The translations under genes were made by a program, and so were the position numbers. From Euprymna scolopes (Eukaryota): 64,000 nucleotides of DNA. Location: the NCBI GenBank assembly GCA_053919585.1, contig CM132795.1. One strand, 5' to 3'. Each line of letters begins with the position of its first letter. Position 1 is the stretch's first letter. This document shows, piece after piece, positions 1 through 64,000 of this stretch. The notes under the pieces were generated by a model. The model ran no database searches. It was not told the origin of the DNA and saw nothing but the letters and a program-made list of their open reading frames with translations.

Positions 1-99
1 TGCCGCCAAAAAGAAAGTCCGTATTTGTCAATGTTTCAAAAACCGCAAATTTAATCTTAATTAAATTTAATTGTTAAAACAGCATTTGTCTCTGCTTTG

Positions 100-510
100 C
101 TGTTATTTTCATTGCTAGCGCTCGTCTGATCTCCAATGTATGGTCCCCCTCTCCAAACATTCACGTAAAACCCTCGCCCATCTGAAAAAAACTATCAGTA
201 ATTTCCTCCAATCTTTATCTGGGCCTAAACCTAAACGTAGATTTCATGAACAAAGCTTCTTTCTTAGAACTGCACGCCTACGGAACTCTCTTCTGTTTGC
301 CTTCTTTCCAGCTGACTACTATATGGTCGACTTCAAGTCAAACGTAAGCAAGTTCTTGATGAGACATTCCCCTTAATTAATCCAATTTACCAAATTTACA
401 CTTCTAACGATTACTATGATATTGTCTTTTCGACAACAGTACACTCTTTCACACTTATCATCGAGTGATATCTGAGCGTTGATAAGTGGTAATTACTTTG
501 TAAAACAAAA
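100..510 (+). mobile_element. CR1-like LINE (family A), 3' fragment
   Basis: Translation PKPKRRFHEQSFFLRTARLRNSL...FPADYYMVDFKSNVSKFL and the 3' UTR match the 3' end of the longer copy at 26150-27320. Confidence 0.85.
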
Positions 511-759
511 CAACAACGTATACCTCATTTTATTTCCCTTATATTTTTCTATAATTTTACGTGTTAACATTTGAATTTTAATTGAAATATCCTAATGCTA
601 CGTCAATTAAAAAATGAACTCCAAAGTGAGAAGGCAAAAAGAACGTTTGCAAAATGGAAAATTGTTATATAAATGTAACTTATAGACATTAATGCAGAAC
701 AAATACAGTTATACTAATTGTTAATTAGAAGCACACCCCTTCTACAATTTGACATACTG

Positions 760-1660
760 CAAATTTTGGGGCATTCTCTTGAATGACTCTGCGACAATAC
801 TCCGGTGAAGGGATTTCTAACTTCTCTTTTATTTTTGTTCGAAGTTCTCCAGATTTAAAATTTTATTATTGCGTAGCTGTTGCTTCATGTAAGGTCATAG
901 ATTTTCGATCAGATTGGAGTTTGGTGATTGTGCAGGCTAATCTAAACACGGAATATCATGCTCTTTACAGAACCTCTTGACATCGCCAGCTGTGAGAATG
1001 GGAGCATTGTCCTGCATGAAGAAAAGATTATTATCCAAAGTTCGGCCAACGTAGGATATGAATGTTTAGTTAACATATTATAGTGACATATATGCTCTGG
1101 TCATTGCCAATAATAACGTTCCACACTAAAACTGAACTTTCATTACTTTGCCGGGTGGAAAATGTGCACATAGGATTAAAGTCTGTGTCTTCTCTTCGAC
1201 TGACATACTGCCTACCATCACTGCCTAGCCTATTGGTCTTCTTTCGTCGCTAAAAAACACTTTCATCAGTATGAAGAGTCATGGACTTTTATTGCATCTG
1301 GCGAAGTCAAGACAGCGCTTTCTCTTCTTCACAGAAATCATTGGCTTGCGTCTCGGAACACAGCCTCGCAAATTAATTTCGTTCAATCTGTTCTTAACTG
1401 TAGAAAGAGCAATTTTTAAGAAGATTGTACTGTTGTCTAATTTAGGGAGGCGTTTCATTTTTTCTCTGCGGTTGCTGATATTGATAGCATTTTATTTCCT
1501 GTAATAATAACTCAAGGACTGCCAGATTAAGGGGCATCAAGAACACTACCGGTGTTTTGGTACTTTGGCACGGTCGTTCGTACCGTTTTTAATCAGATTT
1601 AATGTGCAGCCGATTACTTTATTGGATTAACCAGACAAGTGGAGATTAATTAGCTCTTGA
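760..1660 (-). mobile_element. Degenerate Tc1-like DNA transposon (transposase remnant)
   Basis: Minus strand gives TDES-like (~1260-1280), FMQDNAPI (~1000-1020) and PAQSPNSNLIEN (~900-940) motifs, in the order of the Tc1 DD34E catalytic domain; stops and frameshifts are present. Confidence 0.75.
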
Positions 1661-3566
1661 AGATCACTAAGAGTGATTCGAGGTATACGGACTGAATGTT
1701 ACGTTGTACCTATTTACAATGCCTCCCCACGGAACAGAGTTAGACACCAGGGTCGTTTTTTAACGTGGAGCAAAGGTACAAAAATAAAAATTGTCCCAGT
1801 CATGAAGGATTTCTCCTCCACTGAAAGAGAACGATAAATGGAAGTGCCGTATCTGAAGAACAGATACTACACTTTGATCTTAGCTCAAAGATCATTGTAA
1901 TCATACGTTGTAGAATGTTACGTTGTAAGGAACAATGACAATTACGGTTGGAAATGTTTTAAAGTGGATATTTTACGATTAGAAAGGCTAGAGGTGGATA
2001 TTCTAAGCTGTTCTTAAGTTCATTTGTTACTACAAAGTTTCTTTTTGCCTTCTTAATTTGAAGCTATTTTTAAGCCGACCTTAACACTAGGATACCGCAA
2101 TTAAACAGCCAAATATGAACAAGTAAAATTACAGAGGAATCAAAAGCGAACCAAATGAGGTATAGGCTGTTTAAACAGTTACATTAACTTCAGCTTAAAT
2201 TTGTAATTTTTGAAAAAAATTACAAGTTCGGACGTTCTTTTTGGTGGTACTGAATATGCAAGATCTCGTAATATTTCTTAATATAAATAGTTTATATCCG
2301 CTTATTGTAACGTATTGGTATAGTAAGTTTAGATACTTTCCATCGAATTACTTTACGCTTTTTGTACTTCATTGCTACTTCATTGATAAAAGAGATAATT
2401 GGGAAATATTTCTACAATACTCTTTGAACGTTTGTATATACGTGTGCGTAACTACTATAATGCTAATTACGTATTGTGTTTTTATTGACAAATAATGTTT
2501 ACATTACAAGGCACCATGACAGAAAATTTAATGCTAAAAGTTTTTTTTTTTTGCAAAGTAACCTAATTTCTATAATCTGAGGAAATGTTGATTTATATAG
2601 TTTTATTTATTGAAAAATTATAACTTCTTTTTAAAACTGATTGCTTATATTTTTCATTCCTCAAATCTCTCTAGTATAGAAATGTCTCTAACTAGCAAGA
2701 CCACCCGGCGTTGCTCGGGACCATATAAGACAATGATAAACATTTTGAACATGCCTGTTAATCTTAGGATAGAGGAATTTTTATGCCTATGTATAATTTG
2801 CCATCTTGAGCAAACGAATATTTTACCTACCATAGGACGGGTATTACACAACATATGCATGGAATAATTGTAGCTTCATTGGACAGAAAATTAACAGCAC
2901 GTATGTGGTACAAAAATGTCCTTACGTAGAGCACATAGAGTACAATACATATTTAAAATTATTTAAATAAGTTTATGTTATGATAAATAATCTGTATGTC
3001 ACAGGTAAGAGTGTGTTTGTTTTTACATCAGATTACGATAGTGAAGAAGCACCGATTTTTTTTATATAAATGTTATACTACTCAAATATATTACATGATT
3101 TTCAATTTTGATAACTTATGTACGTCACAGATAAGAATTTCTTTGTTTTTCATATGGGTACTTCACTGTATAAGTACCTTATTTCCTGGGTAGGATACTA
3201 TAGAAGTACTATATTTTTCTAATTAAAAATGAAAGAACTTGATACTTTTAAGTAATATTCTGTTGTGCTAAAGTTTCTGTACGTCTAGAGTAAGAATTTG
3301 TTTGTTATTTCATCTATTGCTATCGGTAAGAAGCGCCTTATTTCTCATTTAAAAGTCATGGCATTCGATTATATAAGGTGCTTTTCGATTTTAATGACTT
3401 TTATGCACTTAACACGTAGGATATAATTCATTCAATTTTATTATAAAGTTATGTTAATAAATTTAAAGTTATACAATAGTATTATTTCGAATGTTGATTC
3501 AACTTAAGTAACATTTTAAATATAAACATTCTAAAAACTCGTACCTTACGATTATGTATGTTGGAT

Positions 3567-3612
3567 TTTCGGTGATCTGATGAGAACCGGTGTTAATGCG
3601 ATTATGCCGTAT
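3567..3612 (-). mobile_element. 5S rRNA-derived SINE head fragment
   Basis: Reverse complement ATACGGCATAATCGCATTAACACCGGTTCTCATCAGATCACCGAAA matches the heads at 19405 and 49225. Confidence 0.6.
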
Positions 3613-5472
3613 ATCTATATGCCATTCTAATAATAAGAGAGTTATTATAATTATAATTGACATGTCAGATTATTTACGTTAGGGAATATCGTCGTGCCTT
3701 GTTGACAGATCTGCATTGATTGTACAGTTTGAATATAAAGAGTTCGACAGTTTCTGCGCATGTAACAACAGTAAACATTATTTCAGTTCTTTGTACACGT
3801 CTGGTTTTCTGTCGAAGAATTAAGTGATATGAAGATTCTATAATCAACAGCAACCAGTCACTGATATACGTTTTCGACAATGGCGCACGCCAATCGTTCG
3901 GCATGGTCCTTGCGGTTAGAGGAGAACGATGGTTTATTGAGTAGCCATTATCTTCCACGTATAACATAACACTTACATCACAATTGTACCTATCCATTTA
4001 GTGCAGTGTGCAGTATTATCATCATCTTTACGAGTTCCTTCTGTGCAGATGACTCCGTAAGTGATTCAAGACAACAGACGACACGCGTGGAACAATCGTT
4101 ATTATCATTAACTTTTGTAGCAGCCCTAGTTCTAACTATTCACAGAATCTACACGTACAGAGATGTTTTTAATTTCTTCAAAACACACATTGTTATCGCA
4201 TTTTACATACGGCTTTATCTCATTATTCTTATTGTCAAGTTCCCCCTCGCTTTATTTTTTTAATTGCTAGTAAGATTCGAGATACACTATAAAGTCTTTC
4301 CGCCGCTCCTACCACGTATTTATACCTGAATTAGATCAATATATTTGAAGAATAATTAATATGAAAAAATGGATAAATAAATAAATATAGTATACTACTG
4401 GAAAATATGAAAATTAGTCTAGTGTTGTATATTTAGCGACTGTTCATTATATTTGTCTGGTAAATTAATCACTTAATATTGACATCATGGAAATAATAAG
4501 TATTCCTGGTATTACTGCTTCGGGTAATGGAACTTAAGTCACAAGTAAAAAGAATTAATAAAATATCTCATACACATCTTAAGAAAATAATGATAGAGGA
4601 AAGTTAAAGAATTATTCTGTTTGATGTATTGCGATATTAACTACATCAGATTGTAATTATTATATCAAATTGCTCAAATCTGCATATTAACGTTCCACCA
4701 AATTCAGGGTTCATATAGTTTACATACATGAAATAATAAAACAGTATATTGATTGCACCCAGGAAAGCATTTCTTTGTATTAGGAGGCGCACCCTCCTAT
4801 CCGTAGTGATTTAGTTTATCTAATAAATACCATCTCATTTGACGTTATAAAAATGGTGACTGTATTTAGATTAAGCCGTCTATTTCGCTGTGATTTGCAC
4901 AGCAAAGTATATTGAAAATATTCATGAAGCGCTCTGTTATTGCTTAACCAATAATTTATTCAACTTACTGCAAAACTTGCTAACATCAAACGTAGTAAGA
5001 GAGCGCTGCACCGCTGCAAAGCCTATATACCATACTAGCAGAAAGATCAGACATTGCTAGGAATTTAATGAAAAAAACATAATTCATTTTTTACTATATC
5101 CTAAGCAACATATTTCTATTGCTATTATCCTTCCATAATTATGCGTTAGCTTATAGTCAGCGGTAACTAAACCTTTGAATAACTCTTCAAATTAGTGTGG
5201 CTTGAATATTATTGCAATCATATATATATTTCTGAAAATTGGACATTCTGCTTCAAATCTTCTGCAAAGGTACATATAGATCTGACATATTGATAATTGC
5301 GTAAAAAAAGGAACGCTTTACATTATCTACCTCCGGACATATTCCTCATACGAGTAAAATTTTATCAAAATAAGACATATTTAAAGAATAAGGTGCGTTA
5401 TCCTTCCATAGATTGCTCTGGCAGACAAGCAATTACAGAATCGAAACCATGTTGATTGTTTACATAATACTA

Positions 5473-5567
5473 AACTTTTCATTATTTATGTATATCTCCT
5501 ATAGTTCTATCTGTAGTGAAACTTTTAATTATTTATGTAGATCTCCTATAGTTCTATCGGTAGTGAA
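5473..5567. repeat. Tandem duplication of ~47 bp
   Basis: ACTTTT..ATTATTTATGTA(T/G)ATCTCCTATAGTTCTATC(T/G)GTAGTGAA occurs twice head-to-tail. Confidence 0.9.
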
Positions 5568-5599
5568 GAAACACTGACACAAAATGCACACACCCGAAT

Positions 5600-5603
<4 letters not shown>

Positions 5604-5634
<31 letters not shown>

Positions 5635-5811
5635 TACATATATACGAATATATGTGTGTGTGCATAAAGATATAGCGTGTAATATGTGACTTAAGAATAG
5701 AAAGGCCGACTACAATCGTAATGCATGTGAGTTTTTTTTTTCTTCTTTGGTATTTGTGATGGGTTTAAACCACTGAGGAGCTGTAATACAGTAAAGCAGT
5801 ATGTCTGCTGA

Positions 5812-5848
<37 letters not shown>

Positions 5849-5916
5849 TTCTATCTATCTTTCACTTCTTCTTCTCTCTCTCTCTCTATCTATTTCTATC
5901 TATCTTTCACTTCTTC

Positions 5917-5963
<47 letters not shown>

Positions 5964-5965
5964 AG
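5604..5965. repeat. Microsatellite cluster: (CA)n, compound (CT)n with a duplicated unit, (TA)n
   Basis: Directly visible; the unit CTATCTATTTCTATCTATCTTTCACTTCTTCTT occurs twice between CT runs. Confidence 0.95.
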
Positions 5966-6019
5966 TATATAAAGAGACAGACAGACAGATATACATATAC
6001 ATATTTAGAACCTAACATT

Positions 6020-6545
6020 TCCATCGGGGGGGGGGCAAAGATCCAATGCGGTTGACAAGTTCACCTACTTTGGCGGTACGCTCTCCCGCAATGTAGTCAT
6101 TGACCATGAACACCAGACTCGCTACAGCAAGCGCTGCCTTTGGCAGATTCCACAAGAATGTATGGGACAGAAGAGGTATCACGTCCATGACAAAGATCAT
6201 AGTTTATAAAACTGTCATACTTACCAGACACAGGATATACTACTCGAGCTGGGCTCTCAAGCATCCCCACTATCCTGCTTAAGATTCAGAAACGCTATGC
6301 TGGGCATATAGCCCGCATGCCAGACTACAGACTGTCCAAGAAGTTTGCTTAGCTCTAACATGACAAGCGCTCTCATGGCGGCAAAAGAAAACGATTTAAA
6401 GACACTTTGAAGGTATCATATTAGTAGACAACTTTAGATAGAGCCAGGTAGCGGACCGCTGTTCATGACGGTGCCCGCAAATATGAACGTAACCGAAAAG
6501 TTGCTGAAGAGAACAATCTCCTACCATTCCCTGTTTTCACTGCAG
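6020..6545 (+). mobile_element. RTE-clade LINE, 3' fragment (ORF C-terminus)
   Basis: RLATASAAFGRFHKNVWDRRGITSMTKIIVYKTVIL, then AGHIARMPDYRLSKK and KRFKDTLK, typical of the RTE post-RT region; frameshifted. Confidence 0.85.
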
Positions 6546-7859
6546 TAGACAAACGAACAGCAAGGCGTATGACATATAAGGAGATAGACAGATTAGACAT
6601 AAACATATATAGATCGATAATTTGGCAATTTTTTCTTATTTTATTATCCTCAACAACTCAAACATTTGTTTATCTGTTATTAGATTTAAAATTCCAGTAC
6701 GATTCCCTTATTCTACGTAAGATACCTAAAGACTATTTCCGCAACCTTGTAAAAAAAGGATAAAGAAGTCACACAAGAATTACAAGTCTTATTTACAAAA
6801 ATCGAGAAAATGTAAAAAAAAAAAAATAGCGTCGAATGGAATCACATGTTTTCAAACTATTTACACGATTCTTCTTTTCATAGAATTTGCATGGAATAGT
6901 TCGCTTATCCAGGAACACTTATTCTGATAACATGCTTATTCCATTGGAAAAATATCAGGTTGACAGCAAGTTTTAACGTTTTATTTATGTTTATATTCAA
7001 ATAAATATATGTTGACTCAAACAAAAAAATTATTGATCGAAATAAGCACTGTTAGAATCAACACACTCTTGCTAACGCAATACAAATGGATCTATGCCAG
7101 TAACGTAAAAACCTTGCCTTCTGGCGCGGATCAAGTTGTTGAAAGCATATTTGGTATCTCCTAGATTTTTTTAAAGTATTTCCCACGCAAAAAGTTATTG
7201 AGATGCTTGAAAAAGTGTTAGTCAGTGGGTGAGAGGTCTGAAAAGTATGGCGAATGAGACAGAATGGCAAAGCTCACTTCGTTACACGTTACAGCGTCGG
7301 TTATGCAACGTGCGATCGGGCATTCTAGGGCATGTTTGTTTGGTGTTGACCGTTTTGACCATTACATCATCAAATCTGAAGTTGATTTCGGATTACTACG
7401 CGCTTAGAATAGCATTGTTTATTGTGGGTATACCCATTCACTTCTGCAAAATCTAAACTAGCAAATTTACCATCTATAATCTAACACGTAGATAATTTAT
7501 TTATTTGGGAATAATGGTCTCGCAATTTATCATCCGGTTTTGTACATAACATTCTAATAGACGTTGGATGCGAAGCTTGTGTTGACGCTATATACTTAAA
7601 TAAAATATATTTGTAAACAAATATGTTTTCTCTGTTGGTGTGTGATTTTTATTAGAGTGAAATAAAGAAAATAAGAATAGAGAAAGGAAATACAAAAATT
7701 ACGATTAAGAAAATTAGGAAAATATATGAGAGATTAAGAGAAATATACTTAAGCAGTTAGGCTTTCCGTAGACTATTATCACTTCTAGAACAAAACTACT
7801 TGAAAGTTGTCTTTATCTGCTCTTGTACGAATATATTTTTTTTACATAGGCATCACCAC

Positions 7860-8060
7860 ATTATCAAAGCCAAGAGGCCACTCAAGGATAAGGGTTAAAG
7901 AGTGTGCATTAGAAATTGGACAATATAGTAATCATTAGTAATGAAAATTTGGTAAATTTGATAACTTATATGGAACGGCTCATCAAGAACTTATTTACGT
8001 TAGACTTGAAAGCCAACCATATCCTGACGAAATGACTGACAGCATGCTCGGCTATGTTTA
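7860..8060 (-). mobile_element. CR1-like LINE (family A), 3' end fragment
   Basis: TTATCAAAGCCAAGAGGCCACTCAAGGATAAGGGTTAAAGAGTGTGC is the reverse complement of the family 3' UTR. Confidence 0.85.
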
Positions 8061-8379
8061 TTACGAAGTCCCAGCATTTCGTTCTAGTGTTCTAGCTAGT
8101 AAAAGTAGATGCAATTAGTAGCCGAGTTACGTGGTGTAAAACTATTTTAGCATGTTGTTGACGAAAGATGTATAGAGTACTGCATAGATGGAGAGACTTT
8201 TTGTCACCCAGACTCCAAAGAAAAACACAGATTGTTTTCAGTAAGTACTCTCTGTAGATGCCATGTGTGAAAAGCCAGTAAGTACGTACTACTAATACTA
8301 CTACTACAACTACTAATACTAACAATAATAATAGTAGTAGTAGTAGTAGTAGTAGTATACGCGACCAAGTAGTTAAACA

Positions 8380-9140
8380 CTCAGAATTATTTTAACATGC
8401 AGACAAATTACAGTGGCACAAACCGGAAGCTGAATTTGAAAAAGAAAAGTTATGGAATCTTATGGGGCATGGATATACAAACAGATACATTCAACCAACC
8501 AAGAAAACCGGATGTCATAATAGTTAACAAGAAGGAAGACTATTGCTATATCGTATATTTCTCTGTCCCAGCAGTTCACAGAAAGATGATCAAAACGACA
8601 GAGGATGGATCAGATACGGAGGAGTTGCTAGAGAGGTCGAAGGGATATGGAGTATACAAAAGTCCAGCTAATACGACTGATAGTATAGCAGTAGGAACAA
8701 TCTCAACAATCTTCGATAAAAGAATATGAGAGATAGAAATCAAAGAGATAGCTGAGAAGAGGCAACGGATAACAATAATGAAAATAACTGAAACATTAAA
8801 TAAATAGCTTGGATTCGGAGACTAAAACATAAGTTACAGGTGAAAGCTGACCATATAGAAGCTGCTTCAGATGTAGAAGTAAAGAAACGCCACATGGACT
8901 CATGAAAACACAAACCGTATCATTGTAGGTTAACCGACCTGCGCCTCCCCTCAAATAAGTGTCACTATAAACTTAGCGTCACACCAAATGATCGAGGAGA
9001 TCTAAGGAGTATGAAAAGACTAAGGAGAAAAGGCACTAACCAGACCTTCACTTGATGAGTGCAAAGAGAAATGAGACTTTGAGGAGGAATGTTGCCACCG
9101 TAATCCCAGTGAAGTCCAATGGTTGCTACTAAAGAAAAAA
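8380..9140 (+). mobile_element. R4/Dong-like non-LTR retrotransposon, 3' fragment (restriction-like endonuclease plus 3' UTR)
   Basis: ILWGMDIQTDTFNQPRKPDVIIVNKKEDYCYIVYFSVP carries the RLE PD motif; preceded by a (TAC/TAA/TAG)n microsatellite; homologous to 33618-34180. Confidence 0.75.
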
Positions 9141-10264
9141 AAATAGTAAAAGGCTATTGCTATATTACAATTTGCAAAAGTTATCGAAAGAGGTGGTAAG
9201 TGACAACAAATTTTGTGAGATTTATTGTCACTCCTACTCCAGCGAATATCACAGGTTGTTCTAAAAAAAAATGGCTTGTAGGACGGCCTGCGCTAAAAGC
9301 CCTAGTGAGTAATAATAATAATAACTAATAATACGGCATTACGTTATCCGTGTGTTTTGGATGAGCGTATCGAAAGGACATGATAACATCTTAGGGTATG
9401 TTTAATATGAGACTTTTATTATACAGGAGAATGGTGATACTTAACTTTATATATTTTATTTATAATTTGCAGCTGTCGAAGTGGTTTACGACAGACGCTG
9501 AATCTGGGTGTTCAAAGTTCGAATTCAATTCGTTTCGGAGATGCACTTTAATCAACTACATATTGAACTTTTGTCTTACATCATGGAAAATAAGGTAAAT
9601 ATTAAAACCTATAAACTATAGATATTCGAAATATTGCTAATATCGAGAGTACGAGTTGTAATTAGTAGTAAACAGAGTTTCTTAGTTCTACATGAGAACA
9701 TGGCAGGTGTTTATCAAATGACTATGAATTTAATTGAAATTATTTATTAAATATCACTGTTTACACACGATCCCACCGAATTAGTGATAAGTATATATTT
9801 GGATCTCATGTAGCACATCGAACATACCGTTTTTCGTCCGTTAAAAACGAGAAAATTTAAAGACCATTGATTAAAATGAGTGATTGTTTTCAAATTGAGG
9901 CTGAATATTGTTTTATATGTGATCATGTTGCATTTGATAATAATCCCTATTAATCCAGATTAATCATTTACTTCATTTCGAACGAATACTATGATATTAA
10001 GTTCGCTGTACCATATTGCGAAAATCCATGCAAAATTTAAGGCAGATCAGCCCAGGAGTTATCAAGAAAACAGGAAGAGTAAATATGGTATTTCGGTGAG
10101 TGGTCCTTATTAATCTCTAACTAAGCAGCGAATAGCTACTATAATACTTCTGCTACACCTAATCATAAAAGAAGATTATACAAAACCTCTACCAGAACGT
10201 CGCAGTAGTTTTCGAGAAAATAGGAACGGACATATAGCCATTCTGACTAAAAGAATGCTATATA

Positions 10265-10600
10265 TCTATAAAAATGAAATTGTCTGTCTGAGTGCGTATC
10301 TGTGTGTGTGCATTTCCCTAAAGACCCGAGGTTTGACATAAGGGTTATTGAGATTCAACGATTTGACATTTGAAACTCTCCCAAACTCCTCCGCTAATTT
10401 GGGGTCTACATTACTTGAAATTTTAAATGAAGGTTACTTGGACATGAATCAAACATTTGAATTTGATTTGAGCCCAAACACTAAATGTTAAGGGCTCAAA
10501 ATTGGAGTCAAAGTTTAAAAAATTGACCTCTGCGGCCTCTATGAAATTATTCGTCCATCTATTTCGAAACTGGCCTATTTACAAGGCTACATATTTTTAT
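10265..10600 (+). mobile_element. Non-autonomous Helitron-like repeat (family H1), 5' part
   Basis: Begins A^TCTATAAAAATGAAATTGTCTGTCTG; body resembles 61847-62760 and 31155-31620. Confidence 0.6.
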
Positions 10601-12252
10601 ATATTGATGTATTTCCAGGTAGATAGCGATACTTGTGGCAAAGTTTGATCGTATATCAAATTCCAAAGAAGACGCCTTACAATAGATTTACTTATCATCT
10701 TAATCACTTGTAAGAATTATATTTAGGCAATAAATCGTGTGCACCTCATAATTATAAATGCGTAACTTTTTATTATTCTGCACGCCGGGCTATACTTCAT
10801 TTAATTAATCTTTAAGCAATAGGGTCAAAATAAGGCAGTGAAAATTTTCCTTAAAATTCATATATTCTCGATTGTATTAAAAACTAGCAGGGCACATTAA
10901 CTGGTGTTGCCCAGTGGAAGACTGCCCTCTCCTCGCAAACATGTAAACTACGGTTGTTGTTGGTGGTCACTGCCGTCCCTGACTAATTGCGGACACACGG
11001 GGCCGTATCCCAAAGGAAATAATCTTGCTTTCACTAGCGATTAGTGCTAGTTTGAGGCGATAACGTTCAGGTACATTTTTAATCTAAAAGAGCAATTAAA
11101 GGAACGCGTAAATCAGTATGAACTACTAAAATTGCGAACAAAGGTCCATTAGAATAATGATAGAAAGTAAAAAAAAATGTTTAGATTCTCACTGTATATG
11201 AACCGTTTAGAGAGATCCAAAGCAGTGGTAGCAGTCCTAACTGTTTTCGTTTGTTGTTCAAGTCTTCCTCTTTTTTTGCAGCTCTTCCATCAATTGTTTT
11301 AAATGTAATTACAGTTTTATGTCGTCTTTTTAACAAACAAACAAGTTGCGACTTTTTTCACTTCACTCATTTGAGTATTGTCATGGTAAGAACGACGTTC
11401 GGAACAGACATTCTAAACTCCTTATGTTAAGAACGGCTTTCGGAATAGACACACCAACATTGCCATCAATGTGAAGATCGGCTGTTGGAGTAGACAACCG
11501 ACTTTTGGGAGGGGGCGAATAATTCCCCAAAGTTTAACAGTGATAATCGTTGTTAACATACCCACCCGCAAATGCTAACAAAATAATTGGGGTGGCAATG
11601 TCATTAGTAGATAAGAATATGTGTTGATCGCGCGTGCGTACAAACCTGGCAGGCAGTCATCTCTAAAAGTACTTTCTCCACAAAATTAGCATGAGATTTA
11701 TTAATGAGCCGAGTCGAAAAACCACAAAAGTCGTCATTCTAAAGAAAATTGTGGAGGTGGACCTAATGTAAAAATACCCACCCCCGAAAAAGTGTTTTAA
11801 AAATGCAAAGGAAAACATCAGTTTTACTAAATATGTACGACAAAAATTGATCCCGAGTACTGTATCGCTGACTGCACCTGCTGATTGCCATATAGAAACG
11901 ACGTGTATAGTTGCTTGAAGTAGCATGAACAAAACCATGGCATTTAGTCGTGCCGGATTTTGATTTTACATTAGGAAGTTTACTAAATTTACTATAAAAT
12001 TAAAATAAAAACTAATTTACTTAAGTTCCAATCGAGACTTTTTTTAGCATCATACCTAAAGATATTTGCATAAAATAAAGCATGTTTTAATATTCTCTCT
12101 TAAACCAGAAAGTAAACGAAATAGATAGAAAGACAACTATGTATATTTATAGAAATTCTTAAAAAGAGAAACGTGTTTCCCAATCTGGTGAGCTACTTCT
12201 GAGAGAACTTGATTTTCCCACCAATCCACTTCCAGAAAAAACAAAAAAAATA

Positions 12253-12441
12253 CTAATAATAATAATGATGATGATGGTTATGATGGTGACGGTGGTGGTC
12301 ACCGTCACCATCATAATCATCAGCATCATCATTATTATTATTATTGTTGTTGTTGTTGATGATGTTTGGCATTAAAGGAAATCGGGTTTCATTTTGGTAA
12401 AGCCTCCAAAATAAACTCTCGAATTTTATAAACTTGAATAA

Positions 12442-12480
<39 letters not shown>

Positions 12481-12482
12481 CA
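12253..12482. repeat. Degenerate trinucleotide repeats (TAA/TGA/CAT/TTG) and (CA)n
   Basis: Directly visible. Confidence 0.9.
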
Positions 12483-14867
12483 AGAACACTTGTTATAAAA
12501 ATATAATTTATTACTTTAAAATGTAATCATATATTTTTCTATTAATTTAAGGAAATGTTTTCTGTTTTAACTAATATTAAACAAAAACTAATTTTAAAAA
12601 GATAAATAACAAACTTTTTCAATTCGGACGGAGACGTTTAACGGATTCTACTTTTAACAAATATTTTCCAGTTTTACGTTTTTATTGTAATAAACATACC
12701 CGAGCTTGTTTTACAGGGGCTTGTAATATTTAATTTGCCAAAAAGAAAATTTCTCGGCTGAAAATTGTGACTGTGACTAAATTCGTTTTGTTTTTTATGG
12801 AAATAATAAAGAGATAAACTTGTATATGTATTAATTTACTTATTTATTTTTTACAAAGACTACAAAATTTAAAAAGTGGCAAGCTGGGTTGAAAAAATAT
12901 TAGTCTTTAAGAATTTGCCAAAGATAATTATGACTATGACTACAACGTTATTCTATGAAAATTTTTTATGCTGACGGAATTAGTATATCGCTGTGTAAGA
13001 GGGAATATTTAATAAAAATCGAGTGTTTATTATTAAATGTCTTTTTAGGTATATACTTAAAAAATATTTGCCAAAAATAACGTCTCGAAACTTCTGAATA
13101 AATTCGTTTTATGTTTTTTTTTACGATATTTTACGCTGACTGATCAAGTCGATTGCCTGTGTCGATGTTGCATTAATTAGCAGCGGCGGCAATTTGTCAT
13201 ACATTTATCGCACATATTTTTTTAATTGAACATATTTAGTAAAACTCGGAACACATGTTCTTTTTTAGGTCAGGCTTTTAATTGGGGGCGGGATAGTGTC
13301 GGTACTCTGTACATGTTTACATTTCCAAACCATTGTTGTGTTTACATTTTGGGAGTGTTCAAGCAAAGAGGGGAACAAATTTATGTATATAAAGTTGTTT
13401 ACTTGTGCATATTGGTTCGAGCAATAAATATTATCAGTATATAAGCGGCTCTTTATGTGGCTAAAATCTCTGTACTTCCTTTTTTAGCTCTAGTGCCTCA
13501 TGTAAGGAGCGACGCCATTTCGTAAACTTTTAGTAGTGTTCGTAGAAGTTAGTTTCATTCTGGAATATGAGAATTCCGGTCTCGGCCAATAAAAAAGGGC
13601 GGGACATTGGAGGAAGTCGTCATTATTTAGTATTCGGAAATCGGAAAGAATATAGTATGTCTATGTTTGTCTTAGCCAGTTAATTCACACTATATATGTA
13701 AAATGTAGAATATGGTCCGGTGACAACTAGTAGTAGTTGTAGGACTATCTATCTAGAGAGAAAAGTAAGGCCTCCTTTTTCTTAAGGTATTGTGATTGTG
13801 ATAGGGATGCTTGTAGGATGGAATATAACATTTCAATATCACAGTTGAATGTGTCCGTAATGGTGATTGAACGTTAAATATAATAGTGGATTATAGTCTT
13901 GATGTATTAAATGTGTATGTTGCATCTGGTATTGCAAACATGCTATACTGTGGTACAGATGGAAATTCTACAGTAAACTTATTATATAGAATATATTATA
14001 GGAATTAAACATCAATTAATATCAAATATCCTTCAAAAATTTAGTATTTTTCATATTTCGTTAGGGAACGCTTTGGCACAAACTCACATTTTTAAAGATA
14101 ATTATTAAAGACTTCCCTAAACTATAATACATATTTTTTACGCAGCGAGTGAGAAAGCTTCTCTTAATTTTCCTAGTTTATTACGCCTTAAATTTTAGGA
14201 CTTTTTTCCAATCAACCACATGTAACTAAAATAAGACTAGGAAAACATATTGATACTAAGTCTCATTTCTACTACTAAATGTAAAAAAGATATTTTATCA
14301 CATTCTATTATATCACAGTGGAATGGATTCCTTTTACCACAAGATTAGAGAGCAAATCACAAGACGTCCTTTCTTTTCAATAGTTTTTCCCTGTGTCTAT
14401 TAGTTTTTTTTTCAACAATATTTATTTGATCAGCAATAAACGTCCACACGTTTGTCTGATACATTGATGAAACAGTATACATCCAATTAAAAAAAAACAA
14501 AATAAATGTTCACAATTAGACATGCCTTGAATTATCAAAGCAATCATAGTCCTGTTCCAAACACAACGCATAGTAAGATTGCTGAGCTGAGACATTATAA
14601 TAACTATATTAATAATTCGATAGTAATAGTAATTTTGTCATATTATTATTTACTATTGGTAAAACCTACGCTAAACTGGACTAAATGGATTCAAAACTAC
14701 AATTACTATATAATTTATTGGAAATATCATCATGGTTAACGGTGAAATATATTTTCAAAAAATATTTTCCAATTGTGAATAATGAAGATTTATTTGAATC
14801 AAGAATACTTACCTTCTCCTAAAAAAGGAAATTAAATAAATGTTGTTATACTCTTACAAATATATAT

Positions 14868-15452
14868 CACTAACAGACCAACCGACGTTGTCCAGTGGTG
14901 AAACACGCATAAATATTATATTTCAATTCATGCAGATGTGTTTATTATAAATAGAAATACAGTATGTATTAAAGTTAAAGCTAAATTCCTTTAAAAATGA
15001 AGTAAAAAAAAACGAAAGGAAACTTTGATATGTGCATGCGATTATTATGTTTTTTCTAAACAGTTCACTTCTTCTAAGTTAAAAAATACTCCTTAAATCA
15101 AAACAGAAGCCTTAAGACAGTAAGCCAAGTACGATAACTATTAAGCCAGCTTGACACGGTCTTTTAAATGTGTTTTAAAACCTACTTATTCTTTGCATAA
15201 GTAATCTGTCACGCAAACGATTCACGCATGCGCATTCGTGGAATATTGAAAACAGATAAAAATCCGATGATTCGTGCGTAACAATTTTTCATTTTGCCCT
15301 CTAAACAGCCCTTTCTTGAGGAAAACAATTTGAAAGTTTTCCACGTGACCGAATACCCTATACATATAAATTTCAAGCTTGTAAATCAACATTACATTGA
15401 GTAAATAGGTTAGGAAGTGTCCTCGCACACATTTTCACTTTTACAGATATAT
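14868..15452 (-). mobile_element. Non-autonomous Helitron-like repeat
   Basis: Left end ACTAACAGACCAACCGACGTTGTCCAGTGG resembles the reverse complement of the hairpin+CTAG 3' end at 2690, 30741 and 45621; right end ACAGATATATAG. Confidence 0.45.
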
Positions 15453-15591
15453 AGGTGATGGCTTCTGAGGGTACTTGAACATCTTTTTGCTTTTCAATAA
15501 ATTGTGCCATATTAACAAGACAATTTTAATAAATTGTGCCATATTAAGAAGACATCTGTTCGAGTGGAATCAACCCATTGTAAACACACAA

Positions 15592-15630
15592 TTGATTGGT
15601 CCAATTCTTTCTTTGTCAGTTATAAATAAA
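15592..15630 (+). promoter_or_regulatory. Putative core promoter of family copy 1 (ATTGG at 15595, TATAAA at 15621)
   Basis: TTGATTGGTCCAATTCTTTCTTTGTCAGTTATAAA; motif and spacing recur upstream of the paralogues; ATG lies 84 nt after the TATA start. Confidence 0.6.
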
Positions 15631-15704
15631 ACTTTTTTTTTTAAAAATCTAAAAGAAAAAGAAATGTATAAATACAATACAACGACACAATTGCCGATGT
15701 CATC

Positions 15705-15944
15705 ATGGAAGTTGGTACAACTAATCCCATCAACGCGGACAATTCTCAAGGCCCAACCGGAGCCGTTCCTACTGTGGATATCTTTTTCTTGTCGAAAATC
15801 TTCAACTAAATCCTTCTAGTTCTTTTTATCATTGTTGTGATTCTTTTTATGCGGTTCTGCTTTTGGTTCTGTAAGAAATGTATCAGTCGCACAGTCATTT
15901 ACTCCACTATTAAAACCTCGGAGTGTACCTTAGTTTTGAACTAA
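15705..15944 (+). pseudogene. Small single-pass membrane protein family, copy 1, with an in-frame TAA at 15807-15809
   Basis: Manual translation MEVGTTNPINADNSQGPTGAVPTVDIFFLSKIFN*ILLVLFIIVVILFMRFCFWFCKKCISRTVIYSTIKTSECTLVLN*; the TM followed by RFC matches the paralogues; absent from the ORF track. Confidence 0.65.
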
Positions 15945-16229
15945 TTTGTCAACCGGACGATTCACCTTAATTCAAATATTTTTAGTCTTTAAACTGAATT
16001 GCGTATAATATTCCACTGCATGATTTTTTTTCTTAAAGTTATTTCTTGGTCTAAATTTAAATATTCTTGGCCTAATTTATTTTGAACACGTTCGGCAAAA
16101 TATCTGAAGTCTTATACAAGCGCCTACATAAAAAAAAAACTTACATGCTGTAAAATAAAAATAAGCCCCACTCCAATCTCCCTCATCTTAATGATGTACT
16201 TCCATTTCTTGGAATAAAGATTTTTTACC

Positions 16230-16776
16230 AAGAATTCTATAGTTTTGGTTTCGATTATAGCTGATTGCACTAAAGTAATTTAATTTTGTTATAAATAATT
16301 GTACTAATACTACTTCGGTTTCGATTATAGCTGATGACGCTGCAATAACTTATTTTTATAGAAAATTTTATCAATAAGTTCTCAAGTTCTGGTTTCGCTT
16401 CCAATTATAGCTAAAAGAACTAAAGCTATATATTTGAAATTATGTTTCGATTCCAACTGATAAACCCAAATTATATAGATATATTTGCGAATTTTGAAAT
16501 CGCAACTTTATAATATATAAATTCGATAGAACATTAACAGTATAACATGCACGAATTAAAATATATTTATGCATATTTTACGACATGGCTACGCCAGGGG
16601 TCCCTACTAGCTTAGATAACTACTTTTGCAGTTGTAACAAAATAGCTACAATAACATCAGAGCGTCTCCTTTTACGTTGAACATCTACAGAATGCCAACA
16701 TTTAATATATTACGTATAAATTAGTCCCCCGTGGGATTTCCACAAGACCCGCTAGTGAAACTATATTACTATATTG
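16230..16776 (+). mobile_element. Non-autonomous Helitron-like repeat (family H3)
   Basis: Internal GTTTCGATTATAGCTGAT subrepeats; ends GTGGGATTTCCAC hairpin ...GCTAG^T; homologous to 17379-17790 and 46889-47440. Confidence 0.65.
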
Positions 16777-17378
16777 TGTTTTTAGTTGAATCTCTGCTCC
16801 TATATCTTTGCACGATTTGATAATCTACAGAAGATTAAACTGAAGTGAGTACGCACAGACTGCATGAAAGTCGACAGTAGAATAATTTTTGAAAAAGTAA
16901 AACGAATTTTGGGATAATTATAGCCTATAAACCTAACATAAAGGAATTACGCACTTTTGGGCCACACGTTAAATCCGGCTGATAACTGCCTAACAATGTT
17001 AGACCCTGAATGGAAAGATTTTCCTAACAATTTCCAATTGAAAAAAAAAACTGCAGAAAACAGGTTTTTATAAACCAAAATGATTTATATTGAGGCATAT
17101 TCGATGGTAAGCTTCCGGTGTGTATTTCCTGACAAAATATTTAAATATGCTTGATGATACCAGTGCCCCAAACGCTAAAAAGCAAATGCACAATTTAAAT
17201 GACATAAAATACCTAAATACTAATCAGGATACTTTTAAGCTTTAAATTTCTTTTTTAAATTTAAAGTAAACTCTTTAAAATACATAAAATTATCCAGCAT
17301 ATTAGAACAAATCTGGCAATTTGAATTCGTATTAAATAGTCCTTTAATTGTGGATAGTCTGTTTAACCTCAAATAGAC

Positions 17379-17683
17379 CTAGCGGGGCCTGTTGAATTTC
17401 ACAGCGGACTCTTTCATATGTAATGGATTCATGTTTGCATTCTGTTGATAGTCTGCATAAATGGGAACGCCATTTTATTTTGTAGCATTTTTGTTAAAAC
17501 TGCGAAAGTGTCTAAGTTAACAGAGACACCTGACGCAGCCCAGTCGTAAAATACGCTTAAACACATTATATTTTGATTTATGCAGATCCCGTATATATTA
17601 TCGGCAATTATCTATCAATTCACTTTAAAAAATTGTGATCGCAATATGACTTTGGTGCATTATTGTAACTGAAACCAACTGAA

Positions 17684-17730
<47 letters not shown>

Positions 17731-17790
17731 TTCCCTCAACCATAATGGAAACTGAAACCAAAACTTTAAAGAATTATTGGTATAACTATT
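17379..17790 (-). mobile_element. Helitron-like repeat family H3, inverted copy containing (TA)n
   Basis: CTAGCGGGGCCTGTTGAATTTCACAG... is the reverse complement of the end of the 16230-16776 copy. Confidence 0.65.
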
Positions 17791-17904
17791 GAGAGGAAAT
17801 AAATGACTTGAGTGCCATCAGATATAACCCAAACAGAAACTGATGAAGAATTTTGGTAACATTATTTATTATAAGAAATAGATAATATTCTATGATATAA
17901 ATCT

Positions 17905-18740
17905 TATCTATCTGTTTAAATATATCTATATATGTATGTTTGTATATCTGCCGATAACTTAAGACAGAGGAAACCAATGTTTACATGATTGAATTCTTTT
18001 TGGACCGCGACCCTCCGGACGACAAATATCGAAAAATTGACAAAAAGAATTCAATCCTTCGCCCTCAACTTGGCCCTTGTCTATTGGGAGGGTTCGCTTT
18101 TTTTCGCCTATATTTTTGAAAGTCATCCCCTCTTTTCGATTGACTAGCCTTAATTTAAACATTCGTCACTTCCGGTTTGACGACGGGCGCACCGGCAAAG
18201 ATGTCACTTTTTTTCACGATCTGTTCTTCCTTCACAGTACGAGTTCGAGACTGCCAGCCTACTACCACTTTTGTCCCCCAAAACACACCTCAAATACTCG
18301 GGCAATGTCGGGCACACAGGCTATTCTATAATATAAATCTCATCTCTCTGTTTAAATGAATGTGTGTATGTTTGTGTGTCTTTTCAAAACTTTCGACAGA
18401 GGCGACGGATTTTCATGAGATTGGTGTCATTTTGAAGATCGACATCTCGAAAGACAAATGTCGGAAAATTGGCCCAGAACATTAATTCTCTCAACTGGGC
18501 ACTTTCTACAAGGAGGGGTCGATTTTTGAGAGCCATTTTAGCAAGGCATCGTATCGGTTGGATTGACTTTGTCTAATTTTAATGTTTCGAACTTCCGGTC
18601 CCATCGTGTAGTAGCGACAGGCGATTTTCTTTCTTTTTCTTTTCAGCCTTCTCGCCACGGGTTCTAACCATTCTACCTTCTACCAGCTTGCTTAACACAC
18701 CTCCAAACACCCGGACAACGTCAGACACCCAGGCTTATTG
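17905..18740 (+). mobile_element. Two tandem diverged copies of Helitron-like repeat family H2 (~17905-18325 and ~18326-18740)
   Basis: Both contain GTATGTTTG...GACAGAGG...ACAAAT.TCG.AAAATTG and end with a CGG(G/A)CAA(T/C)GTC-type hairpin; homologous to 30742-31155. Confidence 0.65.
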
Positions 18741-19404
18741 AATATAAATATGATACACATACAAGATGTTATATTAAATATAAATGGCAATCTTACAAGA
18801 AAGGATTATCCATTGTTGGATCCGGTAAATTAGAAAGATAAATTAGTAATAAGATACTTAAAATATAAATATAGAATTACATAAGAAACACAGAAAAAAT
18901 ATGTGTTCAGTGTTTATTTCGTTTCTTAAATGCGTGTAGTTTAGATTAGACGAATGTCATTATATGATTACTTTCGTTTGGCACTGTGCGACGCATAACT
19001 AATGTTTTAACAACAAAAAAAAATCTATAAATTGATATTATATTCACAGTTGAGTTCTTAAATTAGACGATTATTTTGGCAGTATTAAGTGTAACAATGC
19101 GCGATTTAATATTTCAAAGAGATATTTTCCACGAAGAACTTGGTATATAGTCATTTTTGTTGAATATAAAACAGCGCAATTAAATATTACAAGAATTATA
19201 ATCTTGGGATATTTATTAACATTTTGTAGTTTGTAAAATAATGCATTTGACATTTTGATGCTGTAATTTAGTAAGAGTTCTTCTTTTTCGGGGCTTATTA
19301 GTTTCTTATACCCGGGTTAGCAAATTTAAATTTTCTTATATCCGGATTGTTGCACTGTACATTAACACTGTTTCTATTTTGGGACCAGAAAAATGTCTCA
19401 TATA

Positions 19405-19670
19405 ATCACAGCATAACCACATTTCACACACCGGTTTCCGTCAGATCACTGAAGTTAAGCAAAGATGAGTCTGGCCAGTATCAGATGGGTGACAATTTGG
19501 GACTTCCAGCTGCTGTGTGTGCTCTTCGCATTTTTTCCAGTGGTACTGGACTTTTCCTTGCCAGTGGATTCAAACAGTGCCGATTCAGGAGAGGTATTGT
19601 TGGAGATTGCGTCACCCTTGCCTCATGATTACACACGCAGCTGCCCCTACAGGGGGATATCCTTTGTTTT
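19405..19670 (+). mobile_element. 5S rRNA-derived SINE (SINE3-type), head plus body
   Basis: 19405-19520 is collinear with eukaryotic 5S rRNA (GATCACTGAAGTTAAGCA box A-like, GATGGGTGAC box C-like, GCTGTG end); the downstream body is shared with 23285-23520. Confidence 0.8.
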
Positions 19671-19955
19671 TCGAGACGGAACGGACGCATCGACTTATAT
19701 TCGTGCCTCTTATATCCGGGTTATACAAATCAACGTTTTGCGAGTGGGCTCATGTTAAAGACTGAGTCCTGACAAGTTGAGAAGCGAGATGTCTGTTCAC
19801 ATTATATTTAAACATTTACAGGGTAGTACTGTCAGGAAAACAGGAACAGGGTTAGAATTCCAACGTCAAGCAGTTCTAGGGAAGAAAGCATTAAATTTGA
19901 AGACTTTCCGTCATTGAAAGACTCAACTGAGAGTGTGCAGGTGAGAGTTTGCTGC

Positions 19956-20092
19956 NNNNNNNNNNNNNNNNNNNNNNNNNNNNNNNNNNNNNNNNNNNNN
20001 NNNNNNNNNNNNNNNNNNNNNNNNNNNNNNNNNNNNNNNNNNNNNNNNNNNNNNNNNNNNNNNNNNNNNNNNNNNNNNNNNNNNNNNNNNNN
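19956..20092. other. Assembly gap (N run)
   Basis: Run of Ns. Confidence 1.
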
Positions 20093-20534
20093 GTCATGAC
20101 ATGATCAATGCATTTTTCATTAACGTACTTTTAAAGACTTTTAAATTAAACAGAGGTGCAATATTGCGGAGACAGGACAGAGGTTTAAACGTGGTTGATA
20201 GTTCAAAACCTATTAGATTTAACACTGAGGGAGGGCTGTGTCTAAGAGTTAAAACATGTTTTGGATGCATCAGCTCAGATATGACAGCATATCACATGCA
20301 TGAGCAGATCGCTTCTATGAAAAGATATTGGATAATATCTGATATAAGTAAATTAGCGAAATATGCACAGCAAGCAAAACGATTCCTACTTATAATTTAT
20401 TTCTATTATTATTTTTTTCATTTAACTAGTTTTGAAAAGACACCGTGTCCTTAATTATATTTTTAATTTTCATGTTTTGGAATTATTAGAGTTTTTAAAT
20501 TTTTTGTAGACTGTTTTCCCCATCTTCATGGTAG

Positions 20535-20700
20535 TTTTTTTCACCTCGTTTCAGCTAAATAATCTTCTTACATTCTTCGAGTGGTTAATCGCGACGAAAT
20601 AGTCTTGTAACTGTATCTCCAGTAATAACTTCCTTCCATAGTTGTTGCTGTCTCACCACGTTTCGACCAAATAATCGTCTGAGTTGCTTTATCTAGGATT
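20535..20700 (-). mobile_element. Penelope-like terminal motif remnants (two partial copies)
   Basis: TCACCTCGTTTCAGCTAAATAATCTTCT...GTGGTTAATCGCGACG and TCACCACGTTTCGACCAAATAATCGTCTG resemble the left arm of the 58171 palindrome. Confidence 0.5.
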
Positions 20701-21325
20701 TAAACAGCTATCATCGACAATGATCCCCTAGAACCATAAAGACAACGTTTTTATCCATTGCGCCATGTGCCACGAAGATTGATCAAGGTTTTTATTGTAT
20801 AATTTATGAATCTAATTATGTTTTTATCTGGTCTTCCATTGTCGGGTCCCTACTGAATGCTATCGAAAAAAAAACAACAACTATGAGAACGGGATAACAG
20901 TTCGTAAAAGGATGAATACACTGTATCCTTAATCAAACAATTTAACCAAATCACAATGTCTTATCTAAGAGGCCAGCTATTTTCTAATAAGCAAAAATCG
21001 ATGTTTGTATTCGATTCAATGAGTTCAAGTGTGCATTCAATAAATATCATCAGGTCTTTGGGTTTTTTTCGATTGCAATTGAGCCAAGATTAAAGTGAAC
21101 CATAAAAAATGCTTAAATAAGCCGTGCATTTTACTATTACCATTTAAATCTTAATTAGTAGTTATTTATAAATGAATCTTCAAATAAATTACTACATTGT
21201 AGACCCCGCACATGAGTCCGCATGAGTTGTTATATGTTCTGGGATCGAACCATGTATCTTTGTATTACAACCGTGTAAAGATAAATGGTGACCAAAGAGT
21301 GTAACACTTTTATAAGAAGAATTAT

Positions 21326-21365
21326 TTGATTGGTCAAACAACTATTCTTTTTCTGTTATAAAAAG
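21326..21365 (+). promoter_or_regulatory. Putative core promoter of family copy 2 (ATTGG at 21329, TATAAA at 21357)
   Basis: TTGATTGGTCAAACAACTATTCTTTTTCTGTTATAAAAAG; ATG lies 78 nt after the TATA start. Confidence 0.6.
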
Positions 21366-21434
21366 AATGGATCCGGTAAATCTGTTCATCATTGACTACG
21401 ACTTTGAAAGAAAATATTCCTAGAGGATCTTAGT

Positions 21435-21695
21435 ATGGAAGGAACGCAAGATAACACTACCTTGCAGAGTAACGATAGTTTCACGGATCTGCCTACAACT
21501 ACGTTATCACCGTTCTCTGACGAATACCAATTTGATTTCAAACTTCTGTTCGCTTTTGTTTTTGGTGTAGTTTGTTTCTTTGGCGTGGCATTCCTAGTGC
21601 GTTACTGCATTTCCTTCAGTAAGAAACCTATCGGGATGTCTAGGGTCGTGACTGACCCAGAACTGTGCACTGACAAGATTTTGGATAATGTATAG
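21435..21695 (+). CDS. Small single-pass membrane protein, 86 aa (family copy 2)
   Basis: ATG with A at -3 and G at +4; sequons NTT and NDS; S/T/P-rich acidic N-terminus; TM LLFAFVFGVVCFFGVAFLV followed by RYC..KK; 13/29 ungapped identities with copy 4. Confidence 0.75.
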   Translation: MEGTQDNTTLQSNDSFTDLPTTTLSPFSDEYQFDFKLLFAFVFGVVCFFGVAFLVRYCISFSKKPIGMSRVVTDPELCTDKILDNV

Positions 21696-23284
21696 CGCCA
21701 CCTTCATCTGATGAGCACATTACGACAGTCGGGAACACTTGCCTGGCTGAGAAGATAAATCTTCCAAAAGATGATGCAAAATATTTGGATACATATTTAA
21801 CTGAGCAGACCTACAAATCACAAACTCTCGTTTATAAAAGCTTATAATATTACGAATATTTTATTGAACCAGTAATTTTACTGCACACAATTGGCGAAGT
21901 TTTATTTTAATAGAAAATTGCATCGCCATAATCGTTCCTTAGTTCTATCTTTCAAATGAATGTTGATATTGAGCTTGAAACAAGAACAAGAAATATGTAC
22001 CAATACTTCTGAGCTACCAGTCTTTAAATAATTTGCATTTGCTGCGTTACATGTGTAATGCAATGCCAGAGCATGACCTATACATATACAATCCATTACA
22101 ATATAAGTTTTTCTTGTAAAATGTATTGCATTTTAATATTTACAGTATCTTGTATTGTATTCAAAGACCTGTTTACATCGTGTTATATTTAACGTTCTAA
22201 ACGATTAACTTTCCGAACTTTACATTCAATTATTTTAACTCTGGATTCTGTACAAAATTTTACATCGTCTTTTTAAATCTGGGTAGATATATTTTGTTCG
22301 GTCCGTTTATAAACCTGTATAGAAAACAATCTCAAAGCCCCGCGTTGGTATAACCAAATGAACCCATCAGAAGGAAAAATGTCGATCTTTAATTTTAAAC
22401 TAATACTCTTATATTTATAACTGAACCTTCCAAAATGCAGTAAATCTGTAATTTAATCGGTTTTTATTGTAATTACAAAGATATTCTTTTTCAAAAACCC
22501 CTTTCTGATTCACTAAATTCTGCTTCTCAGCAAGCTTGAACCATGAAAAACTTCATTTTCTTTATGTTCGTATAAAAAAAAACGTGAATTTAAGGAACTT
22601 TTTTCTGTTTTTAATGCACGAGACTGCCTTGTGATAAATATCTCCTTCCCGTTTACTATTTAACACTGTCAGTTTATTAGATTTCCATGTAGTTTAATTC
22701 ACATCCGTAATTTTACTTTCTAACTATAAATCCGCTTATGCAAGTGCGACGCCACTAATATGCATGGCTAATTAAAACCATTTTTATTTTGTCAATTGTA
22801 AATTATAGTACGCAGCTTTTTCATGTGGAAAAGTATGTCTGCATAAAACGTTATTACGAAATGTTTACACTAATCTGTTAGCAATACTTGTTTCAACTTT
22901 TTTAAATTCTGATTAACTCTAAACGCGTACCCTAATTTTAGGTTATTGCTGTTGCTACAATAGAGCATGTATACGATTCTAGTTATTAACTAGATGCTAA
23001 GCTAAAATAGCTTTTATCTGAAGAAAAAATATTGTAATAGTCTCTTACAAATTATCTAAATTCCTGACTAATTATTTTTTTAACTGATGTAAAAAAATCT
23101 GTCCCTATCCATCTGACATTTTTATTTTACTCTATAACTCGAATAACTACATTTACAAGTTTTGCATTTGATCCATAAATCCCGGTATCACTATTATCCA
23201 CCTTTAATTTTAATGTTTCATAAACTTTACTAAAGTTCGGTCAATCAAGATTTTAACTCTGAAATCATACGTTAGTGTTCTTCC

Positions 23285-23520
23285 CCCCCCCCGGATGTTG
23301 AGCAAAAATGTCACTGCTACTGTAATTATTCGTAAGTATTGCGCAATCTCCGACCACATTTCTCCTGAGTCGGCATTTTGTGGAAATTCAGGAAGATTAT
23401 ATGCATGGTGCAGTAAGCGGAGGGCACATACAGCGTCTGTTATGATCAAATAGTCGGCTATCTAATCCTAGCCAGAATCGTCGGTGATGTGACAAGAACT
23501 GGTGTGCAGACGTTAATATG
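23285..23520 (-). mobile_element. 5S-derived SINE, diverged copy
   Basis: Reverse complement contains CACACCAGTTCTTGTCACATCACCGA...GCTGTATGTGCCCTCCGC...TGCCGACTCAGGAGAAATGTGGTCGGAGATTGCG, matching 19405-19670. Confidence 0.7.
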
Positions 23521-23723
23521 CTATAATTAAGGATTGCTCAATATTAACGATCCTTGTATTTTTTAGATTTTCTTCTAAGTGATTAGTCGTCAAAACAAGA
23601 AGTGTATCTGAACATGGGACGTCTTCAAGATGAGAGCCGTTCATATCAATATAGACCAGATGTACGTCAGAGCATTGATGATGGAAAATAGATTTTTTTC
23701 TTTTACACACACGCATCACTAAA

Positions 23724-25460
23724 TTATCAAGGCCAATAGGCCACTCAAGGATAAGGGTTAAAGAGTGTACAGTAGAAATTGGACAATATATTACTCATTA
23801 GTAATGGAAATTCGATAAATTGTTTAACTTAGTTGGAACGGCTCATCAAGAACTTGGTTACGTTAGACTTGAAGACAACCATATTGTAGTCAGCAGCAAA
23901 ACGGAAGACAATTCCACAAAACGGAAGACAATTCTAAGAAAATTTGTTCATGGAATCTACGTTTAGGTTTAGCCAGATAAAGAGTTGGTTGATTATTTAT
24001 AGTGTTTTAAGCTAGACAAGTATTTCTTGTGAAAGTTTGGCGAGGAAGGACCATAGACTGAATCTCAGTCGAACACTTTCCATGAAAATAACGATACATT
24101 AAGAGACAAACTCGCAACATCTCTTCTGTGAGATAGAGGTTGCAGAGAAGAGAAAAGGACATCTCCTACGATGCTACGAAGTCTATTTTTAACTATATAA
24201 AGGCAGGGCAAGTCCTTTCTAGCAGCTCCTGCCAAGATGTGGCAACAGTATTCCATCCTTGGACGTACCTGGCTCTTATATAGATAGAGAATTGCATGAG
24301 CAGTGAGATATCTACTTGATCGATAGAAAGATCCCACCATTTTTCCACGTGTTCAATTTAAGATCAGGAGTAGTGGTCAAGCCTAGAAGTCACTTATCTA
24401 AAAAAAAACACTTCCGTCTCCAAAATGCAAACTGTAGAGAATAATTTAAGTTTTAATAACAGCGTTCAAAAGACTTTTTTAAATTAACAGTTAAAAGAAA
24501 AGCGTGATTTTATTCTGGACTTTAGCTAGTCACGTTTTAAGAAACTTGCGATATAGAAGAAAAGCGGATAGGGGGGGGTCTTCCGAAACTTAGTTGGTGA
24601 CGTTATAAGTAATTGCGAGATAAAATGGAAGCAGGATTAAGGGGTGGGGACTGAAATAATAATATAATGGATTGAGTCTATGCAATATTTAAGATCAACT
24701 TGGTAGATATATAAACATTTATGGACGAGAAAAGCTAGCATTTAATAAAACAATGCATTAAAATTAATAAGACGCCCTTTTCCCCCATTGCACCACGCAT
24801 TCAAGATAACAGGACAGAGAATCAAAGATCTTGTCTGTTTCGTGTCTTAGAAATGTTGCCATAGATGTTAGTGCCGTCTGGATAAATATCTACGAATGAT
24901 CTAAGGATGTGATTTAGATCATTGGTGCAGATCAAGTAGAGTTGAACCCAGAATGGAACTGTGAGGGACGCCGCAATTAATACTGTCAGCTTCTGATTTC
25001 TGCCCATCAACAACTGCTCTTATGAATCTATCAAAGAGGAATGATTTAATAATTAAGCACTTTTCAGCTATTGTGTAGCAAACCTTTATGTCATTCCTTA
25101 TCGAAGGCATTTGCTATGTCAAGAGCACTTGCCCTAGAAACGAAGCCTACGTCGAAAGATTCACTTATCTTGTGAGTAATGCTGTTAGAACTTCATCTGT
25201 AGATCTAGACGAGCAGAATGTTTGCTTTTTACGATTAGTTTGTTTTTACTGTGTCCGACAGTCAACCCATCTGAGTCACTTGTCTTTTTTCCCGAACACC
25301 TAACGAGTAGTTAGGTTTGTAGATATCTCAGATACCTCGTAATTGGGCTAAAAGATATTGCACCTTTGTTTTAATTTGGTCAGGCCAAGAGTACTATTGG
25401 CGAGACTCTTATTTAGTATCGGAAAATGGGAATCATTGTAATCGCCAAGAATGAGATTTT
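23724..25460 (-). mobile_element. CR1-like LINE (family A), internally deleted copy with unrelated sequence at ~24390-24780
   Basis: On the minus strand: LILGDYN (APE-like, ~25440), ALDIANAFDKE*HKGLL (~25080-25130), GVPHSSILGS, LYKSQVRPRMEYCCHI, then the 3' UTR at 23724. Confidence 0.85.
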
Positions 25461-26149
25461 TCATGTTTTTAAAATAGTTTTCATTTTGTTTGGAGAGATT
25501 GTTGTATGACTGATACATTTTTACTTTAGTTTAGTAAAATAGTTGGATGATTACTGGCCTTAGACTTTTTATGGTAGTTACCCCAAAAGAAACTAATCGG
25601 AATTAATTTTGCAGAATGCGACAACTGCACAGTAGCTGAATGAATATATTCATTCTTGTTTTGTAGAAAATGATAATTCAATCAGTATATGAAGAAATAG
25701 ATCGATTCAATGTTTTCAGTTTGTAAAAATACATTCGTAAATAGAATAAATATATTTTCATAAATTTTATTAAAATTAATTCATAACCGAAAAGCAAATA
25801 ATGTTTATCGTCATTGCTTCGTTTCTAGTAATAATTTAACAACAGCCACTCAGAAGAAAAGGATCTAAACGTGGCACAAAAAAATACATAATAACATAAC
25901 TTAATAAAACAAATAATTGTGAAAAAATGATTAAAATTGATTGCGTGTATTATGTAGTAAACGCAATTTTATTAATATATAAATAACTTCAATCGTAATC
26001 ATTATTTTTTCCCACGATTAATTTTTATGCATTTTTTTATAGAATTATGAATGTGGAATCATCAATATTTTGAATTAGTAATCCATATTTATCATTGTAT
26101 TACGACTGCGGTTGTTTTTTAAATAACGATGTATTTAGTTAGGAAGGAA

Positions 26150-27320
26150 TCATTGCTTAAAGGGTTCTTTTTTATATCTTGGGAATTAAATCATTTCTTT
26201 CCGATAGGTTCATAAGAGTAGTGGTTAATGGATAGAAATCAGAAGCCCACAGTATTAATTCTGGAGTCCCCCAGGGGTCCATCCTGGGACCAACTCTCTT
26301 CCTGGTTTACATCAATGATCTCCCAAAACACATACTTAAGTCATTCGTTGACATCTATGCTGATGACACGACCATTTATGGCAACACATTATAGGCCGTA
26401 AATGACAAAGTGGTTTCTAATTCTCTCTCCTCTGAATCTTGAGCGCGTGGTACAATGGGGAGAAAGGTGGCTGGTCATTTTAATGCATCCAAAACCAAGC
26501 TTCTATCTTTATATCATCAACGCTCTGATCCCTATCTGGCATCAATTGAAATGGATGGCTCTCGTCTTGGGGAGGCTCCATGTTTTGACAAGCTTCTGGG
26601 ATTGACCTTTACTCCTGATCTGAAATAGAACACGTACATCAAATCTGTTGCCAGGGACGCTGGAAAGATGGTGGGATCCTTCTACCGCTCCAGAAGATAT
26701 CTCACTGCTGAGTCAATTCTCTATCTGTATAAAAGCCAAGTACGTCCGAGGATGGAATACTGCTGCCACGTCTGGGCAGGAGCTGCTAAAAACAGCCTAT
26801 CCTGCCTTGACAGAATACAAAATAGACTTCGTGGTTTAGTGGGGGATGCCCTTTTCTCTTCTCTGCAGCCTCTCTCCCACAGAAGAGACGTTGCGAGCCT
26901 GTCTTTTTTTATCATTATTTCCATGGCAAGTGCTCGTCTGAGCTCCCAACTCTGGTCTCCCCTCGCCAATCTTCCACGAGAAATACTCGTCTGGCTGAAA
27001 CTACTGTCAATAATTTTCCCCACTCTTTATCTGTGCCTAAATCCAAACGTAGATTCCATGAGCAGAGCTTCTTTCTCAGAAGTGCACGATTGTGGAACTC
27101 TCTTCCGTTTTCCTGTTTCCCACCTGACTACAACTTGGATGTCTTCAAGTCCAACATAAACAAATTCCTGACAAACCGCCCTCTTAAGTAAGACACTCTA
27201 TCAAATCTCCAATACTAATGATTACTATAATACTATCTCATTGATTACTGTACACGCAATAACCCTTATCCCTGAGTTGTCTCCGGGCCTTGATAAGTTG
27301 TGACCCCCATGTAAAAAAAC
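26150..27320 (+). mobile_element. CR1-like LINE (family A), 5'-truncated; C-terminal half of RT, 3' UTR and A-rich tail
   Basis: GVPQGSILGPTLFLVYINDLP, DIYADDTTIY, LYKSQVRPRMEYCCHVWAGA; stops and frameshifts present; best-preserved copy in the window. Confidence 0.92.
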
Positions 27321-28684
27321 AAATTAGTTGCATAAACGAGTATAGAAGTTTTAAGTTTTGTTAAAAAACATTTACAACTGTTATATGTCAACTCTAGACA
27401 AGATATTCAATTATTCGTTTTAAATCGATCCATTGTTTTCAATTAAGTGTTCTATTAAACTAAGCAGAGGTTTTCGGTTTAAATTCGCTTTCTATGCTTT
27501 ATACTAGTTATTTTATAAATTTCCTATGACTTGTAAGAAATCTACATTATACATTACCGAATGTATTAACTGGTGACTATTCTATTGCAAGATTTAGTCA
27601 TCCTTCCTACATAATTGTATCTAAACTTACCACCACATTTGTGTAAAATTCTCCCTTAAAAAACAATCCCATTCCAATAAATTCGGATAATCTGCTAAAG
27701 TAGTTTTTGTAAATTCGTGTTTTTGTTTCGTTTTTTTTTCTTTTACAATTTGGCCTGATTTTTCTTCTCTGCCAACGAGTTTATGTATTTGATTAACTTG
27801 ATTAGTTTGGTTGTTTTGTGTTCGTGTCCACATCGCTTGACTAACTGTTACCAAATATTGGCAAATATCCATCAGACTTATTTCATTTTTATATATCTCT
27901 GTTAAACTGAAAGTTAATATCCTAGACATAGTAATTGAAACGTTTAGCGATAAGCTTACATTTGTTTATCAGGATAATTCACTATCTGGTCAATATTGTA
28001 ACCAATAAAGGTCTATGTAACTTGAGAACATGGATTAAATCGAAATCTTGGATTTCTTTCCAATTCAATAAATTGATCATTGAAAACCTCAACTATCAGG
28101 CAAAATTTCAGGCTCATTAGTTATCAAGATTTACATGAACTGGAGAAATTTCATATAATGTGGAAATTAAGAGTTTAGCCCATCGTTACGTTGTCGGGAA
28201 GTGGCATGCTTACGAGTATCACGATTGTCATACGTCCTTTAACAATGCGACCTTTCAGAATTCGAAATTAACAAACACTTTAATATGTAATGGAATTAAA
28301 TAAATTACATGAAGATTGGTTTTAGCATTAAGAAAAAAAGAGCCTGACATCTTCTGGAATAGAATTCATAATTTGTTCCGGGTATTAAAGAAAATGGCGA
28401 ACAGTAATGAAGTTTGAAGTTAAGAAATGCTCATCTCAGTAGACTTTTGTCGGCACTAATAAAACTTATTAACGGCCTATTTTTATTTATTAAAGAATTT
28501 ATGAAAATAAGGTAAACTAATCGGCACATTCCTTTGAGAAATTAGCGTTTCTTATTTATTTATGTTATCGTTTTCTATTAGATGATTTATTTGATTTTGC
28601 TATTATGCTAAATTTTATTTATGCATAGTGTCTACATTCTGCAAAGGTGCGTGGAATTTAAGGTGCAAACGTTCCAGTATGCAT

Positions 28685-28710
28685 ACACACACACACACAC
28701 ACACACGCAA

Positions 28711-28762
<52 letters not shown>
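28685..28762. repeat. (CA)n(TA)n microsatellite
   Basis: Directly visible. Confidence 0.95.
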
Positions 28763-28764
<2 letters not shown>

Positions 28765-29456
28765 TGGAGGTCATACACGAGAATCACCCCCCTATTATTT
28801 TTATAGCAGGTTTTAGTATATAGTATAGTTCTCGAGGTTGGAGGTTTATCCCAAAGGCCGTCTCAACATGGGCAGGTTGAGGGCATCTAATACTACGCTG
28901 GGTTAATATGTATAAGATGCCAACTGCAGAATACCGGTTGAAATTATAGGTGTAGATTTTCGGTCAGGTCCGCCTTTGCGTTCAAATGATGCATTTTAAA
29001 ATACGTGTATTTTTATAATGCTTTTATTTGATATCATTTTAAGGGGCGTGTTCGCTCAATACAATTGTTCAAATTGCAATCATTTCAAAACAATTGTTTT
29101 GTTTGTTTGTTTGTTTTTTTGTTTTTTCAGAACGTTGATGGCAAAAACAAACTCGCACAATTTTCTTTCCTCTATTCAATGTACGCCGAAAAACTGCTTA
29201 AACAACTGGCGATATAAACGAGGCATTAGGCCCGGAAACAACGAATGAACGCACAGCCCAATAGTGGTTTAAGAAATTTCCTGTAAGTCAAAAGTGAAAC
29301 AGAGAATGAAAGCATGAAGAGGAGTTAATTAAGGGGATTCTTTTGAAAGCAGACGAGTACCGTACATTGTAAGTACATGCTTTTTTATAGAGGCAAAATC
29401 ATAAGACTGAAAATAAAGAACAAGTACATATTGTGAAAGCCTGGAAAACCCATGAT

Positions 29457-29797
29457 TTAAAATAGAAAAATGTGAGCATGAAAAGTAATATGGTTAAGCT
29501 TAAAAATGGAAAAGTAAAGCATTAGTTGTTAAAACTGGAAAAGAAAAGGGCAAGATATTCTAGTAAAATTATAATAAATTTATAACTTAAAATATTACAA
29601 CATTCAGATTTTTTTAAATTCAATTAATAACATTATATAATCAATTCTTCATGGTGCGATATTTTAAGTTATAAATTTATTTTATTTTTACAAGAATATT
29701 TTATCCTTTTCTTTTCCAATTTTAACAACGTGTCCTTTAGTTTTCTATGTTCAAGCTTTACCATATTACTTTTTATGCTCGCATTTTTCTATTTTAA
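29457..29797. mobile_element. Long imperfect inverted repeat (MITE/foldback-like), ~140-bp arms and ~57-bp spacer
   Basis: TTAAAATAGAAAAATGTGAGCATGAAAAGTAATATGG... pairs with ...CCATATTACTTTTATGCTCGCATTTTTCTATTTTAA; inner AATAAATTTATAACTTAAAATAT pairs with ATATTTTAAGTTATAAATTTATT. Confidence 0.85.
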
Positions 29798-29811
29798 TAT
29801 GTGTGTGTATT

Positions 29812-30325
29812 TTACCACCAGACTAGGTCCGAGATTCGATTCTTAGAAACTATCAAGCTACGTCAATGAGAGATAGGATCTCGAAACATTCATATACGTC
29901 GATTACTGTTTTATAAGTAAAAATAATTAAATAGATAAATGAATAAAATATTATTTGTTTACGACCAAATCAAATATGGGCGATTTTCTAGGAAAGGGAT
30001 CATCAAGGTAAAAACGCGTATTATAGTCTGAGAAAATCAACAGATCTACATAAGTTTAAAGACGGGCAAATTGACAGTAAAATTATCTAGGACTTGGTTG
30101 CGTAACGGATAACGCACCAGACCGTAATATATATGTGCTGGAGTTTGATTCCTAAAAACAGTCAACCTGAAGGGAAATAAAATACCGAGAATGCATTTCG
30201 GTAGATTACTCTTTTATAGGTAAAAATAAAAATAATTAATAAATAATTAAAATGGTATTTGTTTTCATCCAAATAAAATATGGGCGATTTTCTAAGAAAA
30301 AGGCTCTTCAAGGTTAAGACGCTAA
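29812..30325 (+). mobile_element. Two tandem ~300-bp units with tRNA-like heads (tRNA-derived SINE-like)
   Basis: 30092-30160 has box A-like GGTTGCGTAACGGATAACGCACCAGAC and box B-like GAGTTTGATTCC; both units share GATTACT.TTTT.TA.GTAAAAATAA...AAATATGGGCGATTTTCTA.GAAA. Confidence 0.65.
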
Positions 30326-30513
30326 TATTTGCTCAACAGAATAGAAATTTGATATTGAGGGTATTCAGACCTTTCGCACACTTTCAATTTGATTTTAGCC
30401 AGCAATAATTCCTGCTAAGCCGTCAAAATTATAAACAAGACATTTGAGCATGGCATGAGTATTCGACTAAAATTTTTCGATACAAAATTCATAGTTTAGA
30501 GAACATATTTTCA

Positions 30514-30550
<37 letters not shown>

Positions 30551-30741
30551 TATGCTGCTTGCTCAGGGGTTAAAAAATAAGGCTTGAGAGTTATAAGTTT
30601 CTGTTTTGATTTTAGCTGGTCGCATTCAGTTTAGTGGCTGGACAACGCCGGCATTTCCCGGTCGTAAAATACGCTTACATGTTATATTTGAATTTATGCA
30701 GATTCCATATTTATTTTTTACGAAGTCATTTTTATAATATA

Positions 30742-31155
30742 CTAGCATATGTGCCTGGCGTTGCCCGGATGTTTGGATGTGTATGTTTAGCAAAAGAAAA
30801 ATTTGTAGTATGAAGGCAGGCTGGAACCCGTACTGCAAAGGAGGAAAGGAAAGTGAAAAAAACGAGACGTCTTTGCTTTTACGACTACCGCCAAATCGGA
30901 AGTGACGTAGGTTTTAATTAAAACTAGACAATCGAAAGGAGAGGGTGACTTTCAAAAATACCTGCGAGAAAAGCGACCCCCTTTAGAAAAGTGTCTTGTT
31001 GAAGGCGAAGATATTAATAGTTTAAGCCAATTCTTCGATATTTGTAGTCTGAAATGTCGAACGTAAAAACAATACTGATCTTGTGAAAATCCATCACCTC
31101 TGTCAAAAGTTTTAGGCAGATATGCAAACATACATAGACACATTTATATATATTG
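30742..31155 (-). mobile_element. Helitron-like repeat family H2
   Basis: A^CTAG...CCTGGCGTTGCCCGG hairpin end; reverse complement aligns with 17930-18325. Confidence 0.7.
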
Positions 31156-31620
31156 TTAACTCAAATTTTCGATCCAAACCGATTAAAAACCTTGCCATAT
31201 CTCTGAATACCCTTTATGTAAAATGTCAAATGTTTAGACCAGAAATTGTCTGAGTAATTTGGCAAAGACCGAAGCGGTCAAAATTTTAAAACTTTGTCCC
31301 CTATTATGACTCCTCAACATTTATTGTCTTGGGCTCAAATCAAGTTATTAAGTAAGATCCATGTCCAGGAAACCTTTATCTAAAATTTCATGTGTTTATA
31401 CCCAAAATTGGCGGATGAGTTTGGTAGAGTTTGCAAAGGTAAAATCGTTGGACTTTGACCCCTTAGCATCCAAATTTCTGGCCAAAATGATTAAAAAGAT
31501 TTTCTCAAATATCAATACCTTGTATATCAAATTTCGAGTCTATAGACTTAAAATTGACAGTTATTTTGTAAGGAAATGTACACAGACAGACAGACACTTT
31601 CAAATTTGTAGACATATAGA
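31155..31620 (-). mobile_element. Helitron-like repeat family H1
   Basis: Reverse complement begins A^TCTATATGTC...GTGTCTGTCTGTCTGTGTACATTTCC, matching 61847 onward; the similar spurious ORFs containing VYTQNWR come from this repeat. Confidence 0.7.
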
Positions 31621-32819
31621 TTGTATCTAATATATAGTCCTGATTTCAATTAAAAAATGTGATTTGAGTGTCATCTGCTAGAATCGAAACCAACACCAAA
31701 AAATTAGAAAACGTCGTTTCATAATCAAAACTATATTTACAAGTTGAGCAAAGACATGAGTTTATTTATACTCAATAAATTTGACTGTGGAAAGGTGTTT
31801 GAATATTATCAAAGATGTTTTATATCATACTGTGTCGAACATATTGTCATGATTTCAAACGTAAAAATAACATGATTTGCCTGGCAGCAACGAGACTCAA
31901 GACCGAGACTCAAGACCGAGACTAAAACATAGCAACACATAGTTTTATGAAAGAAACTATGTTTACAAGTTAAGCCAACACTGAAATTTATTGGACTTAC
32001 TATCATTTGATTGTGTAAGCGAGTGTGAATTTTATTAAACAAAGCCCAGCTTCTTTGGCAACACTATTTTTGATAGACGTTAATCAAGACGTGACCTTCA
32101 AAATGTATCATTTAGGCGCGTGAGCTGAAAAAAGACGTCATCGCTGAGGTTCTAATAAGCAAGACCTGTCTAATAGTCAGGCTTTTCATAATAAATCTAA
32201 ATATTTTCCAAAAAGTATTAGAAAAATTGCATAAAAAGCCGTTAGAATTAATGAAATATTTCGTTGTTTTATGAATTTTAAAATGTAAAAAAACGTTCAT
32301 TATTTTCTCATAAATTGAATTCAAAAAGATGAAAAAAAAGGAAGACGATTCGATTTACAGCCGAACTAACTTTTATTCAATATATAAAAAGTATGCATGC
32401 AATACTACGTATGTTTGAAGCAGAAGGCAATCAAATATTGCAAAACATGAAATATTAATTTAGGCAATAAACAAGTATTAAATAATCAATTTAAAATTGA
32501 ACGATAAATATGTGCTTAAATTCAAACGAACAACAATAAATATCTTTAGAAAAATCAAAACGAACAACACTATTTTAAAATCAAAAGGAACAATAATATT
32601 TAAAAAAAAAACAATCAAAACGAATGACATATTTGTAATTAAAACCAACAATTACTAAATTATGAAGCGAAAACGAACGAAGAGGTAGGTTATCTGAAAA
32701 ACAGACGATAAGTTAACAAAGATAAAAATAAATTAAATTCAAACATATGTTAATATGAACAAAAACAGTTACTAGTGCAGAAATATGTCAAACATTAAAA
32801 AACATTACAAAAATTGGGT

Positions 32820-32855
32820 TTGTTTTACAATCCACAAAGATTTGAAATAAAATGG

Positions 32856-32904
<49 letters not shown>

Positions 32905-33105
32905 CAAGTAAATGCTACCAAACGCAAGATAAGTTACTCTTCTACCTAACTGAATTTAGCTTTTAGTTATTTTATTTAATATTTATTTTTGTAAACTCTT
33001 TATTCGTTTCGAACAAAAGTAGTGTCGAGCGTTACACCAGCACAATAAAAAAATATCCGCGTAGTATATCTTATATCTTTGAAATCTCAACAATGAGCTA
33101 AAAAT

Positions 33106-33165
<60 letters not shown>

Positions 33166-33306
33166 AAATGCTGTTAAAACCAATCTATGAATTTAACGGA
33201 AACACTTATCGGTTGGGTTTCTAACAGCATTTTGGACATTTTTAAGTCATATCCACCTAAAACATTAGAAATTAATTATTCTTTGCTATTAGAAACAGTT
33301 ATTTGT

Positions 33307-33366
<60 letters not shown>

Positions 33367-33405
33367 TTTACCGCTTTCTCGAATCTCTGTGGATTGTAAA
33401 AGATC
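32820..33405. repeat. Three (TA)n arrays inside an inverted-repeat structure
   Basis: TTTTACAATCCACAAAGATTTGAAAT..(AT)n at 32823-32935 is mirrored by (TA)n..TTTCTCGAATCTCTGTGGATTGTAAAA at 33275-33402. Confidence 0.8.
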
Positions 33406-33541
33406 AAAAACACGTTGTAGAATGAAAATTAAAAGTTTGATTTTTCTCCTGATTTTGTTTTCTAATAGTGTCATTACATTTAGGAAAATGAAAATGTGTT
33501 CAACTGTTTCCTTCTGTTTTTCTACACTATAAAACATAGAG

Positions 33542-33543
<2 letters not shown>

Positions 33544-33609
<66 letters not shown>

Positions 33610-33617
33610 CAACAACA
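33544..33617. repeat. (TAA)n/(CAA)n microsatellite
   Basis: Directly visible. Confidence 0.95.
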
Positions 33618-34180
33618 AATCCTATGAACATGAACATACACACAAATAAACTCATCCAAGCAAAAAGATCAGATGTAATAATCAACAAGAAAGAAGAATC
33701 CTGTCAAAGTGTGAATATCAAAGAAAAGAAAAATCGGAGCAAATACACAGATCTAGCCAGAGAGCTGAAAGGGATATGGGTGATGAAGAAAACCTGGATA
33801 ACACCACCATAGTAGCAGCACTAGGAACAATTCCGAAAAGCTTTAAAAAAAAAAAGAATTGCAGAAATTGGAATCAGAGGAATGGCTGAAAATATACAAC
33901 GAATTATAATAATAAAACAAGCTGAAATATTAAGGAAAACAATTGCGCGCGGATAATAATACACGATAGCCACATGCGCAGACCAGCCAAACTGCTACAG
34001 AGGAAAAAGAGTGATTCTAAATAACCGAGAAGAGTCAAGATTGATGGAAAGACCGAGGAAAGAGCGCTGTCCGGACTTCTGTTGGAAAAGTGCGAAGAGA
34101 ACTTGGACCTTGGAGAGGCTTATTACTACTTTAATTTCAGTGGAGACCAATTACCGCTACCAGTGAGAAATAACTGGTGG
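33618..34180 (+). mobile_element. R4/Dong-like non-LTR retrotransposon, 3' fragment
   Basis: MNIHTNKLIQAKRSDVIINKKEESC...KYTDLARELKGIW, then IVAALGTIPK; begins immediately after (TAA)n; homologous to 8380-9140. Confidence 0.75.
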
Positions 34181-34339
34181 GTGGTTGTTGCGATAAGGAC
34201 AATTCATTTGCAAATGTTACTGAAAGAAAAGGAGAGTAATGGAAACCTGGTGAGGCGTGTCACTCAGCTTTCAAGGAACACCACAAGTTATTGTCAACGA
34301 GAGATCTTTGATGACTTGCGTGAAAGCTCCTTCAGAGCC

Positions 34340-34377
<38 letters not shown>

Positions 34378-35209
34378 GGTGGGACATGGTGATGATGGCG
34401 GACTACTATTGGAATTTAAAAAGAGATGTGCAAGCACCAAAACATTCGCGACAATAAAAAAAACGAAAATTTAGACCCTCATAATGCAAACATTAAGTTT
34501 TCATTTTTAGTTACATGTACTGTACATGAAGTGTACATGACTCTTTGTTAGAATACAGCAATTTTATCATAAAAACTGACATTTTGCCATTGAAACATCA
34601 TTAGTAAACCTTGAAAACATTGTTTAAAAAAAAAAGTCGCATAATTTTAAATTCAAATTTACAAAACAATTTGACCTCCGAGAGCAAAATGGATGTTATT
34701 TCTAGATTTAGCATGGCAAAAATATTATAAATCAGTTAAAAAATTTCAGACACCTTTTAAAAAGTGTCTTTTTGTTGACCAGTGTAATAATAAAAACAAC
34801 AACAATAACTCATTTAACGATTTCCTCGAGAAACTATTAATACATACGATAGTTATTTTCTTTATAATATCGTGATGAATTTTCAAAATCTAAAAATAAA
34901 TAATCTTTTGAAAAAAGTCTTATTCTCTACTTGTGCCAGGAAATTCTCTCTTTTAATTGCATGAATCCAAATGTAAACTCTGACGAGAACACGCTGGCTT
35001 CGGAGCCTCAAAAATGGTTTCAAATTCGAAAAACAACAATACTGATGGAAATCTACCCAATAATTGTCATTGTGACACTTTCTAACACTTATTGGGTGTA
35101 TTTCGATCAGAATTTTGTTTATTTATTCACATTTTGAATGATTTTTAACGCTCCGAAGACAGCGTGTTTGTATTCCTAATAGTTAGCATCCAAATAAGAC
35201 TCATAAATA

Positions 35210-35640
35210 TATACGATGTGCTTTCAATAAGTTCCCAGATATTTTCGTATGGACAGTTTTATGGAGCTTACACACGGTTCCGTTTGAAGTATTTTCGGCC
35301 GGCTGCAATGTATTATTGTACTAATCGAACAACTTCTGAAAAGTCCCATGAAATTTCTTTAGTATGAGGATGTCAATGGCCATCGTCACAGCGTCTTCCA
35401 TTTCCTTAATTGTCTCATAACTACAGCTCTAAGGTTTTCCTTGAGCTAAGAGGACAGCCAATAGTTACAGGGAGAGGGAAGAATTGTCTGGATTCTCACC
35501 TTGGTGATGACAACGCCTTTCATTCTGAGCTTCTATAAACACCCTTAGAAAACATATTTGCGCAAATCTTCGTCATCTTTAGTAACTCGTGATTAATAGT
35601 GAGTACAGTGCTCACACTGACATCAGACTATGCACATATT
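35210..35640 (-). mobile_element. Possible mariner-like transposon remnant
   Basis: TIR-like ATACGATGTGCTTTCAATAAGTTCCCAGA and scattered mariner-like coding fragments; heavily decayed. Confidence 0.4.
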
Positions 35641-35828
35641 GCCTTTAGATACACGATGGTCCTTATCTATAAATTTTGTTATGTTTATTTTACTTCTTTG
35701 CTCTTCTTTTACGTCTTATCATCTTCCACAGACTCCTTTCTTTCTTTAAATATATAATTACGTTCGGAAACTGATGTATGATTCATGCAAGATGGACCAA
35801 AAGCAGGGTTTTTTTACATAGACGTCAT

Positions 35829-36465
35829 CACTTATCACTCGAGGATTAGGGTTAATGAGTTTACAGAAGTCAATGTGATAATATCATAGTAATCATTAGT
35901 AGTGTCAATTTGTTAACTAGATTGCTTAAGGGGGTAGCCATCAAGAATTTATTTACGTTGGACTTGAAGACGACCAAACTGCAGTCAGCTGGAAAGCAAG
36001 CAAACGGAACAGACTTCCAAATTCGTGCAGTTCTTAGAAAGAAGCTATGTTCAGAAAATTAAGTTAAGGCACATATAAAGAGAAAGGGACATTATTGATT
36101 ATGATTTCAGATACTTTTTCGTGTTTGGCGGGGGGGGTCAACATATTGAAGCTCAGACTTGCACTTACCATGAAAATACTGATAAAGCAGAGACAGGCTC
36201 GGAACTTATTTTCTGTAGGAAAGATGTTGCACGGAAGAGAAAAAGGATTCCCCCATTAGGCTACGAAGTTTATTTTGAACTCTCTAAAGGCAGGATAAGA
36301 TTTTCTAGCATCTCCCGCCCAGATGTGGCAACAGCACTCCATCCTTGGACGTACTTGGCTTTATATAGGTGGAAAAGTACATCAGCCGTGAGATATCTGC
36401 TGCAGTGGTAGAAGTATCCTACCATTTTCCTAGCGACTTTGGTAAATGCTGAAGCATTCCATACG
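35829..36465 (-). mobile_element. CR1-like LINE (family A), 3' fragment
   Basis: Reverse complement encodes LYKSQVRPRMECCCHIWAG and carries the family 3' UTR. Confidence 0.85.
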
Positions 36466-37500
36466 TTTCTGTCCTATTTTTTCCGAATTTACAACATAAT
36501 ATGCTTTTAGTTTTTATAAAGTATCTTCAATTTCAGATTGCATTTTTGAAATTCACCAGCTGTGACAATAAGGCTTTAGTAGGAGGTATTCAAATTCCTG
36601 CTTTAGTTGTTCTTTTGAACATGAAATACTAAAAAAAAATCACTTATCTCATAAGATGCATAGCAATAACATACGTAATTTTAAAGCGTTTTGAACAATT
36701 CTAAATGACTGTACATAGACGGCTGAAAATTTATTGAAGGCACCTAATATTTATCGATAATATTATATTAGTTTATAATTATATGTATCCATACATAGGT
36801 GTGCGCTTTTTAATATATTTTCTCAATCTGCGTCATAATCAATTTCATGTAGTTTGTTATAAAAACGAATATTTACCTAAGGACCGAAATAAATGCAAAG
36901 CCTTCGCAAGATTGAGATAGAAGTAGACACAAACTTTCTTTCGTTATCATTACAAGACATGATTTAACAATGGTTCTAAAGCAATGCAAATAGAGAACAG
37001 AATATTATTTAGATGTAACAAATCAAAGATTCGAATCTCATTTTTTAACATCTTTTAGCAATGAATTAGCGAATGAACTCTTAGCTTGGATTATTTCGTT
37101 ATTGGGATTTGTTTCTGTTCGAACCTTGCTCTATGGAAGACAATGTTCTTAATATTTATGGGTTCTAGAGCTTAACTCATCAAAAGTCTACTCTCTAAAT
37201 ATATCACAAATAAAAACATCCGTTAATTGCAAAGATAATGCATGATATTTCATAAAATATATAAACCTCATGACTAGGGCTATGACAACAGCATATCCGT
37301 TTCATTTTTTGGACTCCCGAGTATATAACCGACACAGTAAGACGTAATTAATTATCCGAGAACCATATCACTCTGCATAAAACATATAAGATATCAATGG
37401 ATAAATACCTGGGAAGCAAAACACGGGAAAGAATATGTTGCTGCCACATCCATACTCATGACTTTGTTTAGCTAATATTATAAAATTCTCTATTCGTTCT

Positions 37501-37537
<37 letters not shown>

Positions 37538-39075
37538 TTATAGTAAATAATTATATATATATGCATATATGATTATTTATAATGAGTAATTATTTATTAT
37601 ATTGACAATTAAATTGTATAAGTCTTCCTAGCTATTAGATAAGGTATTTTTAACTATAGACAAGCTACAAAGGTAGTAAATTAAGGAACACAAGATGTGC
37701 TCTTTTAGAAGTTTTTAAAGTTAAAAAAATTACTTTCCCCTATGTGTAAATAGTGCGCATTAGTTATCCGTCTATTATATAAGAATTATCAGGAGGTTAT
37801 CTACTTTATATTATACTATAAGGAGAGCTGCGCGATGGTATCTTGGTTTTTGAGTGTAACTAAGCCATAGACAGCTTCCGTACTGTACTAGAACAAAGCT
37901 AAATACCAAAAATAAAAAGGCATATATAAGTTATCAGATAATTGATGAGCACAGTATGTATAATATTGATATTCGGCACTGGAGCAAGAGTAACCCTGAT
38001 CTTTACTTGATCCAAAATCAATAGGCGGTATGGTGTTCTTAAACTCGCATGGGCACATTTACTTAATTAAAAGTTTAAACAATTAATAATGATTGAAAAT
38101 CATCTATTATTAAATGTATTTAGTTATTACAGAAATAGAATTATTATAAGAAATAAATATCCTAATATGTATACAATTTTGTTTTAATTATAATAGGATA
38201 TGGGACTCAGAATTAGCCACTGTATTCTCACGTCGCCGCGAGACAATATTAATTGATTACACAAAATCTGTAATAGTAAATTCGTAAGTTTGACTTATTT
38301 GTTTCCATTTCTTTTGTCGTTTCGTCTTACCATTGCGAGAACAATATTTCTGGAAAAGAGGAGGTCGAAGTATAATTGACTTCTTTAATTTTATACTAAG
38401 TACAGAACACTCAGTAACATTGAATAACTGTTTAATGTATTATTATATGAAATACATACAAATGAATCAGATTATTTATTTACTACTGAATTAATGTTTC
38501 TACAGGGAAGCAGAGACTTGACTATATTAGTTTATTAGAATAAAATAGTTACCAACTTCAATGAGAAAACGATAGGAGCACTGAAATTAATCAAGTGCAC
38601 AAACTGTCTAACGATGGAGCCGCTGTAACAAGAATTCCCTTTCATCGAATGTGAAGACAAGCGAATAGTAACAAGGCATGAAGAACTTCTATGTAATGTA
38701 TTCAATAGTATTTGCCAAAGAGGAAATGCATTAAAAAACTCCGTTTGACGCTAGGCATATCGAGAAATCAGTCATCATTGTCACTCAGTAGCTAGTGTTT
38801 ATGGAGGTTGCAGTTATTTGCATGAGTTATCACATATTTAAGTAGCTTAATTGTAACCTATCTGTTGTGATATACGACAGTTAAATCAACTGCATTTCAA
38901 AATAATGGACAAACCTACAAGTTTTTTTTTATATTTAAAATTAGTGTCTTATTTAAGTATCGATTGTAAAATTCTTTTAGAATAAGAGCAGGTTCTATTA
39001 ACAAATTCTTAATACATAATATGTATAATATTAGCAAAATCAGCGGCTTCGCCTAAATAACAGTTCCCATTGTTT

Positions 39076-39933
39076 NNNNNNNNNNNNNNNNNNNNNNNNN
39101 NNNNNNNNNNNNNNNNNNNNNNNNNNNNNNNNNNNNNNNNNNNNNNNNNNNNNNNNNNNNNNNNNNNNNNNNNNNNNNNNNNNNNNNNNNNNNNNNNNNN
39201 NNNNNNNNNNNNNNNNNNNNNNNNNNNNNNNNNNNNNNNNNNNNNNNNNNNNNNNNNNNNNNNNNNNNNNNNNNNNNNNNNNNNNNNNNNNNNNNNNNNN
39301 NNNNNNNNNNNNNNNNNNNNNNNNNNNNNNNNNNNNNNNNNNNNNNNNGATATANNNNNNNNNNNNNNNNNNNNNNNNNNNNNNNNNNNNNNNNNNNNNN
39401 NNNNNNNNNNNNNNNNNNNNNNNNNNNNNNNNNNNNNNNNNNNNNNNNNNNNNNNNNNNNNNNNNNNNNNNNNNNNNNNNNNNNNNNNNNNNNNNNNNNN
39501 NNNNNNNNNNNNNNNNNNNNNNNNNNNNNNNNNNNNNNNNNNNNNNNNNNNNNNNNNNNNNNNNNNNNNNNNNNNNNNNNNNNNNNNNNNNNNNNNNNNN
39601 NNNNNNNNNNNNNNNNNNNNNNNNNNNNNNNNNNNNNNNNNNNNNNNNNNNNNNNNNNNNNNNNNNNNNNNNNNNNNNNNNNNNNNNNNNNNNNNNNNNN
39701 NNNNNNNNNNNNNNNNNNNNNNNNNNNNNNNNNNNNNNNNNNNNNNNNNNNNNNNNNNNNNNNNNNNNNNNNNNNNNNNNNNNNNNNNNNNNNNNNNNNN
39801 NNNNNNNNNNNNNNNNNNNNNNNNNNNNNNNNNNNNNNNNNNNNNNNNNNNNNNNNNNNNNNNNNNNNNNNNNNNNNNNNNNNNNNNNNNNNNNNNNNNN
39901 NNNNNNNNNNNNNNNNNNNNNNNNNNNNNNNNN
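39076..39933. other. Assembly gap with a 6-bp island (GATATA, 39349-39354)
   Basis: Run of Ns. Confidence 1.
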
Positions 39934-41491
39934 GAAGTGATTTCCGAAATTGATATGCCCGATCACAAGTATTACGAATCAATAGTGATAATGTTTTAAG
40001 AAGTTGAGCTTAATCTACTAGCGAGCATATTATTTAAGTATTGTTAATAATGAGTGTGATATGTCCTGTGCCTCTTCACTACTGCTAAGCGTCTAAATAC
40101 ATACGAATTATGATTCTTTATGCAGAATTCAAGTTGGCAAACTATATCAGCAACTGAAATAGGGGAAATCATGTTTGTTTTGTAAGTTAGAAAAAGTAAA
40201 AAATATTAGATAATGCAATTTATTTATAACTATAACATCAACTATTTTTGTCACATTATCATCATTTCATATCGTATTAATCCAGATATTTCATTGTTGC
40301 CATTATTTCACCGATAATTGTTTTGTTCTGGTAGGATTCTTGCAAGAAAGCGTTTGGATAATAAAGGCAAGGACCACATGAAGATCACAACAATTCTAAG
40401 TGAAAGTGATTTTTGTGGATAGAAGTGGATTGGAAATTTGGAGACCCAGGGCGTCAGTTCGTGTCGTTAACTACTGAATCACACATTGTATCTAATTTTC
40501 CGTACAGAGAGTAATCTTCATATGAATTTATCAATTATATAAGGTATAACTAAACATGAAACCATGCTAGTATAATTTAAAATATGGCATTTTTTTTAAC
40601 TATACGAGACAAAAATGTAACACGTTAGGTTACCCATCGAACTCAGAATAATAGGCAGAAGGAATGAGTCTAAGTTCAGTTAAACTTTAAAAATATACAA
40701 AGTTAGTATTGTCTTACTATATGCTAAGTTCATTCCTTCTCTCATTCATACAGTCTTACTATCTATCTATCCTATCTGTCTGTTCTCCCTCTTAATTGCA
40801 GGGTAAATAATATAAAAGCAAGAAGTAAAATGGAATCTTATACACTCGGCTGCTAGCAAATACACACCACATCCAAGTGGGCGTACACACTTTTTTGTTC
40901 TGTCTTTATATAAAGTATAACATGAGAAATTCAAGAACATATTATTGTCAACCATGATTGGCCATATTATGTTGGTGAATAAATAATTAATAATCACAAA
41001 CATATTTAGAGTCTTTAACATTATAAGATATTCTTTTTATTTGAATCCGTAGCAAACTGATTTATTAGCAAATAGTATTGTCATTTCTTTCAAATACAAA
41101 TTCTTATCGTACTTCTGATTATAATGCTGCATTTTAATCGAAAAAATATATAGACAATAATGGAAGTGAGAGTGATAGACGCCGTATTAAATACGAGCAG
41201 AATACAAAGGGCACACAGTGAGAAATTAAAAGTCTTAGACAGAAACATAATTAGAGATGTGTCACACGTTGTGTCAATTATTTTGAACAATTTAAATTAA
41301 ATTTGTGATAGTTTATTATCTTTTAGCATGTGGTTTGTATGCTAAAATATATAAAGAAAACGTATTTGAGAAAGATATTCGATGAAAATAGTCCAGGGTA
41401 AATGTATTAAAAGTGTAGAGTTTGAACGCGGTATCTTTTACTCACAAATGTGCTATGTTAACCAAATATTTTGGGTGTTATTAAAATATTT

Positions 41492-41527
41492 CCATTGGTT
41501 TTAACCGTTATCCCTCGAGTATAAAAC
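41492..41527 (+). promoter_or_regulatory. Putative core promoter of family copy 3 (ATTGG at 41494, TATAAA at 41520)
   Basis: 26-nt ATTGG-to-TATA spacing as in copy 1; ATG lies 81 nt after the TATA start. Confidence 0.55.
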
Positions 41528-41600
41528 AAATAACGAAATTGAAATATGTAGGTGTCTTCTTTTGAGTCTTGAGATTGTAAGTCACGGTGGCAATTACACG

Positions 41601-41858
41601 ATGGGTGAACTAAATAACGTGACCACGAACATTACTAAGACGTTAGTGAGGATTTTGAACTACACAAGAGTTTCCTGGCTTACCTCAGTTACACTAATGT
41701 TGAACCACAACCCGATAATTCATTATGTCTTCTTTGGCTTACCTATTTTTATAGTCCTAATAGCTTGTCTGTGGTGTTGTTATTCGTTCTGCCGAAAAAA
41801 TGCAAACATCCCAGAACCTGTTCCTCTTACAGAGAATTTTTGTAATTTTAGAAAATGA
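41601..41858 (+). CDS. Small single-pass membrane protein, 85 aa (family copy 3, most divergent)
   Basis: First ATG at 41601 (the track start at 41562 is TTG); sequons NVT, NIT, NYT; TM YVFFGLPIFIVLIACLW followed by CCYSFCRK; GL-x10-WCC fits the family register. Confidence 0.65.
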   Translation: MGELNNVTTNITKTLVRILNYTRVSWLTSVTLMLNHNPIIHYVFFGLPIFIVLIACLWCCYSFCRKNANIPEPVPLTENFCNFRK

Positions 41859-44267
41859 TGTTTGTAAAATCAATACCTGGCAATTTCATTCGATTCGATG
41901 CTTTCGGCACTTATTGAAGTATCCTGCTTTGATTTTTTTTAATATTTATATGCATTAGTAATATAAAAGGATTAACTTTTTTTTCTGAACTCTTTGCTAC
42001 ATTAGTTAGCAATCTCTCTGCTCTAACCTCTTATGCCTCCTACAAAGCCTTAATGTAACTGATACATTTTGTGCGAAGTGTGTCCTCTTTCCATATGTCT
42101 TAATGAATTGTATAAAATATCGTTATGATTCATCTGAAGATTTTTTTAATTAGTTTTAAATCTCCCTTGTTTATAGTTTTAATTTTAGGATTGACAATGC
42201 TGTTTACCTTTGCTATACAGAACGTTGTTCAACCTCGTATAGCTAATCCAGATTGCATATTATGAAGTGGTTTGACTTTCGAAATCCAAACTACTTGCGA
42301 GTTTTATGTTTTACTGTAACGGAAACGTTTATTGATTCGGTATCTATTCGGATTAATGTACCACAAGATGTTCGTTTCTTTGCAACTTCGAAATCCACTC
42401 TTTTTTTTCTTTAGATCTACTTATCCCAGCATTTCATCTTTCCAGTAACATTTTCTTCGTGACTATGTAACCTGTACGAAGCTGAAAATACAAGAAATAA
42501 TCCAGTTTGGAACACTTCGTTGTGATCTGTACCAAACAGCTAATTTTATAATACATTAAATTCAGATGTTGACGTGCTTTATCTAATGAATGACTGTTTG
42601 CAGAGTCTCTAATCTAATTAGAGGAGAATGTTATATTTGTAATGCATAGTACAACAACTGAAGTAAATGCCTGTGCAACAGTTCTTTCTTTCTGAACTTT
42701 TTATTAAGACTTTGACGTAATTCATTCAGGAACGCGTTTAAAAATTCTTGCACATTAGTATTAATATTTACGTTAGTAATTTCGTCCCTGATCAAAATCA
42801 GTTCCTAATCTTATCTGTACACGAACTATGTATACACATCGAAACCTGCAAGATATACTAAATATTTTATACTCTAATTTTATTAAAGTTTTAAAATTAT
42901 TAATTTTTCATCATACGCATTTTATACCATTCGGTTTAAGGTTCTTAGCGAGGGTAGTCTTAGAGCCGTACCATTTTAGTACTGCTTCGATAAAAAGCGT
43001 TTACGCTGTAAGAATTTTAGGCATCTGTTTATTTACTATGTAAATTGTTAACTTCCATATTTCTGAAATAGAAAATACTATTTCAATGAATATACAGTGC
43101 CACTCTGTAGGATATCTAAACTAATTACAAAAGTTGCTTTAATTTTGACCTTCATTTTAAGATCAATCTCGGATTCGTCATGCGTTTCGAAACAGCAGCC
43201 TTGTTTTTTTTATCTTGAAATTGTGTTCATATAAAAATTACAGACGCTCTTTTCGCTACCACTCATATTCGCTAAACATTAGATCTTGTGTAACACAAAA
43301 TTGAAGAGAATCATAAATAATATTCGAATATAAATGATTGATAGCTTAGAAGAGAAAGCTGAGCCTTTTTTCTATAAATGCCTGGGTAAATTAGTTGCAT
43401 GCTTGAGATGTCGAAAATAGCAGGGCTCATGTCTGCCATGTAATTTTCCTCTAGCCATATAAATTTAAAACCGAATCTTGTCTCCCTCTTTTGCCATTAT
43501 TTTAGTCTCAATTTTGTGAGCGCTTGATAGAAAGTGGCTACATGTCTTGTCCAGAGTCACTGTCATACAAACAGCTTAAATATTTTAAATCTTTGTTTTA
43601 ACAAAAATAAAAATCAGTTACCAATCAAACACAGGGTAATTCTGAACTTTTACCAACATTTGGTATAAGTGTTGGAGTCACTGTTCCCGTTAGTCTGATT
43701 TGCAATTGTTAAGACACGCTTATCAGTTTTTGTAGTAACCTGATGCAACGTAGTAGCTCTGTAGATCGATCCCCGTATTTGCTCGAAAGTCTGAACATGG
43801 AAAACTTTTTTAGTTTTTTTTTTAGTAAAACTCAATTTACTACTTTCGATTAACAATAATCCTAGTGGTTGTAATGATATAAATGCAATTTACTGAGCGC
43901 TCTTCAATGGAGTACATACTATGGTCGTCAACAGAATGGAAGATTCTGTGAAATTCTTATTTACAGACTGTAAATGTTGCTTGTGCCTTGCAGGTATTAT
44001 TTTGGTCTCACGACTGTAGTCTAAGTAACAGGAATGGTTTTACTTTTTATAAACTACTAAATCAACATGAACACCATATATATATATATAAGCCTGAGGA
44101 ATCCAACAGTGGATGAAACGCGGAATATTCAGTGTAGCTTAATCGCCATATTTTATGAATTACTAACTAGCTCTACCTACGTATTGAGCACTTTTGAAAT
44201 AAATACTTAAAGTTAACCCATAAATCTATACTTTCGTATATTAATTTTATGTGAGTAAATGAATTAG

Positions 44268-44317
<50 letters not shown>

Positions 44318-45621
44318 CCTAACTTAATTCATAAAATCTTAAGTTATACCTTTCTTGTTTTCTGTATAATTTTAACTATGATTGATATAGACACGGGCCG
44401 TTGCACTGAAAAATGACATCATGTCTAAAGTCCTAGTTAGCAAGATCTGTTGAACACTCAGACGGTTTAAAATGTTTTTACAATATTATTTACATTTATA
44501 TTTTCGTTCTCATAAAAATCGATGTCTCCTGGAATTTAATAAACGATCTTATAAACGCATTTATTTCCCTATAATCTATACTCATGACTTCTGTGTTAAA
44601 AGAAGTGTTTACGATTTTGCTAATAAAGCACTCGTTAATTTTGTTACATAAAATACCGTTGTGAATTTAAGAACCCATTCTTCTGCAAATATATAAGCAT
44701 TTGTATGTATGCTTGTAATGGGATAAAATGAATATATTTTTAGCAAGTGAGCTACACAAACGTTTGTTTCTACTAAAATAATTCGCCAGGCTGTGTTTAT
44801 CTGACGAAGTATTCGATGGAATAAGATAAGCGATAAGTGTGCCTTTATATAGTGTTACGCGGGTATAAGACAGTTGTCGGGACCGGGGAAGTCTCTTATA
44901 CACGAAGAAATGTAGTTGATGATTGCTCAACTCGTGCCACAAGAATTCGACCTGCAAGTCAGAGCAACATCTACGATGTTTCGTAGTACCTATCGGAATC
45001 GATGAATGGACGTCATTATAAATAGATATAAAATTTCTTATATACACTGGGACGCGTAATAAAACAATTTTGGAACTAAAACAGATTTAATTTGTTCGCA
45101 TTAAGCAAGGTATATCTCCCGGAAGCATTAGAAATTGATACAGTTAAAAGAAATAATGAAAAAAATTAAAGATTTATTTGAACAACAAATATTCATTCAC
45201 CTATAAAGGTACATAAATAGTTCGAAGAAAAAAAAAACATTGTTTTAGCTTTCTAAAATTTCGAATTGAAACACTACGTAAATTAACTTTTCAACAAGGT
45301 AAATAGCTCTTATGTTACTGTATTTCCCAGGAGAAAATATTCTTTCTTTTACTTGCATGTATTCACATTGAAAATAATTCATATTAATTAGGAAAATATC
45401 GTCCTATTTAGATGATTTTCGTAATAAATCTCTGGATTTCGGTCGGCATTTCAAGTTTTATTACGTGTACTCAAAAGTGAAAGGAGAATTTAACTTCGGT
45501 TGCGATTGAACTCTAATCGCTCAACCCATTTGCGAACATGCTAACCATTACAAAAAATTGTATTGAACCGATTATAAGTAGTCATTTTAATTTATTACAC
45601 AAGAAACGGTATTATATTTTG

Positions 45622-46035
45622 CTAGTTGGGTTGAGACACCCGGCATTGCTCGGGCGAAAAGTACGCTTAAATATGATATCTTAATTCTTCCAGAGTTCGT
45701 ATATATTATTATGGAGTCGTGATTTAAAAAGTAAAACAAAAAAATTGGGTGCAATCAGGAAGAATCGAAACCGAAACTGTAGCATTGAAAGCTGGTGCCA
45801 TTTCCACTGTACCAACGTGACGCGCATAAGAAGTGATTAACAATTTAAATTGAATAAAAAACTAAGATTAATGTACAAAACGTATAACGATATTTTCCAA
45901 TGTTGACCCCTTAAAACTATTTTAACCAGCTAGAGACCAATAAAAGAATCGTCCGTTAAAAAATCCAATTATTTCGTTTCGCAGGAGATAGTTTGAAAAT
46001 ATGGAGACAGACATACAGCCTTTTATATATAAGAT
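45622..46035 (-). mobile_element. Helitron-like repeat (family H4)
   Basis: CTAG...CCCGGCATTGCTCGGG hairpin end; body homologous in inverted orientation to 47860-48200. Confidence 0.6.
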
Positions 46036-46888
46036 TTTTATAATCAATAATCTTTAATATGATATGTGTAATAAGCCCTTGAACATCCAAAACTATAAAT
46101 TGGGGCGGTGCCTATAATATTTGTATAGTTCGAACTGAATGAAAAGTATTCTATCATGTTTTATTGATGGCGTTTTTTTAATAAATACTCTTCCGTTCAT
46201 CTTTGCTTGAGTTCCAAATAATTCAATTATGAATAACAACTTAATTTAATATCCACATGAGGATAACCCTATTAGTCATTTTTAAAACAAAAAATGACTC
46301 GGCATCAGACACAGAGTTCCAAGTTTCTTCTTCGATTCCAGTCGCTAAAATTCATATTCAAAAATCAAATGGTAAAACCTTATTGCGGATTATACGAGAA
46401 AACAAATTACGAATTACTGAAGACCATTACTGGAAACGAGAACCAATGACATCCTAAGATAACATAAATATTTTCGTTCAAAATTTCGTATGAATGCATG
46501 AATTGTATAAAGGTGTCGAAAGCCGTCTCTTTCCGGTACAAGAATTGTCAAAAAAACACTATGATATTTCCGTAGTTTTTTTTTTATTTTTAGGCTGATG
46601 TACTAATCCTATGAAATAGTGTTTTCCCATTTTCTCCTTGATTTCGAGTTAATTTAAGTTATTACCAACTTTTTGTTTTTGTTGGCGATTACCGACGAAA
46701 CTGTATGGGAATTTTAAAAACCAAAGTGTCATTCTAGGAGTGCTAGATTGATTCTCACTATCTTCCGACTGATAATACATCTTGCTGCACTATGATGAAA
46801 GTACATACCGCCGCCCACAGTAAGCCGGATATAAATTAGCCCATTGCGTTGGGGTTTTTTTATGCCTGGCTCTGGTATATATGTTCTA

Positions 46889-47101
46889 CTAGCAGGGCCT
46901 GTGGAAATTCCACAGGAGACTCATTCATATCTAATATATTGATGTTGGCATTCGTTAGATGTTCGCCGGAAATTGGGACGCTCGGATATTGTAGTTATTT
47001 TGTTTAAACTGCAAAGTTTTTATCTAAGCTAACAGGGACACTCAGCGTAGCCCGCTCGTAAAGTACGCTTAAATATATTTTAATTCTTGCAGATTTCATG
47101 G

Positions 47102-47135
<34 letters not shown>

Positions 47136-47440
47136 TAATTTTCTATCGATTTTTATACTTTACAAAGTTGTGATTGAAAAAAATAAACATATCCATATGA
47201 CGTGGGTGCATCAGCTTTATTCGAAGCCGAAACTTATGAAAAATGTATGTATAATATATATATATAAATTTTGTTCCTTTAGCTAAAATCGCAACCGAAA
47301 CCAAATCTTATAAAGAATTCTTGGTAAAATTATTTAAAAAACAGACGACTGAAGTGGCACCAGCTATAATCGAAACTGAAACAAAACCTATAAAGAATTC
47401 TTGATAAAACTATAAATTGCAAGAAATGGAAGCCTATAAC
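46889..47440 (-). mobile_element. Helitron-like repeat family H3
   Basis: A^CTAGCAGGGCCTGTGGAAATTCCACAGG end; aligns with 16230-16776 and 17379-17790. Confidence 0.7.
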
Positions 47441-47859
47441 AATTAACTCACAGTCATTCGGATGTAAACGTGGTATACAATATAAATAATACAGACGCTA
47501 GCATATTACTATGTATATTCTAAGTGTTGCCTTCTTGTTTTGATTAGTTAAGTAATTGCATGAGGTATCCACACCGAGACTGCTTAGGAAAATGTCGTTA
47601 GCTCAGAGCGCACAAACTTTTACTCCCCACGTTCTGAACTTATGTCACAGTTGTCAGCAGTGAAAGCATAGTAAAGATAAATATTCGATAGAAAGTATCT
47701 TTAGATGGAAATGAAACAGATGACGATGCAATAAGTAGTCCGAAACCCCCAAACAATAACAACTTCCATATTGCCATTTATTGGTGCTACATGTAATGGG
47801 TTTACTTAAACAAATATAAATCTAATTTATAAAACTCACAATCAGTATGTCTCAATATT

Positions 47860-48200
47860 TTAAAACTAGCTCTATGAAAACTAAAAGTCGCAGAGCGGCG
47901 ATAGGTGCCTCAAATGATTGAAGATTTCATGGGGCTTCTTTTATGGGTCTTTAGTCGGTTAAAATAATTTCTAACAGGACAAAATTGAAAAAAAAACATA
48001 CATTCATCTTAATTTATATTCTATAAGTTCATATTCGTGTCACGTTGGTGCGGTGATAATATCACTAGCCTTGAATGTTAGTTTTGCTTTCGGTTTCAAT
48101 TCTAGCTTAAGGCACCCAATTATTTTTTTTATTTTTGAAATCACGACTCTATAATATATACGGAATTTGGAAAAATAAAATATATTCAAGCGTATTTAAA
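47860..48200 (+). mobile_element. Helitron-like repeat family H4, partial copy
   Basis: CGTGTCACGTTGGTGCGG...TTTCGGTTTCAATTCT...GCACCCAAT...AAATCACGACTC is the reverse complement of 45660-45830. Confidence 0.6.
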
Positions 48201-49224
48201 TACCACGCAAAGTTGGGCGCAAAGTTTGAGAATGTAATGGTATAAAACTTCTTAAATTACTGACATTTATGCGACACAACGCATATTATTACAGTTTTCT
48301 ATTAATCGTACGATTATTATCTTGAGTGTTATTTTCTTACAGTTCCAGTCAATTTAACCTCCGACATTCAAACAAGTTTTGTCAGAATCGAAAATCTGTT
48401 CAACGGCAAACCTTTAATGAACGATACGAGCTTGCTGTTGCACCGGTAATCATGGATTTCTTTAAACCTTACGTAGTTATTTATTGTAGTTTTAGCTTCA
48501 CCTCATATTCCAGTTTGAATCTCCAATTTCAAGCGATTGATCATTACTTGACTTTACTTACTATACAACTTCATTTAAAGTTTTATGAGTAACGTATTTG
48601 CCAGATTCAGCACTTTTTCGTTTGTGATTCTCATACATGCGTAGACTTTCTCTATTCGGATAAAGATTGGGCCTAAATCTGAGGATTCATTTAGGAAAAA
48701 TATAAATTTTAATCGAAAAAGGAGATTTACCTTGGAATTTGTATTTATTCGGGTTTTTTCTTCGGATTAAAATAGTTTAAAATTTTATCAGAAGTAAAAT
48801 AGAAATTTCAAAAGTTTAACAAAGTTACTTCATTAATTTACAAAATAATAATTTAATCTTAATATAAATGTAAGGGATTATTCTGATAAACGCAGAGATA
48901 AAAATCGAGGTTGAAATATAATTCATTACTAATCAATTAAACTTTCGCTCACAGAAGAGTGAAGATTGATTTGGATTAAAAGAATTGCTGGTCTAATATT
49001 TCTTTTAAATAGGAGCGCATAAATATTTTTAGGATTGGGTAGAAAGTAACTTTGATCCCACAATAAGTAGATTCGTGGCACCTCATTAACTATATAGAAT
49101 ATATTTAAAAACAGTATGACTATCCTATTTATACCAGATCTTTGTATTATAAAGAAATTATTTCACCGATTAGTTATTTCTGTATAAGATTCGAAATAAT
49201 TTAATGATTCGGTACGTTTAACTC

Positions 49225-49310
49225 GTACGGCACAATCACGTTGACACACCGGTTCTCGCCATATCACCTAAGTTAAGCAAAGTTGAGCCTGGCCAGTACC
49301 AGATGGGCTC
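49225..49310 (+). mobile_element. 5S-derived SINE head (or 5S pseudogene fragment)
   Basis: GTACGGCACAATCACGTTGACACACCGGTTCTCGCCATATCACCTAAGTTAAGCAAAGTTGAGCCTGGCCAGTACCAGATGGG. Confidence 0.75.
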
Positions 49311-49599
49311 AACGGCTATGGATGGACGTTTATCTCGTATTTTGACAGAAAACGTTAAGCGGAAAAGAACCTGATTGAACGTTTGTTCCAATTGAAAACT
49401 TGCAAACAAACGTTCACTTCAAAGTAACATGAAACCGTAGGACTTCAGTCGGGTTTTGATAAATGCACAGGTTTCGTGCGATATGCATTAAATCGGTTCG
49501 AAATTTTAACAACTTGTAGAAAACGATTATCAAAAGTCGACATGAATTAACATGTACGTTAGTTACCTTATATGTAAAACAGTAAAGTTTCAATATAAT

Positions 49600-49760
49600 T
49601 AAACACCTTTCTGTTAATTGGATTTATCAGAATATTCTCATTTGTAGTGCTATATTCGCAATATTTTTGTTGGTGTAATCTCCAACCGTCTTCAGGTCGG
49701 CTTTGTTGGACTCGAGAAAGTTTCTGTCGAACTCTGGACGGAATTTTCAATAGAATCCTG
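49600..49760 (-). mobile_element. Penelope-like terminal motif
   Basis: Reverse complement CCTGAAGACGGTTGGAGATTACACCAACAAAAATATTGCGAATA...GAATATTCTGATAAATCC; similar to 62845-63020. Confidence 0.5.
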
Positions 49761-50459
49761 TTACTTCACGGAGCAGCATGTCCTAGTTTCGTAAGCCATG
49801 CTTGGATAGATGTTCTAACATCTTTCAAATTGTATTTTCGGTCGCCCACACTGAAAAGCGAACGTTCAAGAAAATATCACCTTTATAATAGACCTTTCCA
49901 AGTACTATAACAATTGCGTCACGGGTACTCAAGATCAAAACAATAGCCCGATCAATACAAATATATTCACACATCAAAACTTCCAAAACGTAGATTCTGG
50001 TTAGATTAGCAAAACAGGATAGGTTAAAACGTGAAACAAGACCAACTGAAACAAAGTGACTTCTTGCCGAAACAATAATTAGAGTAGTTTCCGGATTTTT
50101 TTTAAAACATTCAAGTGAATGGTGTTTTCAAAGTAGCCACAGTCTTTCAAATTGTGGCAAAACATATTTAAGAATCAATAGAGATTTTGCATTTTCTGTG
50201 CCCGTGTATCTTGCCCTACAGGCTACACAGGAAAGAGTATTTTTGAATATTTTCTGCTGTAGCTTCATATTCCAAAAATGTAAATTTATAAGTGAACATT
50301 TGAACGAATATTTGTCAATATACAATATCTATATGAATACCTATAAGATTTGAAGGCGAATAACGTACTCAATGCTAGTTTGTTGATTAAGCTGTGAAGA
50401 AGTGAGAATCAAATTAACCGTACGAACTCGCAAATATTTTTTGAAATGATATGTAAGGG

Positions 50460-50717
50460 TTACAGATGACTGTCTTCAACTAAATGGATACTTCGCTGTA
50501 GAGCCACAGTTGTTGTCTTGTATTCCCAAAAGCAATAATAACAGAACCGAATAAGAAAAGCCATAGCTAACAACAGCATTACTCCACCAAGGATATAGAA
50601 TCCTAGTTCAAAGTCAAAATGAAATTCATTAGAGGGCAAATGAGACGTCGTTATAGTCAGCTTGGCAGTTGCAGCGATCAATTTCATCGTTTCATTATTA
50701 CTTTCTCCTCTCATCAT
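50460..50717 (-). CDS. Small single-pass membrane protein, 85 aa (family copy 4; alternative in-frame ATG at 50747)
   Basis: MMRGESNNETMKLIAATAKLTITTSHLPSNEFHFDFELGFYILGGVMLLLAMAFLIRFCYYCFWEYKTTTVALQRSIHLVEDSHL; sequon NET; EFHFDF and GV-x10-RFC are shared with copy 2. Confidence 0.72.
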   Translation of the reverse strand: MMRGESNNETMKLIAATAKLTITTSHLPSNEFHFDFELGFYILGGVMLLLAMAFLIRFCYYCFWEYKTTTVALQRSIHLVEDSHL

Positions 50718-50772
50718 GAGACCGCCGACGTAACAACCTCCCCACATTATTTTGAGAAACTGTTAGAATTAT

Positions 50773-50810
50773 GTTTTCATAAATGACAGATAAAATATTT
50801 GGAACAATCT
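50773..50810 (-). promoter_or_regulatory. Diverged core promoter of family copy 4
   Basis: Reverse complement AGATTGTTCCAAATATTTTATCTGTCATTTATGAAAAC aligns with copy 1 TGATTGGTCCAATTCTTTCTTTGTCAGTTATAAAT; each box carries one substitution. Confidence 0.5.
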
Positions 50811-51064
50811 ACTTTTTTCGAAAATGATTCCATTTCAGTCCAGTAAATATTTGATGTAACACAGATAAACGGTTTCAAACCCTAAAAAGGAAAGTAACAT
50901 TTTACATAGTCATGTAGGAAGCCATACTTTCAAATGTTAATTTATAAAACATTGAAATATCATTTGTATCAGTGATATATACAATATGATATTACGACAT
51001 CATATAAGACCAGATACAATGCGACGATATTGATCCAAGGGTTCTTTATGAAACCCAATGTAAT

Positions 51065-51209
51065 NNNNNNNNNNNNNNNNNNNNNNNNNNNNNNNNNNNN
51101 NNNNNNNNNNNNNNNNNNNNNNNNNNNNNNNNNNNNNNNNNNNNNNNNNNNNNNNNNNNNNNNNNNNNNNNNNNNNNNNNNNNNNNNNNNNNNNNNNNNN
51201 NNNNNNNNN
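51065..51209. other. Assembly gap
   Basis: Run of Ns. Confidence 1.
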
Positions 51210-53289
51210 TGATAAATAAGTGGGAGTGCAGTTCAATTACTATGAGCTATTCATCGTCAGCTTTTATTAAGACATACATCTAGAAGAAGGAAAACTGATA
51301 ACAAAACTAAGTATTCCATTTTATATGCGACAAGCTTTTGTGCTCTCAACAGTTCTAAGTTGTAGGGATGGTGCAGCACAAACGCTCACCACTATAAACA
51401 AACCTGTCTATATGCACCATTCACTTTAATGTTTCCAACGTCAACATCTGAAACTACAAGGTCCTAGCAAGAGAGTATAGACCTCGGAGACAGGTAAATA
51501 GATATTCTGACAATCACTAGCAAAAACTCTACACATTGGTCACTACTGGGTGATGGCCGTCCAATAACAAACAACTGAGCAATTGTACTGCTTTGTAGGG
51601 ACACAAGTGTGGGTTTTTAGATATAGCACTACTTTTCTTGGTCTACGAGGAAGTCGATGAAACAAGTCCAAAAAATTGCTTGCTCTTTTTATATTCCTAG
51701 CATTCAACTGCAGCTTCCTTCTCATTCAGTATGGCAGTGAAAAGAAAAAGCGTAATTCGAAGCTTAATTATGCAGCATGGAAGACTGAATATTTGAGCGA
51801 AAACAGCATTTTGTGTCTTTTCCCCTAAAAAAGCACAATATATCAATTGCCACTTTCAGTTAAACTAGTCGCACAGGATTTACTTAGAATAAGTCAAATA
51901 GGGTTATACGTTAATCGGTTTCGTCGAAAATGAAAACAGAATATTGGATCTCTATGACAGCGCTCTTGCATTCCTCCAACAATGACCGCCTCAGAATAAA
52001 AAATGGTGATTTCTGTGAGTATTTCCGTGATATCATAATTAAGATCACGTGTAAAATAAACTTGTCCACATGACTCACTTCAATGCATGTTGGCGCTTAC
52101 CATATTTGGAAACGAGTTTAGTGCAATGCGATGTCGTCCGAACGAACTCAAATGGTATTTGTTTAATATGCAAAGAATATTATCTTAGCATCACTGACAG
52201 TTTTTATCAATAGAAACTGGGCATCTCAATCACACTTTGCCTAGCACCTGCTTTCTTATTTGATCATGTTCGTTTTCGAATAAGGATTATTTTCATTTAG
52301 TAAAGAGAAACTCCGAATGTCAACAATCCCGAAACGCATTAAAGTAACTTCAGAACCCAGGGAGAAAGAGAACTTGCACGAGGAATAACTTAGAAACCAT
52401 TTTAAATTAAGACAAATCTGATGATTTGTATCTCATTGAAAGGAAGTGGAAGAATCTCAGGGATGTGGTCTATGCCTCATCGCTTGAAGTAATCTGACTT
52501 CATAGACGTAAACCGGGAATGGTTCGAGGAAAGCAAAGAGGTGGGAAAGTGAACAAATTAAATGCCCGATGCACATAAAACGTGGGTCAATGAACATATT
52601 TAATTTGTCAAACAACAAGCCTATGAAGTGTAACAAAGAGTGGTCCAAACTCTGCAATAGAAAAAAAAATGTGGTTCGACCGAGAGGCTGCGTCCAAAAG
52701 GGCAGCGGACAGAATGATAAAAAAAAACTCCTATTAGAGTTTGAAGAAAGAAATATGCCGAGTAAGAATGCGAATGCAGTCTGCTAATAGGAAAACACTC
52801 CACATTGATTAGTGGAGATAACATTTTGAATATGTTCTTTACACTAACTCTGAAGTCGGTGAAACGGCTATAGTTTCAATTCAAATACTTTATCTAGAAA
52901 TAAAACAAAATATCACCAAGCAAATATTGTCTAGCAAAACACAAGGTAAAAACTAAACGAGATATAACGTATGGTCGTACAAAACTCATTAGGAAGCCTT
53001 CTACAATTGTTTATAAATATTTAGAGACATGGAAACGTAGCACAAGAGTTTAAAGCATTTTTTCAAACACAAATACTAGAAGAATGGTAGCCTTTATTCC
53101 ATTAGGATCGCTCTACTGTAGGATGTTTTGAAACACAACATTCTTAATAGAAGAATTCAAAATTTGATTAATCAAATATACTAAGAATCATAGTGGGTTT
53201 CAAGAATGAGGAAGAGCGATAGCATAATCTTTTCCCTTGGCTAAGTTACGGCAAAAGCGAGGAAAAAAAGAAAATAAATAAAACTCTAC

Positions 53290-54460
53290 TTGGGAATTGT
53301 TCATTAAACACAAATATCACCTAATATTAGTGGAGAGGCATTGTATAAAGTGTTAACAAAATTAGATGTTCCACACAGTCTAAATGCAATGGTATCGTTT
53401 ACTTAGGTTTATGAAAGGTGCGGTGTTGTTGAAAAGGAAGTTTGTGTAGAAAGGCGCATAACAAGGTTACGTCATGGCTCCGATTATTTTCCCATTATTT
53501 CCACTGTGTTGCTTTAATACTTAGTGTTTCAAAAAGTGTAGTTATTTTCAAATTTCGCACAAGTTATGGTTTCTTCAACAATTATTGATAAAAAACTGAA
53601 GGCAAGGGTCAATTGCGTTCTCATTAGTGATCTCCTGTTCAGAGATGTTGTTCTCGTTGCAACGTCCATTGAATAAGCTCATCAACTAATGAATCGGTTC
53701 TCAAAGGCCTTTAAGGCTTTTAAACCTATGATATTAATTATAAAGAAAACAGAAGTTATGAATCAATTTGCTTCTAGACTAACACATAACGAAAGGATCG
53801 AGCAAAACTTAACATCCAACTCTTCTCCTTACAGTGGATTGCAAAACCTTTTAGTATGTCAGTGTTTACATAATTCGAAGGTACAGTAAATACATATGAA
53901 GTGCTGAATGATGAAATTGACAGTATGATAGTACAATAATACAATTTCTTTGGTAATCTATGTCATTGCCTTAAATATAGAGATTATCAGAATAGACATC
54001 AACACTCAGGTTTATAATGATGTTGCCCAGTTAACGCTTTTGTTTGATTCTGAAACATGGACCTCTCGCAGATATATCGACTGCCGTATTCCTTAAACCA
54101 TTCCATAATTTTATATGTAGCTAGACACTTACAGACAAAGTCTTAAATTATAAACTTTTTTGGAAAAATGTAAGATTGAGGGTATGGACGCATTCTTTTA
54201 TCAAGTCAGAGATTAAGTCAAAATAACTGATCAATAATTCCGATGTATATTAAGCATTAAATTAGTAAAGAAATACAAGGGCACACTTAAGTATAATCTT
54301 TCAGCACACAATATTTTCATTTAAATTTTTCCTGACCTGGCCTTGATATGAACAAATGTAGACGCACGTGTTAGAGGAAATCTAAATTTCTTAAACAGAT
54401 CGTATAAAACAGTGAACGAAACAAAGATCAAGGACCGAGATACGTGCGGTACAAAGAGCA
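53290..54460 (+). mobile_element. Old RTE-like LINE remnant (RT domain to C-terminus)
   Basis: QGYVMAPIIF (RT QG motif), DLLFRDVVLVA (decayed FADD region), LMNRFSKAFKAF..KKTEVMNQ, LLFDSETW; heavily decayed. Confidence 0.65.
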
Positions 54461-54609
54461 GCCGTCTCCGAGAGTAATCACTCATATCCGATGTATGTTC
54501 TTTACTTGTAAGATTTAAATGTTGTATTCGACATAAGAATCTGAATTTTTCGGGTGAGATTCATATGTCTAAATCGACAGGAGAGTCTATCACCCCCCAC
54601 ACACGCACG

Positions 54610-54654
<45 letters not shown>

Positions 54655-55339
54655 GATTTTATTCATCTTCATACGTGTTGCATTTATTTTCAGTATTTAC
54701 TTAAACAGTGCTCAATACGTAAATAGAGCTAGTCACTAATGGAGTATAGAAATAACAAAGAATCTGATTAACTAACTTGCGAATTCAACATAACATGAAT
54801 ATATAAAAATACAATTAATAACTATGCGATAGAATAGCCTGTCAAATTCTCATTAGGACCAAGCGAAGAAAATTATGTGTTGTTTAAGTGACATCTGTAT
54901 TTTCAAAACTTACTATTTAAAGTTGTATGTTGTTCTCGCTTTTACGTTGATATGAAACTCCTACGTTTTTCTATTTAAAGATTTTTTTTCATGTTTTTTT
55001 TTGTATAGGACACACGATCTTTTCATCCAACACTTTATTATAAAAACAAGGAGCGAGTCCTTGAAAACAACGTGCCATTAGGCATAATAAGAATGAGGGA
55101 AGATAGGGTTCGCAGGTCATTCATAAGCTTGTTTATCACTCACCATAATACCTCATTCATTCTGTGGGCCTAAGCTATTTAAAATATATCCATATAAATG
55201 CATGTTTTTTAAAAAAATTTTTACAAAAACATACATTTTTTTACAAACCAAACAATATAACTTTGAATTTACAAAGGACCAAACATGGATTTACAAACAT
55301 AAAAGAAAATAAAGCAGGAGAGTGTAGAGCGGTCGCATG

Positions 55340-55770
55340 GTCTTCTTAAGAAAATCAAATCATATGGTATCACTGGAAGAATACATAACGTAATTAAATC
55401 CTTCTTAAGAGAAGAATTCAGGTTTTTCTCGACGGTCGTACAACTAAACTATATGAGATAAATGCGGGAGTACCTCAGGCGTTTATCCTTGGACCTTTAT
55501 TATTTCTAATATTCATAAATGACCTCCCTGATAAAATTGTCTCTGAGATGGGTATATTTGCTGACGACACCATGCTCTATAACAAGCACAAGGGGCAAAC
55601 AAATGAACACATATCTAAGAAAATGGCAGACACACTAGAGGAAGACCTTCAACTGTAGTGGATTGGGGATATGAATAGATGGTCACACTCAATGCAGCCA
55701 AGACTAATCTTTTTTCTTTCAATAATTACAAGAAACATTCTCTATCCCCAATAGCAATGGCAAAACACAA
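55340..55770 (+). mobile_element. CR1-like LINE RT fragment, different subfamily
   Basis: INAGVPQAFILGPLLFLIFINDLPDKIVSEMGIFADDTML. Confidence 0.85.
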
Positions 55771-56479
55771 GTGTAGTGTGAACAGACATCTTGTTGCTCA
55801 GCTCCCTTCATAATGCCCCTGCAACTTATGTCCTCGACAGTAGCCTCCTACTACAAAGTGTCACTGTGCCCTGTTTGGGATGAAAGTTGAATAAAAAAGA
55901 AGCATGAAAATAAAAGGAAATAAACATCGAATGACGGGGATGGGATATTACTAAGCCTTAAAACAACCCAAAATAAAGAAAGATATCAATAAGAAAAAGA
56001 AATGAACTAAAAATAAAGGCTAACTATTTTATATTAGTAAGGGCTCTCTCAACCTATTCCTTGTTCCGGCTAATGCCGAAAACAAGAAATACACTTAAGA
56101 GAGAGTGGGCAACCTTCGGCCAAAAGAATGGTGAAATGGGTCTTGGGGTTTGGCGTTTCGTCCAGAATAAGTACCATTGGGGTAAGTCGAGGAATAGAAA
56201 AAAACTTTATCGGAAAAGGGCATTCTATAGATATTCTACCGCAAAATAAATTGTGGACGTGACTCATTCACGTAACTGATGGATGCTTTTTGGAGGGTCT
56301 TTGCTGTAAGGACCTAATGGCGGCGTGTGTCATGTTTATGCTGGAACACATACTCAAACTTGTTTCAAACAAATACGCATAAACAAGCAGTGTGAATAAA
56401 CTTATGTTTGAATATCGCGAGATGCAAATTTCATCGCTTACATCTGTTTTTGATTTTAAGCTGATAGTTAAAATGCAAA

Positions 56480-56900
56480 ATCAGATCGTAATGAGAATGC
56501 GGAAACCCCGACATCCATCTCTATACATGAAAGCCACACTACCAGTCTAGCTACACTTAAGATTGCTAAGAAAACCATTGATTCCTCCCTTGATCAATGT
56601 TGTAGACAACTGACTCCAAATCCAGATACCTCACTCGCTCGGGATGATGTGAGCCGTTATCCTACTGACATACGTCCAGAATTCACGCAGTTTGAAACTT
56701 TTGAGGAAAGCGTGTTCTACTGTTTCTATTTTTTCATTCAGACAACAGGAGCAAAAGGGTCGATACCAATCCCGAAGCGCATTTCATTGGTGCATCGAGC
56801 ACTGCAAACCAATCGCTATGTCAAAGACTATTCAGAATTATTGGGAAAACTCCGGCCTGGGAACTGAGAATGCACCCCCCGACAGCTGTAGTTGATTCGC
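56480..56900 (+). mobile_element. Possible decayed Gypsy-like pol remnant
   Basis: LKIAKKTID and SRYP resemble the Gypsy RT N-terminus; weak similarity only. Confidence 0.25.
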
Positions 56901-57303
56901 TAGTGCGCCCGAAGCAGTCTCCACCACTAAATTTCAATATAGTTCCTTTTTAGACTGGGCGAAACCTCGGCAACGATTAAAGCGCAGCGCGGCATTCATT
57001 AAAGAACTGCGTTTGGCCTATTTGGCTTACAATGGCCATCGGTCAAATGGTCAGAGATGAAGTTAGGAAAAGCGGCCCCGACCTTAAGAGCCTATTCAGA
57101 CTCCTGTGTCTGAGTGCTACTTAGGAATGCTAATTACTCAACATGTGTGTGGCTTTTCAGGTTTCGCATTTCCAAGTCTCTATCAATCATATGTTGAGCG
57201 CGACCTGTCTACCAACAGACGGTCTCCTTTCGTTTAATTTCATGACTAATAGCAATTTTATTGTCACAATAAGAACATATGATATTCAATTGTAAGAAAA
57301 ATT

Positions 57304-57352
<49 letters not shown>

Positions 57353-57559
57353 AAAGATGACGTCATTTTATTTCCGTTTCATGAAACCATCTACTAGTTG
57401 ACCAGTTGCATACAAATCTAAAGAGCGATGTCTGAAAGTGACACAATGTTTAACGAGCGGATTCGGAGATGAACTGCTGTTAAACGTAAGCTCTCTACCG
57501 ATCAAAGTTATGGCAACAGCACCAGTACCCTCAAAATGCATAGCTGAATTGCCACGAAT

Positions 57560-58105
57560 AAACACGACATGCTCAAGCTTATGATCTTTGCTGTGATTTC
57601 AAGTAAGAATCACATCATGCCACCTCACATCTTCGAAGTCGGCTTGAAAGTCAACATCGAAATGTACCTGGATGAGCTGAAGAGTTTGGTGATCCAATGA
57701 TGTAATCACGTGACCGCTGGAAGACCCTGAGTGTGGCATCAAGGCTTACTGTTGGCCCACATGTCTAAAGGGAGCCAGACTTGGCTTCATAAGAAGTGCT
57801 ACGACTTTGAACCTTCACTCACTGCCACCCTCTTTTCCCAACCTGAGCTCGCTGGACTACTTCGTTTGGGAATACGTGGAGAACATCACATACATGAAAT
57901 CCCACAACACCAAAGACAGCCTGGTCGCCGCTATCCGGTGATTCCGTACCTATATTGAGACTGTGATTGAGGCTAAAAGTGGCTACATTGAATATAGCTC
58001 GGCCCCTTAACATAATCAAGGAATCTGAATTCATTTTTCAAGAAAAAATTAAATAAAGCTGTAGTATAGTTTTTAATAGAAAGAACAATTTATCGTTCGA
58101 CCCTG
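57560..58105 (+). mobile_element. Tc1/mariner-superfamily (maT/DD37D-like) remnant, 3' half
   Basis: IMPPHIFEVGLKVNIEMYLDELKSLVI, LDYFVWEYVENIT..SHNTKDSLVAAIR, IEAKSGYIE*; ends in TIR-like GACCCTG. Confidence 0.75.
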
Positions 58106-58170
58106 TTTGTGTGTATATATATGATATTCGAATTCATGTATATATCAAACAGTTAAAGTTAAAAATAGTC

Positions 58171-58367
58171 TCACGATTTTACGGCCAACTATTCTTCTGG
58201 CCTTCGTCAGGTGGCAACCGCGACGGGATAGGGACTCTGAATCTTTCTGATTGCATCCACTGCAAGGCAGTAATTGCAGTGGATGTAATCAGGAGATTCA
58301 GTGTTCTTATCCCGTCGCGGTTACCACCTAACGGAAGCCAGAGGAATAGTTGGCCGAAACGTAGTGA
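58171..58367. repeat. ~197-bp imperfect palindrome (95-bp arms, 8-nt loop) built from Penelope-like terminal motifs
   Basis: Arms pair along their length, for example CGGCCAACTATTCTTCTGGC with GCCAGAGGAATAGTTGGCCG; loop GGCAGTAA at 58266-58273. Confidence 0.9.
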
Positions 58368-58631
58368 AACAACTAAGAAAAAGATGAGGATAATAGTCCG
58401 CAATAAATAAAATTAATAATGAATTCCAATTAAATTATATTTAAAAATAGAGGTTCAATATTTTTTTAATTTAAACTCTAAATGTCTCTGTTATTTGCAA
58501 AGACCTTGATATAACCAACATTATTAAAATATTTAAATTCTTCTTATTTTTTCTCTACGGGGCTTGAACTTGGTATATTAGTATTGCTAACTTTTAAATG
58601 TAAATAGTGACCTACAATTCAAAATAAAACA

Positions 58632-58650
58632 TTTTGTCAGTTATAAAACT
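58632..58650 (+). promoter_or_regulatory. Putative TATA box of family copy 5 (TATAAA at 58642)
   Basis: TTTGTCAGTTATAAA is identical to the 15-mer at copy 1; ATG lies 85 nt after the TATA start; no ATTGG at -26. Confidence 0.55.
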
Positions 58651-58726
58651 CTGTTTGTTTGTTAGTAAGAAGACAAATTTTCAGATTTCAATTCCATCCA
58701 TACGAACTGCAAACCGCTGTTTTAAA

Positions 58727-58939
58727 ATGAAAGGTGGAAACACGACCGACGTTGTTCCTGTAACCGACGAATCCGGAGATATTCCTGTAACAGATTCACC
58801 AATAATCACTGAGAGTAGTACTGCGGAGTATGACTATGCCGTCTTTGTGCTTATTGGTGTGTTTTTCTACCTTATAGCAGTGTATATTTTAAGATACTGT
58901 AATTTGTTGTATCATAAGTATCTGAAACCAAAAAATTAA
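58727..58939 (+). CDS. Small single-pass membrane protein, 70 aa (family copy 5)
   Basis: MKGGNTTDVVPVTDESGDIPVTDSPIITESSTAEYDYAVFVLIGVFFYLIAVYILRYCNLLYHKYLKPKN; sequon NTT, GV-x10-RYC, basic tail; the track start at 58634 is TTG. Confidence 0.75.
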   Translation: MKGGNTTDVVPVTDESGDIPVTDSPIITESSTAEYDYAVFVLIGVFFYLIAVYILRYCNLLYHKYLKPKN

Positions 58940-61194
58940 CTCTAAACCCGACGGTTTAGAGAACCGTGAATTATTTAATTTACTGAACATGTAGCTCAAT
59001 CCAGTTGACCAACTGAAAGAATTACGGTGTTTCGACGCTTTGTAGAGCTGATTAAACGGTCACGGATTTTTTTTTTATATATATAAATTCAGCCATTCGT
59101 TTTTATTGAATTTTAAAGCCTAAGTCAAACGCGTCTCCCACAACTACCATTTTACAAGAAAGAATATTACTTATTAAATGAGCAAAATACCTACATTCAA
59201 ATGCTAAGTTTTCTGCGCTGATATTAAAATATGCTTTTCTTTTTCATAGTCTTTCAAATAGTTTGCAGATAAATCACTTTACGCCATTACCTGTTACTAT
59301 GTATTTAAATCATTTGCACAATCCGTCGATATTTTCGTATACATTTTTATTTTTAGCAATCTAAAATCAACTTCTCAAAATTGCAGTAATTAAAAGAAAC
59401 TATTGTCACAATTTTCAGGATAATACTATTTTAACCTACAACGAATGATTGGATCTTTATCTAACCATGATGTCCAATCTTTAATATATGCTTTAAAATA
59501 CGCAATCCAAACTAATTTCGGTAACATTGAATATATGTAAGTTTGACTTCTGTTATCATTCACACATTCGCAGATTATAACTGTGCCATAATTTTAGTTG
59601 ATTGAGTAAATTATTTTTAACATATCAACTCTTAATGGCTTACTTATTGCCGAATAAAGTTTGCTTTCTTTTACAGGTTATACTTTGTATTCTAATTTTA
59701 TATAACAAGTCCCTTCATACTTTGTAAGACTTGTAATAAACTATATGGGGATTGATTTAATTTTATTCACCTCTAACAAGTAACATTGTACATACGCAAG
59801 GAGGGAGTATAGAGATTATATTCATAGATGTAGAGCAATATGTTTCATATTGCATTTACATTTTACATATGTTCGTACAACCTTTAGAACAAGGCGGATA
59901 TTCCAAAGGCAAGTTATCAATAAGCTATTATGAGAAAATGAATTCCGGGACGTGCGGAAATGTACGCTGTAGAGATGGCGGTTTGATTCTAGTCGTTTTT
60001 TAAATAATGCATTTACGTTGAATACGAATGTACGTTCATAGGAAAACTGACAAAATTTTCAAAACTAAATCTGAATGGTACGTTGTTGCTATATGGCGGA
60101 AGCGGAAAAATAGTTAGAAAATGGTCGCTTCAGTTAAAATCCTAAATTTGCATCGTACTAGCGGATCTTTTCAGAAACTTATTGAAGACAAATTGTAACA
60201 TGCCTTTTTGCGTGGACTTTCACACTTCAAAAGTTTTGTAAGGCTCTAGCACACAATATTGCCTTCAATTCTTATATAAATTGTAATACATTACTCGTTC
60301 TCATTGAATCACTATTCCTTTTCCATCGTACTGATGTCAAACTATTGAAATTCTTTAAATTAACATGAAATAAATAAATCTTACGAATGTTAAACCTTTA
60401 TAAACATGAGAGCGGAACAGTATGATTGGCTTATTGAACTAAATGAACAGAACTTATAAGAATATCAACTGCAATATTTGGATACACATCCTTACTGTAG
60501 TGCATAAGCCAGTTATCGACTTTTCTTTTTTATAAAATGTATAATGATAATCGCTAGATTAGATCTTAAATACTGGCTTAATATATTTTTAGGACTTAAA
60601 ATATCGTACTATTTATTAGACACTAACACAAGTAGAAGTTAACGTACGTATATATACACTTTAGCGCCGCCTGTCTCAAGAGATAATAGATGAAACATGA
60701 AAAGCAGACTTTATGAGTTTTTAATGAAGCAAGTCTGACGAAATGTCAAACTGTGTCTCTTATACGACATATGCCAAAAATGCATCCACATAATTGTATT
60801 GTACTTATTTTACAACGCATTTTAATGGATTGTGCGTCAACGAACTTGTATTAGTGAAGTTTCGACTAAGCCGGCAATTAGTCAACTCCCATGAATTTGC
60901 TGTAAATGTACTTCGATACGAGACAGTTTTCTTTTTGTAGAGTAAGGTCCCCTGAACTGCTAGGTTTTGTAATATCTCCAAGTATCTTTCCGTACTAAAA
61001 TGCAGACATTTAAACGCAGACACACAACGTTGCCTGCCTTCCTCTCTGTAAAGATTGTCCCTATATCGCGGTGACTTACGTCTGTCATGTTTACTCTTTT
61101 GGATTAATGAGTAAAAAAAACATCTTCGTAATGAGATTTACATTCTCTTAGACTACTTGTAAAATTTCGTTAGATTACAATACGTTTGAGCTCA

Positions 61195-61510
61195 AATATA
61201 TGGTCGCCACTGGGCACACGACGAGTCTAGCTGAAACCGCAATAATTCCTTCAAACACTTTATCTGTGCCTAAAGCTAAACGCAGATTCCATGAACAAAG
61301 CTTATTTCTAAGAACTGCACACCTGCGAAACTTTGTTTCGTTTTCCTGCTTTCCAGCTGTTTACAATATGGTTGTCTTCTTGTTCAACGTGAACAAGTTC
61401 TTGATGGTGCATCCCTTAAGTAATTCAATTTACAAATAATCAGGAATACTACATAATTTTACCATTGACTATTATAACTTCGTTAAACCTTACCATCGAG
61501 TGGACTCTTT
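61195..61510 (+). mobile_element. CR1-like LINE (family A), 3' fragment
   Basis: LSVPKAKRRFHEQSLFLRTAHLRN plus 3' UTR, running into the gap. Confidence 0.85.
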
Positions 61511-61642
61511 NNNNNNNNNNNNNNNNNNNNNNNNNNNNNNNNNNNNNNNNNNNNNNNNNNNNNNNNNNNNNNNNNNNNNNNNNNNNNNNNNNNNNNNNNN
61601 NNNNNNNNNNNNNNNNNNNNNNNNNNNNNNNNNNNNNNNNNN
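61511..61642. other. Assembly gap
   Basis: Run of Ns. Confidence 1.
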
Positions 61643-61846
61643 TTCAAATGTACAGTTCTACGACATTAACGCGTGTATACATGTTTAACACTCATTTGAA
61701 TATCACCACCAGCAAATTAAACTTTCTTACTTTATACTTTTCAGACAGTGCTCGTCCTTATAAATTCTTAAAGGAACTTGATAATTAAAATTAAATAATG
61801 ATAATTCATTTATCCCTACAGACACAAGTGTTTCATGCTGACGCAA

Positions 61847-62760
61847 TCTATATATCTAAAAAAAAGTGAAAATGTCTGTGTCTGTCTGTGTACATTTCCC
61901 TACGCAACAATTCTGTTAATTTTCGGTCTACAGACTCGAAATTGGGCATAAAAAGTATACAGATTTGGAAAAAAAAAATTTAATTGGTTTGCGGACAGAA
62001 ATTTTGATAAGGGGTCTATGTTTAACGATTTGATTTTTGAGAACTCTGCCAGACTCCTCCGCCAATTTTGGGTGTAAACATTTGAAATCTTTGGTATAGG
62101 TTCTTTTGGACATGGATCAAACTTTATGATTTTAGTTGAGCCCAAAACAATATATGCTAAGGAGTCAAAATTTGAGTCAAAATTAAAAAAAAATGACGTC
62201 TTCGGTCTCTACCAAATTACACAGCCAATTTTTGGTCTACATATTGGAAATTTTACATAAAGTGTATTCAGACTCGTCTAGGCTTTTTAATCGATTATTG
62301 GCCGAGAATTTGGCTGCCAAGGGGTCCAAGTTTAAAAGATTTTACATTTTCGGTCTTTAGCAAACTATTTAGCCAATTTTGGGTTGAAACATTTGAAATT
62401 ATACATAAAGTGTATTCAGACATGCCGCAAGATTTTTTATCAATAAGAGGTCAAGGTTGAAAGAGTTCAGCTTTGCAGATTCTACCAAATATCTCTGCCA
62501 ATGTTGCGTATAAACATATGACATTTTAGATGCATGTTACTTGGACATGGGTGAAACATTTAAATTTTATTTAAACCCAACACAATACATGTATAGGGGT
62601 CAAAGTTTAAAAAATGTTGATCTCTGCGGGCTCTACCAATTTTATCTGTTAGTTTAGGAAGTGTATTATACAGAAAGGCACACTTTTTAATATATATAGA
62701 TATGCACATAAAGTTATGAACAGTACATAGGGCTCGAGCAAAGCCCGGTTGAACTGCTAG
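61847..62760 (+). mobile_element. Apparently complete non-autonomous Helitron-like element (family H1)
   Basis: 5' A^TC, internal diverged subrepeats, subterminal GGGCTCGAGCAAAGCCC hairpin, 3' CTAG^T, no target-site duplication. Confidence 0.7.
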
Positions 62761-62844
62761 TCATATAGAAAGTGACAGTTGTCATGTTTCAATCTAAGTA
62801 AAAGTTTTATGGTATATCAGCCATTACGTTCCTGAATTTTTTTA

Positions 62845-63020
62845 GGTGAGGATGATTTGGATTATTCAAACTACTGTTCTCATCTTGAATGTTATTCGCA
62901 CAACGTTTCGGTTGATGTAACCTCTGACCTTCTTCGGCCGTATCTTGTTAAACTAGGGAATCAGCAAGGAATTTTGAACAAAAACTTTTATTTAATCTAC
63001 TGTGTTTGCCGGCTTTCCGG
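62845..63020 (-). mobile_element. Penelope-like terminal motif
   Basis: Reverse complement CCGAAGAAGGTCAGAGGTTACATCAACCGAAACGTTGTGCGAATAAC. Confidence 0.55.
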
Positions 63021-63029
63021 CTGACTCCA

Positions 63030-63221
63030 AGTTGTCTTCAAATCAAACGTAAAAAAAAATTATTGATGAACCACCCCCCTAAGTAATCCAATTTACAAAG
63101 TGTTCATTTCATATGATTACTACGCTATAATCCCATTGACTAATGTATACCCATTAACCCTTATCCATGAGTGGCCTCCGGGCCTTGATAAGTGTTGACT
63201 CTTTTGTAAAAGAAAAGAAAA
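63030..63221 (+). mobile_element. CR1-like LINE (family A), extreme 3' end
   Basis: TTAACCCTTATCCATGAGTGGCCTCCGGGCCTTGATAAG followed by an A-rich tail. Confidence 0.85.
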
Positions 63222-64000
63222 TTCTGATCGAAATGTGTTCAATTTAAATATTAATACGCATTTATAATTTACCTTGTGCCTTCGATTATAGTTTATTTCA
63301 CTTATAAATTTCTTAAATTTTAAATGAAAATAGTCATTCTATGAATCTTATTTACCTACATAATTCTAAATACGTAAACCTGTAAATATTTAAAGGAAAA
63401 TAATTATCTATAAGCAGCAAGTATTCAATAATTGAATTTTAATTTATAGAGTATCTTCCTCATATTACGGGATTTTGTACAATTATGTGATGTCTAGTTC
63501 AGTTTAACATCTATATTCTAGTCAGAAATAATTTGTCTGAAAAAGCGTATGCATTCGAAGATACCTAATAAAACGGTGTGCTCAAGATAAATAGCAGTTG
63601 TTGACTTCATATTGTGTGAGTACGGGTTAAGAGGATTATTGAATATTTTTTAATGAAATTTTTTATAGTTTATTATCTGGTTAAAATTACATATTTTTCA
63701 TACCAATGTTAGATGTGTAAATATTGATGGGAGACACTTTTATACTAAACGATTGGTATTACATGTATCGGTTGGATATTGTTTGATATAAAAATATTTA
63801 TTCTAAAATTCTATATGCAAGATAACATCTTTATATAATATTGTTTCATGTTCATTTGCGTGGGCCAACTCTATTATATTGTATAAATTAAATTCTATAT
63901 ATTTAACTTTAATATTTTCTAAAATTATTAACAGTATGATGCGGGGTTTAAGCTATACGCCGGTAACTTTATCCTAAATATTATATTTAAGGTTTCCGAA

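Follow-up and report, generated by a model that had tools for sequence, protein, structure and literature searches.

Several groups of small bitopic membrane proteins are described which place the N-terminus outside the cell. FXYD proteins, the regulators of the Na,K-ATPase, include FXYD2 and FXYD7 without a signal peptide; they are about 65-90 aa, N-out and single-pass, with a short Ser/Thr-rich ectodomain that can be glycosylated, a conserved aromatic/acidic motif at the outer membrane face, a TM helix with small residues and a basic, Cys-containing inner juxtamembrane stretch, which is palmitoylated in FXYD1. KCNE potassium-channel beta subunits and MRAP are small type III bitopic proteins with an N-glycosylation sequon within the first few residues and a single coding exon, and they act by TM packing against a larger membrane protein. 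SMAGP, glycophorins, TMEM154 and opalin are small bitopic sialoglycoproteins with a short mucin-like N-out ectodomain, one TM and a short tail. Reovirus FAST proteins are small N-out/C-in proteins with a polybasic, sometimes palmitoylated inner juxtamembrane region. Here we describe five small ORFs (c1 to c5) with a comparable design in a window of 64,000 nucleotides (the whole stretch of DNA analysed) of the mollusc Euprymna scolopes (GCA_053919585.1, contig CM132795.1), which form one end of an array of at least 30 intronless genes. The family is undescribed.

Five ORFs in the window and their family in the genome

The first-pass annotation had reported five intronless ORFs of 70-86 codons with one shared architecture, and this observation was confirmed, with all five ORFs at the positions given; only the number was an undercount, because the window holds the distal end of the array. 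Four ORFs are intact and c1 is broken (Table 1). Each has a hydrophilic N-terminus with no signal peptide, one hydrophobic helix (KD19 of 2.45-2.87) starting at residue 37-39, Cys just after it and a short tail, and the four intact copies carry N-x-T sequons near the N-terminus. About 14/31 identities were read between c2 and c4 across the motif and TM region, where 13/29 had been claimed. Blastn found no DNA similarity between the copies apart from short promoter matches. None of the assembly gaps (19956-20092, 39076-39348, 39355-39933, 51065-51209 and 61511-61642) lies inside an ORF or a mapped transcript; the nearest is 348 nt upstream of the ATG of c4. The gaps affect only the spacing of the genes and the distal promoter of c4.

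Table 1. Positions of family copies, promoter modules and transcripts in the window, with supporting observations (E-values are against the HMM built from members outside the window; X1 to X9 are RNA libraries)
Feature	Position	Strand	Description	Support
c1 promoter module	15594..15626	+	Inverted CCAAT box (GATTGGTCCAA) followed by GTTATAAA	
c1	15705..15944	+	Family copy with an in-frame TAA at 15807-15809, just before the TM helix; probably a pseudogene	Second half, E=1e-3
c2 promoter module	21328..21362	+	GATTGGTCAAA, then N22, then TATAAA, at -107 to -73 from the ATG	
c2 transcript	21403..23765	+	Colinear and unspliced; 5'UTR about 32 nt, 3'UTR about 2.07 kb; 3' end abuts a dispersed repeat and is not exactly placed	Contigs of 1780 nt (X1) and 2207 nt (X9); adapter letters before 21403; depth zero over 20935-21375; no joints
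c2 CDS	21435..21695	+	86 aa; sequons at N7 and N13, FDF motif, TM at about 35-57, then RYC	E=3e-12; AlphaFold2 helix over residues 35-63 with pLDDT >90
Possible decayed sixth copy	31649..31765	-	Only the SFDYETTF motif plus half a TM remain	E=9e-4; weak
c3 promoter module	41494..41525	+	CATTGGT, then N19, then TATAAA	
c3 transcript	41533..43793	+	Colinear and unspliced, about 2.26 kb	One X5 contig of 2278 nt; X1 starts at 41588 next to adapter letters and X2 at 41566; depth zero over 41300-41496 in X1, X2 and X5
c3 CDS	41601..41858	+	85 aa; most divergent copy; three sequons (one at N6), WCC after the TM, no FDY motif	E=1.5e-4; four SNPs in RNA contigs, all nonsynonymous
c4 CDS	50460..50717	-	84-85 aa (a second ATG sits 3 nt after the first); sequon N-E-T at N7 or N8, FDF motif, TM, then RFC	E=1.2e-13; found in RNA libraries X5, X2, X1, X4, X7 and X8 at word shares of 0.30-0.61
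c5 TATA box	58642..58647	+	Within GTCAGTTATAAAA; the preceding 15 nt are identical to those of c1	
c5 CDS	58727..58939	+	70 aa; sequon N5, EYDY motif, TM, then RYC	E=5e-8

An HMM built from 20 members outside the window, also leaving out the close duplicate of c2, picked out exactly the five ORFs among 1090 stop-to-stop window ORFs. Six-frame searches of the whole genome found at least 30 intact members plus about 3 broken ones. Of 33 hits at E<0.01, 32 fell within 1.3 Mb of one chromosome (C13) of the 5.9-Gb genome, and all hits with E<0.005 lie at C13:110.419-111.721 Mb. The core aligned without gaps across 25-30 members.

The ORFs might instead be exons of larger spliced genes, parts of a transposon or chance hydrophobic ORFs, as AT-rich DNA yields many Ile/Leu/Phe-rich ORFs and the window is full of repeats. 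Of 98 ATG ORFs of 50 aa or more, 13 have a TM-like segment, but the nine others look like low-complexity junk. The mRNA sequence of c2 has only two places in the genome, which does not match with a transposable element of many dispersed copies, and the transcript contigs show no joints. So this explanation is already contradicted by the confinement of the protein-level hits to one array, by the independent HMM and by the transcripts.

Transcription, promoters and selection

Contigs from RNA libraries covered c2 and c3 colinearly and unspliced for about 2.3 kb, starting 13-68 nt upstream of the ATG, just downstream of a TATA box. The library type was an automated guess and the contigs carry no strand. 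Presence in the libraries seems restricted to some samples: the same libraries from three studies contained c2 and c4, libraries from five other studies contained none of the sampled words for c2 or c4, and the one polyA run mapped (X14) had no reads on c2.

An inverted CCAAT box (GATTGGTCAA) lies about 26 nt before a TATA box in 16 of 31 members, and it is the only DNA similarity left between the window copies. NATTGGTYMA occurs in these 16 of 31 members against 6 of 1368 control pieces. Two further ATTGGT...TATAAA sites, at 47780 and 63752, are not followed by a family ORF.

The window copies do not form a clade and sit on long branches of 1.2-2.4 changes per site, which supports an old family. 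About 30 of about 34 loci keep open frames of 70-143 codons in a 33% GC genome, at synonymous divergence above 0.7, whereas simulated substitution-only neutral drift keeps 6.5% at d=0.2 and 2.3% or less at d>=0.3. Over nine independent sister pairs, dN/dS was 0.58 in the TM core (p=0.004), 0.65 in the tail and 0.88 in the ectodomain, the last not different from 1. In c2 against its duplicate, the CDS was 91.8% identical and gap-free and the 5'UTR 32/32 identical, while the flanks were 78-85% identical with indels.

It could also be that the loci are transcribed but the ORFs are not functional proteins, only young or decaying proto-genes in a duplicating segment whose similarity reflects common descent. 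Overall dN/dS is high (about 0.6-0.9), several paralogue pairs are at about 1 or above (L033/L038, two array members, at 4.7 on 17 changes), c3 carries only nonsynonymous SNPs, pseudogenes exist (c1 and C13:110825834), and translation is inferred from sequence alone. It means that constraint is weak and some copies may be drifting towards loss. However, the retained frames, the CDS free of indels while the UTRs are rich in them, the core dN/dS, and the charge asymmetry and motif positions conserved across all members make this view very unlikely.

Predicted topology and inferred function

Summed over 25 members, K+R counts were 26 before and 102 after the TM, and D+E counts 53 and 17, which predicts N-out/C-in topology. 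AlphaFold2 gave c2 a single confident helix with disordered termini (mean pLDDT 65). The interpretation in the first-pass annotation, an old, selected and fast-evolving paralogue family of type III proteins, was supported, including its statement that no homology to KCNE, glycophorin or FAST proteins is recognisable; its proposals that the proteins are glycosylated and probably palmitoylated, and that gene finders would miss them, remain inferences.

We consider that the five ORFs are genes, one broken, of a tandem family that is lineage-specific on present evidence. In this view each gene is an independent intronless Pol II unit with an inverted CCAAT box, about 26 nt, a TATA box, a 5'UTR of about 30-70 nt, 70-143 codons and a 3'UTR of about 2 kb. 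The product would have a disordered, Ser/Thr/Pro-rich ectodomain of 30-47 aa, which evolves almost neutrally but keeps an N-x-T sequon (in about 15 of 25 members) and a TTxxP site and so would act as a glycan-bearing stalk; an interfacial aromatic motif P-x5-[FV]-[DN]-Y-[EQ]-x-x-[LF]-[YF]; one TM helix with small residues about 6 positions apart; and an aromatic, Cys-containing and basic inner collar [WR]-[YF]-C-Y-x-x-Y-K-K-R, with the Cys in only about 18 of 30 members, followed by a short, often acidic tail. Because the membrane-embedded core is the part under purifying selection, we infer that the proteins act through TM-helix packing, most likely as small accessory or regulatory subunits of larger membrane proteins (pump, channel, transporter or receptor), with a design like FXYD, KCNE or MRAP and the many paralogues providing different variants. 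No partner protein is known, and there is no binding, localisation, Ribo-seq or proteomic evidence.

The family, the array, transcription of c2 and c3, the promoter module, the maintenance of open frames, the predicted helix and the charge asymmetry rest on direct analysis, while topology, translation, glycosylation, palmitoylation and the accessory-subunit role are inferred. A real protein-coding family is very likely and N-out topology is likely, but the accessory-subunit mechanism is tentative, and we give the whole statement including the mechanism a probability of roughly 0.45.

Alternatively, proteins of the same topology might work on their own as small mucin-like surface glycoproteins, in glycocalyx, adhesion or anti-adhesion, or pathogen or gamete recognition and decoy, with the ectodomain as the active part and the TM merely an anchor. 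The ectodomain keeps glycosylation-type sites (an N-x-T at one shared alignment column, and TTxxP) while the rest changes freely, fast evolution and tandem expansion are typical of recognition or decoy families, and the protein-language-model neighbours include SMAGP, glycophorin A and opalin. But the ectodomain is very short with only 1-3 sequons, and selection is strongest on the TM and juxtamembrane core, including specific aromatic and small residues which a mere anchor would not need. We regard this as possible but unlikely.

If the ORFs are translated, a 1.3-Mb stretch which looks like repeat-filled empty DNA holds one of the larger microprotein gene families seen in an animal genome, invisible to homology-based annotation. 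It gives a clean natural experiment on the evolution of a bitopic membrane protein, with the ectodomain free apart from its putative glycosylation sites and the TM core and promoter conserved. It also provides candidates for lineage-specific regulators of membrane transport or excitability in molluscs, and the GATTGGTCAA-TATA module and family HMM are tools for finding further members and orthologues. A bolder and unlikely possibility is that a cephalopod- or mollusc-specific array of more than 30 genes encodes FXYD/KCNE-like accessory subunits that arose independently of the vertebrate families, each paralogue tuning the same pump, channel or receptor differently in particular cells. This would be a genome-encoded way of diversifying membrane physiology in this lineage, co-regulated through the shared CCAAT-TATA module.

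Comparison with known families

No sequence search found any homologue or known family, and we treat FXYD, KCNE and SMAGP as analogues only. Pfam scans of the window copies and of 25 members gave only weak, TM-driven noise (PgaD, MLANA, TMEM132_C, Hemotin, UL41A and others), with a best E-value of 0.0023 for any family among the 25 members and all far below the curated cut-offs. The family profile against the PDB had its best hit, E=0.01, to a 35-aa poxvirus TM peptide, which we take as compositional. Word-indexed searches with c2 and with the 25-member alignment found nothing. An exhaustive HMMER search of 1.84 billion representatives gave two hits, a bacterial autotransporter with Ig repeats and a translated tandem repeat, both rejected as compositional; no member or relative is present in the collections of 1.8 and 5.8 billion protein clusters. 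Cortexin, considered because of FAFV...VRYC in c2, was not among the Pfam families listed. Literature searches for an invertebrate FXYD or a cephalopod single-pass family found nothing relevant.

By protein-language-model features, the nearest neighbours were small bitopic glycoproteins (SMAGP, TMEM154, glycophorin A, opalin, stannin and TMIE). For the SMAGP and glycophorin type, scores were 0.85-0.91, with shared feature counts of 126-146 of 256, below the level that indicates a common family, and without an HMM match, although the SMAGP model may be missing from the Pfam copy scanned. Those are chordate families. FAST proteins are encoded by fusogenic reoviruses and have a myristoyl group or hydrophobic patch in the ectodomain, whereas the genes here are cellular, with their own CCAAT/TATA promoters in a chromosomal array; their N-termini are hydrophilic without a conserved N-myristoylation signal or ectodomain hydrophobic patch, Gly2 is present in only 2 of 30 members, and there is no sequence match.

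For KCNE (PF02060) and MRAP, no Pfam family appeared in the listed output; PF02060 was not listed at E<=10 for the window copies nor among the families listed for the 25 members. No motifs are shared, and those families have 2-5 dispersed members instead of a 30-gene tandem array.

FXYD was raised by the F-D-Y-E-T motif, and we keep it only as an analogy. PF02038 was not listed at E<=10 for the four intact window copies and the second half of c1, nor among the 25 listed of 46 weakly matched families when 25 members were scanned; its best hit in the whole genome was E=1.35, below the cut-off, with none in the array, and the family profile did not hit the many FXYD chains in the PDB. FXYD proteins have F-x-Y-D before the TM, two conserved TM glycines and a Ser at the cytoplasmic end. 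The present family has F-[DN]-Y-[EQ] with different spacing, about 5 residues closer to the inner basic residues, small residues at other positions which are not invariant, and a helix ending in [WR]-[YF]-C and not S-R-R. What the two have in common is the size, the N-out single pass, predicted for the present family, with a short Ser/Thr-rich ectodomain, the aromatic/acidic motif (here F-[DN]-Y-[EQ]-T) directly at the outer membrane face, the small residues of the TM helix and the basic, Cys-containing inner stretch, while FXYD genes are multi-exon and dispersed and these genes are intronless and lie in one array of at least 30.

The five ORFs and the array they belong to

All five ORFs proposed in the first-pass annotation were found where it had placed them, so its observation is confirmed. 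Copies 2 to 5 (c2 to c5) are intact and encode products of 70-86 aa, while copy 1 (c1) reads through one in-frame stop codon. Each has a hydrophilic start of the form M-x-G...N-x-T, a single hydrophobic segment starting at residue 37-39, and R[YF]C or WCC right after it. No ORF or mapped transcript touches any run of N. The closest gap lies 348 nt upstream of the ATG of c4, and the gaps make only the spacing uncertain. The copies share essentially no DNA similarity, except short collinear matches about 75-110 nt upstream of the ATG.

The window is 33% G+C, and 13 of its 98 ATG ORFs of 50 aa or more look TM-like, so a control was needed. A profile built from the four intact copies was searched against the 5.9-Gb genome, which is spread over at least 46 chromosome-sized scaffolds and contains 53 molluscan haemocyanin units (PF14830), so that it is the genome of a mollusc. 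This search found further members, all on the same chromosome (C13), and two more rounds brought the count to 30 intact ORFs of 70-143 aa that were inspected, leaving aside one further open hit at C13:110419244. There are also at least three broken copies: c1, a copy at C13:110825834 with three stops, and a possible decayed sixth copy in the window between c2 and c3. The last is a short ORF carrying SFDYETTF plus half a TM (E=9e-4 among 1090 ORFs). In the last round, 32 of the 33 hits with E<0.01 lay within 1.3 Mb, or 0.02% of the genome, and the window is the distal end of this array. The family is about six times larger than first described.

An HMM made only from 20 members outside the window, which also left out the close duplicate of c2, recovered c4 (1.2e-13), c2 (3e-12), c5 (5e-8), c3 (1.5e-4) and the second half of c1 (1e-3) among 1090 stop-to-stop window ORFs. 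The grouping is therefore not circular. The mRNA sequence of c2 occurs only twice in the genome, as itself and as a 74-81% identical duplicate 49 kb away, about 27 kb upstream of the window. By this count it is not a transposon, and readings of the ORFs as artefact, exon or transposon are very poorly supported.

The window does contain repeats. The Rfam 5S rRNA hit (50 bits) is the head of a dispersed repeat of about 290 bp, for which the genome search gave more than 11,500 first-look candidates at 82-86% identity; this is a 5S-derived SINE family, not a 5S gene. A second dispersed repeat of about 670 bp had more than 13,500 first-look candidates at 86-90% identity. It is preceded by poly-T in reads, is extremely abundant in RNA libraries (word depth up to 1.6 million), and abuts the 3' end of the c2 transcript. 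A 163-aa ORF looks, judged by eye from its sequence alone, like the C-terminal part of a non-LTR retrotransposon reverse-transcriptase protein.

Coordinates of the family copies and of other features in the window and the array
Feature	Position	Strand	Remarks
c1	15705-15944		in-frame TAA at 15807, just before the hydrophobic helix
5S-derived SINE repeat	19404-19521, extending to about 19700	+
c2 transcript	21403 to about 23765
c2	21435-21695
Dispersed repeat of about 670 bp	23724-24390	+
Retrotransposon-like ORF	26668-27159	+
Possible decayed sixth copy	31649-31765	-
c3 transcript	41533-43793
c3	41601-41858
SNPs in c3 CDS	41727, 41749, 41812, 41842		V43F, F50C, P71Q and C81F
CCAAT-TATA sites without a family ORF	47780-47820 and 63752-63792	+
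c4	50460-50717	-
Assembly gap closest to an ORF	51065-51209
c5	58727-58939
Array	C13:110,419,244 to 111,720,942
143-aa member at locus L037	L037:1501-1929 = C13:111592337-111592765	+
Close duplicate of c2 at locus L031	L031:1444-1872 = C13:111634237-111634665	-

Conserved features of the family

The members start with Met, followed by a Ser/Thr/Pro-rich N-terminal part of 30-47 aa. An N-x-T sequon falls at one shared alignment column in roughly half of the members, and it is followed by a TTxxP stretch; Pro at +3 favours mucin-type O-glycosylation. The first-pass annotation had put the sequon within the first nine residues, which holds for the window copies and a few others, while elsewhere the same sequon column is preceded by about 10 extra residues. 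The motif P-x5-[FV]-[DN]-Y-[EQ]-x-x-[LF]-[YF] lies at the predicted outer membrane face, followed by a TM helix with small residues about six positions apart, and by [WR]-[YF]-C-Y-x-x-Y-K-K-R at the inner face, where the Cys is present in about 18 of 30 members.

The tail is short and often acidic, but two members have tails of about 85 aa. The close duplicate of c2 has a 143-aa product with a long acidic tail, whereas the tail of c2 is cut, to 86 aa, after an indel-rich stretch, so the two copies differ mainly in the cytoplasmic tail. In the 143-aa member at locus L037, the cytoplasmic tail repeats an acidic [DN]-P-L-[DEN]-T-[GD] motif three to four times. Shorter tails elsewhere hold one similar PLTEN or ITLEN stretch, and this may be a short linear binding motif.

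Summed over 25 members, the 15 residues before the TM hold 26 K+R and 53 D+E, and the 15 residues after it hold 102 K+R and 17 D+E. By the positive-inside rule this predicts an N-out/C-in topology. AlphaFold2 on the alignment gave one confident helix (c2 residues 35-63, pLDDT >90) and disordered ends.

Transcription, promoter module and selection

RNA-type libraries from three studies contained 29-69% of the sampled words of the c2 locus, and libraries from the same three studies (including a further run, X25) contained 17-61% of those of the c4 locus, while libraries from five other studies of the same species contained none. Contigs placed on c2 showed depth starting sharply 32 nt before the ATG, with adapter letters in front, and then running colinearly to the 3' end in contigs of 1780 and 2207 nt without joints. 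Depth was zero in the 440 nt upstream. The library type was only an automatic guess, the contigs carry no strand, and 3' ends next to repeats are imprecise. One polyA run had no reads on c2, so expression is restricted to some samples. On c3, a single contig of 2278 nt covered the transcript colinearly, other libraries started at 41566 and 41588, and depth was zero upstream in three of the four libraries. It means that both c2 and c3 are unspliced units of about 2.3 kb, with short 5'UTRs and 3'UTRs of about 2 kb.

Upstream of c1, c2 and c3 lies an inverted CCAAT box ((G/C)ATTGGT), which reads GATTGGTC in c1 and c2 and matches the NF-Y consensus on the other strand. A TATAAA follows 19-22 nt downstream of the ATTGGT core, about 75-85 nt before the ATG, and the observed 5' ends lie 10-60 nt downstream of the TATA box. 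The module can be written as GATTGGTCAA-N(20-26)-TATAAA. Across the family, 16 of 31 members have NATTGGTYMA at -84 to -111 (-146 in one, after a poly-A insertion), compared with only 6 of 1368 control 250-nt pieces from the same loci. The composite CCAAT-TATA pattern is present in 18 of 31 members and in 34 of 1368 controls. Two similar sites in the window, of the form ATTGGT(G/A)(C/T)TACATGTA...ATATAAA, match the pattern but are not followed by a family ORF, and they may be copies of another repeat. This cis-module has outlasted recognisable DNA similarity in the coding regions, which argues for independent, co-regulated transcription units.

c2 and its duplicate are 100% identical over the 32-nt 5'UTR, and codons 1-73 are 91.8% identical with no gaps, while the flanks and 3'UTR are 78-85% identical with many indels. 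Pairwise dN/dS among paralogues ranged from 0.1 to 4.7. Pooled over nine independent sister pairs, dN/dS was 0.88 in the ectodomain (not different from 1), 0.58 in the motif-TM-YKKR core (p=0.004) and 0.65 in the tail (p=0.05). The four single-base differences between RNA contigs and the assembly inside the c3 CDS are all nonsynonymous, which fits weak constraint, although four are too few to test. In a substitution-only neutral simulation with this base composition, only 6.5% of these ORFs stayed open at d=0.2, 2.3% at d=0.3 and 0.6% at d=0.5. In reality about 30 of about 34 loci are open, although subfamilies differ by dS above 0.7 and by 1-2 amino-acid changes per site. The frames are therefore maintained by selection, while most residues outside the core are free to change. 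The alternative that these are transcribed but non-functional ORFs is poorly supported.

Inferred mechanism and comparison with known families

The interpretation in the first-pass annotation, an old, selected and fast-evolving family of small N-out/C-in membrane proteins, is supported. The family, its array, the unspliced transcripts of c2 and c3, the promoter module and the maintained frames come directly from the analysis, whereas translation, membrane topology, glycosylation and other modification, and function are inferred from sequence. What is conserved is the membrane-embedded core, with its aromatic belts and small-residue face, plus the glycosylation-type sites. We therefore tentatively favour small accessory subunits that would pack against a larger membrane protein, with a glycosylated stalk that would aid folding and trafficking (probability about 0.4). 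The main rival, an autonomous mucin-like surface role, is possible but doubtful.

This is a new protein family, while its architecture is of a familiar kind. Nothing reached significance in Pfam, in the PDB by profile search, among 1.84 billion cluster representatives, or among 5.8 billion clusters; the two hits among the representatives are a bacterial autotransporter and a translated repeat. The F-D-Y-E-T motif, the missing signal peptide and the basic, Cys-containing collar recall FXYD2 and FXYD7. However, PF02038 matched no member scanned and nothing in the array, and the motif spacing differs, so FXYD is an analogue and not the family. The nearest neighbours by protein-language-model features are SMAGP, TMEM154, glycophorin A, opalin, stannin and TMIE, at scores that indicate a shared class only.

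What the first reader, a model, noticed from the sequence alone, without database searches (positions are those of the whole stretch)
15592..58650. Shared CCAAT-TATA core promoter at fixed spacing upstream of the family members
Seen in sequence: ATTGG-to-TATAAA spacing is 26 nt (copy 1), 28 nt (copy 2) and 26 nt (copy 3), and 27 nt for the variant ATTGT/TATGAA pair (copy 4). TATA-to-ATG distances are 84, 78, 81, 64 and 85 nt. TTTGTCAGTTATAAA is identical in copies 1 and 5, and GATTGGTC is shared by copies 1 and 2. Established knowledge: ATTGG is the reverse CCAAT box bound by NF-Y. Inference: this non-coding evidence is independent of the protein alignment. It suggests real, possibly co-regulated genes with short 5' UTRs that arose by DNA-level duplication rather than retroposition.
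Basis: partly seen in the sequence, partly recalled or inferred. Interest (0 to 1): 0.75.

Follow-up and report, generated by a model that had tools for sequence, protein, structure and literature searches.

The report
Conserved promoter of 32-gene membrane-protein array
An inverted CCAAT box sitting about 26 bases ahead of a TATA box is kept upstream of most of 32 tandemly duplicated genes for tiny single-pass membrane proteins in a large AT-rich animal genome; this marks them as real, probably co-regulated genes of an undescribed lineage-specific family, although the promoter type itself is classical.

Summary
The count inside the window is not significant on its own: 3 loose ATTGG/TATAAA pairs against 1.3 expected. 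The positions of the pairs, and the rest of the family, are significant.

A profile of the five window proteins finds 32 members. All lie in 1.3 Mb of one chromosome-scale contig (C13, 110.42-111.72 Mb). The 12-mer TGATTGGTCAAA is perfect in 11 of the 31 tabulated members. In 20 of 31 it scores within 2 on the match scale (12-mer mismatches, with core mismatches counted twice), against 0.5% of random windows. It lies 24-30 nt (mode 26) before a TATA box, which lies 46-85 nt before a Kozak-type ATG. The sequence between the boxes is not conserved. None of 77 control ORFs carries the pair.

Members outside the window also share an AATAAA about 590-680 nt after the stop, followed by a GU-rich element. 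Older paralog pairs give dN/dS of 0.4-0.6.

The best reading is a compact Pol II unit: an NF-Y-type CCAAT box, a TATA box, an apparently intronless ORF of 70-146 aa (most 78-102) and a poly(A) signal. It was copied by DNA-level tandem duplication and kept by selection.

The proteins match no Pfam family and have almost no database relatives. NF-Y binding, the transcription start site and expression were not tested. The promoter is ordinary; the gene family appears new.

The parts
15475..15480 (+). Copy 1: upstream block TTGAAC (the TYGAAC block shared by many paralogs about 80-120 nt 5' of the CCAAT box)
15593..15604 (+). Copy 1: inverted CCAAT box, TGATTGGTCCAA (1 mismatch to the family 12-mer)
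15621..15626 (+). Copy 1: TATAAA, 26 nt after the start of ATTGG and 84 nt before the ATG
15705..15944 (+). Copy 1: coding region, interrupted by an in-frame TAA at 15807-15809 just before the TM helix (pseudogene, or a truncated product)
21245..21251 (+). Copy 2: upstream block TCGAACC
21327..21338 (+). Copy 2: inverted CCAAT box, perfect TGATTGGTCAAA
21357..21362 (+). Copy 2: TATAAA, 28 nt after ATTGG and 78 nt before the ATG
21435..21695 (+). Copy 2: intact 86-aa ORF with an acidic, N-glycosylation-bearing N-terminus, one TM helix and RYC plus a basic tail
41422..41427 (+). Copy 3: upstream block TTGAAC
41492..41503 (+). Copy 3: inverted CCAAT box with an intact ATTGG core (41494-41498) and diverged flanks
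41520..41525 (+). Copy 3: TATAAA, 26 nt after ATTGG and 81 nt before the ATG
41601..41858 (+). Copy 3: intact 85-aa ORF; an ATTAAA lies at 42555, 699 nt after the stop
50799..50810 (-). Copy 4: decayed CCAAT box (core ATTGT)
50776..50781 (-). Copy 4: TATGAA variant of the TATA box, 27 nt after ATTGT
50460..50747 (-). Copy 4: intact ORF (95 aa from the ATG at 50747, 85 aa from the ATG at 50717)
58564..58569 (+). Copy 5: upstream block TTGAAC
58642..58647 (+). Copy 5: TATAAA, 85 nt before the ATG. The CCAAT core is absent; ACAATTCAAAAT stands where the box is expected
58727..58939 (+). Copy 5: intact 70-aa ORF
59653..59658 (+). Copy 5: AATAAA 716 nt after the stop, followed by a GT-rich stretch; candidate poly(A) signal

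Best explanation
**What it is.** The motif pair is the conserved proximal and core promoter of a tandemly duplicated, lineage-specific gene family. The family has 32 members in 1.3 Mb of contig C13, five of them in this window.

**The unit (shown).** Each unit is a compact transcription unit of about 1 kb, apparently without introns. From 5' to 3' it contains:
- upstream blocks that are kept in part (TYGAAC, ATTAAMA, AATAATGA);
- an inverted CCAAT box, consensus TGATTGGTCAAA;
- about 20 non-conserved bases;
- a TATA box 24-30 nt (mode 26) after the ATTGG;
- a Kozak-type ATG 46-85 nt after the TATA box;
- an ORF of 70-146 codons (most 78-102);
- a 3' region of about 600-700 nt;
- AATAAA followed by a GU-rich element.

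**How it works (inferred).**
- NF-Y binds the CCAAT box, whose flanks fit RRCCAATSR.
- TBP/TFIID binds the TATA box.
- Transcription then starts about 30 nt after the TATA box, which gives 5' UTRs of about 20-55 nt.
- The shared architecture gives the paralogs similar regulation.

**How it arose (inferred).** The array grew by DNA-level tandem or segmental duplication that carried the promoter along. Purifying selection kept the two boxes and their spacing while the surrounding DNA decayed.

**The products (partly shown).** They are small single-pass membrane proteins. The N-terminus is acidic, often carries N-glycosylation sequons and has no signal peptide. An F-D/N-Y motif lies just before the helix. 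Cys/aromatic residues and a basic YKKR-type cluster follow the helix. By the positive-inside rule the N-terminus would face outward.
For: **Family and location.** Profile searches of the whole 5.9-Gb genome place every significant hit on C13 between 110.42 and 111.72 Mb.

**CCAAT box.**
- The 12-mer is perfect in 11 of 31 members. It scores 2 or less on the match scale (12-mer mismatches, core mismatches counted twice) in 20 of 31. It lies 73-113 nt before the ATG (147 nt in L037, which has a poly(A) insertion).
- Random 130-nt windows reach that match 0.5% of the time.
- An unbiased 7-mer enrichment test puts ATTGGTC, GATTGGT and TTGGTCA first, with p from 2e-15 to 6e-14.

**Footprint.** Information content peaks at GATTGGTC and again at the TATA position. 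Elsewhere it stays low, apart from smaller subfamily peaks just 5' of the box.

**Spacing.** ATTGG-to-TATA spacing is 26 nt in 13 of 23 members, range 24-30.

**Controls.**
- 16 of 31 family members carry the exact pair against 0 of 77 control ORFs.
- Genome-wide, the strict motif is no more common than its reversed control (54 against 54). Even so, 9 of the 54 hits fall in the 1.3-Mb array, where about 0.01 would be expected.
- Two of those hits lie just upstream of members that the second profile search found.

**Evidence for real genes.**
- Kozak context: a purine at -3 in 25 of 28 and G at +4 in 22 of 28.
- Upstream ATGs number 10 against 19.7 expected.
- dN/dS is 0.39-0.56 at dS of 0.77-1.3.
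- AATAAA lies 580-700 nt after the stop in 18 of 26 non-window members, against about 5 expected. It is depleted before that point, 10 against 25 expected.

**Duplication mode.** Homology in close pairs runs from -240/-560 to +960/+1120 relative to the ATG.

**Trans factor.** The NF-YA domain PF02045 is encoded at two loci in the genome.

**Literature.** TATA boxes lie about 30 nt before the start site, and GATTGGC/GCCAATC are NF-Y words (PMC2715254).
Against: - There are no expression, start-site or binding data, and no exact-match transcript contigs were on record.
- Paralogs are not independent samples, so the p-values overstate the significance.
- Two window copies lack the CCAAT core, and about 7 of the 32 members have no recognisable pair: microsatellite or other insertions in L029, L031, L038 and L068, and no usable pair in L024, L032 and L034.
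- Recent pairs show dN/dS of 0.7-1.1, so constraint on the coding sequence is weak in the short term.
- With the start site taken as 30 nt after the TATA box, the CCAAT box would sit near -56. From memory, that is closer to the start than is typical of TATA-containing vertebrate promoters.
- The single possible relative from another organism (P0002, contig L080) has a TATA-like box 55 nt before the ATG, but no ATTGG in the 50 nt of upstream sequence available.
Confidence: 0.8

Rival explanations
1. It is a real conserved promoter, but NF-Y is not the factor that reads the box. The conserved word GATTGGTCAAA overlaps a GGTCA nuclear-receptor-type half-site, and other CCAAT/Y-box-binding proteins exist.
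For: Conservation runs past the pentamer into TCAAA. No binding data are available. The spacing to the TATA box is shorter than I recall for classical NF-Y/TATA promoters.
Against: The most conserved positions are exactly G-ATTGG-TC. That is the reverse complement of GACCAATC and fits the NF-Y consensus RRCCAATSR (recalled; the words GATTGGC/GCCAATC are in PMC2715254). The base before GGTCA is T rather than the purine of RGGTCA. NF-YA is encoded in the genome.
Confidence: 0.12
2. The similarity is left over from recent duplication or gene conversion, with no selection on the motifs. The ORFs may be decaying copies.
For: Several members are young duplicates (L026/27/29/37/42; L021/L023; L074/76/77) with dN/dS of 0.7-1.1. 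Copy 1 has an in-frame stop.
Against: Lineages whose proteins share only 15-41% identity, and whose dS is 0.77-1.3, still carry the perfect 12-mer, while adjacent positions fall to background. Gene conversion would also homogenise the flanks. The spacing, the Kozak context, the poly(A) signal position and the open frames are all kept as well.
Confidence: 0.05
3. The CCAAT/TATA module belongs to a mobile element: a retrotransposon promoter of the kind noted elsewhere in this genome, or a tRNA-derived SINE suggested by the B-box-like GGTTCGATCCC read on the opposite strand upstream of copy 2.
For: A dispersed repeat with twin inverted CCAAT boxes and a TATA box is abundant genome-wide. Other notes of this scan describe CCAAT/TATA cassettes in Penelope-like elements. 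The TYGAAC block resembles a B box read on the other strand.
Against: All family hits are confined to one 1.3-Mb array rather than dispersed. Outside the two boxes the family promoters show no similarity to the dispersed repeat. ARAGORN finds no tRNA in the window, and a permissive Rfam scan of the copy 2 promoter finds no tRNA-like match.
Confidence: 0.02
4. The motifs co-occur by chance in AT-rich DNA.
For: The in-window count of the loose pair (3) is not significantly above the simulated expectation of 1.3. The strict motif is not enriched genome-wide.
Against: Position relative to the ATGs, recurrence in 24 further members found by protein profile, 0 of 77 control ORFs with the pair, and 9 of 54 genome-wide hits within 0.02% of the genome.
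Confidence: 0.01

Closest known systems
Classical NF-Y (CCAAT/Y-box) plus TATA Pol II promoters of animal genes (for example globin, hsp70, histone and MHC class II Y-box promoters; recalled from the literature)
   Same: An inverted CCAAT pentamer with NF-Y-type flanks (reverse complement GACCAATCA), a TATA box downstream at a fixed distance, no conservation between the boxes, and a short leader to a Kozak ATG.
   Different: The boxes are only about 26 nt apart start to start, which puts the CCAAT near -56 if the start site is 30 nt after the TATA box. As far as I recall that is at the short end of the known range. Neither binding nor the start site has been tested here.
Clade-specific tandem gene arrays of coleoid cephalopod genomes (Albertin et al. 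2022, PMC9068888)
   Same: A megabase-scale tandem array of a gene family with no similarity to known proteins, in a very large AT-rich genome. Other notes of this scan call the genome a cephalopod. [quoted passage not shown]
   Different: I did not verify the organism. I could not check whether this array is among those listed in that paper. The conserved promoter and poly(A) architecture are not described there.
Small single-pass surface or regulatory membrane proteins (SMAGP, glycophorin, opalin, TMEM154; FXYD regulators of the Na,K-ATPase)
   Same: Size of 70-110 aa, no signal peptide, an acidic glycosylated N-terminus, one TM helix, and Cys plus basic residues next to the membrane. Protein-language-model neighbours are SMAGP, TMEM154 and glycophorin clusters. 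The aromatic-x-aromatic-D-Y motif before the helix resembles the FXYD motif.
   Different: No Pfam family reaches threshold and PF02038 (FXYD) is not listed at all. No FXYD chain appears in a profile search of PDB at E up to 10. The resemblance is one of architecture, not shown homology.
Dispersed repeat of this genome carrying twin inverted CCAAT boxes and a TATA box
   Same: It contains GATTGGTC followed by 18 nt and TTATAAA, the same motif pair and spacing class as the family promoters.
   Different: It has hundreds of dispersed copies on many contigs, a second CCAAT box 32 nt upstream, no family ORF downstream, and no similarity outside the boxes.

Membership tests
NF-Y-bound CCAAT box | Invariant CCAAT pentamer (either orientation) | tested here: met
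   ATTGG is intact in 23 of the 28 promoters tabulated. The exceptions are ATTGT (L022, which is window copy 4), ATTAG (L079), ATTCG (L048) and core absent (L024, which is copy 5, and L034).
NF-Y-bound CCAAT box | Flanks fitting RRCCAATSR (consensus recalled; NF-Y words GATTGGC/GCCAATC in PMC2715254) | tested here: met
   The reverse complement of the consensus TGATTGGTCAAA is TTTGACCAATCA, which contains GA-CCAAT-CA. The flank positions carry 1.1-1.4 bits.
NF-Y-bound CCAAT box | Location in the proximal promoter, roughly -50 to -100 from the start site | tested here: inconclusive
   The start site is unknown. If it lies 30 nt after the TATA box (PMC2715254), the box is near -56.
NF-Y-bound CCAAT box | NF-Y subunits present in the organism | tested here: met
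   PF02045 (NF-YA) matches above its cut-off at two loci, on C14 and C23. NF-YB and NF-YC were not searched.
NF-Y-bound CCAAT box | Physical binding by NF-Y and dependence of transcription on the box | not testable with these tools
   Needs EMSA, ChIP and reporter mutagenesis.
TATA-box core promoter | TATAWA at a fixed distance upstream of the start site | tested here: inconclusive
   TATAAA (one mismatch or none) is present in 25 of 28 promoters. It lies 46-85 nt before the ATG (119 nt in one member with an insertion) and at a fixed distance from the CCAAT box. The start site is not known.
Tandem (DNA-level) duplicate gene family, as opposed to retrocopies | Paralogs share sequence upstream of the transcribed region and are clustered | tested here: met
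   The promoter boxes and upstream blocks are shared. Close pairs align 240-560 nt upstream of the ATG. All 32 members lie in 1.3 Mb.
FXYD family (PF02038) | A significant match to the family profile, including the FXYD motif and the conserved TM glycines | tested here: not met
   PF02038 does not appear for any of 14 family proteins at E up to 1-5. No FXYD chain appears in the PDB profile search at E up to 10.
tRNA-derived SINE or B-box element upstream of the promoter | A recognisable tRNA-like structure or sequence | tested here: not met
   ARAGORN finds 0 genes in the window. The permissive Rfam scan of 21150-21440 gives no tRNA match.

The most novel reading that the evidence does not exclude
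The array encodes a previously undescribed, clade-restricted family of micro-membrane proteins. They would act as FXYD-like or SMAGP-like accessory subunits or surface-coat proteins, and a compact module of about 250 bp (upstream blocks, NF-Y box, TATA box) would switch them on together in one cell type. That module would also be a ready-made short promoter for transgenesis in this animal group.
Probability: 0.15. Interest if true: 0.6.

Novelty: new member of a known kind. Interest (0 to 1): 0.4.

Why it matters
Non-coding signals alone (CCAAT box, TATA box, Kozak context, poly(A) signal) identify a 32-member family of very short genes. Gene finders and protein databases largely miss these genes: only 3 weak hits turned up among 1.84 billion representative proteins.

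The result gives exact, testable predictions: start sites about 30 nt after each TATA box, mRNAs of about 1 kb without introns, and dependence on NF-Y.

It also gives a natural series of promoter variants for dissecting what the boxes do: intact pair, CCAAT lost, TATA weakened, and microsatellite or poly(A) insertions.

If the genome is a cephalopod, as other notes of this scan say, the work adds a defined example to the clade-specific arrays of unknown genes reported for coleoids. It also offers a short candidate promoter for reporter constructs. The promoter logic itself is textbook.

Tried and rejected
**Protein family assignment**
- Pfam scans of 14 family proteins found nothing above threshold.
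- A word-index protein search with a 15-sequence profile gave no hit.
- The exhaustive profile search gave 3 weak hits.
  - P0001 is a tandem-repeat ORF and P0003 an Ig-type receptor tail; I judge both unrelated.
  - P0002 looks like a family member. Its contig holds only 106 nt upstream of the ATG: a TATA-like box but no ATTGG, so the case is inconclusive.
- The FXYD idea is not supported.
- The protein atlas gave only protein-class neighbours such as SMAGP, TMEM154 and glycophorin.
- An atlas search with the reverse-transcriptase fragment gave no usable taxon.

**Expression evidence**
- Exact-match look-ups of two family proteins in public assemblies, aimed at finding transcripts and so start sites, found nothing.

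**Mobile-element and tRNA ideas**
- The tRNA/B-box reading of the upstream TYGAAC block was rejected.
- A hammerhead or other RNA family in the dispersed twin-CCAAT repeat was not found at the gathering threshold.

**Method notes**
- My first poly(A) test required the hexamer in identical alignment columns and found nothing. Per-sequence positions then showed the clustering.
- The p-values for the upstream blocks come from patterns chosen by eye. They are descriptive only.
- For copy 1, the pieces on either side of the in-frame stop were handled separately.

Full report
**Setting.** The window is G000:C13:111662001-111726000, from a 5.9-Gb assembly of 925 contigs. It is about 33% G+C and carries LINE-type reverse-transcriptase fragments and microsatellites, so it comes from a large animal genome. 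Other notes of this scan call the genome a cephalopod. I could not verify that and use it only as context. Nothing here looks human. The five N runs lie between gene copies. None touches a motif, a spacing or an ORF, and I made no attempt to fill them.

**The observation.**
- ATTGG-to-TATAAA spacing is 26, 28 and 26 nt for copies 1-3.
- Copy 4 has ATTGT and TATGAA 27 nt apart on the minus strand.
- TATA-to-ATG distances are 84, 78, 81, 64 and 85 nt.
- TTTGTCAGTTATAAA occurs only at 15612 and 58633.
- GATTGGTC occurs only at 15594 and 21328.

First-order Markov simulations of the window give 1.3 loose pairs against the 3 observed, p about 0.16. Genome-wide, the strict forms of the motif are hardly or not at all more frequent than their reversed controls: 354 against 289 and 54 against 54. 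Frequency alone therefore proves nothing. The position of the pairs does.

**The family is much larger than the window shows.** A profile of the five window proteins, followed by a second profile of 15, finds 32 members. Every significant hit lies on C13 between 110.42 and 111.72 Mb, in two sub-clusters and in both orientations. 29 of the 32 have intact ORFs.
- The proteins are 70-146 aa long; most are 78-102 aa.
- The N-terminus is acidic, and 18 of 31 carry N-x-S/T sequons there.
- A motif (P)-x-F-D/N-Y-E/Q-x-x-F/Y lies just before one strongly hydrophobic helix.
- After the helix come W/R-Y/F-C-Y and a YKKR-type basic cluster.
- There is no signal peptide. By the positive-inside rule the N-terminus would face outward.

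**The promoter in the extended family.** The 24 members found only by protein similarity serve as a test set for the promoter.
- In 20 of the 31 tabulated members the best site scores 2 or less on the match scale (12-mer mismatches, with core mismatches counted twice). In 11 members the 12-mer TGATTGGTCAAA is perfect. The site lies 73-113 nt before the ATG, and 147 nt in L037, which carries a poly(A) insertion.
- The same search reaches that quality in 0.5% of random 130-nt windows.
- An exact ATTGG/TATAWA pair in the right place is present in 16 of 31 members and in 0 of 77 control ORFs of at least 60 codons.
- The 32nd member (L082) also carries the pair.
- A 7-mer enrichment test that assumes nothing about the motif ranks ATTGGTC, GATTGGT, TTGGTCA and TGATTGG first, with p from 2e-15 to 2e-13. 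TATAAAA follows at -60 to -85.
- In an anchored alignment of 18 non-redundant promoters, information peaks at G-ATTGG-TC (1.1-1.95 bits) and again at the TATA position. It is lower everywhere else, and near background between the two boxes.
- Spacing is 26 nt in 13 of 23 promoters and ranges from 24 to 30. TATA-to-ATG distance is 46-85 nt, median 64.
- Of the 54 genome-wide matches to GATTGGTCAAA-N12-24-TATAAA, 9 lie in this 1.3-Mb array, where about 0.01 would be expected. Two of them lie just upstream of members (L074, L078) that the second profile search then found.

**Selection rather than residual similarity.**
- Lineages that keep the perfect 12-mer have proteins only 15-41% identical and synonymous divergence of 0.77-1.3. 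Neutral decay would have destroyed a 12-mer at that divergence, as it destroyed its surroundings.
- The young pair formed by copy 2 and L023 is 90-97% identical from -200 to +160, against 77-87% further upstream and 65-87% further downstream.
- Gene conversion would not leave two short islands and a conserved gap length.

**Independent signs of a real transcription unit.**
- The start codons have a purine at -3 in 25 of 28 cases and G at +4 in 22 of 28, in a genome with 16.5% G.
- Upstream ATGs in the predicted leaders number 10 against 19.7 expected.
- dN/dS is 0.39-0.56 for the old pairs and 0.7-1.1 for the young ones.
- 18 of the 26 members outside the window have an AATAAA 580-700 nt after the stop, against about 5 expected. 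It is usually followed 20-30 nt later by a GT-rich element.
- The hexamer is depleted in the 580 nt before that point, 10 against 25 expected.
- Homology between close paralogs ends near that point and 240-560 nt upstream of the ATG.
- Together these define a unit of about 1.2-1.7 kb with no sign of an intron.
- Within the window, copy 5 has AATAAA 716 nt after its stop and copy 3 has ATTAAA 699 nt after its stop. The other three copies have no signal at a conserved position.

**Upstream of the CCAAT box.** Many members keep three further blocks at fixed offsets from the 12-mer: TYGAAC at about -82 to -89, ATTAAMA at about -70, and AATAATGA at about -52. I chose these patterns by eye, so their p-values are only descriptive. 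On the other strand the TYGAAC block reads like a tRNA B box in copy 2. No tRNA-like element is detectable, so I do not interpret the block further.

**Mechanism.**
- *Shown:* the architecture, its conservation and its link to the ORFs.
- *Inferred:* the box is read by NF-Y. Its reverse complement GACCAATCA fits the NF-Y consensus (recalled; NF-Y words in PMC2715254). The genome encodes NF-YA at two loci.
- *Inferred:* TBP binds the TATA box and transcription starts about 30 nt downstream (PMC2715254). This gives leaders of about 20-55 nt.
- *Inferred:* the fixed gap of about 26 nt suggests that the two complexes must sit in a set arrangement.
- *Plausible but untested:* co-regulation of the paralogs.

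**State of the window copies.** The window holds the decayed end of the family.
- Copy 1 has a near-perfect promoter but an in-frame TAA before the helix.
- Copy 4 has ATTGT and TATGAA.
- Copy 5 has lost the CCAAT core.
- Copies 2 and 3 are intact.

Elsewhere in the array, promoters are disrupted by (TA)n microsatellites (L031, L038, L068), an unrelated insertion (L029) or a 38-nt poly(A) run in the leader (L037).

**Comparison with known things.**
- The promoter is a classical CCAAT/TATA type. Only the short spacing is slightly unusual.
- The proteins match no Pfam family and gave no hit in the word-index search.
- The exhaustive search gave three weak hits among 1.84 billion representatives. 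One 101-aa ORF from an unidentified sequencing run looks like a relative.
- The FXYD-like look of the motif before the helix is not backed by profile searches.
- Protein-language-model neighbours are generic small single-pass glycoproteins.
[quoted passage not shown] This array would fit that description if the organism is as the other notes say.
- A dispersed repeat with twin CCAAT boxes and a TATA box exists in the genome. It shares only the boxes with the family promoters.

**Verdict.** The promoter kind is known, while the gene family seems undescribed. Interest is moderate.

Noticed in passing
window 19404-19521 (+): A full-length match to 5S rRNA (RF00001, 50.4 bits, above the gathering score) sits isolated between copies 1 and 2, next to the gap at 19956. 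It could be a 5S gene, a pseudogene or a 5S-derived SINE.
   Followed up: no
window 24065-24340 (-) and 26668-27159 (+): Two ORFs encode closely similar C-terminal fragments of a non-LTR retrotransposon reverse-transcriptase region (MVGSFYRS...SLQPLSHRRDVASLS), in opposite orientation.
   Followed up: no
L001, L005, L007, L015, L016 (about 1440-1535 in each); many other contigs of G000: An abundant dispersed repeat carries twin inverted CCAAT boxes (CTGATTGGTT, then CTGATTGGTC 32 nt later) and TTTATAAA 18 nt after the second box. It has no Rfam match at the gathering threshold. It may be the retrotransposon promoter cassette that other notes of this scan link to hammerhead motifs.
   Followed up: partly
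G000 C6:7359889, C7:64474885, C11:14659177, C21:112029838, C23:40200079, C24:21726113 and others: A second dispersed repeat begins GATTGGTCAAATAAAGAATTTCATG and ends in TATAAA. It accounts for about a fifth of the genome-wide strict-motif hits and is unrelated to the family.
   Followed up: no
window 15497-15547: The promoter of copy 1 contains a tandem duplication of about 20-30 nt (AATAAATTGTGCCATATTAA occurs twice). This explains why its TYGAAC block lies about 30 nt farther from the CCAAT box than in the other copies.
   Followed up: partly
L033, L070, L074, L076, L077 (between TATA box and ATG): One subfamily shares an E-box, CACGTG, about 33 nt after the TATA box. That is near the predicted start site, and the E-box is preceded by TTTTAG.
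   Followed up: no
L037 (C13:110591.7 kb), L029, L031, L038, L068: These are natural promoter variants. L037 has a 38-nt poly(A) run inserted between the TATA box and the ATG. In L029 the promoter is replaced by unrelated G+C-rich sequence 44 nt before the ATG. L031, L038 and L068 have long (TA)n or (TATAAAGA)n arrays where the boxes should be.
   Followed up: partly
L080 (Logan contig from run ERR3431203), gene at 107-412: A 101-aa ORF from an unidentified public sequencing run has the family's look: an MA start, N-glycosylation sequons, SDY before one TM helix, then CSSCKKRKH. It matched the family profile at E = 3e-4. It may be a homologue in another species.
   Followed up: partly
L023 (C13:111634.4 kb) and L034 (C13:111592.4 kb): Two members have C-terminal tails extended to 143 and 146 aa. 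The L034 tail is rich in acidic repeats of the D-P/V-L-x-T type. L023 is the sister of window copy 2, whose ORF stops at 86 aa.
   Followed up: no
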